From: a virus | Lineage: Duplodnaviria; Caudoviricetes | Direction: 5' to 3' (one strand) | Virus record (IMG/VR): IMGVR_UViG_3300013297_000004 | Coordinates: 992-64,991 of that record | Length of the DNA: 64,000 bases | Part shown: positions 1 through 64,000 of the stretch, piece by piece | How positions within the stretch are numbered: the stretch's first letter is position 1 | Layout of the letters: the number at the start of each line of letters is the position of its first letter | The notes under the pieces: model-generated | Database searches by the model: none | What the model was told of the DNA's origin: nothing | The model's input: the letters and a program-made list of their open reading frames with translations, nothing else | Position numbers and translations under genes: made by a program

Positions 1-3000
1 GAGTTCGTGACCGAACTGTACTCGGACGGCGGCAAGTTGGCGGAGGCCCTGCAGTCGATCAAGACGAGCGAAGCCGAACGCGCCCAATTCCAGACCGCCC
101 GCGCCGAAGGGCTGCTGGCGCGCACCCTGCACACGATCAAGCGCGGGCTGACCAACCTGTTTTTCTCGGTCAGCAAGAAGCGCCTGCTGAACGACGCCAC
201 GATCAACTCGCTGGAGCTGTTCGACAGCATCCGCAAGCAGGGTCGGGTGCGGCCCCGCAGCGAGGACATCGCCCGGCCGATCACCGCCGAAGCGGCGCGC
301 GACTGGGCGGTCGAGAAGGGCAAGGACGCGTCGGATCGGTTCAGGGAGCTGAAGACCTATCTCGGCAGCGGCAACCTGATGATGCAGTTCCGCGACATGT
401 CCAGCATGGAGCATATCGGCAGCGAGGGCATGCGCCCGCACACCAAGGCGCTCAGCCAGATCGCCGACCGGATCAACGCCACGGCGCGCAAGCACGAGCA
501 TAACCCCGAGGTCGAGCGGATCGGCAACCGGCTGGCCGACCTCGAACGGGTCAACAAGCGGGCCTACGACGAGCTGATGAACTATCAAGCCGACGCGACC
601 CACTGGCAGGTGCACGGCGGCGATCCGCTGTTCGAGGGCCGCAACAAGCACATCAGCCGGGACAGCGTGCAGCACGGCCCGCAGCGCGACATTCACGCCG
701 AGCTGAGGGGGAAGTGGGACGCCATGACCCCGCTGCAGAAGGGGCTGTGGGAGGACATGCAGGGGTCCTACCGGCAGAAGCACGACGCCGTTCTGCACGA
801 GACGGTCGGCATGGTGGTCGACGCCAAGAAGCTGATCCCCGATGGCGCGCCCGGTGGCATCCGGTCGAGGCTGGTGCGCTACATCCTCGACGGCGAGGAG
901 GGCTTGAGCGACCGCGAGAAGCGGGCTCTCACGAGCTATGTCCCGGGCTACAACCCCGCCGACACCGCGCTGCACGCCGCCTTCAAGGCCGACATCGCCA
1001 AGCTGCGGGCGATGCCTGCGTTCAAGCGCCTGCCGATCTTTAGCCCGGCGATCCGCGAGGGCAACTATGTCGTCGAGGCGCGCTACGACATGAGCGGACA
1101 CGCTCAGGGCGGCACCCAGCTGGCCCGCGAAGACGGCAAGCCGAGCGGCCACTTCGAGTTCCCCACGGCGGCGGCGCGCGACACCTTCATGCGCAGCGTG
1201 CACAACGACCCGAAGTTCAAGGGCGTGCGGCTGATGGATGCCAGCGACGTGGTCTATGCCAAGGACGCCAACGGCCAGATCATGCGCGACGCCAACGGCA
1301 AGGCAGTGCCGCTCACCGAGTACCGCGAGACGACGCGCAGGCGGGGCGACGAGATGGAGCCCGGCTACACCGAGACGACGACCGGGGCGGCGCACCGGGT
1401 GCGGCCCGCCGATGCAGGCAACGAGGGCGTCGTGCGCTATCAGGCGCGCTACAACCCCCTGCTGCTGGAGTTCCACGAACGCCAGCTCGACGCCCAGAAC
1501 CGCCACATGGAGCTGCAGCAGGAGGCGGCGCAAGGGCACCTGAAGCTGAGCGACGTGCAGCCGATCCGCGACTTCCGCAACAACTACGTCGACCCGGTGC
1601 GCATGGATCAAATCCATCGCGAGCTGCAGGACAGCGTGACCAACTCGCGCGGTTGGCGGGAGATGGACACCACGACCCGGGCGATGGTGCTGAAGGACCT
1701 GCAGGAAGCAGCGGTGCGCACCATGGCCTCGACGTCGGCGCGCTCGATGCTGCCGCGCCACTTCGCCTTGGGTGCCCGCAAGAGCATGCTGCGCGACTTC
1801 ATGGAGTACCACCGCCGGGCGGCGCACACCCTGTCGGGGCTGCAGCACCGCACCGAACTCGGCGCTGCCATGAAGGCGATGGACCAGTACGTCAATAGCA
1901 CCCAGCACTGGGGCTCGCCGCAGGACCCGCAGGGCAAGTTCGGCATCGTCGATGCCCGGGTCGCCAAGAGCATGCGCGAGCGCCTGATGCGGCCTCCCAA
2001 CGAGATGACGGAGCCGTTCTGGACCAAGGCGATGACGACAGTGCTGCGGGTCAGCTACCTCGACAAGCTGATGTCGCCCGCGTTCACCGTGCTGCAGGCC
2101 ATCGAGCCGTGGATCGTGATGGCCCCGGCACTGGCAGGGCAGTACGGCTTCAAGGCGTACCCGGCGATCTGGCGGGCGATGCGCGACCTCAAGGCAGCGC
2201 GGACGATGGGTGTCGGCTTCCGCGACGCGGGCGGCACGTTCAAGCGCATGTTCACCGAGGGGCCGAACACCTTCCTGAAGCAGACCGACCTGATCAGCCG
2301 CCTCAAGGACAACATCCGCAACGACCCCGAGGCGCTGGCGCACATCGAGCATATGGAGAACCACAGCCAGCTCGACCGCAACGCCGGGATGGAGCTGCAT
2401 CAGATACTCGACCCGAACTCCACCGTGTTCGGCTCGCAGTTCCTCGGTCGCACGCTCGACTGGGCCGACCACATGACGCGGCAGGTCAACAGCCAAGTCG
2501 AGGGGGTCAACCGGGCGGCGTTCGGGTTGGCAGCGTTCCGGCTGGCGCGCGACGGCGGCAAGAGCATGACCGAGGCGCACGAGTACTCCCGTGCGCTGGT
2601 CCACGAGATGGCAGGCAACTACAACGCCTACGCCTCGGCTCCGATCTTCAACAACCCCTACCTGCGCCCGGCCATGCAGTTCAAGCGGTATGCCGGGCGC
2701 ATGACCTACCAGTGGGCGCGGACGTTCTACAAAGCCGGGCTCTCCATGGCGGGTAAGCTGCCGCCCGAGCAGCGCGCCGCCGCGTACCGGCAGCTGGCGT
2801 TCATGATGGGCACGACGATCTTCACGTCGGGCATCCTCGGGTTGCCGACCGAACCGATCAAGGCGCTGCTCAACATCACCGCGCCGATCACCGGCTTCGA
2901 CAGCCAAGACGCCGAGCGCATGACCTACGAAGCGTCGATGAAGCTGCTCGGGCCGGAGCTGGGCGAGTTCTTGGCCAAGGGCGGGTTCCGCTCGATGGGT

Positions 3001-3708
3001 CTGGGACTGGGCGAGCGCACCGGCTACAGCAGCCTGTGGACCTCGCCCGGCCAGCTCGGCAACAAGCCGAGCGACTGGTATCAGGCGTTCGGCCACTTCG
3101 TTGCGGGGGCCCCCGGCTCGTATGCCGCCGACGCCGCACAGGGCCTGATCTCCGCTGGCAACGGCTTGGGGCATCTGGTCAAGGGCCATAACACCGAGGC
3201 GTCCAACCAGTTCGGCAACGCCTTCGAGAAGCTGTTCCCGTCCAAGGTGGTCGCCGACATCACCATCGCGGCGCGGCGCGCCATGGGTGGGCCGATGTAC
3301 CGGGGCCAGAGCGGCATCCCGCAGGGTGTGCAGCCGACCGCCGCCGAGACGATCATGCAGGGCTTCGGCATCCAGCCCGCGCGGATGCAGCGGGTCGGCG
3401 AGCAGCGGCAGGCGATGAAGGACGACATGCGCAACATCGCCAACGACCGCAAGGAAGCCGAGCGCATCTACGCTCAAGCCAGCCCGCGCGAGCGCACGTC
3501 GATCCAGCGGCAGCTGATCGAGAACTTCAACGACAAGTACCCGACGAAGCAGTTCCCCGAGATCAAGCCGCTCACCATCGCCGACCTGTTCAAGGCGCAG
3601 CGCCGCGAGGAGGCCCGGTCGAGCGGCGATCCGTCGATGCTTGGTGTTACGATGTCCCGCCGTCAGCAGGCGATGCTGCCGAGGTACAGGATGTACAACA
3701 CGCAATAG
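1..3708 (+). CDS. C-terminal part of giant internal virion/ejection (large polyvalent-type) protein, 5' truncated by window
   Basis: Frame open from base 1 (EFVTELYSD..., resembling the EFVAE motif that follows HExxH in polyvalent-protein metallopeptidase domains). Helical C-terminus with NYNAYASAPIFNNPYLRPAMQFKRY resembles PLxRFG/LPD38-type giant phage proteins. Confidence 0.7.
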   Translation, partial: EFVTELYSDGGKLAEALQSIKTSEAERAQFQTARAEGLLARTLHTIKRGLTNLFFSVSKKRLLNDATINSLELFDSIRKQGRVRPRSEDIARPITAEAARDWAVEKGKDASDRFRELKTYLGSGNLMMQFRDMSSMEHIGSEGMRPHTKALSQIADRINATARKHEHNPEVERIGNRLADLERVNKRAYDELMNYQADATHWQVHGGDPLFEGRNKHISRDSVQHGPQRDIHAELRGKWDAMTPLQKGLWEDMQGSYRQKHDAVLHETVGMVVDAKKLIPDGAPGGIRSRLVRYILDGEEGLSDREKRALTSYVPGYNPADTALHAAFKADIAKLRAMPAFKRLPIFSPAIREGNYVVEARYDMSGHAQGGTQLAREDGKPSGHFEFPTAAARDTFMRSVHNDPKFKGVRLMDASDVVYAKDANGQIMRDANGKAVPLTEYRETTRRRGDEMEPGYTETTTGAAHRVRPADAGNEGVVRYQARYNPLLLEFHERQLDAQNRHMELQQEAAQGHLKLSDVQPIRDFRNNYVDPVRMDQIHRELQDSVTNSRGWREMDTTTRAMVLKDLQEAAVRTMASTSARSMLPRHFALGARKSMLRDFMEYHRRAAHTLSGLQHRTELGAAMKAMDQYVNSTQHWGSPQDPQGKFGIVDARVAKSMRERLMRPPNEMTEPFWTKAMTTVLRVSYLDKLMSPAFTVLQAIEPWIVMAPALAGQYGFKAYPAIWRAMRDLKAARTMGVGFRDAGGTFKRMFTEGPNTFLKQTDLISRLKDNIRNDPEALAHIEHMENHSQLDRNAGMELHQILDPNSTVFGSQFLGRTLDWADHMTRQVNSQVEGVNRAAFGLAAFRLARDGGKSMTEAHEYSRALVHEMAGNYNAYASAPIFNNPYLRPAMQFKRYAGRMTYQWARTFYKAGLSMAGKLPPEQRAAAYRQLAFMMGTTIFTSGILGLPTEPIKALLNITAPITGFDSQDAERMTYEASMKLLGPELGEFLAKGGFRSMGLGLGERTGYSSLWTSPGQLGNKPSDWYQAFGHFVAGAPGSYAADAAQGLISAGNGLGHLVKGHNTEASNQFGNAFEKLFPSKVVADITIAARRAMGGPMYRGQSGIPQGVQPTAAETIMQGFGIQPARMQRVGEQRQAMKDDMRNIANDRKEAERIYAQASPRERTSIQRQLIENFNDKYPTKQFPEIKPLTIADLFKAQRREEARSSGDPSMLGVTMSRRQQAMLPRYRMYNTQ

Positions 3709-3717
3709 GAGGTCATC

Positions 3718-3891
3718 ATGGCGAAAGGCAAACCCCCACCGTTCATGCGCAAGGGCGCAGCTGCCGCCCCTAAGGGCCCGCCGCGTCGGCCGCCGCCGAT
3801 GGCTGGTCCGCCGATGGCAGGTCCACCTGCAGGCGCACCACCGCCGCAGGGCATGCCGTTCAAGCGCGGCGGCAAAGTCGGGAGGAAGTGA
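3718..3891 (+). CDS. small Pro/Gly/Lys-rich protein (57 aa) ending in FKRGGKV motif
   Basis: Not in ORF track. AGGAGG SD before ATG 3718; MAKGKPPPFMRKG...PFKRGGKVGRK*; stop overlaps next ATG (TGATG). Confidence 0.7.
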   Translation: MAKGKPPPFMRKGAAAAPKGPPRRPPPMAGPPMAGPPAGAPPPQGMPFKRGGKVGRK

Positions 3892-4094
3892 TGGTCGCTC
3901 AGAAGTACGGCAACGCCGACAAGGACCTCGCCAGCCGGGTCGGCCGCAAGGGCAAGACCAAGGAGATCGGCGACAAGCCGCTGCGGGGGCCGGGCACCGA
4001 CGTGAAGGTGAGCGCGATGGTCGGCGGCGTGGGCAACATCGCCGCCACCCGGATCACCAAGAAGATGATGTCGGGCCGCAAGACCGCGTCGTGA
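3891..4094 (+). CDS. small basic hypothetical protein
   Basis: Translationally coupled ORF (TGATG overlaps at both ends), GGAGG upstream. Confidence 0.6.
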   Translation: MVAQKYGNADKDLASRVGRKGKTKEIGDKPLRGPGTDVKVSAMVGGVGNIAATRITKKMMSGRKTAS

Positions 4095-4285
4095 TGCGTT
4101 ACGCCCGGGGCGTAAGTCTCGCCCTGTGCCTTGCCGGGTGTGGTCCCCCTGAGATCGTGGCGATCTCGCCGACGCTGAAGTGCGAACAGGTGGTCAAGTG
4201 CCACATCTTCACATGGCAGCTTGGCCCCAAGAGTGTACTCGCGTTGTCAGGTACGCACGTCGTTTGCAAATGCGAAGGAGATTAA
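4094..4285 (+). CDS. predicted lipoprotein (possible o-spanin-like)
   Basis: MRYARGVSLALCLAGCGPPE...: short signal peptide with lipobox LAG-C; ATG overlaps previous stop. Confidence 0.55.
   Translation: MRYARGVSLALCLAGCGPPEIVAISPTLKCEQVVKCHIFTWQLGPKSVLALSGTHVVCKCEGD
4099..4115. repeat. 17-bp palindrome copy (perfect), start of lipoprotein CDS
   Basis: TTACGCCCGGGGCGTAA. Confidence 0.95.
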
Positions 4286-4286
4286 C

Positions 4287-4463
4287 ATGCTCGGCTTGGT
4301 CCTCGTCATTATACTCGTCCTCCTGCTGATCGGCGCGCTGCCGCACTGGCCGTACACGCAGTCCTACGGCTATGGCTACTGGCCGTCCGGCGTCTTCTTC
4401 ATCATCCTGCTGGTCCTCGTCGTCCTGATGCTAACGGGGCGGCTCGGCACGCTCACGCTCTAG
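4287..4463 (+). CDS. DUF3309-family small membrane protein
   Basis: MLGLVLVIILVLLLIGALPHWPYTQSYGYGYWPSG...LMLTGRL matches the DUF3309 pattern (LIGALPxWPYSxxWGYxPSG); AAGGAG SD. Confidence 0.8.
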   Translation: MLGLVLVIILVLLLIGALPHWPYTQSYGYGYWPSGVFFIILLVLVVLMLTGRLGTLTL

Positions 4464-4472
4464 GAGGTCGCC

Positions 4473-4670
4473 ATGCCCAGCAAGAGTGCCAGCCAGCAGC
4501 GCCTGATGCGTGCCGCTGCTCACACGCCGGGCGGCTATGGCGGGGTTAGCCAGAAGGTCGGCCGCGACTTCGTCAACGCCGACAAGAAGGTCGGCACAAA
4601 GTTTGCCAAGGGCGGTAAGATCAACGCCTACTGCGCAGGCGGCAAGGTGGTCAGCACGCGGAGGATGTGA
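4473..4670 (+). CDS. conserved small phage protein (MPSKSxxQxRLM type), two GG motifs
   Basis: AGGAGG SD; N-terminus typical of small late-region phage proteins; FAKGGKI and YCAGGKV. Confidence 0.7.
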
Positions 4671-4912
4671 TGGCGAAGGAACGCAAGGTCCCCGACTTCA
4701 CGTCGGACCAGCTGCAGCAGGTCGATGCGATCAAGCGGCAGGTGCTGAGCGACAGCCCGGCCAAGGCCGCCGACGAGCCGAAGCCGACACCGCGCCCAAT
4801 GCTGCCGAACTTTTACTATCGGGGCGGCCGGGTCGACGTCAGCCCGAAGAACTACTTCGCCAAGGGCGGCGCGCAGCTGCCGCGCAAGGGCGTCGAGAGC
4901 AGGAAGCCATGA
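4670..4912 (+). CDS. small hypothetical protein with GG motifs
   Basis: Coupled ORF with GGAGG SD; YYRGGRV, FAKGGAQ. Confidence 0.6.
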   Translation: MAKERKVPDFTSDQLQQVDAIKRQVLSDSPAKAADEPKPTPRPMLPNFYYRGGRVDVSPKNYFAKGGAQLPRKGVESRKP

Positions 4913-5199
4913 GTACCTACCGGCCCTACGACCGCGAGTACGCCAAGCACGACAACGAGAAGCAGCGTGAGCGGATGAAGGCGCGCTATTGGGCGATCAA
5001 GAAGTACGGCGAGGCGGCGCTGGCGGGCAAGGACCTCGACCACATCCATCCGCTGGCGGCAGGTGGATCGAACGATCCCAGCAACTGGCGCATCCGTTCG
5101 ATCCACGACAACCGGGGTGACAAGTCAGTGCTGCACGACAAGGGCTACACCCCGACCCACATCAGGAAGGTCGGCGGGGTCTATCGGAAGGTGAACTAG
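4909..5199 (+). CDS. HNH endonuclease-like protein
   Basis: GKDLDHIHPLAAGGSNDPSNWRIRSIHDNRGDK = HNH signature; start at ATG 4909 overlapping the previous stop. Confidence 0.8.
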   Translation: MSTYRPYDREYAKHDNEKQRERMKARYWAIKKYGEAALAGKDLDHIHPLAAGGSNDPSNWRIRSIHDNRGDKSVLHDKGYTPTHIRKVGGVYRKVN

Positions 5200-5347
5200 C
5201 GTCGGCGTTCAGCAGGTCGACCAGCTTGTGGGCGAACACCATGTCGGTGACACGACATAGGACGCCGTCGTTCGACGTGACGATGTTGTACGACAGGGGC
5301 GGCCGGGCACTGCGCTCGGCTGGTTCTACTCGGTACGGTGTATCCAT
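5162..5347 (-). CDS. small hypothetical protein, last gene of leftward arm
   Basis: GAGGAGG SD directly after primase stop. Confidence 0.5.
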   Translation of the reverse strand: MDTPYRVEPAERSARPPLSYNIVTSNDGVLCRVTDMVFAHKLVDLLNADASSPSDRPRRPS

Positions 5348-5357
5348 CGCTTCCTCC

Positions 5358-8330
5358 TCAGTTGAAGTCGAAGAACCCCGGCAGCAGGCTCAGGTCTAGG
5401 TCGATCACGTCTTGCCGTATGCCTTTGATCTCGGTGTTGGAAGCCAGATCGGCCTTGATGAACTTGACGCCGGGGATGTGTTCCCTGATCGCGACCAGCA
5501 GTTCCGACTTCCCGAGGTCGCGCTCCTTCTTCGTCCATCCAGTCAGGGCGCTGAGCCCGATACGGACGAAGCCATCGACGGATGCTACCCGACCGACGAT
5601 GGACTTGTTGCGGACGTCGAACACGTTGTGATGGCCGATGTTCCAGCCGGTTGGCGGGTGGCCCATGTTGCGCCAGACATGCTCGGACATAAGCATGCGA
5701 TCTCGATTGCCACCGATGAAGTCAGAGAGGAGGCGTTCGACGCCTTCACGGTTCGTGAGATTATTTGCCGAGTGCCTTCTACTGCCGCGCTGTTCCTGCA
5801 GCTGCTCAGTCATAAAGCCCGCCAACTGATCTATATTCATGGCCGTGTGATTGAGGTGGTTGGCGTACTTCGCACCACACAACGTGACCGCCATTTCAGC
5901 GATCCAGAAGCGGTCGTTGGTGGTTCCCTTTACGGCGTTATTCACGGCATCCTGCATCCGTGCCACGTTATCTCGCACGAGGTCGATGTTGGCTCCGAGG
6001 AACTTCGAGTACTCCAGTCCAGCATGGCCGCAGTTGCTTTGGAGCGAGCCGATAAGACGCTGGGCTACGGTATGCTCGATCATGCCGATCCCTTTGACGT
6101 TCTCGTAGGCGCGGACCTCCCATACCCGGTTGATGCCCGCGACCGTGCTGGGATCGTACTCGGCGAGATAGCCGTGTAGAGGGGAGTTACCAGCAGAGAT
6201 CAGCATCGTCTGCCATGTATAAATCGGCATGGCGTGCGACGACCGATTGAGCCGTTCCTTGGTCGCTCCCGCCTGCACCTGCATGATCAGGTCGACCAGC
6301 TTCTTGTCGTTGCCCTTCTTCAGCTCGTCGTAGATCAGGGGAACGTTGCGCAGCTGGCCCAGCTTGTTGTTCACGGCATTGGGCGTGTCGGCGATCTTGG
6401 ACAGCTTGGACGTGCTGCCCCACACTGCCTGAGCGACGTGCAGGGCAGTACTCTTGCCGGTGCCGCTATCGGGCGACCAAAGGTGCATCACGACGCCGTT
6501 GTATCCTGTCCACAGGAGCAGTGCCGCGCCATACGATGCTGCGACTACGGCGTTCAACTCTGGCCGCTGCTGGTCAGTGACCAACCGGGCAGCATCCTTC
6601 CAAACCTGCATGTCGCCGCGCGGCGTGTAGAGGTCGTCGATCTCCTTGTCGAGTGGCTGGATGTCGACAGGTGCCGAGCCGTTCCACCGCTTACGGCCAT
6701 AGCACCAGCCGTTCCAGTCGCCCGCAGCGTTCTGCGACCAGCCGAACGGTTTGCAGTCGATGATGTTCTTTTTGGCGTTAGCCAGCTGCTGCGTAAATGC
6801 GACCATGAAACCCTGCAATAATTTGGCCTGCTCGGCGTCAGTGTTAAGCCCTTGAAGGCCCAGTAGTTCGCGCATCCTATCCAGCCGCATGATCTCGCCG
6901 TAGGTGAGCTGGATCAACCGGACAGTGCCGGGCATGATCTCGCAGTGGAACCCGACACCAAACGCGCCGCCCTCTGCCGACTTCTCGATGGCGCGGAGAT
7001 TATAGATCGGTAGGTCGACAAGGTTCTTCGGTGTCGCGCCTGCTGCCGGGTCATTCGGGTTGCTGACCAGCTTGTAGATGCGCAAAGTCGGGGTCTGCCC
7101 GTAGCCGCTGGGCAGTTCCCGCTGCATGGGCACAATGGGCCCAGCAGGGACTGAAGGGGATGCAGCAATTGCGGCGGCAGCGGCAACTGCGACGACCACC
7201 TTGGGTAGGGCGAAGTTGAGCGGCGATCTGCCCTTCGGCAGGTGCGGGCAGACCCGGCACTCCTGCGCCCCGGCGTCGTGAATGGTGCGGCACTGCGGCC
7301 AGCCGATCCGCTGACTTGCGTGCGACCGCACGACCTCGTCGAACTTGGCGTCGGTCTCGCGTTCGCTGTAGGTCGCATGGCCGTCGCTCAGCTCGTGCGC
7401 GACCTCCTCGCCCTGCTGCAGGTAGTAGGCGACCTTCAAGGTCTCGAACCACAGCGGCTCGCCATACCCAGCGCCGTGGTTCAGCTTGGTTGCTTCAAGG
7501 AACCCGCAGCCGCCATTGATCACGTCCTCAAGGGTCGGCGTGTAGCCCTCGATGCCGTCATCGAGGCGGCCGGGCAGCGCCACTCCGGCGAACACCGCCG
7601 ATGGCTTGCCGAGGTTCAGGTGCTGCGGCGCGCTCGGAGTTACGCCCCGCGCGTAAGCTACCTTGTAGGGGGTGAGGATACCGTCGAGCAGCGCCAGCGG
7701 GTACTCGATCCCGTCGTCGTGCGCCAGCACCGCCATCCGGGGCGGCGACCATTTGTGGTTGAAGGTGCCGGGGATGCGCATCAGCGCCACCGGGTTGGTC
7801 GTCAGCTTGAGGTCGGCCTTGTAGCCCTCGCGGCGGCAGGCTTCGGCCAGAGCGAACGCCAGCGGCTCCCAGACCGTCTTCAGGATCGGCTCGTCCAGTA
7901 TCCAGTGGGCGTGGAAGCCCCCCGAGCCGGACAGGATCACCATGCTGGGTACCGGCAAGCCGACCTTACGCCGCCAGACCCCGAATTCGGTCAGAGCGTG
8001 GGTAGTGTCACGGTACTCGCCGTTCTTGATATCGACGTCGATCCAGATCGCCTTGTAGGCGACGGCATTGAGTTCAGCTCGGATCGCCCCCCGCCGCTCG
8101 CGGCCCGCCTTCGTCGTCGGCAGCTTGGTCTGCGACTGCAGGCTCATGCAGATGTACAGGTCCACCGGCTGACGCATCATGCCGTTGACGAACCCGACCG
8201 ACGTCTGGAACTGCTGGAAGGCCCGGCCGGGCATTACGCCCTTGAACGGCCAGTGAATATTGACGAAGCCCTGCAGCGTGGCCGATGGCCACGGCACCAC
8301 GCGAGCTAGAAACCTATCGACGTCCGACAT
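5358..8330 (-). CDS. DNA primase-helicase (RepB-like primase N-terminus, Cys-rich linker, DUF927 helicase)
   Basis: WIDVD, SGSGGFHAHW, LMRIPGTFNHK primase motifs; CxxI...CxxCPH; Walker A SPDSGTGKST, Walker B LIYDE, KERLNR of the DUF927/Cch family. Confidence 0.88.
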   Translation of the reverse strand: MSDVDRFLARVVPWPSATLQGFVNIHWPFKGVMPGRAFQQFQTSVGFVNGMMRQPVDLYICMSLQSQTKLPTTKAGRERRGAIRAELNAVAYKAIWIDVDIKNGEYRDTTHALTEFGVWRRKVGLPVPSMVILSGSGGFHAHWILDEPILKTVWEPLAFALAEACRREGYKADLKLTTNPVALMRIPGTFNHKWSPPRMAVLAHDDGIEYPLALLDGILTPYKVAYARGVTPSAPQHLNLGKPSAVFAGVALPGRLDDGIEGYTPTLEDVINGGCGFLEATKLNHGAGYGEPLWFETLKVAYYLQQGEEVAHELSDGHATYSERETDAKFDEVVRSHASQRIGWPQCRTIHDAGAQECRVCPHLPKGRSPLNFALPKVVVAVAAAAAIAASPSVPAGPIVPMQRELPSGYGQTPTLRIYKLVSNPNDPAAGATPKNLVDLPIYNLRAIEKSAEGGAFGVGFHCEIMPGTVRLIQLTYGEIMRLDRMRELLGLQGLNTDAEQAKLLQGFMVAFTQQLANAKKNIIDCKPFGWSQNAAGDWNGWCYGRKRWNGSAPVDIQPLDKEIDDLYTPRGDMQVWKDAARLVTDQQRPELNAVVAASYGAALLLWTGYNGVVMHLWSPDSGTGKSTALHVAQAVWGSTSKLSKIADTPNAVNNKLGQLRNVPLIYDELKKGNDKKLVDLIMQVQAGATKERLNRSSHAMPIYTWQTMLISAGNSPLHGYLAEYDPSTVAGINRVWEVRAYENVKGIGMIEHTVAQRLIGSLQSNCGHAGLEYSKFLGANIDLVRDNVARMQDAVNNAVKGTTNDRFWIAEMAVTLCGAKYANHLNHTAMNIDQLAGFMTEQLQEQRGSRRHSANNLTNREGVERLLSDFIGGNRDRMLMSEHVWRNMGHPPTGWNIGHHNVFDVRNKSIVGRVASVDGFVRIGLSALTGWTKKERDLGKSELLVAIREHIPGVKFIKADLASNTEIKGIRQDVIDLDLSLLPGFFDFN
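7640..7656. repeat. 17-bp palindrome copy inside primase-helicase
   Basis: TTACGCCCCGCGCGTAA. Confidence 0.9.
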
Positions 8331-8399
8331 GCCACTTCCCCCGGCGAACGGACTAGGCTGTCACGCTGCGCTTCTTGTGGCGCAGCGTGACAGGGCGGA

Positions 8400-9785
8400 T
8401 CACAGCAGGTTCTTGACCGTACTCATGATCGAGGCGACGGCCGCATCAGGGCCTGCTCCGTTCGTCGGCGGGGTGGGCAGAACCATGGTCGGCTGGGCCC
8501 CGGGCGGGGTCATCGGCATGGCCTGAGCTACTGCCTCAGGCGTCGGCGCTGGAGCGCCAGCGATCTGGCTGCTGTCCATGTTGGCCGGCTGGACCGGCGG
8601 GGTGCGCGGCCGTCCCCGGCCCCGCTTGACGGGCTCCTGACCGCCGAACTGCGCCATGAACGCCGCTGCCATCTCCGGGGTCATGCCCGGCGGCAGGGTG
8701 ACACCCGGCGGCAGGGCCGCCTGCGGCTGGGGCGGTGGCGGCTGCGGCTGGGGCTGCGGCACCGGCACAGGCTGCTGCACAGGCGGCGGGGGAGGCGGCT
8801 GTGGGGTCTGGGACGGCTCCGGCTGCGGCGGCGGGGTCTGGGTGGGCTGCGGCTGGGTCGCCGTTTCACGAGTGAACTGCGGCTTCTCAGTACCGGCCGT
8901 TACCGTCATGACGGTCTCGGCGACCGGGGTGCGCCGTAGGTGATCGGGCATCGGGTTGGCTTCCGCCTGCCCCTTCGGCTGGCCGTTTACGCCCGGGGCG
9001 TAACCCGTCGTCAGGGTGGTGTCGTCCCACGCCTCGGCGGTCCGCAGCTCGATGTTCAGGATGCGGTCGATCAGCGGATGGTTCATCATCTTGACCACCT
9101 GCTGGGCCTGCGCGTCGTTCAGCGCCGACATGGCGTCGAAGTTGAACAGCGGGTAGGCCGACTGCGCCTCGAAGGTGATCCGGGTCCAAACCTGAGCGTA
9201 GTGAAAGCCGTTGGCCTCCAGCGCGTTCTGGTAGGGGCCCAGCCGCTTGAGCGACGTCGGCGGCACGTTCAGCATCATCGGCCCGCCATAGTACTTGTTC
9301 TCGATGTCGCCGACCGGCACCACGGCCAGCCGCTTGCTGTCCATGCACGCCTTGCCACGCGTCGCTTCGCCGGTATCGCGGTTGACCTTGCTGCCCCAGA
9401 CGTTCCACTGGCAGCCGATGCAAGTTGCGCATTGCATCTTAGGGACGCCGACGTCGGGCTTGAGCCCGTTGGTCGACCAGCAGTCGGGCGGCGCGCTGTC
9501 ACCCTCGGAGAACAGGCCCTCGTACCACGCCTTCGACGGGTGCCCTGCCGACCGCAGGATGACCACGTCGAGGAAGGGCGACTGGATGATCGTGTTGTCC
9601 GGCATGCGGGCCTGCACCGGAGTGTACTGGCCCTGATACTTGATGCCCCACTTCGAGCCCTTGTAGCTGATCTTGGCGAAGCCTGCGCTGACGCCGTCGT
9701 CGAGCCGCTGGGTCGGCAGGTGGACGCCCTGAAAGGCGGTCGAGACCTGCCCGCCATGCTTAAAGATCGTCAGTTCACCAGTCAT
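8400..9785 (-). CDS. putative ssDNA-binding/annealing protein with Zn-finger and Pro/Gln-rich tail
   Basis: PDCWSTNG...QCATCIGCQWNVWGS...GKACMDSKRLAV is a conserved phage replication-module family; tail is low-complexity with AT-hook KRGRGRPR. Confidence 0.65.
   Translation of the reverse strand: MTGELTIFKHGGQVSTAFQGVHLPTQRLDDGVSAGFAKISYKGSKWGIKYQGQYTPVQARMPDNTIIQSPFLDVVILRSAGHPSKAWYEGLFSEGDSAPPDCWSTNGLKPDVGVPKMQCATCIGCQWNVWGSKVNRDTGEATRGKACMDSKRLAVVPVGDIENKYYGGPMMLNVPPTSLKRLGPYQNALEANGFHYAQVWTRITFEAQSAYPLFNFDAMSALNDAQAQQVVKMMNHPLIDRILNIELRTAEAWDDTTLTTGYAPGVNGQPKGQAEANPMPDHLRRTPVAETVMTVTAGTEKPQFTRETATQPQPTQTPPPQPEPSQTPQPPPPPPVQQPVPVPQPQPQPPPPQPQAALPPGVTLPPGMTPEMAAAFMAQFGGQEPVKRGRGRPRTPPVQPANMDSSQIAGAPAPTPEAVAQAMPMTPPGAQPTMVLPTPPTNGAGPDAAVASIMSTVKNLL
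8987..9003. repeat. 17-bp palindrome copy (perfect) inside SSB-like gene
   Basis: TTACGCCCGGGGCGTAA. Confidence 0.95.
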
Positions 9786-9795
9786 CGGTGTCTCC

Positions 9796-10188
9796 TCACT
9801 TGCGGTTTACTTGGACGGCGTCGTAGGTGCGAAAGTTGACGCCCGGGGGCACCTGACCGTCGTGTTCTTTTGCGAAGTCCTCGACGGTCTCGGGTTTAGC
9901 ACGAAAGTCTACTAAGTCAAAGTTCTGATTTGAAATAACGAACTCACGAAACACTTGCGCATCACCAACGGTCGCGCTGCGCTTGCGGCTAATGAAGGCT
10001 ACGCCTGCATCACACGAAAGACTAGACAAACGTTGGGTTTGCAGCAGACCCTTCAAGTAGTTCTCGATGCGCTCCATCGCCTCGTCGTACTCCTTCACCA
10101 CTTCCTTCTGCTGCTTCTTGATCGCGTCACGCTTATCGCGCAAGGCGATGTAGCTGGTGATCATCTCGTTCAGGGTGTTGTCGGTCAT
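9796..10188 (-). CDS. conserved phage replication-module coiled-coil protein
   Basis: MTDNTLNEMITSYIALRD...VPPGVN...VQVNRK; typical neighbour of the SSB-like gene; start re-assigned to ATG 10188. Confidence 0.7.
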   Translation of the reverse strand: MTDNTLNEMITSYIALRDKRDAIKKQQKEVVKEYDEAMERIENYLKGLLQTQRLSSLSCDAGVAFISRKRSATVGDAQVFREFVISNQNFDLVDFRAKPETVEDFAKEHDGQVPPGVNFRTYDAVQVNRK

Positions 10189-11600
10189 AGGGCGCTCTCC
10201 ATCTCCAACATCTTGAGCAGTTCGTCCTGCACAGTGATCTTCCTGCGCAATAGGTTGTAGATGTGGCGCTCGGACGCGGTGGCCTGCAGGTGCAGGAACA
10301 GCTGCTTGCTGGCTTGTCCTACGCGCCTGATACGCGCGTTCGCCTGATCGTAGATTTCTGTGGATGTAATCGGGCCATACCAGATGATCGTGTCTGCGGC
10401 GGTGAGCGTGATGCCGTGGCTGACACACTCGGGGTGGGCCTCGATGACACGCGGCTTCTCGCCAAACTGGAAGGCCCGGAAGATGCGGTCGCGCTCGGCC
10501 AGTGGCGTGTCACCACTTACCATCTCGTTGCTAACGTTCTCAGCGTCGAGCAGGTCCTTGATGCCTCGGAGCGCGTGCTTGAACGGCACGAATACCAGCA
10601 CCTTCTTCTCGGCCGCCATGATGGTGTCGAGCAGCGCCTTGTTGCGCGCCTCGTTGTCGAGATGCGCCACCTTGCCGCCGTCGAGATAGACCCAGCCCAG
10701 CGAGACCTGCAGCAGCTTGGACATGACCGCGCCCGCGTTGGCCGCCTTGATCTTGCCCTGCTGCAGCAGGGCGAAGCAGTCGCGCTTGACGGCGTTGTAG
10801 ATCGCCTGCTGCTTGTCGCCCATCTCGACGTCCATCACGCGGCTGATGAACGGCGGCAGCTCCATGACGTCGTCCAAGGTGAACCGCACGTTGGGCTGCA
10901 GGGCGGCGATGGCGGTCTCCTGAGAGCCCGGCCTCGGCGCGAACTTGAACTGGTTGATCCGGTACATCGTGGCGTCACGGAAGTTGCTGAAGTACTTCGG
11001 CACGGTGTGGGGAGTGATGATCTTGGCCTGCTGGAACACGTCGGTCGGCGCGTTCGGCGTCGGCGCGCCAGTCATGCCCCAGACGATGGGCTTGCGCTTG
11101 CACAGGTCCTCGGCGATGCGGGTCTTCTTCACCCGGTTGCGGTAGGTCGCCAGCTCGTCGATGCAGATCACGTCGATGTCGGGCCGCTTAGCGACCTCGT
11201 CGGCGATCACCCGCAGGCCGTCGTGGTTGATGACGTAGATGTCCTTGGGCTCGGCCAGCAGCTTGAGGCGCTTTTCCCGGTCGCCATGCAGCACGTTGAA
11301 CTTGTACATCGGCGTCGTCAGGAAAATCTCGTGCCCCCATGTGAAGCGCAACGTCGACAGCGGTGCAACGACCAACATGCGACGACAGGAATTTGATCGC
11401 CGCAAATAATCGAAGGCCCACAGCGCACATTTCGTCTTCCCAGTGCCCATAGAGTTTAGGACGTAGGCGCGGTGGTTCTCGGTCAGCATCTCGACCGTGC
11501 GCCGCTGGATGTCGAACGGCTTGCCGCCGCACCAGTCATAGCCCGCCTCGGCGATGTGCGGGTGGACGGGTATGCCCATGCCCCTCAGGCTTTGCAGCAT
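10185..11600 (-). CDS. SNF2-family (SF2) helicase
   Basis: MGTGKT Walker A, VVAPLS, INHDG, DELA, GMTGAP, HGITLTAA, QANARIRRVGQ motifs. Confidence 0.92.
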   Translation of the reverse strand: MLQSLRGMGIPVHPHIAEAGYDWCGGKPFDIQRRTVEMLTENHRAYVLNSMGTGKTKCALWAFDYLRRSNSCRRMLVVAPLSTLRFTWGHEIFLTTPMYKFNVLHGDREKRLKLLAEPKDIYVINHDGLRVIADEVAKRPDIDVICIDELATYRNRVKKTRIAEDLCKRKPIVWGMTGAPTPNAPTDVFQQAKIITPHTVPKYFSNFRDATMYRINQFKFAPRPGSQETAIAALQPNVRFTLDDVMELPPFISRVMDVEMGDKQQAIYNAVKRDCFALLQQGKIKAANAGAVMSKLLQVSLGWVYLDGGKVAHLDNEARNKALLDTIMAAEKKVLVFVPFKHALRGIKDLLDAENVSNEMVSGDTPLAERDRIFRAFQFGEKPRVIEAHPECVSHGITLTAADTIIWYGPITSTEIYDQANARIRRVGQASKQLFLHLQATASERHIYNLLRRKITVQDELLKMLEMESAL

Positions 11601-11914
11601 GTCAACACCCACCGCTGGAACGCATTGAGCCCTTCGGCTGTACTGATGATGAACACCTTGCCGCCGCCCGCCAGTATGTCCAGCGCACACTCGCGCTGGC
11701 GCGGCGTGAGGTTGACGTGGGGGTCGTCGGCCTTGGTCTCGATAGCGAAGTAGAAGCCCTCGATGCAGCCCTCGTAGTCGAGCCCAGACTTGCCGTAGCC
11801 GCCCGGCACCGGCATCCGGTAGTAGCAGCGCACCGGGCTGTCCTCGTCCGTCAGCACCTTGAGGAAGGCGGTGACGAGCCGCTTGATCTCGTACTCGTGG
11901 ACGACGTGGCGCAT
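11585..11914 (-). CDS. VRR-NUC domain nuclease (putative Holliday junction resolvase)
   Basis: GYGKSGLDYEGCIEGFYFAIETKA...LTPRQ...GGKVFII pattern. Confidence 0.85.
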   Translation of the reverse strand: MRHVVHEYEIKRLVTAFLKVLTDEDSPVRCYYRMPVPGGYGKSGLDYEGCIEGFYFAIETKADDPHVNLTPRQRECALDILAGGGKVFIISTAEGLNAFQRWVLTCCKA

Positions 11915-12633
11915 CAGTAGGACCCCTTGCCGAAGTACGGGCAGCTGCTGACCGGGCAGTGGTGCTTGCACAGGCCAGAGGGGTTGGGGGGATACTCGCT
12001 GGTCAGCGCCGCCTGTCGCATCGCAGTTACGCGCGGGGCGTAACGAGCCCACAGGTACGGCATCTCGTTGCGGCTGAACAGCTCCTCGGTCTTGAGGTCT
12101 TCCTTCAGCCAGACGAACTGACAGAGCGCATGCGTCGCCTCGGGGTAGTGGGCGAACGCGGTGGCGGCGGTGAGCAGCAGCTGGTCGCTGCCCTCTTTGA
12201 ACTTGCCGGTCTTCCAGTCGATGATCCTGATGTACGGCAGCCTGATCTTGATCACGTCGGCGACGGTGCGGAACCACGGCTGTAACTTTTTGTCGAAGTA
12301 TTCACAGGGTTGCAGCTGATTGGTAACAGCCATCTTATGCTCGCAGCGGGTGACGACCTGCGTGCGGTCGGAGTTCTCCATCGCCCACTCGGCCCACTTC
12401 TCCCACTGCTTCATGCCCTCCGGCAGCGCCTTCAGCTTGCAGATGCGGTCGGCCAGAGCGGCATGAACCTTGAAGCCCCAGTCGCGATCCGGCCCGCCCT
12501 TGTCGACGAAGTCTTTCTTGATCGTGGAGTGGTAGAACTTCTTGGCGCAGGTCTCAAAGTTGTCGAGCGCGCTGAACGACCACGAGAATGGCTTGGCGAC
12601 GGCCTTGCCGTCGAAGGTGGTGGTGACGCTCAT
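11914..12633 (-). CDS. PD-(D/E)XK exonuclease (RecB/Cas4-like)
   Basis: WSFSALDNFETC, VHAAL, ADVI..IIDWKTGK, QL, C-terminal LCKHHCPVSSC Cys cluster. Confidence 0.88.
   Translation of the reverse strand: MSVTTTFDGKAVAKPFSWSFSALDNFETCAKKFYHSTIKKDFVDKGGPDRDWGFKVHAALADRICKLKALPEGMKQWEKWAEWAMENSDRTQVVTRCEHKMAVTNQLQPCEYFDKKLQPWFRTVADVIKIRLPYIRIIDWKTGKFKEGSDQLLLTAATAFAHYPEATHALCQFVWLKEDLKTEELFSRNEMPYLWARYAPRVTAMRQAALTSEYPPNPSGLCKHHCPVSSCPYFGKGSY
12027..12043. repeat. 17-bp palindrome copy inside exonuclease
   Basis: TTACGCGCGGGGCGTAA. Confidence 0.9.
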
Positions 12634-12806
12634 GGCTCGCTCGGTTGGATCACTTGTTCGCTGCCGTCCTCGAAGATGATGATGCGCTTGCACATACTGC
12701 AGCCCTTCCTCTGCTCCAGTATCGCCTCGGTGTCCTGCAGCAGACAGGCCGGAGGACCTTGGCAGACCCAGATAACATAGTCCTCCGGTATAAAATTGCG
12801 ATCCAT

Positions 12807-12835
12807 AATCTACCATCCTGTGGGGATAGTGTCAA
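12807..12835 (-). promoter_or_regulatory. sigma70-like promoter driving nuclease/helicase/primase genes
   Basis: Minus strand TTGACA-N17-TAGATT. Confidence 0.55.
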
Positions 12836-13287
12836 GTGGAAACTGTCGTCGCCTGTCCGTCCGGCCCGATGTACATCGCCTCCTGCCGCATCTCCGGGCC
12901 TTGGCTGATGTGGACCCACTGGTTGCCGTACTGATCTTCTTCCATGATCAGCTGGTCGAACGACAACGGCGGGTCGATCAGCAGGATGGCGTCGAAGACC
13001 TCTTTGGCGCTGCCGAAGTCGTAGGCGCAAATGTCGGCCGCCTGTCCGTACTGGTGCTGGCTGTCCGGCACGCCGCCGATAATAGCGTTCAGCTCGGGGC
13101 AGCGATAGCCGCTCGATACACTGATCGGCACGTCGCCCAGCGCCGCGCGGATCGTCTCCAGCATCCAGCAGGTGGTGGTGAGTTCGGCAGTTACGGTCGC
13201 GTCTGGTGTATTGTTGATGCCCGCGAGACAGGCGGTGTCGCTGAAGATCATCTCCTCCAGCGTGAAGTTCGGCGTGAGGTTTTGCAT
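12832..13287 (-). CDS. peptidase M15A (D-Ala-D-Ala metallopeptidase fold), probable endolysin
   Basis: LTPNFTLEEM, LETIR, SSGYRCPELNAIIGG...SQHQYGQAADI, FDQLIME, WVHIS. Confidence 0.9.
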   Translation of the reverse strand: MQNLTPNFTLEEMIFSDTACLAGINNTPDATVTAELTTTCWMLETIRAALGDVPISVSSGYRCPELNAIIGGVPDSQHQYGQAADICAYDFGSAKEVFDAILLIDPPLSFDQLIMEEDQYGNQWVHISQGPEMRQEAMYIGPDGQATTVST

Positions 13288-13300
13288 GATGGCTCCCTAG

Positions 13301-13317
13301 TTACGCCCCGGGCGTAA
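13301..13317. repeat. 17-bp palindrome copy (perfect) between terminator and endolysin RBS
   Basis: TTACGCCCCGGGCGTAA. Confidence 0.95.
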
Positions 13318-13353
13318 AAATCCCCCGACGACTGGGGAAGAAGTCGTCGGGGG
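13316..13353 (-). terminator. intrinsic terminator after PolA/Zn-finger genes
   Basis: 12-bp stem CCCCCGACGACT/AGTCGTCGGGGG followed on minus strand by ATTTTT, running straight into the palindrome copy at 13301. Confidence 0.7.
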
Positions 13354-13356
13354 TCG

Positions 13357-13587
13357 TCATGGGTCACTCGCTTGGCCGAGTGGTCCCCCTCTGAGATAGC
13401 CGGTCAACCCGAAGGCACACGGCGGGCATAGATGCTGCGCCGGATTGGACGGATCGTTCCCGACTACCAAGACAACCCACCCTTCGGGCGGGGCGTTGCG
13501 TTGGTGTACCGGCGAATTGGCGACCGGCAGATAGGCTTCGTCGCCGCAGCGGTCGCACTTGAAGTGGTGTTTGGGTTCCATCGTCAC
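13357..13587 (-). CDS. small Zn-finger protein
   Basis: CDRC...PEGW...HLCPPC; coupled to PolA stop. Confidence 0.7.
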   Translation of the reverse strand: MTMEPKHHFKCDRCGDEAYLPVANSPVHQRNAPPEGWVVLVVGNDPSNPAQHLCPPCAFGLTGYLRGGPLGQASDP

Positions 13588-15488
13588 TTGGCATCTCCGT
13601 AGCGGTCGACGCCGTCGCTGATGGATGTGTCGAGCGGTACGTTCGGCATCCAGTCAGGCGAGCGACGCATCTCGGCGGCGATCAGGGGCTTGACGATCTC
13701 AACGTACTGGTTGGGGACGACGTATACTAGCTCGTCGTGGGTAGTGTGTGTCAAGCGGCAACTGTATTCTTCGAGCGGCTTCTTGAGGCGCACCGCGACC
13801 GTCATCGTGCTGCAGCGCGCGAGGAACTGGATGATGTTCTCAAGCCACTTGCCGCCGTACAGCTTGGTGGTGACGCCACCATAGTCGAACACCCACTGAC
13901 CCTCGTCGTAGCGCAGGTTGTGGTAGTACAGGCAGAGCCCGGTCGGCCCGACGATGCGGCCCTTCTCGAACCGGATCGGGCCATACTCGAAGGTGCCGCC
14001 GGAACCGGCGATGATGCCGAACTGGCGCGGCAGCCAGTACCACATCGCAGCGATGCGGTCGTAGCGGCGACGGAAGCCCTGCACCACGCGCTCGCTCTCG
14101 AAGTCATCGAGCCACACGGGCTCGCCGCCCGCCTTGAAACTCTCGACCCAGACGCTCTGCTGGAACCGGGGAGCGGCGGCTTGGTAGCCCAGCTGCAGCA
14201 CGCCGATCTTGCCGATGAAGCGGATTACGCCGATGTCGTCGGCGAAGTTCTGGTAGACGTCGTCGCCTCGGGCGAACTCGTCGAGCAGGTTCTGCTGGCC
14301 GCAGAACCCGGCGTTCATGCGGCACTCGATCTGACGGGCGTCGGCGACGATCAGCTTGTGGTCCGGTGGAGCCATGATGGCGCGGCGGATCGGCGACGTG
14401 CGCCCCCAGTTCTGGCAGTTCAGCTTCCAGCCACCGCCCAGCCGGTGGGTATGCGCCGCACCGACGATCAGCGGGATCGGCATAACCTGAGAGCCGCCAT
14501 GATGCGGGAAGTCGAGGCCGCCGATGTTGATCATGCGCTGGGTGCGGGTCTCCTCGATGGTCGACTTGAAGCCCAGCCGGGCCTCGACAATGGCAACGAC
14601 GCGCGGGTCGTCGTGGTCGAGCAGGGCGAGGAATTCGGGATCGGTACGGGAGAAGGCATGGGTCATGAGCCCAGTGGTCTTGCTCAGCTTCATCGGCGGC
14701 TCGACGCCGTAGTTGTTCAGCAGGTCGGCGAACTGAGGGTTGCTCATAAGCTGGGACTTGTCTTCGAGCCCAGCAAACATCGCGTGCATGAACAGCTTCT
14801 GCTTGCTCCACTGGACCTCGCCCAGATGCTCGTGCAGCAGATCGGTATCGAGCCTGAGCGTGGGCTCGATGGCACAGCGTGCGATGATGTCGTGCAGGAT
14901 CAATTCCTCGGGCGGCAGCAGGGGAAGCAGGTGGAGGAAGATCGCGCGGCAGATGGCGGTGTCCTGCAGGCAGTAGGCTGCCTCGTCGTCCCACAGGCCA
15001 TTGGCGATGATGTCGGCGCGGGTCATGCCCTTGACCGTCTGCACCATGGTGCCCTTCCGCAGGCCGAGGTACTGGGCGATGGTGCCGAGATCGACGCGCT
15101 TGAGGATGTGGGCCAGCAGGGTGCGGGCCATGGCCAGCGTGTCGACGATCAGCTTGGGCACATAGTCGTAGCGCCAAGACAGGATGGCCATGTCGAACAG
15201 CGCGTTGTGCGACACCATGGCGACGTTGTCGGGCAGGTTGTCGAGGAAGTCGGGGATGTCCGGTCCGTCGATCAGGAAGGGCGTATCGGTGAAGCCCTTG
15301 GCGACGCCGAGGCAGATCGCCTCAAAGCGTGGGTCCAGTATGTAACTGGGAGGATCGAGGGAGCGGAGGGTGTAGTCGCTACTGTAAAAAGTTTCAAAGT
15401 CGACGAACCAGAATTCAAGGTCGTCGTTACGCGCAGGGCGTAAGTCGGGCATGGTCCCCATGGATGAAGTGTATGCCGGGGGGACCAT
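13584..15488 (-). CDS. polA: family A DNA polymerase with 3'-5' exonuclease
   Basis: DFET and HNALFD exonuclease motifs; motif A ADARQIECR, motif B RFIGKIGVLQLGY, motif C THDELV. Confidence 0.92.
   Translation of the reverse strand: MVPPAYTSSMGTMPDLRPARNDDLEFWFVDFETFYSSDYTLRSLDPPSYILDPRFEAICLGVAKGFTDTPFLIDGPDIPDFLDNLPDNVAMVSHNALFDMAILSWRYDYVPKLIVDTLAMARTLLAHILKRVDLGTIAQYLGLRKGTMVQTVKGMTRADIIANGLWDDEAAYCLQDTAICRAIFLHLLPLLPPEELILHDIIARCAIEPTLRLDTDLLHEHLGEVQWSKQKLFMHAMFAGLEDKSQLMSNPQFADLLNNYGVEPPMKLSKTTGLMTHAFSRTDPEFLALLDHDDPRVVAIVEARLGFKSTIEETRTQRMINIGGLDFPHHGGSQVMPIPLIVGAAHTHRLGGGWKLNCQNWGRTSPIRRAIMAPPDHKLIVADARQIECRMNAGFCGQQNLLDEFARGDDVYQNFADDIGVIRFIGKIGVLQLGYQAAAPRFQQSVWVESFKAGGEPVWLDDFESERVVQGFRRRYDRIAAMWYWLPRQFGIIAGSGGTFEYGPIRFEKGRIVGPTGLCLYYHNLRYDEGQWVFDYGGVTTKLYGGKWLENIIQFLARCSTMTVAVRLKKPLEEYSCRLTHTTHDELVYVVPNQYVEIVKPLIAAEMRRSPDWMPNVPLDTSISDGVDRYGDAK
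15427..15443. repeat. 17-bp palindrome copy in 5' end of polA
   Basis: TTACGCGCAGGGCGTAA. Confidence 0.85.
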
Positions 15489-15497
15489 GCGTCAACC

Positions 15498-16226
15498 TTA
15501 CGAACGGAAGTGGTGTTGAAGATTGTATTCAACCGGCAGCTTATTGTCCGGTATCGGCACGTCAGCGATCAGCTGATGCGCGGCAACCGTCTGGTTGGTC
15601 GGAGCCAGCAGCTTCCGCAGCCCTTGCGTCAGCTTCACATTGAAGGCCGCCATTCTATTGGGCGTTTGTAGCGCGTCGGCAAGATCACTTTGCTTGGCAT
15701 CGCGCAGGAGCGGCACGATGCACGGCCAGTAGTAGGCCAGCTGATCGAGCGAGCGGCACTGGACATTCATCTGATCCAGCACCACCCGCACGGCAGCGAA
15801 GCGATAGTGGATGCCGATCAGATCGTCCGCCACCTGCTCGAACTTTGCTTTCAGTTCTGCCGGGGTGTCGGGTCGAACCACTACGGGGCGGCTTTGCGTC
15901 GAGCCTTCCTTGTACGGCACATAGAAGGCGTCGGGCGTTGTAACGCCAGCCCACAGGAAGCGCATGAATACGTCGCCCCCACCGTACTCACTTGGCACTG
16001 GGTGCTTAACATACAGTTCCTCCACACGGCCGGTTGGCTCGCACAAGTGATAGGCTTCGGTCAGCGTGGTGTGATACGCCGGGTCGACGAACATGACCAG
16101 CAGGTCGCTGATCGTGAAGGGTTGCTTGGCCAAGGTCGCTTGGTGATGCTCCATCCGGTTGATGGCTACATCGAGCGATGGCTTGATCCGTTTCGATATA
16201 ACTCGCTGGGGCTTATTTAGCGCCAT
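15498..16226 (-). CDS. hypothetical protein
   Basis: 242-aa ORF with GGAGG SD, preceded by a palindrome copy and a promoter. Confidence 0.7.
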   Translation of the reverse strand: MALNKPQRVISKRIKPSLDVAINRMEHHQATLAKQPFTISDLLVMFVDPAYHTTLTEAYHLCEPTGRVEELYVKHPVPSEYGGGDVFMRFLWAGVTTPDAFYVPYKEGSTQSRPVVVRPDTPAELKAKFEQVADDLIGIHYRFAAVRVVLDQMNVQCRSLDQLAYYWPCIVPLLRDAKQSDLADALQTPNRMAAFNVKLTQGLRKLLAPTNQTVAAHQLIADVPIPDNKLPVEYNLQHHFRS

Positions 16227-16237
16227 CGGTCCTCCAG

Positions 16238-16254
16238 TTACGCCCGGGGCGTAA
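16238..16254. repeat. 17-bp palindrome copy (perfect) at promoter start site
   Basis: TTACGCCCGGGGCGTAA. Confidence 0.95.
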
Positions 16255-16259
16255 GTTTA

Positions 16260-16288
16260 CAATTACCATATCCTCACCACCGTGTCAA
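16260..16288 (-). promoter_or_regulatory. sigma70-like promoter upstream of the PolA operon
   Basis: Minus strand TTGACA (16288-16283)-N17-TAATTG (16265-16260); palindrome copy begins 5 bp downstream. Confidence 0.6.
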
Positions 16289-16292
16289 GGGC

Positions 16293-16577
16293 TTATCGCG
16301 TGCCCAGCATGAAGTCGTGCGCCCATGTCTGGGTGTAGCTGCAGAACGGGCATATCCAGCCGCGCGTCGTCGGCACGAGGACGCCCTTGTCGCCTGCCAT
16401 CTCGGGATGGTCGCCCCGGTTGGCGCAGGTGAACGGGTGCATCTGCACCGGCAGGTGCTTGTTCTCCTCGGTGGCTTCCTCGAACGGGCCGCGCCACGGC
16501 CCGAACTGCCAGCGCCATAGCGCGACGACCTGCTCGGGCGTGAAGACGTAGTTGTCGTTTGGCATGTGGTCCCTCAT
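16293..16577 (-). CDS. small Zn-ribbon protein
   Basis: HPFTCAN...GVLVPTTRGWICPFCSYTQTWAH; recurrent small phage protein pattern. Confidence 0.6.
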   Translation of the reverse strand: MRDHMPNDNYVFTPEQVVALWRWQFGPWRGPFEEATEENKHLPVQMHPFTCANRGDHPEMAGDKGVLVPTTRGWICPFCSYTQTWAHDFMLGTR

Positions 16578-16807
16578 GTTTTCGCATCGTTGTAGAGCGG
16601 TATCGTGTAGCCGAAGAACTCCCATTTGCGCGTGTCCTCTCCATTATCGTAGTTCTTGCCGAACACCGGCTCCCATTCCGACATGGTCCAACGGGTGAAG
16701 CCCGTTGCGACCCACGGGTTGATGGGGTCGTTCCTGTTGTAGTACAGGCCGAACGACGAGGGGTGAGCCAGCCGCACATAGGCGGCGTTCGCCCGGCTCA
16801 CCGGCAT
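16574..16807 (-). CDS. hypothetical protein
   Basis: Fills gap between vWA gene and next ORF, coupled stop/start. Confidence 0.45.
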   Translation of the reverse strand: MPVSRANAAYVRLAHPSSFGLYYNRNDPINPWVATGFTRWTMSEWEPVFGKNYDNGEDTRKWEFFGYTIPLYNDAKT

Positions 16808-16817
16808 CGGTGCCTTC

Positions 16818-18122
16818 TCAATCGTCCGTGGGGACATGGACGATGGAGCCGAAGGGGTACTTTTGCGGCGCGCCACTGATGTCTCCCCAGATCACAGGGT
16901 AATCGGGTTCGTGCTTGGGGAACCTACCATCGCCATCGGTCAGGTACAGCAGCACATCGGGGTGCAGGTCGTTGTCCTCGATGTACTTGAACACCGGCAT
17001 GAAGTCGGTGCCGCCGCCCCCCGGGATGCCGTCGTAGATCATCTTACGCACGTCCTGCACGTCGTGGCAGACGTCGACCCGCTTGACCTCGGTATCGCAC
17101 CACACGACGTGTGTCTCCTCGGGCTGCACGTCCTCGATCATGCCTGCGATCTCGCCGATCCAGCGATGCACCCGGTCGGCGCTCTGGAACACCGACATCG
17201 ACGTATCCCCGCCGATGATCACCAGCCCCGCCCCGTGGCCGGACATGCCGGGCGAGCCGATGCCGCGCGTGATCATGCGCCTGTCGAGCCTGCGGAAGTC
17301 GTAGGCCCCCGAACCCATGATGCGGGTGATGTGCCCGCGAACGTGGTCGGTCCAGTCGACCACGGGGTTGAGGATGCTGTCGAAGAAGCGTTGCAGCGCG
17401 GCAGGCATCTTGCCCTGTGCGCGCTGTATCTCGGCAGCTTGGTTCAGCACGATCTCCCATGCCCCGTCGTTGCGCTGCGGGATGTTCTGCGGGTCCTCGC
17501 CCGTGCTTTGGTGCGGGTCGAGATGGATGTCGAACTGGCCCTCGTAGACCCCGTTCTCCAGCTTGATGTTGATGAACACCCTCGTCATCTTCGAGAACTC
17601 GCGGAAGTACGCCTCGATCCACGTCGTGTTCTCGTCGGCGACGGCGACGTTGAGCAGCCAGTCCTTGTTGAACTTGCCCAGCTTAGACGCCACGAGGATC
17701 GCGTTGATGACGTAGTCCTGCATGATGTTGGCGAACATGTGGTTGTACGGCAGCGACTTGCTGCCGACCGTGATCTTGCCCTGTCGCAGGAAAGTATGCC
17801 CCATGCGGACGTGGTTCAGCGCCTCGTGCATGACCTCGTGCAGCACGATGAAGCAGCGTTCCATCAGGTCGTACTTGAAGAACCGCTTCGGATTGAAGAT
17901 CAGTTGCCAGCCATCGGTCGCCGCCGTGTGCTGGTCCATCGGGTGGTCGAGGGTGAACAAGGCGACGTCATCGTCGCCCGTGTTGTGCAGCATGGTGTAG
18001 ATGATGTGGACGAAGCCCGGCGCTATCCAGCTGAGCGCCGCCAGCGTGTCCTGCCATAGGCGACGCTGCGAGGGATCGAGCGCCGCCCGCTTCAACGGGC
18101 CTCTCTGTCCGGTCGTCGTCAT
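16818..18122 (-). CDS. DUF2201-type metallopeptidase + vWA domain protein
   Basis: TAATDG, LHEVMHEALNH (HExxH), NIMQDYVIN; vWA MIDAS-like DTSMS, GGGGTDF, LTDGDG. Confidence 0.88.
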   Translation of the reverse strand: MTTTGQRGPLKRAALDPSQRRLWQDTLAALSWIAPGFVHIIYTMLHNTGDDDVALFTLDHPMDQHTAATDGWQLIFNPKRFFKYDLMERCFIVLHEVMHEALNHVRMGHTFLRQGKITVGSKSLPYNHMFANIMQDYVINAILVASKLGKFNKDWLLNVAVADENTTWIEAYFREFSKMTRVFINIKLENGVYEGQFDIHLDPHQSTGEDPQNIPQRNDGAWEIVLNQAAEIQRAQGKMPAALQRFFDSILNPVVDWTDHVRGHITRIMGSGAYDFRRLDRRMITRGIGSPGMSGHGAGLVIIGGDTSMSVFQSADRVHRWIGEIAGMIEDVQPEETHVVWCDTEVKRVDVCHDVQDVRKMIYDGIPGGGGTDFMPVFKYIEDNDLHPDVLLYLTDGDGRFPKHEPDYPVIWGDISGAPQKYPFGSIVHVPTDD

Positions 18123-18400
18123 TGCTTGGTCTCCTTCGGATGGTGAGGGCGGATACGCGCGATCACGAGCTGCGCAAGGATGATCTTGCGACGTTTCTCG
18201 GGGCTCAATTGCGCTTCCTCGACAGTGATCAAGCTGACGGTCATGTCGTCGTTGAACACCAGCAGCTGGCCGCACTCGATGCACAAGGTGCAGTCGCCCG
18301 GCCGGGGATTGCCCTTGCCGGTTAGGTTGCTCGCATGGGTGAACGTGTGGCCACACTTGAGACAAAAGCAGGTTGGGATGTTGAAAACGTCATCTTTCAT
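18119..18400 (-). CDS. small Cys-rich protein
   Basis: CLKCG...PRPGDCTLCIECG; GAGGAGG SD. Confidence 0.65.
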   Translation of the reverse strand: MKDDVFNIPTCFCLKCGHTFTHASNLTGKGNPRPGDCTLCIECGQLLVFNDDMTVSLITVEEAQLSPEKRRKIILAQLVIARIRPHHPKETKQ

Positions 18401-18801
18401 TTCATCCTCCTCTTGCGCTTGCGGATCAGTCGTTCGATTACGCCCCGGGCGGAACTCCCGGGTTTTCGGATTTCACGCTTGCCGTGCTTGCACGCCGCCG
18501 TGCCGCTGGCGAACAGCGGCACCGGGCTTTCGTACTCGAACACGGACGGCGCGATCTTGTGGTGGTGCAACCTGAGAGCCAGCGAGTTGGCGGCATGGCA
18601 GCCGACCCACCCGGCGCATAATTGGCCGTCGTTCTGGTGGCAGAAGAACAACGCGGTCGCTCCTTTGAGCGCCTGATGGATGATCTGCCCGTCGTAGTCG
18701 GGCAGCTTGTCGTACTCGTTGGCGGCCCACACGCCGCTCGGCACGTCCTTGCGATAAGGGCAGGACCTGCAGGGTGCCTTCGCGCAGGTATACTTGATCA
18801 T
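18397..18801 (-). CDS. DUF6283-like protein
   Basis: PCRSCPYRKDVPSGVW..EYDKLPDYD...FFCHQ...LCAGW...SPVPLFASG. Confidence 0.7.
   Translation of the reverse strand: MIKYTCAKAPCRSCPYRKDVPSGVWAANEYDKLPDYDGQIIHQALKGATALFFCHQNDGQLCAGWVGCHAANSLALRLHHHKIAPSVFEYESPVPLFASGTAACKHGKREIRKPGSSARGVIERLIRKRKRRMK
18438..18454. repeat. 17-bp palindrome copy inside DUF6283-like gene
   Basis: TTACGCCCCGGGCGGAA. Confidence 0.9.
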
Positions 18802-18902
18802 GTTGGCGACTTGAACAGACCGGCCCAGCCCATCGCCAAGAGCAGGACCATCCAGCCGACGAACATCATCAGGTAGCCGAACATTTCCTTGAGCAGTTTC
18901 AT

Positions 18903-19148
18903 CTAACCATCCTTCAGCTTGGGGTCGATGTGGGTCTCGGTGTTGGGGCCGATGAAGGGCTTCATCATCTCCTGCATCGCCTGCTCGGTCGGCGCGACGA
19001 AGATCATGATCTCGCCCTCGATGCCGAGGAAGTCGGCGCTGGTCACGATGGGCTTGCCCTCCATCAGCTTGCCGATGTTGCCGTGACTGAGGCCGATGAT
19101 GCCGACCATCTTGCCGGTCTCCTTCGATGCCGCCGATGCCTTCATCAT
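18903..19148 (-). CDS. hypothetical protein
   Basis: ORF with AGGAG SD in the leftward operon. Confidence 0.6.
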   Translation of the reverse strand: MMKASAASKETGKMVGIIGLSHGNIGKLMEGKPIVTSADFLGIEGEIMIFVAPTEQAMQEMMKPFIGPNTETHIDPKLKDG

Positions 19149-19360
19149 GACGCTGCTCCTATGGGGATGTCGGTCTTGCCGTCGTTCAGGTCCTCGCCGT
19201 ATAGCTCGATCTTCGGCACAGTGGTGTCGCCGCAGATCAGCACAGCATCTGAATGAAGCTGCCGACCAGCACGTTGCAGGGCTTCGGTCAGGGCCTGCAT
19301 GCGGTCGGCAGTGTCGATGCCTGTTACCTTCAACTCGATGTGGAACGCCTTGGTCGCCAT
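19145..19360 (-). CDS. hypothetical protein
   Basis: MATKAFHIEL... with GAGGGAG SD. Confidence 0.55.
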   Translation of the reverse strand: MATKAFHIELKVTGIDTADRMQALTEALQRAGRQLHSDAVLICGDTTVPKIELYGEDLNDGKTDIPIGAAS

Positions 19361-19362
19361 GG

Positions 19363-19563
19363 TCACTCCCTCAGGTACAGTCCGTTGGAGATGTCGTTGA
19401 ACGCTTGCTGCAGCTGCTCGTCGGTGGTTTGCCCGGGGATCACCCGCACATGGTAGGTATCCTTTCGCTTGGGATCGACCACGACCTCGATCATCTTCCC
19501 ATTGGCCGGTCGAAAGGCGGGGTCGATATTGATGGCAATAAACCTCACGGTAGTTCTCCCCAT
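19363..19563 (-). CDS. hypothetical protein
   Basis: Tiles the operon, stop adjacent to next SD. Confidence 0.5.
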   Translation of the reverse strand: MGRTTVRFIAINIDPAFRPANGKMIEVVVDPKRKDTYHVRVIPGQTTDEQLQQAFNDISNGLYLRE

Positions 19564-19579
19564 TATACATCTGGTGCAC

Positions 19580-19609
19580 AGAGAAGCTAGGGGGCTTGCG
19601 CCCCCTAGC
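19580..19609 (-). terminator. intrinsic terminator-like hairpin
   Basis: GCTAGGGGGC-GCAA-GCCCCCTAGC on minus strand (GNRA loop) followed by TTCTCT. Confidence 0.6.
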
Positions 19610-19623
19610 CTAGCGATACCTCA

Positions 19624-19640
19624 TTACGCCCGGGGCGTAA
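19624..19640. repeat. 17-bp palindrome copy (perfect), intergenic
   Basis: TTACGCCCGGGGCGTAA followed 18 bp later by half-site TTACGCC. Confidence 0.95.
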
Positions 19641-19641
19641 C

Positions 19642-20130
19642 TTACGCCTTGGTCACGACCTTGCGCTTGCGGATCGTGCCCGCCTTCTTCGCCACGACGT
19701 TGGTCGCCTCGGTCTTGTCGACCTCGACCAGCGCCTGCTCGACCACGGTCATGCCGGGCTCGCCCGTGACCGGGATCGGCACCCCGACGTTCACCTTGGT
19801 GCCCTCGGCGAGCATCATGGTGTAGATGACGGAGCCATCGGCCATCGCCAGCACGTCATGGTAGCCACCGCGAGTGATGACGACCGGGACGTTGGTCTTG
19901 CCCTCCCACGCCTTCTTGAGCGCGGTCGGCGGGGTCATGAACTTGTTCGAGAACTCGATCTTCTCGACCCAGCCCTCGACCTGACCCTTGATGCAGACGA
20001 GACGGGTATCGCCCGTCTTGTCCTGCGGGTAGAGACCCCGCAGATTGTATCCACCCGGCAGCGTTTCGACCTGAAGGCGCTCCTCCTTCTTGGCTGCACG
20101 ATGCGGGACGTGGATGCTAGCTTCGCACAT
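19642..20130 (-). CDS. hypothetical protein resembling a conserved Rhizobiales family (MCDYSLH... type)
   Basis: MCEASIH..RAAK, RG, VC and HDVLAMADGSVI..MLAEG..V resemble that family as recalled; flanked by palindrome copies on both sides. Confidence 0.6.
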   Translation of the reverse strand: MCEASIHVPHRAAKKEERLQVETLPGGYNLRGLYPQDKTGDTRLVCIKGQVEGWVEKIEFSNKFMTPPTALKKAWEGKTNVPVVITRGGYHDVLAMADGSVIYTMMLAEGTKVNVGVPIPVTGEPGMTVVEQALVEVDKTEATNVVAKKAGTIRKRKVVTKA

Positions 20131-20169
20131 AGTCTACTCCATACTTGAGGTTAAGTTTTTACGCTACGC

Positions 20170-20186
20170 TTACGCTCGGGGCGTAA
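20170..20186. repeat. 17-bp palindrome copy, intergenic
   Basis: TTACGCTCGGGGCGTAA preceded by TTACGC-TACGC half-sites. Confidence 0.9.
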
Positions 20187-20433
20187 CTGCCCCGCCACAG
20201 GACGGCAACGGGTCAACGCCCGTTGCCGTCTTTGCCGAAGTTGAAGTGCATGTGTTCGCGCAGATCGCGGGCAAGGCTGTCGAAGTCGAGGTAGACCTTC
20301 TTCAGCACGATGATCCCTTGCTGGGTCGACGACGACTGCTTGCGGATCACCATCTGTGCGCCATTGTCCATCTGCTCGATGGTTGCCTTGAGGGTATGGT
20401 CGTTGCGCTCGACCTCAATGGTCCGAGGTTCTT

Positions 20434-21558
20434 TCAACGGGCTCCTCCTAACGCGTTGATCAGCGCCACTAGCTCGGGCTGATCCTGTGTCCACTTCGCG
20501 AACGGCTTGCTGTTGACCAGCCGGAAGTTACGGCGGGTCGCGGCCTTCGCGAAGGTGATGTGGAACTCGGGGCGCAGGCGTCGCACATAGGTGACGCCCT
20601 GCTCGATGGTCTTGTCGTCCACGTTGTAGGCGGCGAGATGCGCCACCATCAGCTGCGCTCCTGCATTGGTCGGCACCTTGGCTCGGCCCGGGCCGCGCAC
20701 GATGTCATCCCAATCCGGTATGTCGTCCTTGAACTTCAAGAACGTTATCAAGTCTCGGCTTGCAGGCGCGCCAATCTGGCCGCCTGCCGCCTCGGTGAAC
20801 CCGTCAACGTCGGTCAACGCGCCATCGCTGGTCATGAAGCACCGCTTGGCCACGGCCTCCAGCATGACCAGCGAACGCGCCGTGCAGTACGGTCCCTGCT
20901 TCTCGGGCAGCTCGCCCGAGAAGACCACCGCAGGATGCTGCTCGGCGAACGCCTTGAACACCGGGTGGATGTCGTTGCGGTCGGCCCAGTCCATCCATGC
21001 AGCGATGGTCTGGGTAGCGAGCAGCAACGCCTTCCGGTTGATGATGAAGTCGAACTCCTTGGTCGAACCCTGCCGACCATCGTCGGCATGGTTGGTCAGC
21101 AGGATACGGCCAGCTCCCTTCTTGAGGTACCAATTGCCAATCCCCCCATACAGGAGAACAGGCGCGGCGGCCTTCTTGACCTCCGGGTTGGCCTTGTCGA
21201 ACTCCTCGAGCACCAGCACCGGCACGTCGAAGTCGTTGAGCCATGTCGATGCCTGTCCCGGGTCGGCGCGCAGGAAAACAGGAGCAGACCATTCGCTGAT
21301 CATCTGCTCCTGCTGAGTGCCATCCGGCATGGTGATCTTGACGAGGCGCGGCATGAGGTACCCCGTCACGTCGGGCGGGGTCCACGTTGCCGCGAAGTGT
21401 GCACCGATGCCCCAGCTTTTGCCGGAGCGCCGGTTCTGGTCATGGACGAACTGGCGAACCATGTCCGTCTTGCCGATGCCTGATCTACCTCTAATCTCGA
21501 CGCACACATTTGCTGCGATGTAGTGCGGCAATAGTTCGATGATCTTGCTGAGGTCCAT
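20434..21558 (-). CDS. MoxR-like AAA+ ATPase
   Basis: Walker A GRSGIGKT, PPDVTGY, Walker B LVLEEFDKA, TN, INR, W.DWA, TARS; usual partner of DUF2201-vWA proteins. Confidence 0.85.
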   Translation of the reverse strand: MDLSKIIELLPHYIAANVCVEIRGRSGIGKTDMVRQFVHDQNRRSGKSWGIGAHFAATWTPPDVTGYLMPRLVKITMPDGTQQEQMISEWSAPVFLRADPGQASTWLNDFDVPVLVLEEFDKANPEVKKAAAPVLLYGGIGNWYLKKGAGRILLTNHADDGRQGSTKEFDFIINRKALLLATQTIAAWMDWADRNDIHPVFKAFAEQHPAVVFSGELPEKQGPYCTARSLVMLEAVAKRCFMTSDGALTDVDGFTEAAGGQIGAPASRDLITFLKFKDDIPDWDDIVRGPGRAKVPTNAGAQLMVAHLAAYNVDDKTIEQGVTYVRRLRPEFHITFAKAATRRNFRLVNSKPFAKWTQDQPELVALINALGGAR

Positions 21559-21799
21559 TGTCGTTCGCCCTCTTTCTGTTGGCGCGTTGAATAGCCTGCC
21601 TGACCCAGCCCTTCTGTTTGTAGGGCTCGATCTTGCCTTGCTTCACGCGCATCCAGAACTCCGCTCCCTCGCTGGTGCGGATGCGAACGCCGGGATGCCG
21701 TCTCGATTGCTTGACCTGCAGTACCGTCGCTCCCATCGACCTCGCAGCGTCGCGAACGATCACGACAGTGTCGCGGTTGGTTAGGTTGCGCGTGCCCAT
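21491..21799 (-). CDS. small basic hypothetical protein
   Basis: AAGGAG SD immediately after palindrome copy. Confidence 0.6.
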   Translation of the reverse strand: MGTRNLTNRDTVVIVRDAARSMGATVLQVKQSRRHPGVRIRTSEGAEFWMRVKQGKIEPYKQKGWVRQAIQRANRKRANDNGPQQDHRTIAALHRSKCVRRD

Positions 21800-21813
21800 T
21801 GCTTCTCCTTGAG

Positions 21814-21830
21814 TTACGCTCCGGGCGTAA
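21814..21830. repeat. 17-bp palindrome copy providing a stop codon
   Basis: TTACGCTCCGGGCGTAA. Confidence 0.9.
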
Positions 21831-22044
21831 GTCGGATGCGGAGCCCTGCCTTTTGCAGGGCCTCCTTGAGTGGCTTGGCGTAGAGCGCCGCTACCTTGAT
21901 TTCGAGGTCGCGCAGCTGATCGGGGAGGAAGGTTCCTCCGGCGATCACCTTGCCGCCGTACTGGCCGACGATGCTGTGGGCGGCCAAGTCACGCGTGTCG
22001 CCCGGCCGTCCGATGAAGTCTGCGGTAAACGTCTCGTCTTCCAT
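21814..22044 (-). CDS. hypothetical protein; stop codon supplied by palindrome
   Basis: AGGAGG SD; ends ...LTPGA-TAA inside the repeat. Confidence 0.6.
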   Translation of the reverse strand: MEDETFTADFIGRPGDTRDLAAHSIVGQYGGKVIAGGTFLPDQLRDLEIKVAALYAKPLKEALQKAGLRIRLTPGA

Positions 22045-22417
22045 GTCAGTCCTCCTAATCGCCGTACCATACCCACCAATGAAACTGCTTACAGGCTTGC
22101 CGCCATGTCAGGCCGCTCCACCATAGCTTGCACACATGCACTGGCCAAAAGGCAGCTCGGTCCATGCGTTCCTCGTATGTATGTGGTCTTCGCATTATTC
22201 CTCCTCGATGGGTTCGTCGGTGTGGTACGCGATCAGGATATCATCCCGATACTTCTTCAGCTTCTCGGCCTCGCACTTGCTGCAACAGTAAAACAGGAAG
22301 ATGCCATGCCCGTCATGCTTGGCGTAGCGTTGCTCGGTCGAACCGCAGGTGCAGTTGGTTAGCTGGTACTTCATCGAATACTCCCTACTTGAAGTTTACT
22401 CCTTACAACCCACGATG

Positions 22418-22798
22418 TCAATGAACCTGAGAGCCATCGTTCCATATCTGCCGCAGGCGCTGCAGGATGGCGACGACCTCGGGGCCGACAAAGGCGACGC
22501 CGCTTTCGGGCGGATCACCCGTGAAGATGTGGTCGTACAGTGGCCGACTGAGATAGATCACCGTGCCGGTTCGCACGACTTCGTCGGGTGCCTTATCCGG
22601 GTTGGACTTGGTCGGGTCGATCTCGACCAAGGCGATCAGGTTGTGAATGTGGTGACGCTTGTGCTGCAGGCACAAGCCCCAGTCTAGCTTGGTCCTCGGC
22701 GGTCGCTTGCCTTTGTGGATCAGCACACCGCCGGTCGGGTATCGGCGCAGGCAGACCATGCAAATCTCACGTTCCTTATACACTCGGGCTTTGTCCAT
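22418..22798 (-). CDS. hypothetical Cys-containing protein
   Basis: MDKARVYKEREICMVC...WGLCLQH...IALVEID; GGGAG SD. Confidence 0.6.
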   Translation of the reverse strand: MDKARVYKEREICMVCLRRYPTGGVLIHKGKRPPRTKLDWGLCLQHKRHHIHNLIALVEIDPTKSNPDKAPDEVVRTGTVIYLSRPLYDHIFTGDPPESGVAFVGPEVVAILQRLRQIWNDGSQVH

Positions 22799-22824
22799 TT
22801 CATTCTCCCATGACTGAACGACGA

Positions 22825-22849
22825 ATGGCCCGCCATGAGGGCGGGCCAT
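22825..22849. terminator. GC-rich hairpin after 22865-23311 gene
   Basis: ATGGCCCGCC-ATGAG-GGCGGGCCAT 10-bp stem; weak U tract. Confidence 0.5.
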
Positions 22850-22864
22850 CCAGATCGGCTAGTG

Positions 22865-23311
22865 CTACTCGAACAGGGACCTCAGTGAATTGATGCCCTT
22901 CGGGGCATCGTCACGCACAGAGGTCACGACATGATGCGACACGCGATGCAGCCTGCCGGTCTTGCCCTTGCCCTTGGGCTTGTAGTGCGCCCCCAGCTTC
23001 TTGACGCCGCGCGGAGCCTCCAGCTTGTAGTCGCCTGCCTGCATGCGACCACCCCGGTCGAAGATCATCAGCTCCAAGTAGAGCGACTTCGGCGTCATGT
23101 AACGGCTGACCGTGCCATCCTTGTGCATGACGTAGGTCATTGTCTTGTGGACCCTTGCCGTGGAGAAGTTCTCCTGTCGGCACAACGCATTGGCGGCAGC
23201 GCAGTAGTCACCATCCTTTCGCTTGCTGCCGCCGATATCTTCTTCGGTGATGTGAAGCACCAGATCACGTTTCGCGTCTTTCACGGGTAAGTCCAACTTT
23301 CGTTTGGCCAT
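22865..23311 (-). CDS. basic hypothetical protein
   Basis: 148-aa ORF, AGGAG SD. Confidence 0.65.
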   Translation of the reverse strand: MAKRKLDLPVKDAKRDLVLHITEEDIGGSKRKDGDYCAAANALCRQENFSTARVHKTMTYVMHKDGTVSRYMTPKSLYLELMIFDRGGRMQAGDYKLEAPRGVKKLGAHYKPKGKGKTGRLHRVSHHVVTSVRDDAPKGINSLRSLFE

Positions 23312-23633
23312 CGCTCAGTCTCCTGTCGTTGTTGAATGTCTCGTCGTCGTCATCGTCATTGATTACGCCCCGGGCGTATGTGAACCGACTGTATAGTGGT
23401 TCCCAATTCGCACCGTCCTTATACTCCAGTTTTTGCGGCAGGTTATTAAGCAGCCGCTCGTCATCCTCGATGCGGTCGATGTCGATCTTGGTCAACACCC
23501 ATGCCGTCTCGGGGTCGTCAGTCCAGCCCTTGGTAATCGACCAATACAGCAGGCGGTCCTCGGGCCCATGCCATGTTAGGGCATGTGGCGTAGTGTCGTT
23601 GATATCGTCCTCGTCGATCATTGGTTGCTCCAT
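23265..23633 (-). CDS. acidic hypothetical protein containing an in-frame palindrome copy
   Basis: ORF track; TYARGVI encoded by the repeat. Confidence 0.55.
   Translation of the reverse strand: MEQPMIDEDDINDTTPHALTWHGPEDRLLYWSITKGWTDDPETAWVLTKIDIDRIEDDERLLNNLPQKLEYKDGANWEPLYSRFTYARGVINDDDDDETFNNDRRLSDGQTKVGLTRERRET
23363..23379. repeat. 17-bp palindrome copy, intragenic
   Basis: TTACGCCCCGGGCGTAT. Confidence 0.9.
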
Positions 23634-23664
23634 CCATGTGAACCCCCTTAGTCCTCAGGGCCTC

Positions 23665-24186
23665 TCACCACCCTGTTACAGCGTCAACCGTGTCTTGCGG
23701 CTTCTGCCAGCGATAGCCGAAGCCGGTGTAGTTCTCTATCCAGTCCCATTTGGGATCGCAGTTCTCGAACTTGCGCCTGATGCGCTTGACCAGTGACCGC
23801 ACGTTGGTGCGATAACCGTCTGTCCCACCCGCCGCGAAGCCAGCGTAGTGGACGTTGTCGTAGACCACGCGATACGAGATGAACGTGCCGATGTGGTCGA
23901 TCAGTAGCCCGACGATCCTGAACTCGGTCGTCGTCAACTCGACGTCGTTGCTGCCCCAGAAGGCGCGCTGCATGGCGAACTGCAGTCGCAGTTGTCCCAA
24001 CGTCAGGTCCTTGCGCGTCGGCTGATTGCGCAGGTGCCAGTAGTTGTGGATGACCGTCAGCAGGTAGTCGGTCGTCACGTTGGTATAACCGCGACGCCAT
24101 GTATCGAGGTAGTCACGCAGCGCGTTCGGGTTCTTGCTGCGGTGTAGTTCCTGCGCCTTGTTATGCGCAGCCGTGGCTTGTGACAC
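23665..24186 (-). CDS. OmpR/PhoB (ChvI-like) winged-helix DNA-binding protein lacking a receiver domain
   Basis: VELTTTEFRIVGLL...ISYRVVYD...TNVRSLVKRIRRKF...IENYTGFGYRW = Trans_reg_C; start re-assigned to GTG 24186 after GGGAG SD. Confidence 0.85.
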   Translation of the reverse strand: MSQATAAHNKAQELHRSKNPNALRDYLDTWRRGYTNVTTDYLLTVIHNYWHLRNQPTRKDLTLGQLRLQFAMQRAFWGSNDVELTTTEFRIVGLLIDHIGTFISYRVVYDNVHYAGFAAGGTDGYRTNVRSLVKRIRRKFENCDPKWDWIENYTGFGYRWQKPQDTVDAVTGW

Positions 24187-24203
24187 GTCAGTCTCCCTCA
24201 CGT

Positions 24204-24389
24204 TTATGGTTCGATGTTGACCAGCAGCCATCCCGTCAGGACAGCCAGCAGCAGTAGCCCGAACATCGCCTGCTCTATCCGAGCTAGGCTGAGCGTCGGT
24301 ATCGACTTGAAGATGCTGATGTAGGCTGCCAATGCTCCTGTTGCCGACAGCAGCACCATTAACCCCATCGTCCAGTATAGACACGACAT
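24204..24389 (-). CDS. small two-TM membrane protein
   Basis: Two hydrophobic segments; GGGAG SD. Confidence 0.55.
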   Translation of the reverse strand: MSCLYWTMGLMVLLSATGALAAYISIFKSIPTLSLARIEQAMFGLLLLAVLTGWLLVNIEP

Positions 24390-24467
24390 CGTTGCTCCCT
24401 TTCATCTACTTACCTTTCACTTCTCACTCGTCGTTTCTTCAACAGGCTGATCCGTACAGCCCGCCGC

Positions 24468-24484
24468 TTACGCGCGGGGCGTAA
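24468..24484. repeat. 17-bp palindrome copy, intergenic after FkbM gene
   Basis: TTACGCGCGGGGCGTAA. Confidence 0.9.
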
Positions 24485-24507
24485 CTTGCCGCGCGCTTTC
24501 CTGAGAG

Positions 24508-25230
24508 CTACACGGCGAACCACTGGCGGTTCCTCCGCTGCCCTGCGTTGTTTGGAATAAACAACAGGTCGAGCTGCGCCGTCATATCATCTAGCGGGCG
24601 GCGCAACATGCCCATCACGTCGGCCAGTACGAAATCGTACTCGGACATCAGGCTGATTATGTCCCGCACTTCCGGGCCATCCTTGACGGTCGACAAGGTA
24701 CTGGTCTCGACGATCACGGCAGCCACCTTGTCGATCACCCCCTCCATGCCACGCAGCACCATCAGCTCGGCCCCCTGCACGTCGATCTTGACCAGTGCAG
24801 GGGTTCTGAACTTCGGGAACATGTGGTCGAAGCGGCGCATCGGCACGGTGTCGAAGCGCACCACGTTGGCCTTGTCGTTGAAGTCGGTCATCATCGACGA
24901 GCCCAACAAGTCTTTGTGAATGGCGAAGTTCGCCATGCCGTCGTGGTCGGACAGCGCGATGAAGTGCAGCTCGGCGCGGCCCTTCATGTAGCGTTGGATT
25001 TTCTCCATGTAGGGCCAGCCCTCTTTGGCGGGCTCGATCAGGTGGTAGTGCGCCTCGGGATACATCTTGTAGAGTTCCCATGTCCCGAAGGCGACGCCGA
25101 TATCGAACACGGTGACGGGCACAAGCCCGAACTTGGTGAGCGACGTCGTCCACGACAGCTCGGTACGCAGCCATGGCATGTGGTGCTTGTAGGGCCGCAA
25201 CAGGTCCTTGATCACCCGCTTAACGTTCAT
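24508..25230 (-). CDS. FkbM-family SAM-dependent methyltransferase
   Basis: VFDIGVAFG, HLIEP, IALSDHDG, VPMRRFD, LVKIDVQGAELMVLRG, QLDLLF. Confidence 0.9.
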   Translation of the reverse strand: MNVKRVIKDLLRPYKHHMPWLRTELSWTTSLTKFGLVPVTVFDIGVAFGTWELYKMYPEAHYHLIEPAKEGWPYMEKIQRYMKGRAELHFIALSDHDGMANFAIHKDLLGSSMMTDFNDKANVVRFDTVPMRRFDHMFPKFRTPALVKIDVQGAELMVLRGMEGVIDKVAAVIVETSTLSTVKDGPEVRDIISLMSEYDFVLADVMGMLRRPLDDMTAQLDLLFIPNNAGQRRNRQWFAV

Positions 25231-25402
25231 TGCTTGGTACCTCCAGATGGATGCCGCGCACGGCATAGTGACGGGCGTACTGATCGTTCGCCCACTTGAT
25301 CAACTCGTCGATGCTTTTCTCGGCGTTGCGCAGTCGGAGGAACATCGAGTAGTTCATACCGACCAAGAACGTCACCAATGACAGCAGTAGCCACATGTAC
25401 AT
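25220..25402 (-). CDS. small membrane-anchored protein
   Basis: N-terminal TM; AGGAGG SD. Confidence 0.55.
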   Translation of the reverse strand: MYMWLLLSLVTFLVGMNYSMFLRLRNAEKSIDELIKWANDQYARHYAVRGIHLEVPSNER

Positions 25403-25411
25403 GTTGTCCTC

Positions 25412-25966
25412 CTAGTGTTTGGTTTGGTCCTCGTCCTCAAGCACCATGCGGCCGACCATACCCGACGCCTTGATGCCCGCGCCTTCGCCCTCGATGCAGC
25501 CCTGCAGGGGATCGAGCAGCATGGTCGGCGTGTCGGGCAGGGTGTTGGCGGGTCGGCTGATCTCGTACATCGCGATCAGCTGCATGCCCTTCTCAATCGC
25601 GTTGTACATCAGGCCCTCGCGCCGGTCGGGGTTATCGTGGAGGCTCTTGTGCGGGTCGATGGGCTTGTCGCCGTCCTTCGTTACCGTCACCATCCACGTC
25701 TCGGATATGACGATCACAGCCTTGACCTCGTCACCCTCGGCTACGTTTCGATGCAGACTATGCACGATGTCCTTGCCCGGTGGCCCCTCGAAGAACATGC
25801 CGAGCGGGATGACCGCGACCGTGACTTTGGGGTCGGTTGGGAAGACGAACATGGCGGGGACGTGGTCGTGCCCGGCCCCGATGATCTCGCGTGCCATCGG
25901 CAGCAGTTCGTTCAGCTGCTTCTTGAACCACGCGATGAACTCGGGCGTTGCTGGCCTAGTCTTCAT
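25412..25966 (-). CDS. hypothetical protein
   Basis: 184-aa ORF, GAGG SD. Confidence 0.65.
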   Translation of the reverse strand: MKTRPATPEFIAWFKKQLNELLPMAREIIGAGHDHVPAMFVFPTDPKVTVAVIPLGMFFEGPPGKDIVHSLHRNVAEGDEVKAVIVISETWMVTVTKDGDKPIDPHKSLHDNPDRREGLMYNAIEKGMQLIAMYEISRPANTLPDTPTMLLDPLQGCIEGEGAGIKASGMVGRMVLEDEDQTKH

Positions 25967-26165
25967 GATGCTTGTCCTCTTGCTTGGGTTGGTCGGGCAG
26001 TCGATCTGCGTCCTCGCGCAGGAACGCTGCGGTGGCGAGATAGGTACGCTTGTTGAACTTGATCGTCGTCGCGCTGGCCTGTTTCTCCAGCTCGTTAGCA
26101 GCCTCCAACAGTTGCTGTCGTGTCAATACCATTTGACGTTGCCCCTCTATTATCCCTGCCTCAAG

Positions 26166-26182
26166 TTACGCCCCGGGCGTAT
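26166..26182. repeat. 17-bp palindrome copy, intergenic
   Basis: TTACGCCCCGGGCGTAT. Confidence 0.9.
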
Positions 26183-26304
26183 ATCACAAATGGGGGCGGC
26201 TAACCGCGTATGGCTCGTGACACCATTAGCGGGCTACTCACCGCCCCCATCCACCACCCGACTTACTCCGGTCTTCCCTTGTCGGGTGATTGCGCCCTCC
26301 TCGT

Positions 26305-27129
26305 TTACCGCTTTTTCTTGTTCGCGCCCTGCCGCTGGACGACCTTGCGCTTGGCGTCCTGCTCCTTCGCCTTCTCCCGCGCCTTGACCATCGCCTTGGT
26401 ACCGCCGAGGTCGTCGATGATGCGGGCAACACTGTTGCGCGCCGTCTTCGCCGTCGCGTTGGTCCCTGCCGTGTCAGGGTACTTGTTGTTCATGATGTTC
26501 TCGATCTGGCGCAGCGCGATACCCCACAGCTCGACCTCCTCGCGCGGAACCTGAGAGCCGTCGTCCTCCGGCATGAGGATGGCCTTGATCTGCTCGTCGT
26601 TGAGCGGCACACGGGGCTCGTCGCATTGTCGGCGCGCCACTTCGAGCAACAGGTCATCGACCTGCCCCGTGATCTCCTCGTCCTCGCGGATGACCTTGAG
26701 CGCGCGATTGAACACGCCGAGCCCGCCTTGGTCGACGTCGTGGATCAGCGGCAGTGAGCCCAAGGTGATCATGCGATTGGCCTCACTCACCCTGATCTTG
26801 TAGTCCTTGCCGTCGGACCCGGCGATGCGCTTGCCCAGCTCGCCTGCCTTGCGCTTGCGGGCATCGGCGAAGCGTTGGTAGGCGATCTCGGGGTCCGACG
26901 GCGGCGATGTGGTATCGCCCTTCCTGCGGCGTACAGCAGGGACGATCCAACCCATGTGGGCGGCCTCGACGGTGGCTTGGAACCAGCCGACCTTGGAGGT
27001 ATCGCCTGCGCCTGCGTTGGTGCCGAACTGGGTACACTGGTCGAAGAAGCCTTGCCTCTGGGCCTCGATGTTGGATGGGGGTGGTGGTGCGGTCATTGCA
27101 GCTTGAGCCTTGGCGACTGACATGTTCAT
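26305..27129 (-). CDS. hypothetical helical protein with basic C-terminus
   Basis: 274 aa, strong codon bias, preceded by a tandem pair of palindromes. Confidence 0.75.
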   Translation of the reverse strand: MNMSVAKAQAAMTAPPPPSNIEAQRQGFFDQCTQFGTNAGAGDTSKVGWFQATVEAAHMGWIVPAVRRRKGDTTSPPSDPEIAYQRFADARKRKAGELGKRIAGSDGKDYKIRVSEANRMITLGSLPLIHDVDQGGLGVFNRALKVIREDEEITGQVDDLLLEVARRQCDEPRVPLNDEQIKAILMPEDDGSQVPREEVELWGIALRQIENIMNNKYPDTAGTNATAKTARNSVARIIDDLGGTKAMVKAREKAKEQDAKRKVVQRQGANKKKR

Positions 27130-27143
27130 GCTCCCAAGTTAAG

Positions 27144-27176
27144 TTACGCCCCGGGCGTATGTTACGCCCGGGGTAA
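27144..27176. repeat. tandem pair of palindrome copies (second has 2-nt deletion)
   Basis: TTACGCCCCGGGCGTAT-G-TTACGCCCGGGGTAA. Confidence 0.9.
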
Positions 27177-27194
27177 CTATTTGCAAATGACTTC

Positions 27195-27464
27195 TTACGC
27201 AGCGACCTTCTTCTTGGTCGCCACCGGGACCGTGGTCTTCTCGGCCTCGCGGATCGCCTGCTTGACCGCCTTCATGCCGGGCTTACCCGTCAGCTTGGGC
27301 ATGGGCGCACAGGTGTCGAGGTCGTAGTCGAGCAGCCACTTGTAGTGCTGCTGCCACGACCTGACGCTGTTGCGCAGGTATTCATTGGGCTTGTTCCTGA
27401 GCCCCCGCCGATACTCGTTGACGTACCGCTTGGCAGCGGCTTCGGTGTTGATATGAACACACAT
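27195..27464 (-). CDS. small basic hypothetical protein
   Basis: AGGGAG SD. Confidence 0.6.
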   Translation of the reverse strand: MCVHINTEAAAKRYVNEYRRGLRNKPNEYLRNSVRSWQQHYKWLLDYDLDTCAPMPKLTGKPGMKAVKQAIREAEKTTVPVATKKKVAA

Positions 27465-27508
27465 CAGTGGTCTCCCTATGGTCAGTGTTGAGCACGCTTA
27501 CGCTTACG

Positions 27509-27808
27509 CTACTTCCGTCTGAAGCCCTGCACAGGACGGGCTGCCGCCCATGTCTCCAAGGCTTCTAGCCGAGCCATGATGTCGGTGATGCTGCCCGGTT
27601 TGGTCGGCTTGACGATGTCGCCGATCAGTCCCTTGCGCAGGTGGATGACGTTGGTGATGTTGGCCTTGCCCTCCATCTCCTTGACGATGCGCTCGTCGTC
27701 CCAGCCGTCTTTGTAGGCTGCCGTGCCATCGGCTTGGCGCACGCAGTTGGCCTTGATCAGCTCGCCGAGGCGAACAATGTCGGGATGCTTCAGTACACTT
27801 TTAGCCAT
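27509..27808 (-). CDS. hypothetical protein
   Basis: MAKSVLKHPD..., AAGGA SD. Confidence 0.6.
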   Translation of the reverse strand: MAKSVLKHPDIVRLGELIKANCVRQADGTAAYKDGWDDERIVKEMEGKANITNVIHLRKGLIGDIVKPTKPGSITDIMARLEALETWAAARPVQGFRRK

Positions 27809-28028
27809 TGGCCTGTCCTTTCTGGAGTACAACCTCGTACTTGTCGGGCGGCACACTGAGCATCAGGGTGCGACCGTTGTCCCACGCCACGCTGATCTGG
27901 ATGAAGCCCATGGTGCGGAGTTCATTGACGTAGGTGACGACCCCTTCGCAGCCGACCGGGATCGGATCGGGGTCGAACATTTCGAGCAAGCGGATACGCT
28001 TGCCGACCAAGTCTGTTGGATTAACCAT
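27801..28028 (-). CDS. DUF4314-family protein
   Basis: GKRIRLLEMFDPDPIPVGCEGVVTYV...ISVAWDNGRTLML..PPD matches the DUF4314 pattern. Confidence 0.75.
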   Translation of the reverse strand: MVNPTDLVGKRIRLLEMFDPDPIPVGCEGVVTYVNELRTMGFIQISVAWDNGRTLMLSVPPDKYEVVLQKGQANG

Positions 28029-28230
28029 CGACGATCCTCGCGTTGCTAACCTGAGAGCCTTTGATGCGGTGGACGAGCGTGTCGCCCAACCGCATGCACA
28101 TGCGCACCCACGTCCCCCTGAAATACTCCTCGTCAGCGGGCAGGATTTGATCGAGGTGCTGCATCCTGCACCATCGTTGGTACATGACCTGTAGCTCGAT
28201 GGCCCAATGCAGTTCACTTATCCAGTGCAT
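28021..28230 (-). CDS. hypothetical protein
   Basis: AGGAGG SD, coupled. Confidence 0.5.
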   Translation of the reverse strand: MHWISELHWAIELQVMYQRWCRMQHLDQILPADEEYFRGTWVRMCMRLGDTLVHRIKGSQVSNARIVDG

Positions 28231-28424
28231 CAGTTCCTCCTGAGCCTGACATTGCTCGCACGCTCGATGCCCTCCAATGAGTTGGCGATGCGGACCAGAC
28301 TGATCGCCACCGAGGTCAGCAACGCTGCCTCGGGGTTGACGTGTGCAGCGAAGTCATAGACCCCCGCTTCAAGCCTGTGCTGCAGCAACTCACGCAGCTT
28401 GATTTCGTCATCGTTATCTGCCAT
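28230..28424 (-). CDS. hypothetical protein
   Basis: MADNDDEIK..., SD right after palindrome copy 28444. Confidence 0.55.
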   Translation of the reverse strand: MADNDDEIKLRELLQHRLEAGVYDFAAHVNPEAALLTSVAISLVRIANSLEGIERASNVRLRRN

Positions 28425-28443
28425 TTGACATTCCCTTCCTAAG

Positions 28444-28460
28444 TTACGCCCGGGGCGTAT
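28444..28460. repeat. 17-bp palindrome copy before RBS
   Basis: TTACGCCCGGGGCGTAT. Confidence 0.9.
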
Positions 28461-28461
28461 G

Positions 28462-28815
28462 TTATTCGACGTCGCCCTGCTGCACGAGGACACTATGCCG
28501 GGGCAGCTTCTTCTCGCGCTTGGCCTCCTTCCATTCGGCGCGCAACGATTTGCGCATGAAGCGATGCGACACCATCTTGAGCATGGTCGAGCGGATGTGG
28601 CTCATGTCCATCTTGAGGATGTCTTGGTCGCGGGTGCAGGTGACATCGGCGTTCTGCAGTTTGCCGATGTCCTTCTCGATCTTGATGATCTCGCGCCTGA
28701 CGTCCTCCAGCAGGGTGTCGAAGCGCACGATGTAGTAGCCGACGATCACCGCAAGCAGGGTGAACAGGGCCCCCATGATCCACAGGGGATCAACGACCAT
28801 CTCTTTCATTCTCAA
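28462..28815 (-). CDS. membrane-anchored coiled-coil protein
   Basis: N-terminal TM then heptad-like region. Confidence 0.6.
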   Translation of the reverse strand: MRMKEMVVDPLWIMGALFTLLAVIVGYYIVRFDTLLEDVRREIIKIEKDIGKLQNADVTCTRDQDILKMDMSHIRSTMLKMVSHRFMRKSLRAEWKEAKREKKLPRHSVLVQQGDVE

Positions 28816-28967
28816 TCCTCAATTGATGCTCGACCTCCACTGAACGATAGTGGGAGACCAGCAGGTTGACAAGTATAGCCACCGCGAAGCACAGCACGAT
28901 GACGATGATGGTGCGGCGGCCCGATAGCCGCCGCCTTGTTTGTTCGCTCATGCGCATTGCTGAGAGC

Positions 28968-29375
28968 CTAGTACAGCTTGACGGCGCGCGCCGTCGCCAG
29001 CGCGTTGACCAGCAGCATGAAGGTGTCCTCGCTTTGGCGACCGGCGTAGCGTTCGCAGGCTTGGATCAGGGCGAGGTGCGCGGCTCCCTTGGTCGGCAGC
29101 GGACCCTTGGCTTGGCCGCTATCGTCCGTCGTGCGCTTCGCCTTGTCGGGGTCGCCGCCGGATGGCATGACATGCAGCTCGTTCTTGTAGAAGTAGAGGC
29201 GCATGGCCTCGTCCTCGGTCAGCACGCGCTGCTCGCTGTAGGTGCCGGTGTAGACGAACACTTGGCCCGGCTTGAGGTTCGTGATCGACTTCAGGGCGTC
29301 CTGCATTAGGGTGGTGCCCTTGGGATAGTGCGAGCGCACGATGGCGCTCTTGGCAATTGGCTTAGTCATTTTCAT
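28968..29375 (-). CDS. hypothetical protein
   Basis: 135-aa ORF with AAGGA SD. Confidence 0.6.
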   Translation of the reverse strand: MKMTKPIAKSAIVRSHYPKGTTLMQDALKSITNLKPGQVFVYTGTYSEQRVLTEDEAMRLYFYKNELHVMPSGGDPDKAKRTTDDSGQAKGPLPTKGAAHLALIQACERYAGRQSEDTFMLLVNALATARAVKLY

Positions 29376-29383
29376 TATCCTTC

Positions 29384-29656
29384 TTACTTACGGTTATCGC
29401 GGATCACTACACCGGGGATACGGTGCTTGGCGAGATTGACGTCGTCTAGCCAGCCTTCTGGCATCTCGTCGATGTCGGCAGGGAAGCCTTGCTTGGCCCA
29501 GCGATTGGCGACCCGGTAGGCCGCTTCGCGGGTGGTGAGGTAGGCTTCGCGATGGACCACGGTGCGGTCGCCGTTCGGCTTGATGTCGGGTAGCTCGACG
29601 GTGACGCGCCACCTGTTGTTGGTCGGCTCGCCACGCATCACGATTTTGACTGACAT
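29384..29656 (-). CDS. hypothetical protein
   Basis: MSVKIVMRG..., AGGAG SD. Confidence 0.6.
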   Translation of the reverse strand: MSVKIVMRGEPTNNRWRVTVELPDIKPNGDRTVVHREAYLTTREAAYRVANRWAKQGFPADIDEMPEGWLDDVNLAKHRIPGVVIRDNRK

Positions 29657-29783
29657 AGTTCGTCTCCTGTTGCTGGTAAAAAGGACGACGCGCACCGATG
29701 AGGGTCAATGCGCGCCGCCAAGTTACCGCTGGTCCCTGCCTCCGCGGATCAGGGTGCACAGCGGGTTAGTGACCGCTCGGGAA

Positions 29784-29800
29784 TTACGCCCCGGGCGGAA
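29784..29800. repeat. 17-bp palindrome copy
   Basis: TTACGCCCCGGGCGGAA. Confidence 0.9.
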
Positions 29801-30059
29801 TGGGGTAGCGTCGAATTCTGAGAGCCGATTTAGCGGACACCCCCTGACATCATCTGCTGCCACGTCGGCAGCAAGAGAGGGGCAGGGTCGGCGCTGAGCC
29901 AGCCTAGCCACCACAGCAGGCCGACGATGAATAGGATCGAGCTGAGGAACAGGGTCAGCACGGCACCGAACAAGACCAACTCGTCGTTGGTCCGGCGGCA
30001 GCCATTTAATCCTTCGACCCAGCCCAAGGCCGAGATCGCCATCACGAGTGTTGCGACGC

Positions 30060-30269
30060 TTAGCATTTAAGTCTCCTGTGTAAGGTGAGGCAGATAGTGC
30101 AATCGACCTTGTCGAGGTCGGTAGTCTTGAACACAGCGTGCGGATGATTACACAGCACGTTGGTGTAGCGTGGGTCAGTTAATAGATGGCGCTTAATTCC
30201 TTTCTTAATTCGGATGGCTTCTAAGTGCGCTTGGGCCGCTGCTATTTTAGCGTCGTTGTCATCGGGCAT
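30060..30269 (-). CDS. small hypothetical protein (possible Zn-binding)
   Basis: GAGGAGG SD; H..LCNH...VDCTIC. Confidence 0.55.
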   Translation of the reverse strand: MPDDNDAKIAAAQAHLEAIRIKKGIKRHLLTDPRYTNVLCNHPHAVFKTTDLDKVDCTICLTLHRRLKC

Positions 30270-30280
30270 TTAATCCTCCT

Positions 30281-30576
30281 CTTGTGTGCGCTTGTGTCAT
30301 TTAATAATCGCCTTGTGTCGAGGCGGTTTAGTCAACGGCATCAACGAGTTGACGCTTCTGTCTTTGTGTCTGGCCAAAAACGCACTCCCTTCCTAGATTT
30401 AATTAAGGGGGGGGAGGGGGCCTTAATGTCCCCCCTATTTTTTCTCCCTTAACCTCTCTATCTCTAAACAGAGAGACATTAAGGACACAAGCAAAAAGGA
30501 CAGTAGATACAAGGACTTATAAATCACTCTTGTGTCTTTTGCCGTTAGGACACAAGCGGACACAAAGGACACAAGC
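30281..30576. repeat. cluster of GACACAA(G) octamers in both orientations in an AT-rich non-coding region; candidate replication origin
   Basis: Reverse copies at 30281 (variant), 30291, 30312, 30363 (variant), 30529; forward copies at 30484, 30549, 30559 (variant), 30568. Confidence 0.65.
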
Positions 30577-30687
30577 ATAATTAAATCCTTGCCGTGAGTG
30601 TATACACTCCGGTGCAGCGCGCCATGGCCCGCCCATCACATGTAGTTTCTGAGAGCCCCGCGCTTGCGGCGCGGCTGCCGCCCCTAA

Positions 30688-30722
30688 TTACGCGCGACGC
30701 GTAACTTACGCCCGGGGCGGAA
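30688..30722. repeat. tandem pair of palindrome copies
   Basis: TTACGCGCGACGCGTAA-C-TTACGCCCGGGGCGGAA. Confidence 0.9.
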
Positions 30723-30796
30723 CCCACGAACCAGATACGACAAGACCCCGAACGGGAATTCGGGGTCGTTCGCCAGTCATTTGCCAGTTACAAGGT

Positions 30797-30832
30797 AAAA
30801 AGGGGGAGCGGCGATTTCTCGCCGCTCCCCCT
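30797..30832 (-). terminator. intrinsic terminator of 30848-31552 gene
   Basis: 14-bp stem AGGGGGAGCGGCGA/TCGCCGCTCCCCCT, GAAA loop on minus strand, followed by TTTT. Confidence 0.8.
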
Positions 30833-30847
30833 CTGGACGTCGCCGAT

Positions 30848-31552
30848 TTACTCGGCGTCCACTTCTTCCTTCGCCGCCTTGCGAGCCTTGACGATGTTCT
30901 TCGCCAGCGGCTTCGCCTGCTCGGCGGCCTTGATCATGGCCACGATGAACTGATTGCCCTTGTCATCGGACCACCACTTCTTCAAGCCCTTCACCTGCCG
31001 CAGCACGCTCATGAGCGTGCGCTCGCCGTTCGTCACGATGATCGGCGCGTTCGTGTTCTTGCCGTTCTTGTGACCGCCCGCGCCGCGACGCTGCAGCTTG
31101 CGCTCGTTCAGCTTGCGCATGATCGCGTCGCGTGACGGCGCGGCCTTCGCGTTCTTCTTCGCGTCGCCCTTCACCTTTTCGCGAACGAACTTGCTCACGA
31201 CCTTGAGCATCTCGCGGTTCACGTCCATGCCCTTGAAGTAGTCGAACACTGTCGGCCAGCACGCGTACTCGCTGAGCCGCAGTATCGACTTGAACTCCGA
31301 GATGCGCGACGCCTTCAACGTCGCGACCTTGCGCGGATCGTGTGCGAGCGTGCGAGCCTTCTGCAGCTTCGCGTTGATCGCGGTCAAGATCGCGCGAGCG
31401 TTGTCCGGCGAAGCGTGACCGTTCCAGCACGCCTCGACGAACGCGCGGCAAGCGGCGAGCGTGCCCTTGCCTTCCGCCATGGTCGCGTTGACTTGCAAGT
31501 CAATCGCCTTGCCAACGGGACCGTTCGTGTAGTTCACCTTAATCGCAGCCAT
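30848..31552 (-). CDS. Lys/Ala-rich basic protein, first gene of leftward arm
   Basis: Start re-assigned to ATG 31552 (GAGGAG SD); own terminator; two palindromes upstream. Confidence 0.75.
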   Translation of the reverse strand: MAAIKVNYTNGPVGKAIDLQVNATMAEGKGTLAACRAFVEACWNGHASPDNARAILTAINAKLQKARTLAHDPRKVATLKASRISEFKSILRLSEYACWPTVFDYFKGMDVNREMLKVVSKFVREKVKGDAKKNAKAAPSRDAIMRKLNERKLQRRGAGGHKNGKNTNAPIIVTNGERTLMSVLRQVKGLKKWWSDDKGNQFIVAMIKAAEQAKPLAKNIVKARKAAKEEVDAE

Positions 31553-31566
31553 ATCACATCTCCTCA

Positions 31567-31583
31567 TTACGCCCGGGGCGGAA
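31567..31583. repeat. 17-bp palindrome copy directly before RBS of 30848-31552 gene
   Basis: TTACGCCCGGGGCGGAA. Confidence 0.9.
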
Positions 31584-31649
31584 CCGCTCGGGCTTTCAAC
31601 GGGCACGCCGATTGGCGTCCCTACTATAGGGGGGGACAGTCCAGCGGAT

Positions 31650-31666
31650 TTACGCCCGGGGCGTAC
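31650..31666. repeat. 17-bp palindrome copy in divergent control region
   Basis: TTACGCCCGGGGCGTAC. Confidence 0.9.
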
Positions 31667-31815
31667 AGCGCGGCAGCTGCTATCGCGGAGGCTCGATGGC
31701 CCGGCCCGGCCCACCCCCATCTGGACAGGGCGGGGCCCCCCCATGGCCGCGTTTATCCGTTTCGGAAATATCGGTTCCAAAAATCCCAGTACCGTACATT
31801 GGGAACTATTCCCAC

Positions 31816-31844
31816 TTGACATCCCCGTTCCAACCCTCTAACTC
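31816..31844 (+). promoter_or_regulatory. candidate sigma70-like promoter of rightward block
   Basis: TTGACA-N17-TAACTC 9 bp before ATG 31854 (near-leaderless). Confidence 0.4.
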
Positions 31845-31853
31845 CCCCGCACT

Positions 31854-32456
31854 ATGACCGAACCCTCCCGTTCCCCTCTCGCTTGGCCTTTGGGCTGGCC
31901 GCGCACCGAGCAGCGGCGGGCCTCGAATTTCAAGAGCAACCGCAGGGACATTACGATCTCGGCGGCCTGCACCCGGCTGGAGAACGAGCTGGAGCGATTG
32001 GGCGCGACCGAGCCCCTGCTGTCAGCCAACCTCAAGCTGAGCCTGTCGGGCGTGCCGTACTCGGGACAGGCCGAGCCGAAGGACACCGGGGTTGCGATCT
32101 ATTTCAAGCTGAACGGGCAGGATCGGGTGCTGGCGTGTGATCGGTACTTCTCGTGTGCAGGCAATATCGCCGCCATCGCCAACCACATCGACGCCCTTCG
32201 GCGCATCGAACGCTACGGCGTTGGCTCCATCGAGCAGGCGTTCGCGGGTTACGCCGCGCTGCCTCCCCCGAACGCCGAGAACCGACCGCCGTGGCGCAGC
32301 ATCTTCGGCATCCACCCGACGGCGACGGTCACGCCGGACGACGTCAACTTCGTTTACCGCGCCCGCGCCAAGAAGGTCGCGACCAACGAGCATGCGCTGC
32401 GCGACCTCAATCTCGCGCGGGACGCGGCACTACAGGAGCTGGGAGCAACACGATGA
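31854..32456 (+). CDS. phage J-domain-associated protein (degenerate J domain)
   Basis: PLAWPLGWPRT...DTGVAIYF...LACDRY...NIAAIA..IDALR.IERYG...AFAGYAALP family; C-terminal J-like helices without HPD. Confidence 0.75.
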   Translation: MTEPSRSPLAWPLGWPRTEQRRASNFKSNRRDITISAACTRLENELERLGATEPLLSANLKLSLSGVPYSGQAEPKDTGVAIYFKLNGQDRVLACDRYFSCAGNIAAIANHIDALRRIERYGVGSIEQAFAGYAALPPPNAENRPPWRSIFGIHPTATVTPDDVNFVYRARAKKVATNEHALRDLNLARDAALQELGATR

Positions 32457-32998
32457 TGTACAGGGAACCAGACGCCATCCCGCTGACGGCAGGGGTGTTC
32501 GCGCTGGTCAACAAGAAGCGCCGGTTCGCCTATGTCAGCTACACCGGCAACCTGCAGAAGCGGTCCCACAGCATGAGCCACATGCTGCTGGCGCACGACA
32601 GCGACGGCAAGGTCTACTGGCCGATCCGCGAGCTGCCCAAGCATCCGTCCGACGAGTTCACGTTCAGGGTAATGTGGACCGCCAACGGGCGCGGGGTCAG
32701 CGCGAACGAGCCTTTGGAACAAGTCGCGAAGGCGCAGCGCAAGTACATGAGCAAGGGCTACCGCATTATCGGAGGTCAACGCGCGCAGTCGCCCATGGTC
32801 ACGGTCAAGGGCAAGCGCATGACCCTGACGGATGCGGTGCGCCAGTACCCCAAGGTCAAGTACCTCACCGCCTACCGGCGTCTCGAACGCGGCTGGACGG
32901 TCGAGGCGGCGTTGGGCCTTGAACCGCCCGCTCCGCGTTGGCATCTCGGTAGACAGGCCGAACGCAAGGCGCGCGAGGCTGAGCGCGCGGCGGCATGA
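32453..32998 (+). CDS. GIY-YIG-like endonuclease with C-terminal HTH
   Basis: GVFALVN..RFAYVSYTGNLQKR (degenerate GIY-YIG) and GKRMTLTD...RRLERGWTVEAAL. Confidence 0.6.
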   Translation: MMYREPDAIPLTAGVFALVNKKRRFAYVSYTGNLQKRSHSMSHMLLAHDSDGKVYWPIRELPKHPSDEFTFRVMWTANGRGVSANEPLEQVAKAQRKYMSKGYRIIGGQRAQSPMVTVKGKRMTLTDAVRQYPKVKYLTAYRRLERGWTVEAALGLEPPAPRWHLGRQAERKAREAERAAA

Positions 32999-32999
32999 C

Positions 33000-33016
33000 T
33001 TACGCCCCGGGCGTAA
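33000..33016. repeat. 17-bp palindrome copy (perfect) upstream of Tad2-family gene
   Basis: TTACGCCCCGGGCGTAA. Confidence 0.95.
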
Positions 33017-33044
33017 CTAACATCAATCGAAAAGGAGACGTGAT

Positions 33045-33374
33045 ATGGAAGGACCAACGCAGGATCGAGGTATGATCGGTTGGGCGATCAAGCAGATATT
33101 CAACGGCAGCAAGGTCAAGCGCCGGATGTGGGCCAACCTCCAGTGGATCGCCTACGTCCCCAAGGGTGCCGTCCAGATACCTCACAAGTACGCCGACGGG
33201 AACAACACCGGACCGTTCCTCGTCAGCCTGACCAAGGAAGGCGTGCTGATGCCGTGGATCGCCTCGCAGGGCGACCTGCTGGCTAACGACTGGGAAGTGG
33301 TGAGCCAGCGTCCTGCTCACGACTATGACGAACCGCGCAACGAACAACCTGTCGCGCAGTTGTCGGAGCCGTAG
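33045..33374 (+). CDS. DUF2829 / Thoeris anti-defence Tad2-family protein
   Basis: GWAIKQI.NGSKVKRRMW...PWIASQGDLLANDWEVV = DUF2829 signature. Confidence 0.8.
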   Translation: MEGPTQDRGMIGWAIKQIFNGSKVKRRMWANLQWIAYVPKGAVQIPHKYADGNNTGPFLVSLTKEGVLMPWIASQGDLLANDWEVVSQRPAHDYDEPRNEQPVAQLSEP

Positions 33375-33398
33375 TCACAGTGTAGGGAGGGAGCCGCC

Positions 33399-33707
33399 AT
33401 GACCGACAAACCCACAGTGAACGGCGGCCCCTCCTTCCTCAAGCCGCAGATGGTCGACCCCTATGCGATGTCGGACGACGCGCTGCGCCGGATGGACCAC
33501 GACAAGTGGATCGGCACTTTCGCCCGCGTGCTGGAGGTCGAGCTGCCCAACCACGGTCGGCCGATGACGCCGTTCCGGGCGGGCGCGATCACCCGGCTCA
33601 AGCTGGCCCAGCGATACATCCGTCTGCTGCAGCACGATCTGCAGGCTGCCGAGCAGCGCATCAAGGACGGACCCCAGACTATCGAAGACGTCCTCGAAGG
33701 CCGCTAG
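33399..33707 (+). CDS. hypothetical protein
   Basis: GGAGGAG SD. Confidence 0.6.
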   Translation: MTDKPTVNGGPSFLKPQMVDPYAMSDDALRRMDHDKWIGTFARVLEVELPNHGRPMTPFRAGAITRLKLAQRYIRLLQHDLQAAEQRIKDGPQTIEDVLEGR

Positions 33708-33716
33708 GAGAACGCC

Positions 33717-34865
33717 ATGGTGCCTCCCTACAAGCTGATCGACCAAGCGACCGGCGAGGTCGCCACCGGACCGAACGGCGAGCCGTGGCAGGACATGGAC
33801 GTCGAGCCCGGCGAGCAGATGGAGTTGTACGACACCACCACGCTGCCGTGGTCGCGCGTCTCTCCCTCGGTGCTGGTCAGACCCGACGATCCGCCCGATC
33901 CCAACCCTGAACCGACACCGCCGTCAGGAGACGCCATGGACTACCCCAAGACCGAGAGCGAGCTGCGGCAGGTCCTGCAGAGCTACCACGACAACAACTT
34001 CGTCGGCATGCTCGATCCGCGTACCAAGATCGACATCACCAGCACCATCGAGATCGAGACCAAGATCACCAGCAGCGCGCCGTGGGGCGTCAATGGCAAC
34101 TACGCCAAGCTGAACTTCAAGGGCAGCGGTGAGGACGTGCTGCGCTTCAAGGGCGCGCAGGGCGTCAACAATCGCGGGCTCACCGTCAAGAACCTCGTGA
34201 TCGACGGCGGCGACACCGGCAACATGAGCGGCGGCGGTGGCGCGGCCTGCCTCAACCTCAGCGCACCGCTCGGCGACAATGGGCCGATCTATCGCTTCCA
34301 TCTGGAGAACCTGTTCCTCTCCGGCGCGGTCAACGGGCTGATCATCGAGGGCGGCGTGTACGAGGGCGAGCTGCGCGGCATGTACGTCGAGAACTGCACC
34401 GGCGACGGCGTGATCCTGCGCCACCTGCCCAACATCGAGGGGGCCAAGAACCCGGTCGTCTCCAACGTGCTGATGTGGCACATCAACTCCAGTCGCAACT
34501 ACGGCGCGGGCATCCGCACGGTCTACTCGGTCTACCTGTTCGGCGGCAGCTTCATCCTCAACGGCGGTGGCGGCGTGGTCGCACCCGACGGCATCCGGGG
34601 CGCGTGGGGCTGCAACGGCGAGAACACGGGCGGCGAGAACCAGTGCGTCTTCGACGTCCCCTCCAACGGCTATGGCTCGTTCATCGAGGGCGGCGAGGCG
34701 TCGAGCGACGGCGTCACGCTCTGCCGCAAGTGGAACGGCAGTGCGTGGGAGGACGTCGGCAAGCCGCTGCTCTACTACATCAACATGGGGCAGGGCGTCA
34801 TTCAGGAGGCCAACCACTGCTCGTACTACGGTGCGGGCGGCAACCCCATGAGGGTCGTGAAATGA
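33717..34865 (+). CDS. right-handed beta-helix (pectate-lyase-like) protein
   Basis: Repeated GLTVKNLVIDG, FHLENLFLSG, LRGMYVENCTGDGV, NSSRNYGAGI coils; Pro-rich linker after N-terminal module. Confidence 0.65.
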   Translation: MVPPYKLIDQATGEVATGPNGEPWQDMDVEPGEQMELYDTTTLPWSRVSPSVLVRPDDPPDPNPEPTPPSGDAMDYPKTESELRQVLQSYHDNNFVGMLDPRTKIDITSTIEIETKITSSAPWGVNGNYAKLNFKGSGEDVLRFKGAQGVNNRGLTVKNLVIDGGDTGNMSGGGGAACLNLSAPLGDNGPIYRFHLENLFLSGAVNGLIIEGGVYEGELRGMYVENCTGDGVILRHLPNIEGAKNPVVSNVLMWHINSSRNYGAGIRTVYSVYLFGGSFILNGGGGVVAPDGIRGAWGCNGENTGGENQCVFDVPSNGYGSFIEGGEASSDGVTLCRKWNGSAWEDVGKPLLYYINMGQGVIQEANHCSYYGAGGNPMRVVK

Positions 34866-35062
34866 CCGACCAATTGCTCCAGTTCTTCGTCTGGGAACAT
34901 CTCAAGCCCGAGCTGCAGGAAGTCTCCAAGCCGTTCGGCATGCTCGCCCTCAAGATCGTCGAGACCTTGCCGCGCAACCCCGAGCGCACGGTCGCGCTGC
35001 GCAAATTGCTGGAGGCCAAGGACTGCGCGGTGCGCGCCCTGCTGTGGAAGGAAGGACCGTGA
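34862..35062 (+). CDS. conserved small helical-hairpin phage protein (Acb2/Tad1-hairpin-like)
   Basis: LLQFF.WEHL...LQEVSKPF..LA..IVETLPRNPERTVALRKLLEAKDCAVRA; start re-assigned to ATG 34862. Confidence 0.65.
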   Translation: MTDQLLQFFVWEHLKPELQEVSKPFGMLALKIVETLPRNPERTVALRKLLEAKDCAVRALLWKEGP

Positions 35063-35343
35063 GCGACCCCTCTGCGCCAAAGGTCGTTGGCCTGCGCGGC
35101 ACCCCGGTCAACTCGACGCCCGGCGAGACCGATCCGGCGATGGTCGAGTTCATCGAGGACCTGCTGCGTCGGGCCAAGGAGGGCAAGATCATGGGGCTGG
35201 CGGGTGCCTTCATGATGGATAACAAAGAGCCTGCTTTGTACAGCTCGACTTTCCTGTTCGCTGAAATGAACTGCCACAACGCCCTGCTCGGCCTCGTCGA
35301 GATCGTCAAGCACCGAATGGCGGTGAAAATTCTGGAGGACTAG
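35059..35343 (+). CDS. hypothetical protein
   Basis: GTG start coupled to previous stop. Confidence 0.6.
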   Translation: MSDPSAPKVVGLRGTPVNSTPGETDPAMVEFIEDLLRRAKEGKIMGLAGAFMMDNKEPALYSSTFLFAEMNCHNALLGLVEIVKHRMAVKILED

Positions 35344-35345
35344 AC

Positions 35346-35777
35346 ATGACCACCGAAGTCCAAGCCGCGACCTTGCTCTACAGCCAGCTCAAGCCCAAGG
35401 CGCTCGGTGCGTACCGCGACTACATCCTCAAGCGCACCCCGGCCAACCTGCAGGAGGAGATGCCTGCGGTGATCGACACCGACATCTCCAACTCGGCCAG
35501 CGCCGCTGTCGCGCCGGTCGTCGTCGACCCGCCCTACATCTCCCAGACCGGCACGGGCGTCGGCTCGACGCTCGCCTGTACCTTGGGCAACTGGAACGGC
35601 ACGCCGACCTCGCGGACCTATCAGTGGAAGCGCGGTGCGACCAACGTCGGTACCAACTCGCCGTCCTACACCGTGGTCGCGGGCGACATTGGTCAGACGA
35701 TGACCTGCGTCATGACCGCAACCAACGGCTCTGGGACGTCGCCGCCGACGATCTCCAACCCGATCACGGTGACATGA
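35346..35777 (+). CDS. Ig-like domain protein
   Basis: GSTLACTLGNWNGTPTSRTYQWKRG...YTVVAGDIGQTMTCVMTATN. Confidence 0.7.
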   Translation: MTTEVQAATLLYSQLKPKALGAYRDYILKRTPANLQEEMPAVIDTDISNSASAAVAPVVVDPPYISQTGTGVGSTLACTLGNWNGTPTSRTYQWKRGATNVGTNSPSYTVVAGDIGQTMTCVMTATNGSGTSPPTISNPITVT

Positions 35778-35900
35778 CTAGACCCTAATTAGGTACTGCT
35801 TGCGGATGACGTAGGCGGCCACGGCACTACTGGGGTTGATGTAGACAAACCAGCGACGTGCCCACGGTGAACGAAAGCGGAGGAGACTGAAAGGCTGCAT
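35778..35900 (-). CDS. 40-aa ORF coupled to terminase stop
   Basis: TGATG overlap; MQPFSLLRFRSPWARRWFVYINP...; exactly fills the gap between convergent genes. Confidence 0.4.
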   Translation of the reverse strand: MQPFSLLRFRSPWARRWFVYINPSSAVAAYVIRKQYLIRV

Positions 35901-37336
35901 CAGGTCCAACCCGCTGCCGTGACGCGCGGGCGGGGCGGCCTGCGCCCCGCCATCAGACGAGCGATCTGGCGGGCGGTGTTGCCCCGGGTGCCCAGCACGC
36001 CGTACTGGTGGGCATCGGCGACGTGGCTCCAGCGGTTCTTGTCAGGCATCGGCTTGGAGATATCGAGGTTGGTCTTGCTGAAGCGGTACATGCCGTTCAT
36101 GCCGCTGACGAGCATGGGACAGCGCGACTTGTCGAAGATCATGGCGGGTCCGCCATCGCGTTGCTGCAGCAGCAATTCCTCGACGGCGCGCAGCCTCGTG
36201 TCGATATCGTTGGTACCGGCTGGGACGCACGCGAACCCCTCCTGCTTGAGGACGTCGAACCCGTTGACCTCGTCGTATTGACTTTTCGCAATGCCCGCCG
36301 GGTCGCCGATCACGACGATGGGCATGCGGGCGTAGCGCGGGTCGTTCAGCTTGGGCCTGAGGTTGGTGCGCAGGTGCGTGCGCAGGCCGATGTCCTCGGC
36401 CTTAACTTCTTCCAGCACCAGTATTTTTCCCCGGTAGTCCATCTGCATGATGATCGACCACGGGTCGCGGCCGAAGTCCTGACCGACGTAGAGGATACCG
36501 TTCGGGTTTGGTTCCAGATGATCCACAGTATGAAAACGCATGCGGAACGAACCGGCATAGACCGCCGTGCCGCTGGGGTCGGGGCCATACTCGGCATGGA
36601 CGTACCGCTTGACCCAGTTCTCGTTGTTCGAGCGCGCCAGACGTTCGTAGTACTTGCGCCCCTGCGCGATGCGTTCGGGATGGTTGACCGGCAGCTTGAG
36701 CGTATCGGCGGTCTGCAATAGCCATTCGAGGTTTTCAGCCTGAGGCGTCATCCCCCCGGGCTGGACGTAGACCTCCATGTCGACAGGTGGGTTCGTCATG
36801 GCAGCATGCCATGGCGTGCCCTCCGGCGGCATGTTGGTGTCGGCGATGATGCCGTGCCACGTCGCCCCGCCATCGGTCGGCATCGGGAACCGCCCGCAGC
36901 GACCCGCGACGTCGTCCATCAGCTCGTAGTCGATCTCAATGCACTCTGAGACCAGCGCGCCGGTCAGGTTCATCGACAGCAGGCGACGACGGTCCTCGGG
37001 CTCCTCCAAGGGCAGCAGCACCCACTCCGAGCGCACGTCGCCGAAGTGGAAGTAGATCGTGCTTTCCGACACCTTCCAGTGCGCGATGCCCGAGAACCAG
37101 TGGCTGATGTCCTTCAGCACTGTCTGCTTGAGTTGCTGCAAGGTTTGGCGCAGCAGGGCGAAGCGGGTATAGCGGAAGCCATCGAGGGCGGTGCCTTGCT
37201 GCAGCGCCCGGCGCATCAGCTCGAAGATCAGCCCGGTGGTCTTGCCCGAACCGACTGGCCCCGCGATCAGCCGGAAGAACGCATCCGACTGCATGAACTG
37301 CGAGACAGTGTGGGGCGCGTGGTAATTGATATCCAA
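35900..37336 (-). CDS. terL: terminase large subunit
   Basis: Walker A GPVGSGKT, RQTLQQLKQT, GRCGRFP, DTNMP, nuclease GQDFGRDP, GDPAG, KNRWSHVADAHQY; TTG start. Confidence 0.92.
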   Translation of the reverse strand: MDINYHAPHTVSQFMQSDAFFRLIAGPVGSGKTTGLIFELMRRALQQGTALDGFRYTRFALLRQTLQQLKQTVLKDISHWFSGIAHWKVSESTIYFHFGDVRSEWVLLPLEEPEDRRRLLSMNLTGALVSECIEIDYELMDDVAGRCGRFPMPTDGGATWHGIIADTNMPPEGTPWHAAMTNPPVDMEVYVQPGGMTPQAENLEWLLQTADTLKLPVNHPERIAQGRKYYERLARSNNENWVKRYVHAEYGPDPSGTAVYAGSFRMRFHTVDHLEPNPNGILYVGQDFGRDPWSIIMQMDYRGKILVLEEVKAEDIGLRTHLRTNLRPKLNDPRYARMPIVVIGDPAGIAKSQYDEVNGFDVLKQEGFACVPAGTNDIDTRLRAVEELLLQQRDGGPAMIFDKSRCPMLVSGMNGMYRFSKTNLDISKPMPDKNRWSHVADAHQYGVLGTRGNTARQIARLMAGRRPPRPRVTAAGWT

Positions 37337-37358
37337 GTTACGCCCCGGGCGTAACTTG
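37334..37358. repeat. extended 25-bp palindrome copy containing TerL start codon
   Basis: CAAG-TTACGCCCCGGGCGTAA-CTTG. Confidence 0.95.
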
Positions 37359-37550
37359 CATCAGCAGCGTCTCACGGTCGGTCGGCTCGCGGATGATGAT
37401 GCAGAGATCATTGCCCGGGGTCCACTTCTCCAACGCCGCTCCGGTGATGTCGAGCATCGCCAAAGCACGGGCGTCGGCATCGCTGCTGTCTTTCAACAAC
37501 ATGAGGGCGAAGGTCGTCTTGTCGGGTCGCGGTAAAGTGACGTCGGTCAT
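37338..37550 (-). CDS. small hypothetical protein; stop codon inside palindrome
   Basis: Coupled between TerS candidate and TerL. Confidence 0.55.
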   Translation of the reverse strand: MTDVTLPRPDKTTFALMLLKDSSDADARALAMLDITGAALEKWTPGNDLCIIIREPTDRETLLMQVTPGA

Positions 37551-38059
37551 AGTGAGGGGTCCTTGTCAACTAGAATGGCAGTGCCTTCGATGGTCTTGGT
37601 ATTGGTGTCCTTCTCGATGCTGACCTGCTTGTCGCCGATGTAGATGTTGAAGCGCACGCGCTCGCCCGGCAGCAGGTCCTTGGCTTCGCGTTCGCCGACC
37701 CCGGCCAGTTTCGACGCCCACTTCAGCGCCTCGATCTTGGCCGCCATCGGCTGGTTCTTGTCGTGGATCAGCTCGTAGACCTCGATGATGCTCTCCTCGA
37801 TCATGGTCGCCGCCTTGGCGCTGATCCGCTCGGTGATGGCGCGCGGCGTCGAGGCGTTCCAGATATCGAGTTCTTCCTGCAGGCGCTGCTGGAACATCGG
37901 GTGGCGCAGGATGCGGCCGTAGGTGTCCTCGTCGATCTTGTATCGCTCGCAGATTTGATCAATCGGGATGAGGTCGCGGGCGACCTCCCGGGCCATCCGC
38001 GAGGCCAGCAACTCGACGTTCACTGGGGGCGTTTCTGCGGGATTGTTTTCATCGGGCAT
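37547..38059 (-). CDS. putative terminase small subunit
   Basis: HTH-like N-terminus (IDQICERYKI), helical middle, FNIYIG beta strand; upstream of TerL. Confidence 0.6.
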   Translation of the reverse strand: MPDENNPAETPPVNVELLASRMAREVARDLIPIDQICERYKIDEDTYGRILRHPMFQQRLQEELDIWNASTPRAITERISAKAATMIEESIIEVYELIHDKNQPMAAKIEALKWASKLAGVGEREAKDLLPGERVRFNIYIGDKQVSIEKDTNTKTIEGTAILVDKDPSL

Positions 38060-38106
38060 GTCAAGTACCCTAGTAGGGTGTAGGGGACATTTCTACAGGA
38101 TGTAGC

Positions 38107-40296
38107 ATGGCTGATGTGACGCCGTTTCCGCAGCGACAGCAGCCGCCGGGGTTGGTGCGCACGGTCTCCAATGCCGAGATGATGGCAGCCGAGCGGCGTG
38201 ACATCGAGCAGCAACGACAGCTACTCCCCAACACCACCCAGTTCATCGGTCTCGCAGGTTACATCCGCCAGCAGTGGGACATGATGGTCCGCCACCGCAA
38301 CACGGTGAACGGCTGGAGCGACAGATTACTCAGCAGCCTGCGCGCCATGCAGGGCCAGTACGAGCCGCAGAAGCTGGCTGAGATCAGGAAGTTCGGCGGC
38401 TCCGAGGTATACGCGAGATTAATCGCAGCGAAGTGTCGTGGAGCTACTTCGCTGTTGCGCGATGTGTACCTTGGGGCCGACCGGGCTTGGGGGCTACAGG
38501 AGCCTTCCGATCCGACCGTGCCCAACGAGGCACTGCAGAGCATCGAGCGAATGGTGACACTGGAGGCCCAGTCGGCAGCGATGGGCTCGCCCGGCGCGCC
38601 GGAGGCGGGCGTGCCCCCGGTGCCCGGCCAGATGCCCGGCGTCGACATGATCCAGAAGCGCGTGTTCCAGCTGATGCAAGCGGCGCGCGAGGCGGCCAAG
38701 AAGCACGCTCACGAACAGACGCTGATCGCCGAAGACAAGCTGGACGAGATACTGACACAGGGCAATTTCTACGAAGCCCTTAGCGACGTCCTGATCGACA
38801 TACCGAGCTACCCGTTCGCCTGCATGAAGGGGCCGACGGTGCGCATGGTGACGGACATCACTTGGCAGGGTCGCGTACCGAACCAGACGCGCCGGGCCAA
38901 GTTGTGGTGGGAGCGGGTCTCGCCGTTTGACGTCTGGTGGACACCGGGCGTCAGCGACATCGACGCCGCCGAGATGATCCATCGCATCCGCATCACCCGC
39001 ACCGACCTCAACGACCTGATTGGCCTGCCCGGCTACAACACCGAGAACATACGCGCCGTGCTGCAGTTCTACGGCTCGGCTGGCCTGACCGAGAACTGGG
39101 ATAGCACCGACGCCTCGCGCGCCGTCATGGAGAACCGGGAGAACCCGGTGATGAACCTCTCCAGCCTGATCACGACCTTGGAGTTCCACGGCAACGTGCA
39201 GGGCCGGATGCTGCTGGAGTACGGCTTCGACGCCAGCCAAATTCCCGACCCGCTGCGCGACTACTCGGTGCAGGCGTGGCTGATCGGCCAGTATCTGATC
39301 AAGGTCCAGCTCAACCCCAACCCGCGCCGTCGCAAGCCGTTCTACGTCACCAGTTTCGAGAAGCAGCCCGGCTCGCCCATCGGCAACGGCATCCCCGACA
39401 TCGTCAGCGACCTGCAAGAAGTCTGCAACGCGACCCTGCGCGCGGTGGTGAACAACATCTCGATCTCGTCGGGACCGCAGGTCGTCATCAACGAGGACCG
39501 CCTATCGGGTCAAGAGAACACCGAGGAGATGTATCCGTGGAAGCGGTGGCGCACCACCAACCCGGCGGTGGCGGGCTCGACCGAGAAGGCCATTGACTTC
39601 TTCCAGCCGCAGTCCAACGCCAATGAATTGCTGCAGGTGTTCAATGCCTTTTACGGGTTGGCTGACGATGTTTCGGCGATCCCGAAATATCTGTCGGGCA
39701 ACTCGCCCGGAGGTGGGGCTGGGCGCACTGCCTCCGGGCTTGCCATGCTGATGGGCAACGCCAGCAAAATCCTCCAGACCGTGTGCGCCAACATCGACGG
39801 CGATATGATGAACCCGTGCCTGCGGGACCTGCTCGACCTCGTGCTGATGACCGATACGTCAGGGTTGCTGACCGGCGAGGAGCAGGTGGTGCCCAAGGGC
39901 GTCGCCGTGGCGGTCCAGCGTGAGACGATGCGCCAGCGCCAGCTGGAGTTCCTGCAGCTGACCGGCAATCCCATCGACATGCAGATCATCGGGCCCAAGG
40001 GTCGCGCGGCAGTGCTGCGCTCGGTGTCGACCGGCATCGGCCTCGACGGTGAAACCATCGTGCCCAGCGAGGACGAGATGGAGGCGCAGCAGAAGGCAGC
40101 GCAGAGCCTCGCGCAGGCAGGCGGCGTACCCGGCGCGCAGATGCAGCAGCCACAACCGCCGGGCGGGCCCGGTGGGCAGAAGGCAGCTGGTCCCCCGCCA
40201 GCAGGGGCTGGCGGAGCGGGGGGTGGACAAGCGCCGCAACAAGTGCGACCGCCTCAGCAGGGTGGACCTCGAACCAATCTTCAACAGGCTCGCTAG
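38107..40296 (+). CDS. portal protein (P22-like)
   Basis: 729 aa; ERVSPFDVW, PGSPIGNGIPDIVSDLQ..NATLRAVVNN.SISSGPQV, GRTASGLAMLM. Confidence 0.88.
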   Translation: MADVTPFPQRQQPPGLVRTVSNAEMMAAERRDIEQQRQLLPNTTQFIGLAGYIRQQWDMMVRHRNTVNGWSDRLLSSLRAMQGQYEPQKLAEIRKFGGSEVYARLIAAKCRGATSLLRDVYLGADRAWGLQEPSDPTVPNEALQSIERMVTLEAQSAAMGSPGAPEAGVPPVPGQMPGVDMIQKRVFQLMQAAREAAKKHAHEQTLIAEDKLDEILTQGNFYEALSDVLIDIPSYPFACMKGPTVRMVTDITWQGRVPNQTRRAKLWWERVSPFDVWWTPGVSDIDAAEMIHRIRITRTDLNDLIGLPGYNTENIRAVLQFYGSAGLTENWDSTDASRAVMENRENPVMNLSSLITTLEFHGNVQGRMLLEYGFDASQIPDPLRDYSVQAWLIGQYLIKVQLNPNPRRRKPFYVTSFEKQPGSPIGNGIPDIVSDLQEVCNATLRAVVNNISISSGPQVVINEDRLSGQENTEEMYPWKRWRTTNPAVAGSTEKAIDFFQPQSNANELLQVFNAFYGLADDVSAIPKYLSGNSPGGGAGRTASGLAMLMGNASKILQTVCANIDGDMMNPCLRDLLDLVLMTDTSGLLTGEEQVVPKGVAVAVQRETMRQRQLEFLQLTGNPIDMQIIGPKGRAAVLRSVSTGIGLDGETIVPSEDEMEAQQKAAQSLAQAGGVPGAQMQQPQPPGGPGGQKAAGPPPAGAGGAGGGQAPQQVRPPQQGGPRTNLQQAR

Positions 40297-40305
40297 GAGG
40301 ATCAC

Positions 40306-40653
40306 ATGGCGAAGAACAAGACCTCGACCGAGAAGGGTGCCAACTGGGGCAAGCTGGGTGGCAACAACGCGATGCACAGCTTCGCGCCGACCGGCACGCA
40401 GACACCGGGCCAGTCCTCGCAGGAAGGGCACAGCGGGTCGCGCCGAGGGATCGAGCCGCAGGCAGGTCCGAGCAACGTCATGGGCTTCAGCAAGAACGAG
40501 GCGAAGAACTCGTTCGGTGCAGGCCCACAGGAGCCGGGCTGCAGCAGCCAGTCGGGCAAGCGCGAGGAAGGCTTCGCGCACGGCGGCAAAACTTCGATGT
40601 TCGGCAATCGCGGCAGCCGTCAGGCGCGCGGAGGCTCGACCGCCCCGGAGTGA
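40306..40653 (+). CDS. small Gly/Ser-rich head-region protein with FAHGGK motif
   Basis: AGGAGG SD after portal. Confidence 0.65.
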   Translation: MAKNKTSTEKGANWGKLGGNNAMHSFAPTGTQTPGQSSQEGHSGSRRGIEPQAGPSNVMGFSKNEAKNSFGAGPQEPGCSSQSGKREEGFAHGGKTSMFGNRGSRQARGGSTAPE

Positions 40654-40656
40654 GCG

Positions 40657-40884
40657 ATGCGCAAGTTCAGGCTCAGCACGACGCCACCCGTGACGCGGGC
40701 GCTGATCGGCCGCGCCAGCCCCAAAGGCAGCAGCAACGTGGCGGGGCTGAACAAGGGCATCGACATGCCCAACCAGTCGGCGACAGAGGGCTTGAACATG
40801 TCGCCGCTCGGCTCGGCGTCGGCGAAGTACAAGCACGACACGCCGCAGCTCGGCGTGGTTAAGTTCGGAGACCCGTTCAAATGA
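40657..40884 (+). CDS. small hypothetical protein
   Basis: Tiles head operon. Confidence 0.55.
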   Translation: MRKFRLSTTPPVTRALIGRASPKGSSNVAGLNKGIDMPNQSATEGLNMSPLGSASAKYKHDTPQLGVVKFGDPFK

Positions 40885-41090
40885 CGCCGACCAACCGCAA
40901 CAAGGGCAAGGGCGGCAGAGAGGTCCTGCTGCCTAACCGGGCGGCGATGAACAAGCTGGTAGCGAACAAACCGGGTCAGCCGCCGCCGTCGATCATGAAT
41001 TTCGCTGCTGCGACACCTGACGGATTGACGGCACCCCAGACCTATCCGCAGCTGGTTCAGCTTGGGTTGAAGGGTGCTAAAATACGATGA
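40881..41090 (+). CDS. small hypothetical protein
   Basis: ATGA overlap. Confidence 0.55.
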   Translation: MTPTNRNKGKGGREVLLPNRAAMNKLVANKPGQPPPSIMNFAAATPDGLTAPQTYPQLVQLGLKGAKIR

Positions 41091-41332
41091 GCAACGACCC
41101 GATGTTCCACCTGACCATCGCGGCGTCGAACCTCAAAGTCGCCGCGCCGGACCAGTTCGAGGCCCTGATCAGGGCGTTCCAGATGCTCGAAGACAAGGCG
41201 ATGGCCGACTTACTTTCGGCTCCGTCGGTCGGCATCGTCAACGCGCAGGGCAAGGCCGATATGGTCAAGCAGCTTAAATCTCGCCTTGTGGATTGCATGG
41301 AACAGCGCAACAAATACCAGAACCGCGCGTAA
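41087..41332 (+). CDS. small helical protein typical between portal and scaffold
   Basis: ...AQGKA..VKQL pattern; position. Confidence 0.6.
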   Translation: MSNDPMFHLTIAASNLKVAAPDQFEALIRAFQMLEDKAMADLLSAPSVGIVNAQGKADMVKQLKSRLVDCMEQRNKYQNRA

Positions 41333-41343
41333 CAGGAGCCTTT

Positions 41344-42516
41344 ATGGCGCAGCCTACAACGTCAGAAACGCTTCGACTGAAAAATCCTCAGCCGCCGACT
41401 GACCCCAATATCAGCCTGCCGAAGGATGTGCGCGAAGCGGGTAAGCGGGCTGAAGTTATTCAGCAGGCACTAATTGGACAGGCTGAACCGTCTGTTCTTG
41501 ATCCCCCCAAAGAACAGAGCCCTCCCAACGGTCATGCCCCGTCCAATGAGGCGGCCCCACCGCCGCAGGCGGCTCCTGCTACTCCGCCATCGACACCTGC
41601 GCCCCCTGCCCTCCCTGCGCAGGCCCCACCGATGGAGCCGGAGCAGGAGCCGCCTGAAGTCTGGCGCAACCGCTTCCAAGCGATGAAGGGCCGCTTCGAC
41701 CAGATGTCGGAGCAGGTGCTGACGATGGGCGAGCAGCTGAACCGGCTGCAGAGCGAGAACGCGTCTTTGCGCGCCGCGCCGCCGCCGAGCCAGCCGATGC
41801 CGAGCGAGGGTCTGATCTCTGAGCAGGAGATGCAGGACTACGGACCTGAGTTCGTCGACATGGTGCGCCGCGCCGCGACCGAGGTCTCGGCTCCGCTGTA
41901 TCAGGAAATTCAGACCCTGCGGGGCCAGCTGGGTCACGTCCAGCAGGAGACTGGCAACGCCTTCCTGACCCGCATGAACGCCACCGTTGCTGGTTTGGTC
42001 CCTAATTGGCAGGAGCTGAACAGGGACGCCCGCTTCATTTCGTGGGTCCAGTTGCCAGACGTCTATTCCGGTGTTATGCGTCAACAGTTAATGCAAGACG
42101 CGTGGAACAGCGGAGACGCCAATCGAGTGGCTGCGTTCTTCCGAGCGTTCCTTGCAGAGGAGGCTGCCGTCGACCCGACGCGTGCTGGTGCACGCGCTCC
42201 CCAGCCTTATCCCGCATCGCCTGCACCGGGTATGCCCGCTGCGGTGCCCGGGGTGCCACTGGGGACGCGCCTGTCACTGGATCAACTCGCGGCTCCCGGC
42301 AGAGCCCAGTCGAGCGCGCATATGCCCGCCGATAAGCCGATGTACACCGCCCAACAAATCACCCAGTTCTACACTGAGTGCGCTGCAGGCAAATGGCGGA
42401 CGCGGGAGGCCGACAGGGCAGCCATCGACGCCGACATTATCGCCGCGCAGCATGAGGGGCGGATCATTCCTGATCAACGCTCGGTCCGCCCCATGGACTG
42501 GAACGGCAACCGCTAA
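41344..42516 (+). CDS. capsid scaffolding protein
   Basis: Pro-rich N-terminus, WRNRFQAMKGRFD coiled coil, VPNWQELN.DARFISW, IDADIIAAQHEGRI; directly upstream of capsid. Confidence 0.8.
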   Translation: MAQPTTSETLRLKNPQPPTDPNISLPKDVREAGKRAEVIQQALIGQAEPSVLDPPKEQSPPNGHAPSNEAAPPPQAAPATPPSTPAPPALPAQAPPMEPEQEPPEVWRNRFQAMKGRFDQMSEQVLTMGEQLNRLQSENASLRAAPPPSQPMPSEGLISEQEMQDYGPEFVDMVRRAATEVSAPLYQEIQTLRGQLGHVQQETGNAFLTRMNATVAGLVPNWQELNRDARFISWVQLPDVYSGVMRQQLMQDAWNSGDANRVAAFFRAFLAEEAAVDPTRAGARAPQPYPASPAPGMPAAVPGVPLGTRLSLDQLAAPGRAQSSAHMPADKPMYTAQQITQFYTECAAGKWRTREADRAAIDADIIAAQHEGRIIPDQRSVRPMDWNGNR

Positions 42517-42559
42517 AGCCGAACCGAGGGGTTGGATCGCCAACCTTTAGGAGCGCGGC

Positions 42560-43579
42560 ATGGCTGGTTTTCCTCTCGCTGGTTCGGGCACCACCCCTCC
42601 AATCTTCCCCGCCGGGTCACTTCAACCCTCCCCCGCTTACTCGGGCACCTTCATCCCCGAGATTTGGTCGGGCAAGCTGATCGAGAAGTTCTATGCCAGC
42701 ACCGTGCTGGCGGCGATCAGCAACACCGACTACGAAGGCGAGATCAAGAACCAAGGCGACACGGTTCACATCCGCACCAAGCCCACCATCACGATCCGCC
42801 CCTACCTCGTCGGCGGCCAGCTTTCCGTGGATCGCCCGGCGTCGAACATCGTCGACCTCAAGATCGACCAAGGTCTCTACTTCAACGAGATTTTGGACGA
42901 CGTCATGGAAATCCAGAGCGACATCAACCTGATGGGCATCTGGTCCGACGACGCCGCCCAGCAGATGAAAATTCAGGTCGACACCATCGTCCTGCTCTCG
43001 ATGCTCGGCCAGTGCAACGCCTCCAATCAGGGCCTCACCGCAGGCAAGCTGTCGGGCAACATCAACCTCGGCGTCACCGGCACCCCGGTGCCCGTCATCG
43101 CCAATCAGGCGGTCCCGCCGGTCGCGGGGCAGGTCACGATCCTGCAGATTATCCTGCGCATGGGGCTGGTCCTCGACGAGCAGAATATCCCCGAGACCGG
43201 GCGCTGGATCGTGATGCCTGCATGGGCAGCTGCGATGATCAAGGGGTCGGAACTGCGGCAGGCGTACCTGTCCGGCGATGACCAGTCGATCCTGCGCAAT
43301 GGGCGGCTCGGCCAGATCGACCGCTTCACCCTGTACGTCTCGAACCTCCTGCCCAAGGGCCCCGTTACCGGGCCTCCGGCGCTGGCGGCGGGCGAGTGGG
43401 CGATCTACGCCGGTCACGCGCATGGCCTGACCTTCGCGTCGCAGATCAGCAAGGTCGAGACGCTGCGGTCGGAGTTCACCTTCGGCACGCTGCTGCGCGG
43501 CCTGCAGGTGTTCGGGTCCAAGGTGATCGACGGGCTCGCTCTCGCGCAGGCCATCGTCACCGAGCCGGTGCCGGTCTAG
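42560..43579 (+). CDS. major capsid protein
   Basis: FIPEIWSGKLIEKFY..TVLAAISNTDYEGEIKNQGDTVHIR, LDEQNIPETGRW, GQIDRFTLYVSN, RGLQVFGSKVI. Confidence 0.92.
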   Translation: MAGFPLAGSGTTPPIFPAGSLQPSPAYSGTFIPEIWSGKLIEKFYASTVLAAISNTDYEGEIKNQGDTVHIRTKPTITIRPYLVGGQLSVDRPASNIVDLKIDQGLYFNEILDDVMEIQSDINLMGIWSDDAAQQMKIQVDTIVLLSMLGQCNASNQGLTAGKLSGNINLGVTGTPVPVIANQAVPPVAGQVTILQIILRMGLVLDEQNIPETGRWIVMPAWAAAMIKGSELRQAYLSGDDQSILRNGRLGQIDRFTLYVSNLLPKGPVTGPPALAAGEWAIYAGHAHGLTFASQISKVETLRSEFTFGTLLRGLQVFGSKVIDGLALAQAIVTEPVPV

Positions 43580-43598
43580 CTGGCCCTCTGAAGGCAGG

Positions 43599-43625
43599 GG
43601 ACCTTACGCCCCGGGCGTAAGGTCC
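43599..43625. repeat. extended 27-bp palindrome copy after capsid gene
   Basis: GGACC-TTACGCCCCGGGCGTAA-GGTCC. Confidence 0.95.
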
Positions 43626-43644
43626 TCTCGCATGGGAGGAAGGC

Positions 43645-46600
43645 TTGCCGACAGTCACCAACTCGCCGACGCCTCCGTCGGCACCAGCAGAGGGCGACCT
43701 GTGGTTCGATACGACCACAGGTCGTCAGTATGACTGGTACATCTCGCCCGGTACTGGGCTGGGCTCGTGGGTCCAGAGCCAGCCGACCGGCGGCGCTGTC
43801 GTGCCTACGATGGTCGGTCCGATCACCGTGCCGAGCATCCCCAGTATCAGCCCCCACGATGTTACTCGGGTTCCTACGATCACGATGTCGGCGGTGCCGC
43901 CGACCGCGCCTGTGCCGGGCGATCTGTGGTGGAACACGATCAGCGGCAAGGAATTCATCTTCTACGACGATGGTAATACCCAGCAGTGGGTTATTTCCAA
44001 TCGCCCCAGCTTCGCGCCTTTTGACGAAGCGCCTATCGACGGCAAGCAGTACGCCCGGCAGAACGCCAACTGGACCGAGAGCCTGCCGATAGTCGGCGGC
44101 GTGGTGACGGGGGAGATCGACTTCCTCGAACCGGGCGGCTTGATGCGTCACCCCGGGCCGTACCCGAACGGCTCGTGGCAGTGGTTCGACATGACCAACC
44201 CGTTGGTCAATGTGAAGCACGGTCTGATCTTCGACATCGTGACGACCAACTCGTCGAGCGAGATCAACACTAACGGCATCATTCTCAATATCTATACACC
44301 CCCCGATAACGGCGGCGACGTGTCGGGCATGTGGATCAGGCAGAGCGGCGGCGGCAACGGCCTGTCGGTCTATAATCTGTACGAGGACCGTCCTGCTGGT
44401 TTGACTGCTTACCCCAACCAAGGCTTCGCCATCGAGGCACGGGTCAGCGGCGGCAAGCACTCGATCTACTCCGAGGCGGTTAGCGGCGCTGCGTTCCTCG
44501 CAGTCATCGGCAGCACCGACGTCACCGGCTCTGGTCTGATCGTTAAGCCGCGCGCAACCGGCGACATGAACCGCCGGGCCGTTCAGGTCCTGAACGCGGC
44601 GGGCGACGCTGAAAGTTTCTACGCCAACTTGGCGGGCGATATACTCGCGAACAGCTCGCTGTTCACCGGGCAGATGATGATCGCGACGGCGACGCCGCAG
44701 ATCGCCTTTGTCGACGTGCCGTCCGGTTTGAAGAAGTACCTGCGCAGCCATGACGGCCTGCTTGAAGTCCTCAAAGACGACTACTCGGTCGCGATCTGGA
44801 CGCTGTTCGATGACGGCCGGACTTATCAAGGCGGCGTCGCTTACGCATTGACGCCGGACCCTGCGGCGTCGGCCATCGAGCTGGTCACGGCTGAGTGGGT
44901 GCGCGCCAAGGGGTATTTGGTCGGTGGTGATCTTGATTTCTTGCCACTTACCGGCGGCACCCTCACAGGCTCGCTGTCGATCAACGCTGACAACCCCATA
45001 CCATGGACGACGCCGCAGCTGCTGATCACTGGCATCCTGCCGTCGATCAGTCTTGTCGGTACCGCGCCCGAAAGTGATGCCGACAATTATGGTGGTTTCA
45101 TCGGCTTCTTCGATGGTCCCGACTATGCGACCAGCGCAGGGCGAGGCGGCATCGGTTGGTACAGCGACGGCTCGAACATTATCTCGCTGTGGCAGACCCA
45201 TCTCGGCGGCATCACGCACAAGGCCGACGGTAATTTTATCGTCAACGTCGGCAGCATGGGTTTGCTCGGTAGTCTTTTCGTCTGTTACGACAACCACATC
45301 GAGCTGACCGCACCGATCTATTTCCAGACGGTAGACGTTGACGCGGCAGATGACCGGGGTGCGACCACAGGGTGGGTCAGGGCACAAGGTTACACGACGG
45401 TCAGCGGCGGCTATCTGCCACTTTCAGGCGGCACGCTGACTGGCGATTTGAAGATCAGCGATGGCATACCCGCTCCGGCTGGCACGGGCATGTGGTTGTT
45501 CGAGACTGGCTGGATCAGCGTGTGGGGCGTTTCGCCGGGTATTGATTTTGAAACTTGGACGAACGCTGTCGGCGAAAAGAACTGGCAGATGATGTCACCG
45601 CAAGAGGCGGGCGGAGCGATCTACCTCGATGCGCTGTCGGACGATTGGCTCACGACGCAGACACGGTTCACATTTTTACGCAATGGCACCTTTGGCGCAG
45701 ATTGGCTGTCCTCGAAGGGTGCCGACATTTACGGCACCGTCGCCGACGATCCCTTCATTGCGCTGTCGGCGACTGACGCGCCCGCCAACCGGCGGTTCTG
45801 GAATATGGTCACGAGCGGTGGCGACCTCCTCGCGATCTTCTTGGATGACGCCTTCGCGACGCAGTCGTTCATCCGGTATTACCGCACGGGCGGCGTTGAT
45901 CTGCACGGCGATCTGCTTATTGACGTTGGTACGACGACCAGCGTGAGCGCGCTCGGCATCGTCAACCGTGGCGCGAACGGCGCGGCCATCAGGCTGAGCG
46001 ACGGCACGACGAACCGCTACATCCGCTCAGTTGCGGGCTTCTTGCAGTTTATGAACAGCACGTTCTCGGCGGCTGTTTTCAGCATTGATGACACCGGCAA
46101 TACCTCGCAACCCGGCCTCGCCCATGCTGGCGGGACTATCCCCCCGACCTCCAACGACGACACGCTGATCACGTCGGCGTGGGCGCGCACCAATATTACT
46201 GGCGGCGGTGGTGGCGGCGCGCCGACCGGCCCTGCTGGCGGCGCGCTGGCAGGCACTTACCCCAACCCGACGCTGGTCGGCGGACCGCTGTCGAACTACC
46301 AGACCATCGCGGGCATGCCGACGTCCTTGCCGCCGTCTGGTGCGGCAGGGGGTGCGCTGTCGGGCACCTACCCCAACCCGGGTTTGTCGTGGATCAGTCG
46401 CACCGCCGCACAGACCCTCGCTATCGGCACGGGCGGCACGCTGGGGAGCAACGCCTTCACGTCGACGGCCTACCAGCCCGCCGGGTCATATCAGACTGCA
46501 GACGCCACTCTGACCGCTCTGGCGGGCATCGCTGCGACGGCAGGGGTGATCGAGCAGACGTCGGGTGACGTGTTTGGCATCCGGCTGATCGGCGTCGCCA

Positions 46601-47352
46601 ACGCGACTGACCTGCTGACCCGTGCCGGTGGCGATGCGCGCTACGCGGCGCTCTCACATACCCACACGGCGAGCCAGATCACCGACTTCGCCGAGGCGCT
46701 GGACGACCGGGTGGCGGCGCTGCTGGTGCAGGGCACCAACATTACGCTGACCTACAATGATGTCGCCAACACGCTGACGATTGCCGCGACTGGCGGAGGT
46801 GCTGCGACAGTGGTTGGTGTCACGCCGCCCGGTTCGCCTACTGACGGCCAGCTGTGGTTCGCCAGCGATGCGTCGGCAGGCGGTGGCCAGCTCTACATCT
46901 ACTACAATGACGGCACGTCGTCGGCGTGGGTGCCTTCGACGCCGTCCTCGACCGGCAGCCTGCCGACTGGTCCGGCGGGCGGCGACCTTCTCGGCACCTA
47001 CCCCAACCCGACCCTGAACCCGGCGGTCATCGCCGTCATCCCGCAGAATTCCCAGTCGGCGACCTACCCACTGGTTCTCGCGGATGCTGGGCGGCACATC
47101 TATCACCCAGTCGCGGCGGCAGCGGCGATCTACACGATCCCGGCCAATGCGTCGGTGCCCTATCCTATCGGCACGACCCTAACTTTCGTGAACGACAGCG
47201 CCAACGTCGTCACTGTTTCGATTACCTCCGACGTGCTGGTCTGGTCGCCCGGCACCACGACAGGCTCGCGCTCCTTGGCGGTCGGCGGCATGGCGACGGC
47301 GCTCAAGGTCACGGCTACGAGATGGCTGATCTCGGGGACGGGCCTGTCATGA
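43645..47352 (+). CDS. long tail fibre-like protein
   Basis: TTG start with GGGAGG SD; PxxGDLW modules, EAPIDGKQYAR, LPLxGGTLTG repeats, GPAGGxLxGTYPNP x3. Confidence 0.75.
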   Translation: MPTVTNSPTPPSAPAEGDLWFDTTTGRQYDWYISPGTGLGSWVQSQPTGGAVVPTMVGPITVPSIPSISPHDVTRVPTITMSAVPPTAPVPGDLWWNTISGKEFIFYDDGNTQQWVISNRPSFAPFDEAPIDGKQYARQNANWTESLPIVGGVVTGEIDFLEPGGLMRHPGPYPNGSWQWFDMTNPLVNVKHGLIFDIVTTNSSSEINTNGIILNIYTPPDNGGDVSGMWIRQSGGGNGLSVYNLYEDRPAGLTAYPNQGFAIEARVSGGKHSIYSEAVSGAAFLAVIGSTDVTGSGLIVKPRATGDMNRRAVQVLNAAGDAESFYANLAGDILANSSLFTGQMMIATATPQIAFVDVPSGLKKYLRSHDGLLEVLKDDYSVAIWTLFDDGRTYQGGVAYALTPDPAASAIELVTAEWVRAKGYLVGGDLDFLPLTGGTLTGSLSINADNPIPWTTPQLLITGILPSISLVGTAPESDADNYGGFIGFFDGPDYATSAGRGGIGWYSDGSNIISLWQTHLGGITHKADGNFIVNVGSMGLLGSLFVCYDNHIELTAPIYFQTVDVDAADDRGATTGWVRAQGYTTVSGGYLPLSGGTLTGDLKISDGIPAPAGTGMWLFETGWISVWGVSPGIDFETWTNAVGEKNWQMMSPQEAGGAIYLDALSDDWLTTQTRFTFLRNGTFGADWLSSKGADIYGTVADDPFIALSATDAPANRRFWNMVTSGGDLLAIFLDDAFATQSFIRYYRTGGVDLHGDLLIDVGTTTSVSALGIVNRGANGAAIRLSDGTTNRYIRSVAGFLQFMNSTFSAAVFSIDDTGNTSQPGLAHAGGTIPPTSNDDTLITSAWARTNITGGGGGGAPTGPAGGALAGTYPNPTLVGGPLSNYQTIAGMPTSLPPSGAAGGALSGTYPNPGLSWISRTAAQTLAIGTGGTLGSNAFTSTAYQPAGSYQTADATLTALAGIAATAGVIEQTSGDVFGIRLIGVANATDLLTRAGGDARYAALSHTHTASQITDFAEALDDRVAALLVQGTNITLTYNDVANTLTIAATGGGAATVVGVTPPGSPTDGQLWFASDASAGGGQLYIYYNDGTSSAWVPSTPSSTGSLPTGPAGGDLLGTYPNPTLNPAVIAVIPQNSQSATYPLVLADAGRHIYHPVAAAAAIYTIPANASVPYPIGTTLTFVNDSANVVTVSITSDVLVWSPGTTTGSRSLAVGGMATALKVTATRWLISGTGLS

Positions 47353-48002
47353 GCGTCAGGTCCCTCATGGTCGCTTCGGCTCCGCAGCTGCCACAAGTCA
47401 GCGTCATCACGACGGCTGGCACGGGCAGCGTGCCGGTTCCGGCTGGCTTCTCGAAATACACCGCCGAGGCGATTGGCGGCGGCGGCAACGGTTTCGGCTC
47501 GACCACCAACGCCAACAAGGCGGGCGGCGGTGGCGGGCGCTGGGCGATCAGCGCGCCCAAGATCGCAGTCTCGCCGGGCAACTCGATCTTCTACAGTGTC
47601 GGTACGGCGGCGCAGGACAGCTGGGTCAACACGACCAACGCGCCGCCGTCCTTGGCTTCGACTGGCTGCCTCGCCAAGGCAGGCACGAACGCGGCCTCTG
47701 GTGTCGCCGGTAACGGCGCAGCGACCGGGTCGATCAATGCGTCGACCAACGCGGGTGGCACGGGTGCTACGGGCAACAACGCGGTCGGCGGCGGAGCAGC
47801 AGGCGCTTCAGGTGTAGGCTCCGGTCAGACAGCAGGAACCGATACCACCGGCTTGTCGGCGCAGCTGATGGGCGGCGGTACAGGCGGCGCGTCGCTCACG
47901 GCAGGCACCGCACCGGGCGGCGGCGGCGGCTCGTCGGCGACAGCAGGCACCAATCCCGCAGGCGCAGTCGGGCGCGTGCGCATCACCTTCTATGTGAACT
48001 GA
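47349..48002 (+). CDS. glycine-rich fibre-tip/adhesin-like protein
   Basis: AIGGGG..., APGGGGG, GAVGRVRITF; start ATG 47349. Confidence 0.65.
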   Translation: MSVRSLMVASAPQLPQVSVITTAGTGSVPVPAGFSKYTAEAIGGGGNGFGSTTNANKAGGGGGRWAISAPKIAVSPGNSIFYSVGTAAQDSWVNTTNAPPSLASTGCLAKAGTNAASGVAGNGAATGSINASTNAGGTGATGNNAVGGGAAGASGVGSGQTAGTDTTGLSAQLMGGGTGGASLTAGTAPGGGGGSSATAGTNPAGAVGRVRITFYVN

Positions 48003-48003
48003 T

Positions 48004-49077
48004 ATGGCTGCTCTCGACTTCCCCTCCTCGCCTGCGCTTAACCAGCTTTTCGCTGCGGGTAACGGCGTCACCTACAAGTGGAACGGGACCAACTGGGTGA
48101 CGGTCTCGACCAGCAGCAGTTGGCTGCTGCTGACCGGCGGCACGCTGACTGGCGCGCTGATCATCGACATGCCGACGTCGGGCAGCAATATCATCGTCGG
48201 CTCGTTCGCGGATGACCCGTCCTATAATGCCATCTCGCTGAACGGCGACGCGACTGGCGCGGGCATGGCGGGATTGCTGGGCGGCGGTGCTAGCGGCGAT
48301 CTCTATATCGCAACCCCAACCGGGCACGCGATGACTTTTAGGGTTGGTGGTGTTGACCGGGCGATCCTGAACAACACCGTCTTCCAGATGAACAACGGCA
48401 CGGTGATCGCGTCGGGCGGCGACATCCTTGCCTATCGCTACGGCACCAACGCGACGGCGATCATTCGAGCGACGTCGGTGTCTGATGACGCCTACGCGCC
48501 GCCCTTCCTGTCGATGTGGCGGACCAGCGGATCGAATACTGCCGCGCCCGGTGGCAGCACGTTGGGTTCACTACGCTTTGAGGGTCTGGGGTCGGACAAC
48601 GGCTATGCCTATTGGGGTGGCCTGTCTGGCGACATGATCGGAGCCAACGCGGTCAACGGCGGTGTCAGCGATCTGCAAATGTGGGCCAACCTCGGCGGCA
48701 ACGCCGTGGCGATGATGCGTTGGTCGGGTGCCAGTCAGAACATCCAAGCCTACTACCCGCTCGTCGCGGACAGGTTCACCACCACTGCCGCCAACATCAA
48801 CGCGCAGACCGGCACGTCTTACGCCCTCGTCGCGGCTGACAACGGCAAGACCGTCACGATGAACAACGCCGCTGCGAGTTCGCTGACGGTGCCAACTGGC
48901 CTGCCCGCAGGCTTCGGCTGCACTGTCGTCCAGCTGGGCGTGGGTCAGGTTACAATCTCTGGCACCGCCACGCTGCGCAACCGCAACGGTCTAAAACTTG
49001 CAGGGCAGTATGCTGCTTCGGGCCTGATCTACGTCACCACCGACACCTACACGGTCGGCGGCGACACGGTGCCCTGA
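48004..49077 (+). CDS. second tail fibre-like protein
   Basis: LDFPSSP...YKWNG..W module, GGTLTG, C-terminal NAQTGTSYALVAADNG...QLGVGQVT domain. Confidence 0.7.
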   Translation: MAALDFPSSPALNQLFAAGNGVTYKWNGTNWVTVSTSSSWLLLTGGTLTGALIIDMPTSGSNIIVGSFADDPSYNAISLNGDATGAGMAGLLGGGASGDLYIATPTGHAMTFRVGGVDRAILNNTVFQMNNGTVIASGGDILAYRYGTNATAIIRATSVSDDAYAPPFLSMWRTSGSNTAAPGGSTLGSLRFEGLGSDNGYAYWGGLSGDMIGANAVNGGVSDLQMWANLGGNAVAMMRWSGASQNIQAYYPLVADRFTTTAANINAQTGTSYALVAADNGKTVTMNNAAASSLTVPTGLPAGFGCTVVQLGVGQVTISGTATLRNRNGLKLAGQYAASGLIYVTTDTYTVGGDTVP

Positions 49078-49841
49078 TGTTCGCCGCCCGCGCCCTTCTT
49101 CTCAGGCCGCAAGCTACGGCGCTCAACGTCGTCATCTCAGCCAATGGGACGAACCTCAACCTGCGCACGGTCGCCAACGCGCAGGGCTACACCAGCGGCA
49201 ACTGCACGATCACGATCAATGCCGGTGTCGATGTCGGCTCGGCTACGACCGCCACGCCTGCTCTCGTGGTCGGCACATGGCCTGCGGGCATCACCCCCAA
49301 GCTGATCAACAAGGGCACGATCACCGGAGCGCCCGGTGGCGGCGGTGCGGGCGGCGTCGGCAACTTCACCACGGTGGGCTCGCCCGGCTCGCCCGGTGCG
49401 GCGGGCGGCACGGCGCTCAGTGCTGCGGCTGGTCTGCTCTCGGTTGACAACGCAGCTGGCGTCATTCGTGGCGGCAAGGGTGGTGGCGGCGGTGGCGGTG
49501 GCGGTGGCGGCGGGTTCAGCACCGGCCACACCTTCGGCGTGACGGGCGGCACGGGTGGCGTGGGTGGCACTGGCGGGGCAGGCTCGCCGGGTGATGCAGG
49601 CGACGGCACAGTGCCGGGCGGTGGTGGTACGGCGGGTGTCGGTGGCACAGGCGGCACGGCGGGCGGTGGCGCGTTTGGTGCGCCCGGCAATGCAGGCGCG
49701 CCGGGCGGCGATATGTCAGGTGGTGACGTCAACGCGACGGGTGGCGGTGGCGGTGCTGGCGGCGGAGCAGGCAACGCCGTACAAGGTAATTCCAATATCA
49801 CTTGGCTCGCCAACGGCACGCGGCTGGGCGGTATCGTCTGA
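49077..49841 (+). CDS. glycine-rich adhesin (T-even gp38-like polyglycine architecture)
   Basis: ITINAGV.VGS, LINKGTITG..G.GG, GGGGG runs, GNAV.GNS.ITW..GTRLG. Confidence 0.65.
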   Translation: MFAARALLLRPQATALNVVISANGTNLNLRTVANAQGYTSGNCTITINAGVDVGSATTATPALVVGTWPAGITPKLINKGTITGAPGGGGAGGVGNFTTVGSPGSPGAAGGTALSAAAGLLSVDNAAGVIRGGKGGGGGGGGGGGGFSTGHTFGVTGGTGGVGGTGGAGSPGDAGDGTVPGGGGTAGVGGTGGTAGGGAFGAPGNAGAPGGDMSGGDVNATGGGGGAGGGAGNAVQGNSNITWLANGTRLGGIV

Positions 49842-49859
49842 TTTATACAGGAGAGGTTC

Positions 49860-50063
49860 ATGATCAAGCTGGAACTATCTGAACAAGTGATCGCCCAGAT
49901 CATGGAGGCGCTGGCAGCTCAGCCGTTGGGCAAGTCGTTTGATGCCTTTGTGACCATCCGCAGCCAGATCGCGCAACAGCGCGTCCCGGTGTCGCCGCCG
50001 ACGCCGCCGCCGTCGCTGCCCGACCAGCCGAAGCCGCCCGTACCCAACGGATCGGATATCTGA
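49860..50063 (+). CDS. small protein following fibre genes (possible chaperone)
   Basis: AGGAGAGG SD. Confidence 0.6.
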   Translation: MIKLELSEQVIAQIMEALAAQPLGKSFDAFVTIRSQIAQQRVPVSPPTPPPSLPDQPKPPVPNGSDI

Positions 50064-50072
50064 GGTAGGCAG

Positions 50073-50561
50073 ATGCCTGAACTTGATTTCCCCCCGACCC
50101 CTATTGTCGGCCAGAAGTACACAGCGCCTTCGGGCGCGGTGTATGAATGGAACGGCGTGGCGTGGACGGTTGGCTACTACGACAGCAATACCCAGCAGCT
50201 GGGGACGGTCGGTGACATCCTGAAGCAGGTGCGGACCCTGCTGCAGGATACCGACGTGTCCTCGGGTGAGTATCGCTACTCGACCGACAGCATCGTTATG
50301 AACCTCAATCAGGGCATGATGGATATGTTCCGGCTGCGCCCCGACCTGTTCCTCGAAAACGGCTTCAAGGTGCCGACCTTCACGGTCGAGTTGCTGGACG
50401 CCAAGCTGATCGTCGAGCCGCAGTATGTGCCGCCGCTGGTCTACTATGTAGTCGGCCTGACGCAGGCCCGCGACGACGAGCAGAACCAAGACGCCCGCGC
50501 GACTGGCTTCCTCAAGGTCTTCCAAGCCGCCATTATTACGGGAGGGTTGTCGCCGTCATGA
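50073..50561 (+). CDS. head-tail adaptor-like protein with N-terminal fibre-type module
   Basis: ILKQVRTLLQD...RYS...LNQG...LRPDLF...PLVYYV. Confidence 0.7.
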   Translation: MPELDFPPTPIVGQKYTAPSGAVYEWNGVAWTVGYYDSNTQQLGTVGDILKQVRTLLQDTDVSSGEYRYSTDSIVMNLNQGMMDMFRLRPDLFLENGFKVPTFTVELLDAKLIVEPQYVPPLVYYVVGLTQARDDEQNQDARATGFLKVFQAAIITGGLSPS

Positions 50562-51202
50562 GCAGCCCCGACCCCCCGAACGTTTGGAAGAACATCTACG
50601 ACGATGTGAAAATCCAAATCCCCGGCGTCACCGATGCTGTGTTCAAGCAGATGCTGTATCAGGTGTGGGGTGATTTCTGCGACCGGACCAACATCTGGAT
50701 CGAGGAAGTTCCCATTCCCGCCATGCCCAACGTTGTCCTCTACCCCTTCACGCTCGCGAACAAGGGGATGCCGAACCGGCTGTTGTTGCTCTACGATCCG
50801 CAGACCTCTCCGGCGCGCCACTGGGTGCAGGGCAGCGTCGAGATGAACCGGCCCGGGACGATCCGCATAATGTACGCGCCGTCGACTGCCGTGACGTGGA
50901 TGGCTGTGGTCGCCAAGACGCCGCACGAGCGCACTGCCGAGGGCTACCCGGATATCAATCCCGCTGACGAGTGGATCATCGAGAAGTACGGCGACGGCAT
51001 GCACTACGGGGTGCTGGGTCGTCTGATGGAGATGCCTGCCAAGCCGTACACCAACACCAAGCTGGGCTCGATGAACTGGCAGTACTACGTCACCGAGCGC
51101 GGCAAGGCGCGGAGCGATGCGACGAAGTCGAACATCTATGGCGGCCAGCGGTGGATGTTCCCGCAGTCCTTCGCGGTCGGCAGCCGGAAGGGTTGGACAT
51201 GA
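50558..51202 (+). CDS. head-tail adaptor/tail tubular A-like protein
   Basis: PGVTDAV..Q...DFCDRTNIW, YGVLGRLM.MP.KPYTN. Confidence 0.7.
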   Translation: MSSPDPPNVWKNIYDDVKIQIPGVTDAVFKQMLYQVWGDFCDRTNIWIEEVPIPAMPNVVLYPFTLANKGMPNRLLLLYDPQTSPARHWVQGSVEMNRPGTIRIMYAPSTAVTWMAVVAKTPHERTAEGYPDINPADEWIIEKYGDGMHYGVLGRLMEMPAKPYTNTKLGSMNWQYYVTERGKARSDATKSNIYGGQRWMFPQSFAVGSRKGWT

Positions 51203-52233
51203 AGATCAAGCATCCTTTCGTCAACGCCAAGGCTGACGGGCCCAACAGCACGTTGGTCAAGCCGAGCGACTGGAACGCCTTCCACAGCATGGATGCGGAC
51301 GGCGCTGCGGTGTACCTCGGCCGCAACGCGTCTGGTCCCGGCCCGGTGCAGGAGCTGCCCATCGACCACGCCGCCTCGGGCGACGACTTCACGATGATGA
51401 CCAAGGCGCAGGTGCAAGCGGCGATTGCTGCCGCGATGGCAACGATCTCGCCGGGACCGGAGACGGGTGATCTGTTGGCCAGCTTGCGCCTGACCAAGGC
51501 AGGCTGCTTGCTGCTTAACGGCCAGACCATTGGCAACGTCGGCTCGACGGCGACCTTCCCCAACGCCAGTGCGCAGAGCCTGTTCAACCTGATGTGGGCG
51601 ATCAATGGCGCGACGTGGCCGGTGTTGCCGTCACGCGGCGCGACCGCAGCCGCTGACTGGGCGGCGTTGGCGACCATTGCCCTGCCCGATGCCCGTGGCT
51701 GCACTATCGGCATGCTCGATCTGGCAGCGGGCGTAACCGCTTTGATCGCCCTGCTCGGTGTCAAGGTGGGTGCGTCGAGCCGCACGCTGGTGAGCGGCGA
51801 CGTGCCGCCGCATATGCACACGGCGGCGAACGCGCCGTTCAACGCCAATATCGGCGCGTCGGGTGGCGGCACGGGGCTGTTCTCGGCAGGGATCAACGGC
51901 ACTTCGATATCCGGTGGTGCAGAGAAGGCATCGTCGTCGGCCGCCTCGGTTCTCGGCTCGACGCTGACGGTCGGCGGTAGTTTGACGGGCACGTTCGCGC
52001 CCGGTCAGGTGGTCGCTGGTGACGGCGTAACGATTAACATCTGGCCGAGTGCTGGCCCCATCGTCGCGGTGAAAATCCTCTCGCAGCTTACTGGGCCGAC
52101 CGGCGGGGCAGGCACCTACCAACTCGATACGGCGTGCCAGACCAGCGGCCCCGGCTTGCTGCGCGCCTACACCAACGACCCGATCAGTCTCGTGCAGCCG
52201 ACGATGGGTGCGAACATCTTCATCAAGCTGTAG
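51199..52233 (+). CDS. tail collar domain fibre protein
   Basis: VKPSDWN..H, GCLLLNGQTIG, LF..MW, IALPDARG, C-terminal VQPTM..NIFIKL. Confidence 0.75.
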   Translation: MKIKHPFVNAKADGPNSTLVKPSDWNAFHSMDADGAAVYLGRNASGPGPVQELPIDHAASGDDFTMMTKAQVQAAIAAAMATISPGPETGDLLASLRLTKAGCLLLNGQTIGNVGSTATFPNASAQSLFNLMWAINGATWPVLPSRGATAAADWAALATIALPDARGCTIGMLDLAAGVTALIALLGVKVGASSRTLVSGDVPPHMHTAANAPFNANIGASGGGTGLFSAGINGTSISGGAEKASSSAASVLGSTLTVGGSLTGTFAPGQVVAGDGVTINIWPSAGPIVAVKILSQLTGPTGGAGTYQLDTACQTSGPGLLRAYTNDPISLVQPTMGANIFIKL

Positions 52234-52264
52234 GAGTGAGTGCGTTTAACCCAAGGAGAATGAT

Positions 52265-52807
52265 ATGGCCGACCACGACAAACACCCCACCCCGGCTACG
52301 ACTGCCGTGGCTCCGACCGTCACGGAGGTGCCGCCGACCAAGCCGATAGCGGCTGAGGGCGAAGGCAGCATGACGGGCGTCAGCATGGGCCTCTACTCGG
52401 CTGGGGCGGTGCCCAAGGTCGAAGGCGAGCCGGTCGACTATGCCGCTAACGCCGAGGCAGCGGCAGCGTACATCGTGTCGCCGATGCCCGTGATGATGAG
52501 CGACGCCGACGCTCTGATCGTCGGTCGTTCGGTCGAAGCGCGCTACATCCCGCCGCCTCCGCCGCCCAGCGTCATCGAGCAGCTGACCGCGATGGCAGCT
52601 CCCCCGGATGCGCCTCCGCCGGAAGGCGGCGCGCTCGACGCGTCGGCAGCAGGCCAGCGTGCGGCCTACGGCGCTACTCCGCCAATTACGCCGCAACGCG
52701 ACGCCATGCGACGTGAGCATCCGCTTGGCCACGGCCCGCAAGCGACGCCGACGCCACATCCGGCTCCGGCTCCGGCTCCGGTACCGCCGCCGCCGCACCG
52801 GCCGTAA
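52265..52807 (+). CDS. Pro/Ala-rich hypothetical protein
   Basis: AAGGAG SD. Confidence 0.6.
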   Translation: MADHDKHPTPATTAVAPTVTEVPPTKPIAAEGEGSMTGVSMGLYSAGAVPKVEGEPVDYAANAEAAAAYIVSPMPVMMSDADALIVGRSVEARYIPPPPPPSVIEQLTAMAAPPDAPPPEGGALDASAAGQRAAYGATPPITPQRDAMRREHPLGHGPQATPTPHPAPAPAPVPPPPHRP

Positions 52808-52808
52808 C

Positions 52809-52825
52809 TTACGCCCGGGGCGTAA
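52809..52825. repeat. 17-bp palindrome copy (perfect) filling the gap before the nozzle gene
   Basis: TTACGCCCGGGGCGTAA, ATG follows 2 nt later. Confidence 0.95.
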
Positions 52826-52827
52826 CG

Positions 52828-54630
52828 ATGCCGATCCCTCCCATCTCGATCTCGGCGTTCGGCGGTGAGATACCCGCCATCGACGAACGTTTGATCGGTG
52901 ACACGCAAGCGGCTGCCAGCGTCAATGCGTGGCTGCTGTCGGGGAGGATCGAACCTGTGCGGTCGCTGCAGCCTATCCACGCCATGGAGAACGCAGCGGC
53001 GCGCAGCTTTTTCCGGTTGCCCAAGGGAGACCCGGGTGTCGACAACATGGTCGACAGCTACTGGCTGGAGTTCGAGAACGACAACGTTCGGGTGGTGCGC
53101 AGTCCGGTCGTCGGGCAAGACGACGACGGCCGGTACTACTGGGCTGACGGCACGCACCCTAAGATGATGACCGGCGACATGATCGAGGCGGGCGACCCGC
53201 CCTACTTCCTCGGTGTCCCGGCTCCGACCATCCCGCCTCTCGTCACCGTGTCGGGCGGATCGAGCAGCAGCAACAAGACGGTGAACTACACCTACACCTA
53301 TGTGACGTCGCTGGGCGAGGAGAGCGCGCCGTCGCCGCCGACCACTGCCACTGGCAAGATCGACGCCACTTACCATCTCACGCTCACACCGCCGTCGCCT
53401 GCCCAGCTCGATGGGCACGACATCACTCACATGCGCATCTACCGGACGGTGGTCAGCGCACAGGGTATCGGCACGTTCTTCTTCGTTGCCGAGGTCCCCA
53501 TCGCGACGACGGTCTACGACGACAACTGCGCGGTGGTGACGGACGCCGTCGTGGTCAACAACGAGCAGCTGCTGACCACGACATGGTCTGAACCACCCAC
53601 TGATCTGCAGGGGCTGGTGACGCTGCCGAACGGCATGCTCGCGGGCTGGCGCAAGAACGAGGTCTGGTTCTGTGAGCCCTACTTCCCGCACGCGTGGCCG
53701 ATCCAGTACGTCATCGGCGTCGATCCGACCATCGTCGGGTTGGGCGTGTTCGGCCAGTCGCTGATAATCCTGTGCGAGGGCCAGCCCTATGCGGCAACCG
53801 GCATCCACCCCTCGGCGATGGCGCTGTCTAAAATCCAACCGCTGGAGCCGTGCACGTCGCAGCGGTCCATCGTGAACACGCCGAACGGCGTGCTGTATTC
53901 CTCGCCCAATGGACTGATCAACATCACGCCGCAGGGTGCCACCAATCTGACGATCCAGACCATCCTCAAGAGCCAGTGGGCGGCGCGGATGAACTTGTCG
54001 ACGGTCATGGCGTCGATTATCAGCCAAGCCTACTACTGCTACTCCGGCACCTTGGCGGGGGTGTTCCAGAACTCCAGCAACCCGCCCGATGCCTTCAACG
54101 CCTTCCAGCAGGACGCCTTCCAGCAGGACAGCTTCTTCGGCAGCCGACCGGGTGCGTACATCTCGCTGAACGATCAGCGGCTGGGGATCACTACGCTCGA
54201 CCCGGCACCGGACATTGTGGTCAACGTCATCACCGACATCTTCAACGGCGAGACGATGGTGCTGCGCGACGGCGTCGTCTATCTCGTCGACACCCGCGCG
54301 CTCGCGCCCTATGCCAAGTACCGCTGGCGGTCGAAGATTTTCGTCCTGCCGTACATCCAGAACCTCGGTGCGGCCAAGGTCTACTGGACGCCGCCCGATC
54401 CCACGACGGTGCCCAACCCGACGATCTTCCGGGTGTACGCCTCGGAGCGGCCGACCGAGACCGGCAACGGGCTGACTAAGCGGTTCGAGTGCAAGCTGGG
54501 CAAGTCAGGTGAAATGTTCCGGCTGCCGTCCGGCTATAAGGCTCAGTTTTACCAGTTCGAGATCGAGGGCTACGCCATCATCGACGCTATCCATTGCGCA
54601 CAGACCCCTCACGAGCTGCGGAGGGTGTGA
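52828..54630 (+). CDS. tail nozzle/stabilisation (tubular B-like) protein
   Basis: FGGEIP, LGVPAP, YTYVTSLGEESAPSP, RIYRT, FCEPYFPHAWP, YSSPNGL, WRSKIF, FRLPSGYKA. Confidence 0.78.
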   Translation: MPIPPISISAFGGEIPAIDERLIGDTQAAASVNAWLLSGRIEPVRSLQPIHAMENAAARSFFRLPKGDPGVDNMVDSYWLEFENDNVRVVRSPVVGQDDDGRYYWADGTHPKMMTGDMIEAGDPPYFLGVPAPTIPPLVTVSGGSSSSNKTVNYTYTYVTSLGEESAPSPPTTATGKIDATYHLTLTPPSPAQLDGHDITHMRIYRTVVSAQGIGTFFFVAEVPIATTVYDDNCAVVTDAVVVNNEQLLTTTWSEPPTDLQGLVTLPNGMLAGWRKNEVWFCEPYFPHAWPIQYVIGVDPTIVGLGVFGQSLIILCEGQPYAATGIHPSAMALSKIQPLEPCTSQRSIVNTPNGVLYSSPNGLINITPQGATNLTIQTILKSQWAARMNLSTVMASIISQAYYCYSGTLAGVFQNSSNPPDAFNAFQQDAFQQDSFFGSRPGAYISLNDQRLGITTLDPAPDIVVNVITDIFNGETMVLRDGVVYLVDTRALAPYAKYRWRSKIFVLPYIQNLGAAKVYWTPPDPTTVPNPTIFRVYASERPTETGNGLTKRFECKLGKSGEMFRLPSGYKAQFYQFEIEGYAIIDAIHCAQTPHELRRV

Positions 54631-54935
54631 TGGAGACTAGGCCACGCCCGTACATTGCGCCGATCCCCGATCCGACTGCCGACGTCGATGGACTGTTCCG
54701 TAGCGTGATGGCGCTCAAGCAAGCCGTCGAGCAGATGGTCGGCTCGCGCGGGCGCAGTCACGGCGGCCTGAGCGAGAAGGCATCAGGTCACATTTCAGCT
54801 GAACGCAAAGCGACGATCCATATCGTCGTACAGGCACCCAGTGCTGCCATCGACGGCGACTTCTGGCTGTGCAAGGGACAGACGACGTCGCTCTCGGTCG
54901 CCGTCAACGGCAAGTGGGAGATGATCTGGCCATGA
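54630..54935 (+). CDS. small tail-region protein
   Basis: IPDP...ALKQAVEQM.G.RG pattern; coupled. Confidence 0.6.
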   Translation: METRPRPYIAPIPDPTADVDGLFRSVMALKQAVEQMVGSRGRSHGGLSEKASGHISAERKATIHIVVQAPSAAIDGDFWLCKGQTTSLSVAVNGKWEMIWP

Positions 54936-55396
54936 TCCGCATCGGCGACGAGCGTCACGGCAGGCTGATCGCGATGGCGGCTTGCGTGGGCTACGACCCC
55001 GAGACCGACAAAACCTTCAGCCGGGTCGATAGCGATGGCTGCTTCCTCGGCGGCTTCGTGCTGACCGACTACACCGGCTCGACCATGACCGACCACATGG
55101 CAGGGGTCGGCAACTGGTGCAGCCCGCAGCTGATGTGGGTCATATTTGATTACCAGTTCGAGCAGTGCAGCCTGAAGAAGGTCATGTGCACGGTTAGTTC
55201 TCACCGCCGGAACGTGGTCGATCTGGTGACACGCGCGGGCTTCCGGCACGAGTACTCAATTGAAGATGGCGTTCCTGAAGGCCAGATGCACCTGTTTTCG
55301 ATGTCGAAAGATCAGTGCAAATGGCTTAGGCTGCGGGACCGCTACCTGAAGGTGAATGGCATCCATCGAGGGGAACACGTTCATGTTCACGCCTGA
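54932..55396 (+). CDS. GNAT-fold acetyltransferase-like virion assembly protein
   Basis: GGFVLTDYTG, IFDYQFEQC...GFRHE...FSMSKDQCKWL; typical position before ejection proteins. Confidence 0.75.
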   Translation: MIRIGDERHGRLIAMAACVGYDPETDKTFSRVDSDGCFLGGFVLTDYTGSTMTDHMAGVGNWCSPQLMWVIFDYQFEQCSLKKVMCTVSSHRRNVVDLVTRAGFRHEYSIEDGVPEGQMHLFSMSKDQCKWLRLRDRYLKVNGIHRGEHVHVHA

Positions 55397-56705
55397 CGTA
55401 CACCTTCTCACTGATCCATGGGCCCCTCACCCGGTAGTGAACCGGCACATCTGCAGTGGCGGTGGAGGCGGCGACAGTAGTTCGCCCGCGCCCGACTACA
55501 CCGCCTACATCGCCGACATGTCCTCGACTGGCCATCAGCTGCAGGGCTATGGGGCCGACCTGTTCTCGTGGGCGAAGAACATGGGCGTCGACCTCTCCGC
55601 CATCGCCAAGGGGGCTGGCGAGGCGGCGGGCGGCGCAGCGACCAGCCAGCAGGCTACTTCCGATCAGATGATGAAGGATTGGAAGTCGACCTACGATCCG
55701 CTCTACAAGGCGCAGGCCGACGACGCGACGCGGATGATCAAGGACCTCCCGACGACGGAGGAGCAGTACGCGGGCAAGTTCGGTGCCGACACTGCGACCG
55801 CCATCGACCAAGGGCTGGCTGCCGAGAACCGCAAGCAGCAGTCGCTCGGCATCTCGCCGGGTGTCGCTTCGACGGCACTCGATACACAGGCGCGGATCGG
55901 CCGCGCAGCGGCGACCACGGCAGCTGCCGAGCAGGGTCGCATGCAGGCGCGCACCGAGGCGCGCAACGTCACCGGCACGGCGATCAACGCCGGTCAGTTC
56001 ATCCCCGGCGTGTCGGGCCAGCAGGCCGGGCTGGCGACCGCCAATCGCAATCAGCAGGTGGCGCTGCCCTCGACGGCGGCCTCGACTACGGCCGGGCTCT
56101 ACAGCCCGTCGCTGGGCTACTATCAAGCCGCGACGCCATACATGAAGGCGTGGGGCGACACCATGATGGGGGCCGAGAAGAACCAGCTGGAGCGCGATAA
56201 GATGAAGGCCGAGAACAGCGACGGCGGCATCATGAGTACGCTGCTGCCGTTGGCTGGTGGCATCGCTGGGTCGTTCTTCGGCCCGATGGGCAGCGCGGTC
56301 GGATCGAGCCTCGGCAAGGCGGCGGGCACGGCGATGACCTCGGCGACCGGCGGCAAAATCCCACCGCGCGGTGGTCGACGCATCCGGCGCTACGCAGGTG
56401 GCGGAGCCATCGACACCGCACCGCCGATGGATCAGGGCAACATGGTCACGCCCGAGATGTCGCCGAGCGGTGGGCAGAACGTCGATGACGTTCCGGCCAT
56501 GGTGAGCGAGGGCGAGTTCGTGATCCCCGAGCGTACCGTCGACTGGTACGGCGAGAAGTTCTTCCAGAACCTGATCGGCAAGGCCGACAAGGAAGCGCAG
56601 AACGAGACTGTCGCCGCGCCCGAGGAAGCACCTGCCGACAGCCCGCAGGCGCAGGCGCTCAACACGATGCCGCCGCAGTTCAGGTCGGAAGGAGCTAGGG
56701 TATGA
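55383..56705 (+). CDS. internal virion/ejection protein
   Basis: GGGG..PAPD N-terminus, Ala/Gln-rich helices, GG-rich TM-like segment, DDVPAMVSEGEFVIP domain. Confidence 0.72.
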   Translation: MFTPDVHLLTDPWAPHPVVNRHICSGGGGGDSSSPAPDYTAYIADMSSTGHQLQGYGADLFSWAKNMGVDLSAIAKGAGEAAGGAATSQQATSDQMMKDWKSTYDPLYKAQADDATRMIKDLPTTEEQYAGKFGADTATAIDQGLAAENRKQQSLGISPGVASTALDTQARIGRAAATTAAAEQGRMQARTEARNVTGTAINAGQFIPGVSGQQAGLATANRNQQVALPSTAASTTAGLYSPSLGYYQAATPYMKAWGDTMMGAEKNQLERDKMKAENSDGGIMSTLLPLAGGIAGSFFGPMGSAVGSSLGKAAGTAMTSATGGKIPPRGGRRIRRYAGGGAIDTAPPMDQGNMVTPEMSPSGGQNVDDVPAMVSEGEFVIPERTVDWYGEKFFQNLIGKADKEAQNETVAAPEEAPADSPQAQALNTMPPQFRSEGARV

Positions 56706-59700
56706 GCAAGCACCTGCAGCACTTCGTCGACAACTTCCTGAAAGGCGCGATGCTGGGCTCGCACTGGATGGAACTCGCCGACAAGGCACAAGACCGCAAG
56801 GACCAGCGTGAGATCGCCCGCGAGAAGAACCGCATCACCGCGCAGCAGCATCAAGACCGCATGGGCATCGACCGGGAGAAGGCGTCGGCCTACGGCGAGC
56901 AGGCTCGGGCTACGGCAGACTGGATGCGGCGTCGGCAGTCGGGGGGCGGCGGTGGCGGCGGCGGGGCAACGCTATCGCCGGGCTCTCAGCAGTTCCTCGA
57001 ACTGGCGCGCCGGTCAGGTCTCGACGTCACGCCGACGCCAGATGCAGCGCCTCCGCGAGCCGTACAGCAGGACGACCCGGAACCCGGGCAGTCCGATCCT
57101 CCAGCGACGTCGGAACCAGTCATCACCGATGCACGCGGCGGCAAAATCCCCCAGCGTTACGCCCGGGGCGGAAGGGCTGGCCGCAACCAGCAGATGATGA
57201 CGTCGATGATGAAGGCTGGTCAGGGCGCTGTGGATCGGATCAGTCGTGACAGGATGGGTACGCCGATCAACCCGGCTGCTCCCGCGCCGACTATGCTGCG
57301 TCGCCCGAGCGTGCCGGTTGCTACCGATCAGGGTGCAGGCACCGCTGGTCCCGGTTCGGGCTACGGCGACACGGCCGCGCCGCCGGTCACGGCACAGGCG
57401 ATCCAGCCGACCTACGACCCCTCGGTCGATCAGGGCACTTACCGGCGCGGTGGCCGGGTGAAGCGGTTCCAAGAGGGCGGCAGCGTCGATGATGACCGGC
57501 TGCTCCGCCCACAGACCGGCGGACCGAGTACCAACTTCAAGGCTGGTCAGGGCCGCGCGATGGTCGGCGGCAACTACGATCCGAGCGGCCAGTACATGCA
57601 GGCCGAGGCGGGCTACGAGCATCCCGTGGGTCGCAGCGGTCGTGTCGGCATCCAAGGCAACTTCGGCAAGTACGTCGGCCCCGGGGGCAACGAGGCCAAG
57701 CCCGACTGGGGCGTCGGCGTGCGCGGTCGTGTCCGGTTCAACAAGGGTGGGCAGGTGCGCGGCTACGCGGGCGGTGGCGACGTGCTGCCACCGACCGACC
57801 CGGTCGATCAGGGCTACATGGTCCTCGACAACGGCCAAGTCGTGCCGGTGCCGAAGGGCGACCGCGAGTGGAGCATCTTCCCGCCGCGCTCGCAGGCGGG
57901 CCGCGATCAGCTGACCAAGGAGGACACCGAGAACCGGCGCGCCACCGAGGTCAGGCGCACGCTGGCGTCGCAGACCGGACCGACGACGCACGGCACCTAT
58001 GTCAGCCGCGACGGCCGCGCGAACGAAGAAGGCTACAGCTTGGACCTGCCGCCGGATCGGGAACCGCCGATGCCGAGGTTCCCGGGTCCTGACCAGCCGC
58101 ATGGTCCCGGCATGCCGCCGACCTCGCCCGAGGAAAGCTGGCCGCGCCCGGCTGGTGCACCGCGTGGTGGTGGCGGCAGTGGAGGCGGTGGAGGCGGCGG
58201 CGGCGGTCGGCGCGCGATTGCGACCGACGAGCCGTGGAAGAAGCTGGGCGATCAGACCCGCACCAAGGCTTACGATCCCGAGAAAGACATGCTCGACGAG
58301 CGCAACATCCACGCGACCGACCCGGAGACCGGCGCGACGCGCGGCTGGACCCAGCAGCGTGTCATCATGGACGACAAGGGCAAGGTGGCGCGGGTCGAGA
58401 ACTCGGTGAACGACTACCAGACCGGCGCGCTCAAGTACGCTCAGTCGGTCGCTAAGAACCATCCGCAGGAACTCTACAACGGGACCGGCGCGCCTGATCC
58501 GAAGTCGATGGAACAGGTCATGCAGATCGTCGACCCCGACGGCAAGATGCCGGTGCAGCAGCGCATGGATGCTGCCGCCAAGACGGTACACGAGTGGTAC
58601 GTCCAGCAGGGTAGCCCGCAGGCCGCCGACCGGGCAGCGTTCGAGATCAAGCAGTACGGCGTCACCCAGAGCCGCCAGTTCGGTGTGCAGGCGGCGAAGG
58701 CGGCCCAGCAAGGCGACATGCAGGGCGCGGTCCAGCAGCTGATCAAGGGCTACGAGTATGTGTCCAAGGACGGCGAACAGCCCGTCGTGCAGGGCAACAA
58801 CATCGTGATGGTCGGCAAGGACGGCAAGCCGACTGGCCAGACCTACCCGATCAGTCCGCAGATGATCACCAACCTCGCGCTCGGCATGGCGACCGGCAAG
58901 CTGGGTTGGGACGTGGCTGGCTTCGCGCCGCCGCAGCAACAGCCGCCAGCGGGCGGCGCTCCCCCTGCTGGCGCACCGCCGGGCGGCGCTCGTCCGGCGG
59001 CCCAGCCTTCAGCGGCTCCGGCTGGGCCTGCCCAACCCCCAGCCGCACCGGCCCAGACGACACAAGCCGCACCGGCTCAGACGCAAGCTATTCAGCCCAC
59101 GGTTCCTCCGCCCCCTGCAGCGCCGCCGCCAACGCCGCAGCCTGCCGGGGCAACCTCCCCTCCTGCGACGACACAAACCCAAGCGGCACAGCCGCCGCAG
59201 GAGGGGGGCGAGAGGACGCAGGCGCAGCAGATGGAGCCGACCGAGGAGAGCCTGCGGTTCAACAAGCAGCAGCTGCAGGCACAATGGATGAAGGAGCGTC
59301 AAATCCTTCAGGACGCCGCTGCCAAGATGGTGCCGAAGAACGAGCTGAGCAAAGTGCTGGGCCCGACCCTGTCGGCACACAAGGCGCGCTATGACCAGCA
59401 GGTCAGGGACCTCGACGAACAGTGGAAGCTGATGGTGCAGGAGCGACACACGAAGGAGGGCCGCACCGCCACCGAGACGGCACCAAGGAAGGTCGGGTTG
59501 ACCGATGCGGGTACGCTGAAGAAGACAATCGAGACCCGAGCAGGAGAGATCGCTGCTGATCCGAAGCTGCGCGAGAACAGCGTGCTGGAGAACCTGAAGA
59601 CCCCGGCTGACCTGAAGCCGTTGCACGATCTGGCGGCGCAAATCTACCGGCAGAACAACTCGGTGATGCAGCCGGAGGATGCGATGGACATCGCGGTGCA

Positions 59701-60040
59701 GGCGACCACGATCAACCCTAAGGGCAAGGGACATAACGGCGAGACGGGTCCGAACGCGCTGGAGTTCAAGGCGCAACGCGATCCGCGCGGGCTCAAGTTG
59801 GAGATGCGGGGTGGGCAGGAGATTATCGTCGACAAGCCTACGGCCGACGCGATCCAGAAACTGCTGGCGAAAAACTGGGACGCGCACACGAAGGCCAAGA
59901 CGGCGGCCGACGCCAAGGCGGCCGAGGACGCCAAGCGCGGCAAGGATATCTGGAGCCGCGCCGGTCGTGCTGCTATCGACTTGGCTCCGAAGATGCCGCC
60001 CGGCGCAGGCCCACTGCCGTTCCCCAACTTCATGAAGTGA
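56702..60040 (+). CDS. internal virion/ejection protein with multiple GG motifs
   Basis: 1112 aa, largely low-complexity/coiled; six xxxGGxx motifs; located between two other internal-protein genes. Confidence 0.7.
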   Translation: MSKHLQHFVDNFLKGAMLGSHWMELADKAQDRKDQREIAREKNRITAQQHQDRMGIDREKASAYGEQARATADWMRRRQSGGGGGGGGATLSPGSQQFLELARRSGLDVTPTPDAAPPRAVQQDDPEPGQSDPPATSEPVITDARGGKIPQRYARGGRAGRNQQMMTSMMKAGQGAVDRISRDRMGTPINPAAPAPTMLRRPSVPVATDQGAGTAGPGSGYGDTAAPPVTAQAIQPTYDPSVDQGTYRRGGRVKRFQEGGSVDDDRLLRPQTGGPSTNFKAGQGRAMVGGNYDPSGQYMQAEAGYEHPVGRSGRVGIQGNFGKYVGPGGNEAKPDWGVGVRGRVRFNKGGQVRGYAGGGDVLPPTDPVDQGYMVLDNGQVVPVPKGDREWSIFPPRSQAGRDQLTKEDTENRRATEVRRTLASQTGPTTHGTYVSRDGRANEEGYSLDLPPDREPPMPRFPGPDQPHGPGMPPTSPEESWPRPAGAPRGGGGSGGGGGGGGGRRAIATDEPWKKLGDQTRTKAYDPEKDMLDERNIHATDPETGATRGWTQQRVIMDDKGKVARVENSVNDYQTGALKYAQSVAKNHPQELYNGTGAPDPKSMEQVMQIVDPDGKMPVQQRMDAAAKTVHEWYVQQGSPQAADRAAFEIKQYGVTQSRQFGVQAAKAAQQGDMQGAVQQLIKGYEYVSKDGEQPVVQGNNIVMVGKDGKPTGQTYPISPQMITNLALGMATGKLGWDVAGFAPPQQQPPAGGAPPAGAPPGGARPAAQPSAAPAGPAQPPAAPAQTTQAAPAQTQAIQPTVPPPPAAPPPTPQPAGATSPPATTQTQAAQPPQEGGERTQAQQMEPTEESLRFNKQQLQAQWMKERQILQDAAAKMVPKNELSKVLGPTLSAHKARYDQQVRDLDEQWKLMVQERHTKEGRTATETAPRKVGLTDAGTLKKTIETRAGEIAADPKLRENSVLENLKTPADLKPLHDLAAQIYRQNNSVMQPEDAMDIAVQATTINPKGKGHNGETGPNALEFKAQRDPRGLKLEMRGGQEIIVDKPTADAIQKLLAKNWDAHTKAKTAADAKAAEDAKRGKDIWSRAGRAAIDLAPKMPPGAGPLPFPNFMK
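57157..57173. repeat. 17-bp palindrome copy inside ejection protein gene
   Basis: TTACGCCCGGGGCGGAA. Confidence 0.85.
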
Positions 60041-60044
60041 CGCG

Positions 60045-63000
60045 ATGGCCGACACAGACGCCAATTGGATCAGCCCGTTCTCCGGTGCAGCGACGCCGGT
60101 ACAGGATGCGCCTCCGGCTGAACGCGGCTTCGGCGGCTGGGCCAAGGACACCGGCATCGACGTGCTGCGTGGTGGGCTCGGCATCGCGCGTGACATCACG
60201 GGAGCGAAGGCAGCGATCAGCACGGCTGCCCCCGGCATGGACACCAAGCGGCAGACTGACAACCTGACAACCGGCGAGGATATCGACTACTTCCTGAAGC
60301 GCGCCAAGACTGAGACCGGCCAGTATCGCGACGCACATCCCGAACTGGGTTGGGGCGACCATCCTGTCGGCAAGACGACTGAAGTTGCCGCTGGGCTGGC
60401 GGCCTACGCGCCGATGGCGGTGATGTCGGGTCCAGCGGCCCCGCTGGTGTTCGGCGGGCTGGCCTACGGTCACGCGCAGTCGGAGCTGCACGAGCGGCTG
60501 CGCGACGCCCCCGAAGAAGAACTGATGAAGACGCCGGACTACAAGCAGTACCGCGACACCGGCATGTCCGATCAGGCGGCGCGCGATCAGCTGTTCGTCG
60601 ATGGCTCCGATCCGACCAAGCTGAAGAACCTGCTGGCGGTCCTGCCCGCCGTGGCGGGCAACGTCATCGGCGGCGGCATCGGCGGCATCATGCTGTCCAA
60701 GGCCGCCCAGCGCACGGTCAACGACTGGATCACCGACCGCATCCTGCGCAACCTCCATGCCGAGGGGGCCAAGGCGTTCATGCAGCGGCGCGCGTTCGGC
60801 GCGGGCGAGGCGGCGCTTGGCGGCGCGGCAGGCATGGGCGGCAACGAGGCGACCCGCCAGCTGACCGAGCAGAACGTCGGCTTGCGCCCGCCCGGCGGCT
60901 TCGACTACGGCAAGGTGTTCGAGCAGATGGGCGAGGGAGCGGCGACCTTCGCCGTGCCGGGCTTGGCCGGTACCCGCAAGAAGCCGACCTACCGCGAGTT
61001 CGGCCCCGAGACCACGCCTCGGCCGGGCACGCCGGGACCGATGCCCGAGGCTCCTGATGACGGTTACGGCCCCGCCACGCAGCCTGCGTCCCGCCCGGGT
61101 GGTGGAGGGGGCGGCGCGCCTCCGGGCCACGCTGACGACCTCGGCGTCGACACTGCGGCGGTCGCCACGGCCCAGCAGCAGCCCGCTGGTCCCAGCGGTG
61201 GCGGTCCCGGCGGCGAGTACGGGCCCAGCGTCACACCCAGTCGGCGTCGCCCTGTGCCGGGGCGCGAGATGGTCGAGGGCGACGTCCAGCCGCCGGTCGA
61301 GCATGGCTGGCCCGACGTCACCCGGCCCGGCGAGGAGCCGTATGCCCCGCCGCAGGAGCCCGCGCCCTATCGCGTGCCGCAGCCCGGTGAGGAGCGTCCG
61401 CCCGGCTACGATCCGAACCAGCCCGGTGGTGGCCTGCCGCAGGAGCCGCCGCGCCCGCACATGCCGGGACCGATGCCGGACGAAGGCGGTGGCATCGGCG
61501 AGCGTCCGCTGCAGCCGGAGTTCCCCGAGGTCGAGCGCCCCGGCATGCCGCGCGGCGAGGAGTTCGGCGGCGAGCGAACCGAAGGTGAAATCCCCTACGC
61601 CGACCGTGGCCGCCTGCGGCAGGCACTGGGCAGCAAGGCACCGCAGACGCGCGGTGTGTGGGCCGACCAGCTCGAACACCAGCTCAATCGCGGCGTGACG
61701 CCGTCGCTCAAGGGCAAGCTGTTCGCGCACATCCGCAACATGCTCGGCAAGGATGCCGACTTCGTTAATCATCTTCTGCAGACCTCGCCGCGCGGTGTCG
61801 TCGCCGAGATGCGGTCGGGCATCGAAGCCCAGCCCGGTGTCGAGCGGCTGTCGGGTGATCACACGTCGGCGCTGCACGAGGTCATGGCGAAGGTTGATCC
61901 CGAAGTTGCACATGGATGGGCAACTGAAATTCAGAACCGAATTGACGCTGGCGCTCGCACGTTGCCGTGGAATAAGCTGCCGCAGTCGATGCGTGCGGTG
62001 CTTGGTGAACACCGTGCTGCTATCGTTGACGCTGCACGGAGGAACCCGCGTGAGGTTGCCGACGTGTTGGCGGGACGGGCGCACACGCCGGAAGCCCGGC
62101 GGTACCGCGAAGCAGGCACGCGCGATGTGGTCGAACGGACCACTCACGAGCAACCCGAACATGTGAGCGAAGCAGATGTCCTTACCGAAGACCAGCCGCA
62201 AGGCCAGCGCCAAGAAGAAGTCCACCCGGGCGAAGAATTCCTCGGCCACGGGACGCCGGAAGAACTCGCAGCCCAAGCCCAAGAGCAGAGGCTCGCGGCG
62301 CAGTTCGGCCCAGCGGTAGAACCAGCCGCAGCGCCCTACCTGACCCGGCGGCATCGTCGTCACCGGGTCGGTACCGAGCGCGACATTGGCATCAGCCGCA
62401 GCGGGCGTATCGCCCCTGAGGCGATGCCGCGTATGCAGGGTACGCTGGGCCGCACCCTGACCATGCGAGGGACGTCCCAGACTAGATTGCAAGCGGTCCT
62501 GCGGCGTGCGGCGGAGCGGCGAGAGGCACGCGAAGCCGAACGGGTCGCCAACGTGGGCAATCGCCGTCCACACCCGGAGAGCGCCGACGAAACGCGAACC
62601 CAGCACGGGCCCATCGAGGGCGTCGAGGATATGGGGTCGAGGGCGGAACGGGAGGCGACGCAGCGGCATAAGGAGCGGATCGCTGCCGATCAGCGGCGGC
62701 AACAGGAACGCGAGCAGGCAGCGGATCGCGCTGTGCAGGATAGTTTACCGCGCCGGGTGCTGAACCAGACCGTCGAAATCGTCGGACACCTGCGCGAGTT
62801 TGCGACCCGAGCTGCGCAGCGTGCGATGGAGCGCACTCCGTTCCACCGGGAAATGGCACGCGCCGAAGCGATAGAGCAGGCGCGGCTTGATAAGGATGCA
62901 GCACGCAAGCGGCGGACGCGGCGCGGCGACCTAGAGTACCGCGAGCGGGTCGCCAAGAACGTGCTGACCGACGAGCATCTGGAATTCATCAGCGAGATTG

Positions 63001-64000
63001 ATGATCTGCTCAGAGACGCCAACCGGCCGATCTCGCCGACCGGGCAGCGGTACACGTCGACCGAACGGGCGCGCACTCGGGCAACCGAGGAGGAGATGCG
63101 CCGGGCAGAGCGTACCGACCAACGCGCTGCCGACCGCGCTCGCCGCGAAGTCGGCGAGCAGCCCGACTGGCGGGTCGCCGAGCAGCGGCGTCAGGAAGAA
63201 ATCGCCAAAGAAGAAGGCGAACGCCAGACGCGCGAGCGGCAGACCCACTTCGGCACCATCGAGCGGCTGGACGATGTTTCGCGCGAAGCCCTTATGGGTG
63301 CCGCGACGCGCTTGGTCGATGCCATGAAGGCGCGCCTCGATGTCGCCAAGGAAGCCATGGATCAGGCGATGATCGAGCGTACTCGGCCGGGGCAAAAGCC
63401 CCGCATCGGCTGGGGGCTGCCGACCGTCCGAAGCGGCTTGCATCCGTGGTACGACCGGCTCGCCGACCTCAACCGATACGCTACTGCGCTCCAGCGGGAG
63501 ATCAACAAGGGTAAAGGCAAGGGGGGCAGCACCGAGATCGTGCGCACCATGATGGCCAATATCTGGCTGCGTGAACACATGCTGCGCGAAGGCCGCATCG
63601 CCGAGTTCGAGGAGTATACGCGGGCTGAGCAGCAGATGACGTTCAACGAGATCGCCACGCGTCTCGTGACCCTGCAGAACGAACTCAACCGGCGCATGCA
63701 GCCCCGCAGTGAGGGCTTCAGTGGTCGGCGAGAGAGTGCCCTTCGTTCTGAGATCGAAGCCCTGCAGAGGCTGCAGCATGCCATGCAGGACATCGGCGGC
63801 AAGGACGTCGTCGACTTTGAACTGCAGATCGCTGAAATGCACGAGGACAGCGTGGCCCAGATGCTGCGCGAGCATCAGCGCCGCATGATCGTCGAGTATG
63901 TACGGGACCGACTGTCCGGCATGACCGAGGAGCAGCAGGTTCAAGAACAGCGCGAGCTGGCTCTGAAGCGGCGGGAAAGCGAACAGCGCAACGCCGCCAA
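60045..64000 (+). CDS. N-terminal part of giant internal virion protein (3' truncated by window; missing from ORF track)
   Basis: ATG 60045 four bases after previous stop; MADTDANWISPFSG...; frame reads open where checked and at the window end (...ALKRRESEQRNAA), about 1318 codons. Confidence 0.8.
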   Translation, partial: MADTDANWISPFSGAATPVQDAPPAERGFGGWAKDTGIDVLRGGLGIARDITGAKAAISTAAPGMDTKRQTDNLTTGEDIDYFLKRAKTETGQYRDAHPELGWGDHPVGKTTEVAAGLAAYAPMAVMSGPAAPLVFGGLAYGHAQSELHERLRDAPEEELMKTPDYKQYRDTGMSDQAARDQLFVDGSDPTKLKNLLAVLPAVAGNVIGGGIGGIMLSKAAQRTVNDWITDRILRNLHAEGAKAFMQRRAFGAGEAALGGAAGMGGNEATRQLTEQNVGLRPPGGFDYGKVFEQMGEGAATFAVPGLAGTRKKPTYREFGPETTPRPGTPGPMPEAPDDGYGPATQPASRPGGGGGGAPPGHADDLGVDTAAVATAQQQPAGPSGGGPGGEYGPSVTPSRRRPVPGREMVEGDVQPPVEHGWPDVTRPGEEPYAPPQEPAPYRVPQPGEERPPGYDPNQPGGGLPQEPPRPHMPGPMPDEGGGIGERPLQPEFPEVERPGMPRGEEFGGERTEGEIPYADRGRLRQALGSKAPQTRGVWADQLEHQLNRGVTPSLKGKLFAHIRNMLGKDADFVNHLLQTSPRGVVAEMRSGIEAQPGVERLSGDHTSALHEVMAKVDPEVAHGWATEIQNRIDAGARTLPWNKLPQSMRAVLGEHRAAIVDAARRNPREVADVLAGRAHTPEARRYREAGTRDVVERTTHEQPEHVSEADVLTEDQPQGQRQEEVHPGEEFLGHGTPEELAAQAQEQRLAAQFGPAVEPAAAPYLTRRHRRHRVGTERDIGISRSGRIAPEAMPRMQGTLGRTLTMRGTSQTRLQAVLRRAAERREAREAERVANVGNRRPHPESADETRTQHGPIEGVEDMGSRAEREATQRHKERIAADQRRQQEREQAADRAVQDSLPRRVLNQTVEIVGHLREFATRAAQRAMERTPFHREMARAEAIEQARLDKDAARKRRTRRGDLEYRERVAKNVLTDEHLEFISEIDDLLRDANRPISPTGQRYTSTERARTRATEEEMRRAERTDQRAADRARREVGEQPDWRVAEQRRQEEIAKEEGERQTRERQTHFGTIERLDDVSREALMGAATRLVDAMKARLDVAKEAMDQAMIERTRPGQKPRIGWGLPTVRSGLHPWYDRLADLNRYATALQREINKGKGKGGSTEIVRTMMANIWLREHMLREGRIAEFEEYTRAEQQMTFNEIATRLVTLQNELNRRMQPRSEGFSGRRESALRSEIEALQRLQHAMQDIGGKDVVDFELQIAEMHEDSVAQMLREHQRRMIVEYVRDRLSGMTEEQQVQEQRELALKRRESEQRNAA

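Follow-up and report, generated by a model that had tools for sequence, protein, structure and literature searches.

Dispersed copies of a 17-bp palindrome at gene boundaries in the early arm of a soil phage genome

The palindrome and its placement

The window analysed here, a stretch of 64,000 nucleotides (positions 992 to 64,991 of IMG/VR record IMGVR_UViG_3300013297_000004), covers nearly the whole of the 64,991-bp podophage-like genome of a ~65-kb soil phage. Dispersed through it are copies of a 17-bp palindrome, TTACGCCCSGGGCGTAA, for which a preliminary description had listed 27 starts and counted nine perfect copies, 15 with one mismatch and three more diverged; a motif scan recovered every one of these starts. 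At up to three mismatches the scan yields 26 matches (nine perfect, 15 with one mismatch, one with two and one with three), and the 27th copy, at 27162, is a 16-nt form with a one-base deletion that adjoins the copy at 27144. The genome has one further diverged copy beyond the window, at position 505, with three mismatches. The repeat is real: the exact motif is matched nine times in the phage and never in 100 dinucleotide-preserving shuffles, and at up to three mismatches the shuffles hold a mean of 0.12 and a maximum of 2 matches against the 26 in the phage. It is also private to the phage, since searches for the motif gave only 25 single hits in 185,579 reference species genomes and only two single hits in IMG/VR; it is a phage-specific, dispersed and dyad-symmetric element and not the REP-like host repeat that had been considered at first.

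Copies are concentrated in the early/replication arm, as first described, with 20 of the 27 falling between 12,000 and 32,000, and they are enriched at gene boundaries (Table 1). Site centres are non-coding in 17 of 27 copies, against a non-coding fraction of 0.072 for the genome (binomial p = 1.5e-13), and the same enrichment is seen in all four complete genomes compared (17/27, 13/21, 12/24 and 20/38, against non-coding fractions of 0.07–0.16; p from 1e-13 to 2e-7). The typical site lies on the early/replication arm after a stop codon and before the next Shine-Dalgarno (SD) sequence. The earlier observation that many copies stand just before an SD or start codon holds as well, for by gene calls the 3' end of the motif is 1–24 nt from a predicted start at seven sites (13301, 16238, 28444, 31567, 37338, 43604 and 52809), and the copies at 21814 and 27144 lie 14 nt from alternative ATGs in the list of open reading frames. 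Many of the gaps are short; those of 20–37 nt that hold copies leave no room for a promoter, and the copy at 28444, 1 nt past one stop and 19 nt before the next start, takes up most of its 37-nt gap. Sigma-70-like promoters are not enriched near the sites, and at 16238 in this phage and at 20130 in a relative, Rhizobium phage RHph_TM27A (hereafter TM27A), the site starts 3–5 nt past a sigma-70-like -10 hexamer. The divergent promoter region upstream of an early -10-like box carries copies both in this phage and in G001, a contig with 81% DNA-polymerase identity; G002 is a 64% relative.

Table 1. Copies of the palindrome in the window, with two proteins discussed in the text
Feature	Coordinates	Strand	Context
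Perfect copy	4099..4115		Intergenic, 4 nt past stop of + gene 3891-4094
1-mismatch copy	7640..7656		Within primase-helicase gene (5358-8300, -); G001 orthologue has copy at similar place (16399)
Perfect copy	8987..9003		Within gene 8400-9785 (-); without G001 counterpart
1-mismatch copy	12027..12043		Within PD-(D/E)XK exonuclease gene; orthologous G001 copy is a hybrid
Perfect copy	13301..13317		Right after terminator-like hairpin (13353-13322, -); 13 nt before start of endolysin-like gene 12832-13287
2-mismatch copy	15427..15443		First codons after ATG of DNA polymerase (13584-15488, -); G001 copy at same place (9206); G002 copy (8486) just upstream of polymerase start
Perfect copy	16238..16254		11 nt before start of gene 15498-16226 (-); begins 5 nt past second hexamer of TTGACA-N17-TAATTG
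1-mismatch copy	18438..18454		3' end of DUF6283 gene 18397-18801; 37 nt before start of 18119-18400
Perfect copy	19624..19640		1 nt past stop of 19642-20130; then second hairpin
1-mismatch copy	20170..20186		26 nt past stop of 20213-20437; 39 nt before start of 19642-20130
1-mismatch copy	21814..21830		Own TAA ends 21814-22044; 14 nt before ATG 21799
1-mismatch copy (5' arm variant ATAC in sense)	23363..23379		Inside ORF 23265-23621; syntenic with G001 1157
1-mismatch copy	24468..24484		23 nt past stop of FkbM methyltransferase gene 24508-25230
1-mismatch copy	26166..26182		33 nt before start of 25956-26132
1-mismatch copy	27144..27160		14 nt before ATG 27129 of ORF 26305-27129
Degenerate copy, one-base deletion	27162..27177		Adjoins 27144
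1-mismatch copy	28444..28460		1 nt past stop of 28462-28809; 19 nt before start of 28230-28424
1-mismatch copy (TTCC variant in sense)	29784..29800		29 nt past stop of 29830-30066
3-mismatch copy	30688..30704		~780-nt non-coding gap behind first early gene
1-mismatch copy	30706..30722		~780-nt gap, 125 nt past stop of 30848-31552; G001 counterpart 55697
1-mismatch copy	31567..31583		14 nt before ATG of first early gene 30848-31552
1-mismatch copy	31650..31666		Divergent intergenic region, 21 nt upstream of early-strand TATAGT; G001 counterpart 54729
Perfect copy	33000..33016		1 nt past stop of 32453-32998 (+); 55 nt before Tad2-like gene
Perfect copy	37338..37354		Its TAA is the stop of 37338-37550 (-); ends 1 nt before TTG start of large-terminase homologue 35900-37336
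Perfect copy	43604..43620		24 nt past major-capsid stop; palindrome longer by 4 pairs here
Perfect copy	52809..52825		1 nt past stop of 52265-52807; 2 nt before ATG of internal virion protein gene 52828-54630
1-mismatch copy	57157..57173		Within gene 56702-60040
OmpR-type winged-helix protein	23665..24186	-	Trans_reg_C E=1.5e-8; weak candidate reader
First early gene, all-helical	30848..31552	-	Flanked by copies on both sides (this phage, G001, G002)

Relatives carry other palindromes at the same places

The closest comparison is with G001, in which the palindrome is TCACGCCCSGGGCGTGA (TCAC...GTGA), present in 18 perfect copies at the same gene junctions as in this phage; a search for that variant found no contig other than G001's own with more than one copy. 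By gene order, at least ten early-arm and four late-arm junctions or intragenic places match between the two, and the intergenic DNA flanking the sites is barely alignable. The G001 copy inside the exonuclease gene is instructive, as only the arm able to change synonymously has changed. Junctions are kept while the sequence of the sites changes in concert. A change of this kind, made in all copies, points strongly to a reader that recognises the sequence, and to that extent supports the earlier proposal. Because different palindromes occupy the same places in relatives, that reader is probably a phage-specific factor.

In this phage and its relatives the arms are conserved and the central one to four bases vary. 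The palindromes of G002 and TM27A are of TTACCT..AGGTAA types, in which the 3' arm is itself the ribosome-binding site, and 11 of the 38 copies in TM27A (by our own arithmetic) end 1–5 nt short of a start annotated in GenBank, their 3' arm containing the SD; the motif of this phage and of G001 does not include the SD. The divergent region of TM27A holds three copies. Enrichment in the early region extends to metagenomic relatives, where 15 of 36 upstream (early) flanks of at least 3 kb carry at least two exact copies of some palindrome (eight carry at least three), against one of 38 downstream flanks. Across the relatives the palindrome is 13 to 18 bp long and is always a single contiguous unit able to form a hairpin, with stems of 6–7 pairs and loops of 1–3 nt in those richer in AT. 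In one metagenomic locus, L091, seven of eight copies are followed within about 20–35 nt by an SD-like run and an ATG, and L059 and L110 are similar.

How the sites may be read

Placement between a stop codon and an SD is the expectation for an mRNA element, and it is possible, though unlikely, that the palindrome acts as a hairpin between the cistrons of a polycistronic mRNA and that its reader recognises RNA and not DNA. The hairpin may mask or frame the ribosome-binding region, coupling downstream translation to upstream termination, or it may be the target of a phage-specific RNA-binding or RNA-cleaving protein, or a structure that protects 5' or 3' ends. This reading draws on the stop-hairpin-SD-ATG geometry (five copies begin 1–4 nt past a stop, two supply the stop with their own TAA, and seven precede starts), on the TM27A copies with the SD in the 3' arm, and on the junction of the internal virion protein gene, where a local motif lies 1–3 nt from the ATG in three genomes (at 36263 in G001 and 41442 in G002). 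The post-capsid site at 43604 folds as RNA at -41.1 kcal/mol (z -4.1; none of 200 shuffles folds as well), and in three genomes compensating pairs lengthen its palindrome, with extensions that differ in G001 and G002. That the palindrome stays contiguous with a short loop despite the differences in length among relatives fits a hairpin equally well as a dimer. In sense the 5' arm is the more variable (75 deviations, against 58 in the 3' arm), and part of the excess comes from sites where this arm overlaps an upstream stop codon or, in G002, a second palindrome.

Several observations speak against a hairpin in RNA. Broken arm pairs in 16 genomes or loci comprise 22 G-T (G-U in RNA), 27 A-C and 82 others, so pairing is not kept by wobble. 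Known RNA-hairpin binders mostly read loops or bulges, the opposite of what is seen here, where the stem sequence is conserved and the loops are free. Transcription is unlikely to reach the copies that lie upstream of the early promoter, intragenic copies distant from any start are retained in a relative, the stems of the AT-richer relatives are just 6–7 pairs long, and in two of five local folds the motif hairpin is missing from the minimum-energy structure. Masking of the SD cannot be the conserved function, since in this phage and G001 the SD is not part of the motif.

We consider it improbable that the palindrome is instead a promoter or start-site signal, or the core of one, read by phage-specific transcription machinery such as an RNA polymerase not yet recognised as one, made early or delivered with the virion, or a factor redirecting the host polymerase. 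The N4 virion polymerase reads its early promoters in an extruded-hairpin form, whose geometry the 7-pair stem and 3-nt loop of the palindrome match, and by analogy such a form may be used here. Throughout the family the element belongs to the early region, with SD and ATG often at a regular short distance after it, and several copies lie directly after a terminator-like hairpin with no room for another promoter (13301 here, 11342 and 55697 in G001, 204 and 12466 in G002). The genome also encodes a virion-type protein of 2884 amino acids, but no PDB sequence matches it at E below 0.3, and four orthologues share neither a conserved DxDxD nor a motif-B-like pattern; no RNA polymerase or sigma family was detected among the scanned proteins (Pfam/PHROGs). 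A perfect palindrome, moreover, gives no direction, and in this phage the central base shows no orientation bias (13 C and 12 G in sense, by manual count). At the DNA polymerase gene the site is positioned past the start codon, intragenic copies are conserved, and a transcription start after a TM27A-type element would remove the SD that the element holds.

The reading as double-stranded DNA by a symmetric dimer, the leading one, agrees with half-sites that are conserved around a free central base and with broken pairs that are not compensated by wobble. The dimeric DNA-binding protein of the preliminary description is to that extent upheld, but no reader for the palindrome was identified among the scanned phage proteins. 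Pfam and PHROGs scans, which by our own tally covered nearly all 82 predicted proteins, detected no CI-type repressor, integrase or ParAB, in agreement with that description, and no ParB/KorB-family protein. Three candidates had been put forward. The protein at 23665-24186 is the sole one with a recognisable sequence-specific DNA-binding domain, an OmpR-type winged helix, but it occurs only in this phage and G001, being absent from G002, TM27A and the metagenomic relatives, and the stretch of its recognition helix is nearly identical in the two although their motifs differ. The product of the first early gene (30848-31552), for which TM27A has a similarly placed gene, gives a confident all-helical model (pLDDT 90.5) that matches no DNA-binding fold and no known fold, and 26305-27129 has no family match.

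Comparison with known dispersed sites

Cluster A mycobacteriophages carry tens of short stoperators, mainly in short intergenic gaps, at which L5 gp71 silences transcription along operons. The sites described here are likewise dispersed mainly in short intergenic gaps, and silencing by one protein is our favoured working model. The name 'stoperator-like' used at first is nevertheless not borne out: stoperators, as characterised in PMC4351075, lack symmetry, all face the same way relative to transcription and are part of the immunity system of temperate phages, whereas the present sites are palindromic and the protein scans detected neither a repressor nor an integrase. KorB operators of IncP plasmids and parS-type centromere sites are palindromes of about 13–16 bp, scattered over the replicon and read by a single dimeric protein that represses at a distance; here the scans detected no ParB/KorB-family protein and the sites are tied to the gene starts of one arm. 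Partition, compaction or protection, also suggested earlier, finds no support, as the sites track early-gene 5' boundaries.

In T4-type phages, small repeated motifs termed PeSLs, each with a stem-loop, precede small variable early genes, are linked to gain and loss of such genes and have been proposed to serve cassette shuffling (PMC2839356, PMC4122927). With this precedent, the repeats might mainly provide short homologies or boundaries at which early-gene cassettes are shuffled, with regulation secondary, which we regard as very improbable. Gene 19642-20130, bracketed by two copies (19624 and 20170), is missing from that junction in G001, where a 35%-identical homologue is found at another place that also follows a copy; the endolysin-like gene next to copy 13301 likewise has a different location in G001, and site density is highest where orphan genes are densest. 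However, the palindromes differ between relatives and would therefore hinder, not help, exchange between them; recombination alone accounts neither for a pair of substitutions shared by all copies at conserved junctions nor for selection on intragenic copies; 17 bp is very short for homologous recombination; and the Cluster O repeats are described as rarely at indel boundaries (PMC4351075). PeSLs, as described, combine a sigma-70 promoter with a terminator, whereas this phage's element is a 17-bp palindrome only, its flanks having no conserved promoter hexamers in consensus and no U-tract.

The closest known cases are repeats of Cluster K and Cluster O mycobacteriophages. The Cluster K SAS is a repeated conserved sequence 3–7 bp before start codons of non-structural genes; it includes the SD core, does not occur in the host and is left without an explained function in its description, and the associated ESAS inverted repeats differ between subclusters (PMC3203893). 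On that description the TM27A/G002 type, with the SD in its 3' arm 1–5 nt before the ATG, closely resembles the SAS; the SAS, however, is asymmetric and has a single orientation, while the unit in this phage is a perfect palindrome without the SD, with copies also within genes and upstream of the early promoter. In Cluster O (the Corndog group) the unit is 17 bp, with two 7-bp inverted arms and a 3-bp variable centre; more than 30 repeats per genome, denser in one arm, are many of them intergenic, with about a third in coding regions (PMC4351075). Those phages are described as not obviously temperate and as having neither integrase nor ParAB, and the authors predict a dimeric DNA-binding protein, the function of the repeat being unexplained in their account (PMC4351075). 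In its dyad unit, variable centre, dispersal, one-arm bias and want of integrase and ParAB the present case is alike; sequence, host phylum and virion type are unrelated, and the Cluster O sites, as described, are not closely linked to translation starts, as many copies here are. Moreover, the five Cluster O genomes share a single motif. Here the motif differs between close relatives while the junctions stay the same, and this supplies evidence for a co-evolving reader that goes beyond the Cluster O case.

The earlier interpretation is thus partly supported, and we tentatively favour, at a probability of about 0.4, the palindrome as the site of a dimeric DNA-binding regulator of early transcription. 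It would be a phage-specific cis-regulatory site, and its sequence-specific reader would most likely be a phage-encoded protein dimer that binds DNA and acts on transcription. Since sites are found around the early promoter region and at the 5' edges of single genes and of blocks of genes on the early/replication arm, their occupancy would control transcription of that arm as a whole: initiation would be blocked where a site overlaps the start point, sites within operons would act as roadblocks, and early genes may in this way be, for example, shut off or staged.

Number and placement of the palindrome

The virus record, of which the window covers bases 992-64,991, is 64,991 bp long with ~63% G+C, and it is a permuted complete genome, since a frame of 2884 codons stays in phase across the contig ends. 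We predict 82 genes by our own gene calls, and the arms and the features discussed below are collected in the table. The closest isolates are Rhizobium phages of the RHph_TM27A (TM27A) group, with 52% identity for the portal and 40% for the polymerase, and the sequence was found in DNA runs labelled as soil, rhizosphere and root metagenomes, with no RNA run among those listed.

Features of the phage genome referred to in the text (window positions unless stated; G001 and G002 are related IMG/VR contigs, and L012 is a sequence of G002)
Feature	Position	Strand	Remarks
Early/replication arm	~31,550 down to 5,358	-	primase-helicase (DUF927), SNF2 helicase, PD-(D/E)XK exonuclease, family-A DNA polymerase; also DUF2201 VWA/metallopeptidase and many small orphan genes
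Structural arm		+	SU10-type portal, capsid, tail-fibre-like and internal virion proteins
Giant virion-type protein	60045-64000 joined to 1-3708 (genome 61036-4699)		2884 codons; PHROG matches C-terminal only (unknown function, DarB-like); orthologues of 2307-3043 aa in three relatives
Small basic protein	4473-4670		45-65 aa; L012:4338-4475 in G002
Primase-helicase	5358-8300
Endolysin-like gene	12832-13287		PHROG 894, E=1.8e-33; replication arm; preceded by a terminator and a copy of the palindrome; G001 homologue in a different arm
DUF2201 VWA/metallopeptidase	16818-18122
DUF6283 protein gene	18397-18801		palindrome copy near the 3' end
ATPase	20434-21558
Winged-helix protein	23665-24186	-	OmpR-type
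FkbM-type methyltransferase gene	24508-25230		no homologue in three relatives
AT-richer non-coding gap	30270-30600		after the first early gene, then two palindrome copies; candidate replication origin
First early gene	30848-31552	-
Tad2-like (anti-Thoeris) domain protein	33072-33374		Pfam E=1.1e-15; immediately downstream of a perfect copy of the palindrome

The preliminary description had listed 27 copies of a 17-bp palindrome with the core TTACGC-N5-GCG(T/G)A, and our motif counts bear out the copies, their coordinates and their mismatch classes in every detail. Perfect copies number nine in the window against none in 100 shuffles, and copies with at most three mismatches number 26 against a shuffle mean of 0.12 and maximum of 2; the copy at 27162, next to that at 27144, lacks one base, and a further diverged copy is found beyond the window, at genome position 505. 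The site centres are non-coding in 17 of the 27 cases in a genome with a non-coding share of 7.2% (p=1.5e-13). Ten centres lie within gene calls, some of which are weak or have a stop codon overlapped by the motif.

Read in the sense of the mRNA, the elements usually follow one another as stop codon, palindrome, some intervening bases, Shine-Dalgarno (SD) sequence and start codon, with the SD usually 2-8 nt beyond the palindrome. Five copies start 1-4 nt past a stop codon, in two more the motif's own TAA serves as the stop, and seven end 1-24 nt before a predicted start; the entire intergenic gap at 28444 is 37 nt, and the start codon follows the motif by 2 nt at 52809 and by 1 nt at 37338. 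The divergent promoter region holds two copies, one of them 21 nt upstream of TATAGT, while one copy starts 5 nt past TTGACA-N17-TAATTG and one directly follows a strong terminator-like hairpin. The gap after the first early gene contains the 8-mer GACACAAG and its complement in several copies, oriented oppositely on its two sides. In a strain variant drawn from short, low-depth contigs of four DNA runs, four copies showed no differences against ~2% elsewhere, a contrast that by our estimate does not reach significance and carries no weight here.

A host REP-like repeat was ruled out, the exact pattern being present as a single copy each in 25 of 185,579 species genomes; in IMG/VR it occurs in two contigs, once in each. 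Pfam and PHROGs scans of nearly all predicted proteins returned no transposase of the Y1 (RAYT) family. An intrinsic-terminator scan detected only the copy at 28444, on the non-coding strand, and the flank consensus has no T run. There are no conserved sigma-70 hexamers in the 60 nt upstream of the copies, and promoter-like matches are not above shuffles. The palindrome is a real, strongly non-random and evolutionarily maintained element.

Different palindromes at the same junctions

The nearest relative, G001 (an IMG/VR contig; 63,582 bp, polymerase 81% identical), carries the palindrome TCACGCCCSGGGCGTGA in 18 perfect copies and 21 at up to two mismatches (none for the reversed control), and this variant is multi-copy in IMG/VR only in G001's own contig. 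A second contig, G002 (64,160 bp, 64% identity), has 24 copies of the type TTACCT-N4-AGGTAA, often abutted or overlapped by a second palindrome with 8-bp arms and a 5-bp centre, and TM27A has 38 copies of GTTACC-N6-GGTAAC at up to one mismatch. The second G002 palindrome (for example at L011:1330, 3320, 6666 and 8470, among its sequences L011-L014) lies upstream of several early genes including the polymerase, and in G001 the first triplet of the variant, TAA, is the upstream gene's stop in two copies. Non-coding DNA and the vicinity of gene ends are enriched for sites in each of the four genomes.

By gene order, the junctions common to this phage and G001 are those on both sides of the first early gene, four more in the early arm and four in the late arm, and further shared places lie within the opening codons of the polymerase, beside a terminator behind that gene, within the exonuclease and within the primase. 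The intergenic flanks at shared junctions can barely be aligned (5-24 identities in 45 positions, anchored on the motif), and the motif itself is retained. That it might be a cassette-boundary sequence ranks fourth among the readings considered here, and we think it most improbable.

Every G001 copy is set apart from the consensus of this phage by the same two symmetric substitutions. The copy in the exonuclease is a hybrid, in which the arm on a conserved tyrosine codon is unchanged and the arm on a synonymous valine codon has taken the G001 form; since only the synonymous arm changed, the codon pattern points to selection on intragenic copies too. Drift or re-insertion cannot explain identical substitutions in some 20 copies at conserved places, which implies that a sequence-specific reader changed its specificity and that the sites followed. 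The difference between close relatives makes a reader encoded by the phage the simpler inference, the alternative being a host factor that differs between hosts.

Recognition of the palindrome and candidate readers

We rank first the reading that the palindrome belongs to a DNA operator or roadblock-type regulator, at a probability of about 0.40; the double-stranded palindrome would be bound by a symmetric dimer. The arms are conserved and the centre is free, copies lie upstream of the early promoter, intragenic copies are conserved and the stems are weak in AT-richer relatives, all of which count for recognition as double-stranded DNA. The broken pairs (22 G-T, 27 A-C and 82 others) have no wobble bias and count the same way, against the second-ranked and rather doubtful reading of the palindrome as an mRNA hairpin. 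The latter draws on the stop-hairpin-SD geometry, a hairpin after the capsid gene that is both extended and compensated, a unit that stays contiguous despite a length range of 13-18 bp, and a 3' arm somewhat better conserved in the sense strand. In the type shared by TM27A and G002 the SD even lies within the 3' arm, and by our arithmetic 11 of the 38 copies in TM27A finish 1-5 nt ahead of an annotated start codon. SD masking cannot be the conserved function, however, because in this phage and G001 the SD is outside the motif and the sites persist at the same junctions.

A promoter signal, ranked third, is favoured by the arrangements in which a site follows a terminator and by the regular spacing of site, SD and ATG in some relatives, but the element has no direction, the site at the polymerase gene comes after the start codon and no polymerase or sigma factor was found; we regard it as improbable. 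Transcripts from the hairpin promoters of N4-type phages start ~11 nt from the centre of the loop. A sequence-level check for a virion RNA polymerase of the N4 type found neither polymerase motifs nor a PDB sequence match in the giant protein, and so gave no support for that role.

The suggestion of a stoperator-like system keeps the favoured mechanism and the resemblance to Cluster A in having many sites in short intergenic gaps along operons; it does not hold for asymmetry, orientation or lysogeny. Cluster A stoperators are asymmetric, lie in one orientation to transcription and serve an immunity repressor in a temperate phage, whereas the palindrome here is a perfect dyad whose central base has no orientation bias (13 C and 12 G in the sense strand, our count in this phage). 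The Pfam and PHROGs scans found no integrase, partition or immunity-repressor families, although divergent ones could escape them, and the proposed analogy with a KorB/ParB-type network lacks support in that the same scans of nearly all predicted proteins gave no ParB/KorB-family match.

The dyad repeats of Cluster O mycobacteriophages are closest in kind, with ~17 bp, inverted arms, a short variable centre, tens of copies, one denser arm and some intragenic sites; the motif sequence differs and the phages are unrelated, so that the likeness is one of kind and not of homology, and their function is given as unknown (PMC4351075). The SAS/ESAS of Cluster K are also close. The SAS is an asymmetric 13-bp element that contains the SD and lies 3-7 bp before the start codon (PMC3203893), whereas the element here is symmetric with the SD outside, a difference partly bridged by TM27A and G002, which carry the SD in the 3' arm. 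The PeSL cassettes of T4-type phages (PMC2839356, PMC4122927) have an early-region, small-gene context in common with the palindrome but join a sigma-70 promoter to the stem-loop, and conserved hexamers are absent upstream of the copies here. The palindrome is a new variant of an already known, unexplained kind of phage repeat. The literature searched, whose scope did not extend to subscription journals, held no prior description of it or of the RHph_TM27A group.

The one sequence-specific DNA-binding domain in the Pfam and PHROGs scans of nearly all proteins is that of the OmpR-type winged-helix protein. It is present only in this phage and G001 and its helix-3 stretch is nearly identical between them, which makes it at best a lineage-specific candidate. 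In three genomes, sites lie on either side of the gene for the first early protein, and TM27A has a similarly placed and bracketed gene with no detectable homology. The family of the first early protein has 44 representatives, and the confidence of its all-helical model rose from pLDDT 48.6 with a shallow alignment to 90.5 with 36 sequences. The model has no Foldseek match at E up to 0.001 and no match to a known DNA-binding or ParB/KorB-type fold; the best VIA-align Z of 7.8 covers a terminal helical hairpin only, and the ESM Atlas returned nothing beyond viral clusters without a name and a weak lead to DUF3102 (0.85 and 0.82).

G002 and TM27A, two genomes with the same type of motif, have small basic proteins that are 83% identical to each other and 44% identical to that of this phage. 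The family, with a core of ~45 aa, has no Pfam entry, and this phage and G001 have a divergent, C-terminally extended form. The protein was rejected as the reader, being found at 80-90% identity very widely (982 proteins; 494 IMG/VR stretches), with at least three copies of any palindrome in only 3 of the 59 IMG/VR loci around it that extend over 10 kb or more. Palindrome status compared with the ATPase and VWA/metallopeptidase genes gave 14 of 17 versus 4 of 19 loci, an association that we reject as artefactual, produced by the flank that each locus happens to cover, because loci with near-identical polymerases differ in status and three loci (L076, L092 and L118) lack a palindrome despite having both genes. 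The primase-helicase is 42% identical to G001's, against 67-87% for adjoining replication proteins; its divergence is even over the full length, with no hypervariable domain, and the idea of it as the reader is unsupported.

Distribution in the family and significance

A metagenome scan with the polymerase alignment yielded 80 loci out of at least 543 relatives, and many of these have yet other palindromes in several copies, such as 12 in 14.6 kb or 8 in 11.8 kb. Of the 36 upstream flanks that are 3 kb or longer, 15 have two or more exact copies (8 have three or more), versus 1 of 38 downstream flanks; the palindrome-bearing flank upstream of the polymerase is the early region. The trait is common in the family and not universal, since 21 of the 36 upstream flanks have no palindromes and no dispersed palindrome was found in KPP25 and phiM6, the further isolates whose portal or polymerase is related. 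Most variants have a stop codon and its complement as their outer triplets (TTA..TAA, TCA..TGA, CTA..TAG), a pattern that may also reflect shared ancestry. In one marine relative the heptamer TAACCAT directly precedes three of eight copies (L059:589, 1093 and 2143) and resembles the half-site of CtrA, a cell-cycle regulator of alphaproteobacteria.

In lytic phages, short repeats that are dispersed and genome-specific, such as the Cluster O palindromes and the Cluster K SAS, have gone without explanation for more than a decade. What is new here is that an element of this kind can be a trait of the early region across a family, and that nature provides specificity swaps, with different palindromes at the same junctions at 81%, 64% and 41% polymerase identity. 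It is these swaps that demand a co-evolving reader, and they are ready-made controls for binding and reporter tests; the trait also occurs in cultured phages whose host is not a pathogen (the RHph_TM27A group of Rhizobium), which opens the question to direct tests. The reader would attract interest as a tool, too, were it to prove a new DNA- or RNA-binding fold whose specificity is easy to retarget.

A bolder and, in our estimate, distinctly unlikely reading is that a large, mostly uncultured podophage family (soil, freshwater and marine phages with the RHph_TM27A group) uses a private address code for its early genes, with a short palindrome, particular to each phage, placed before these genes and matched to a fast-evolving reader without known fold. 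One possibility for that reader would be transcription or RNA-processing machinery delivered with the DNA, for example the 2300-3000-aa virion protein. If this were true, early expression would be self-specific, shut off from relatives that co-infect and from control by the host, and the palindromes would represent not an operator set but a new class of control over phage gene expression.
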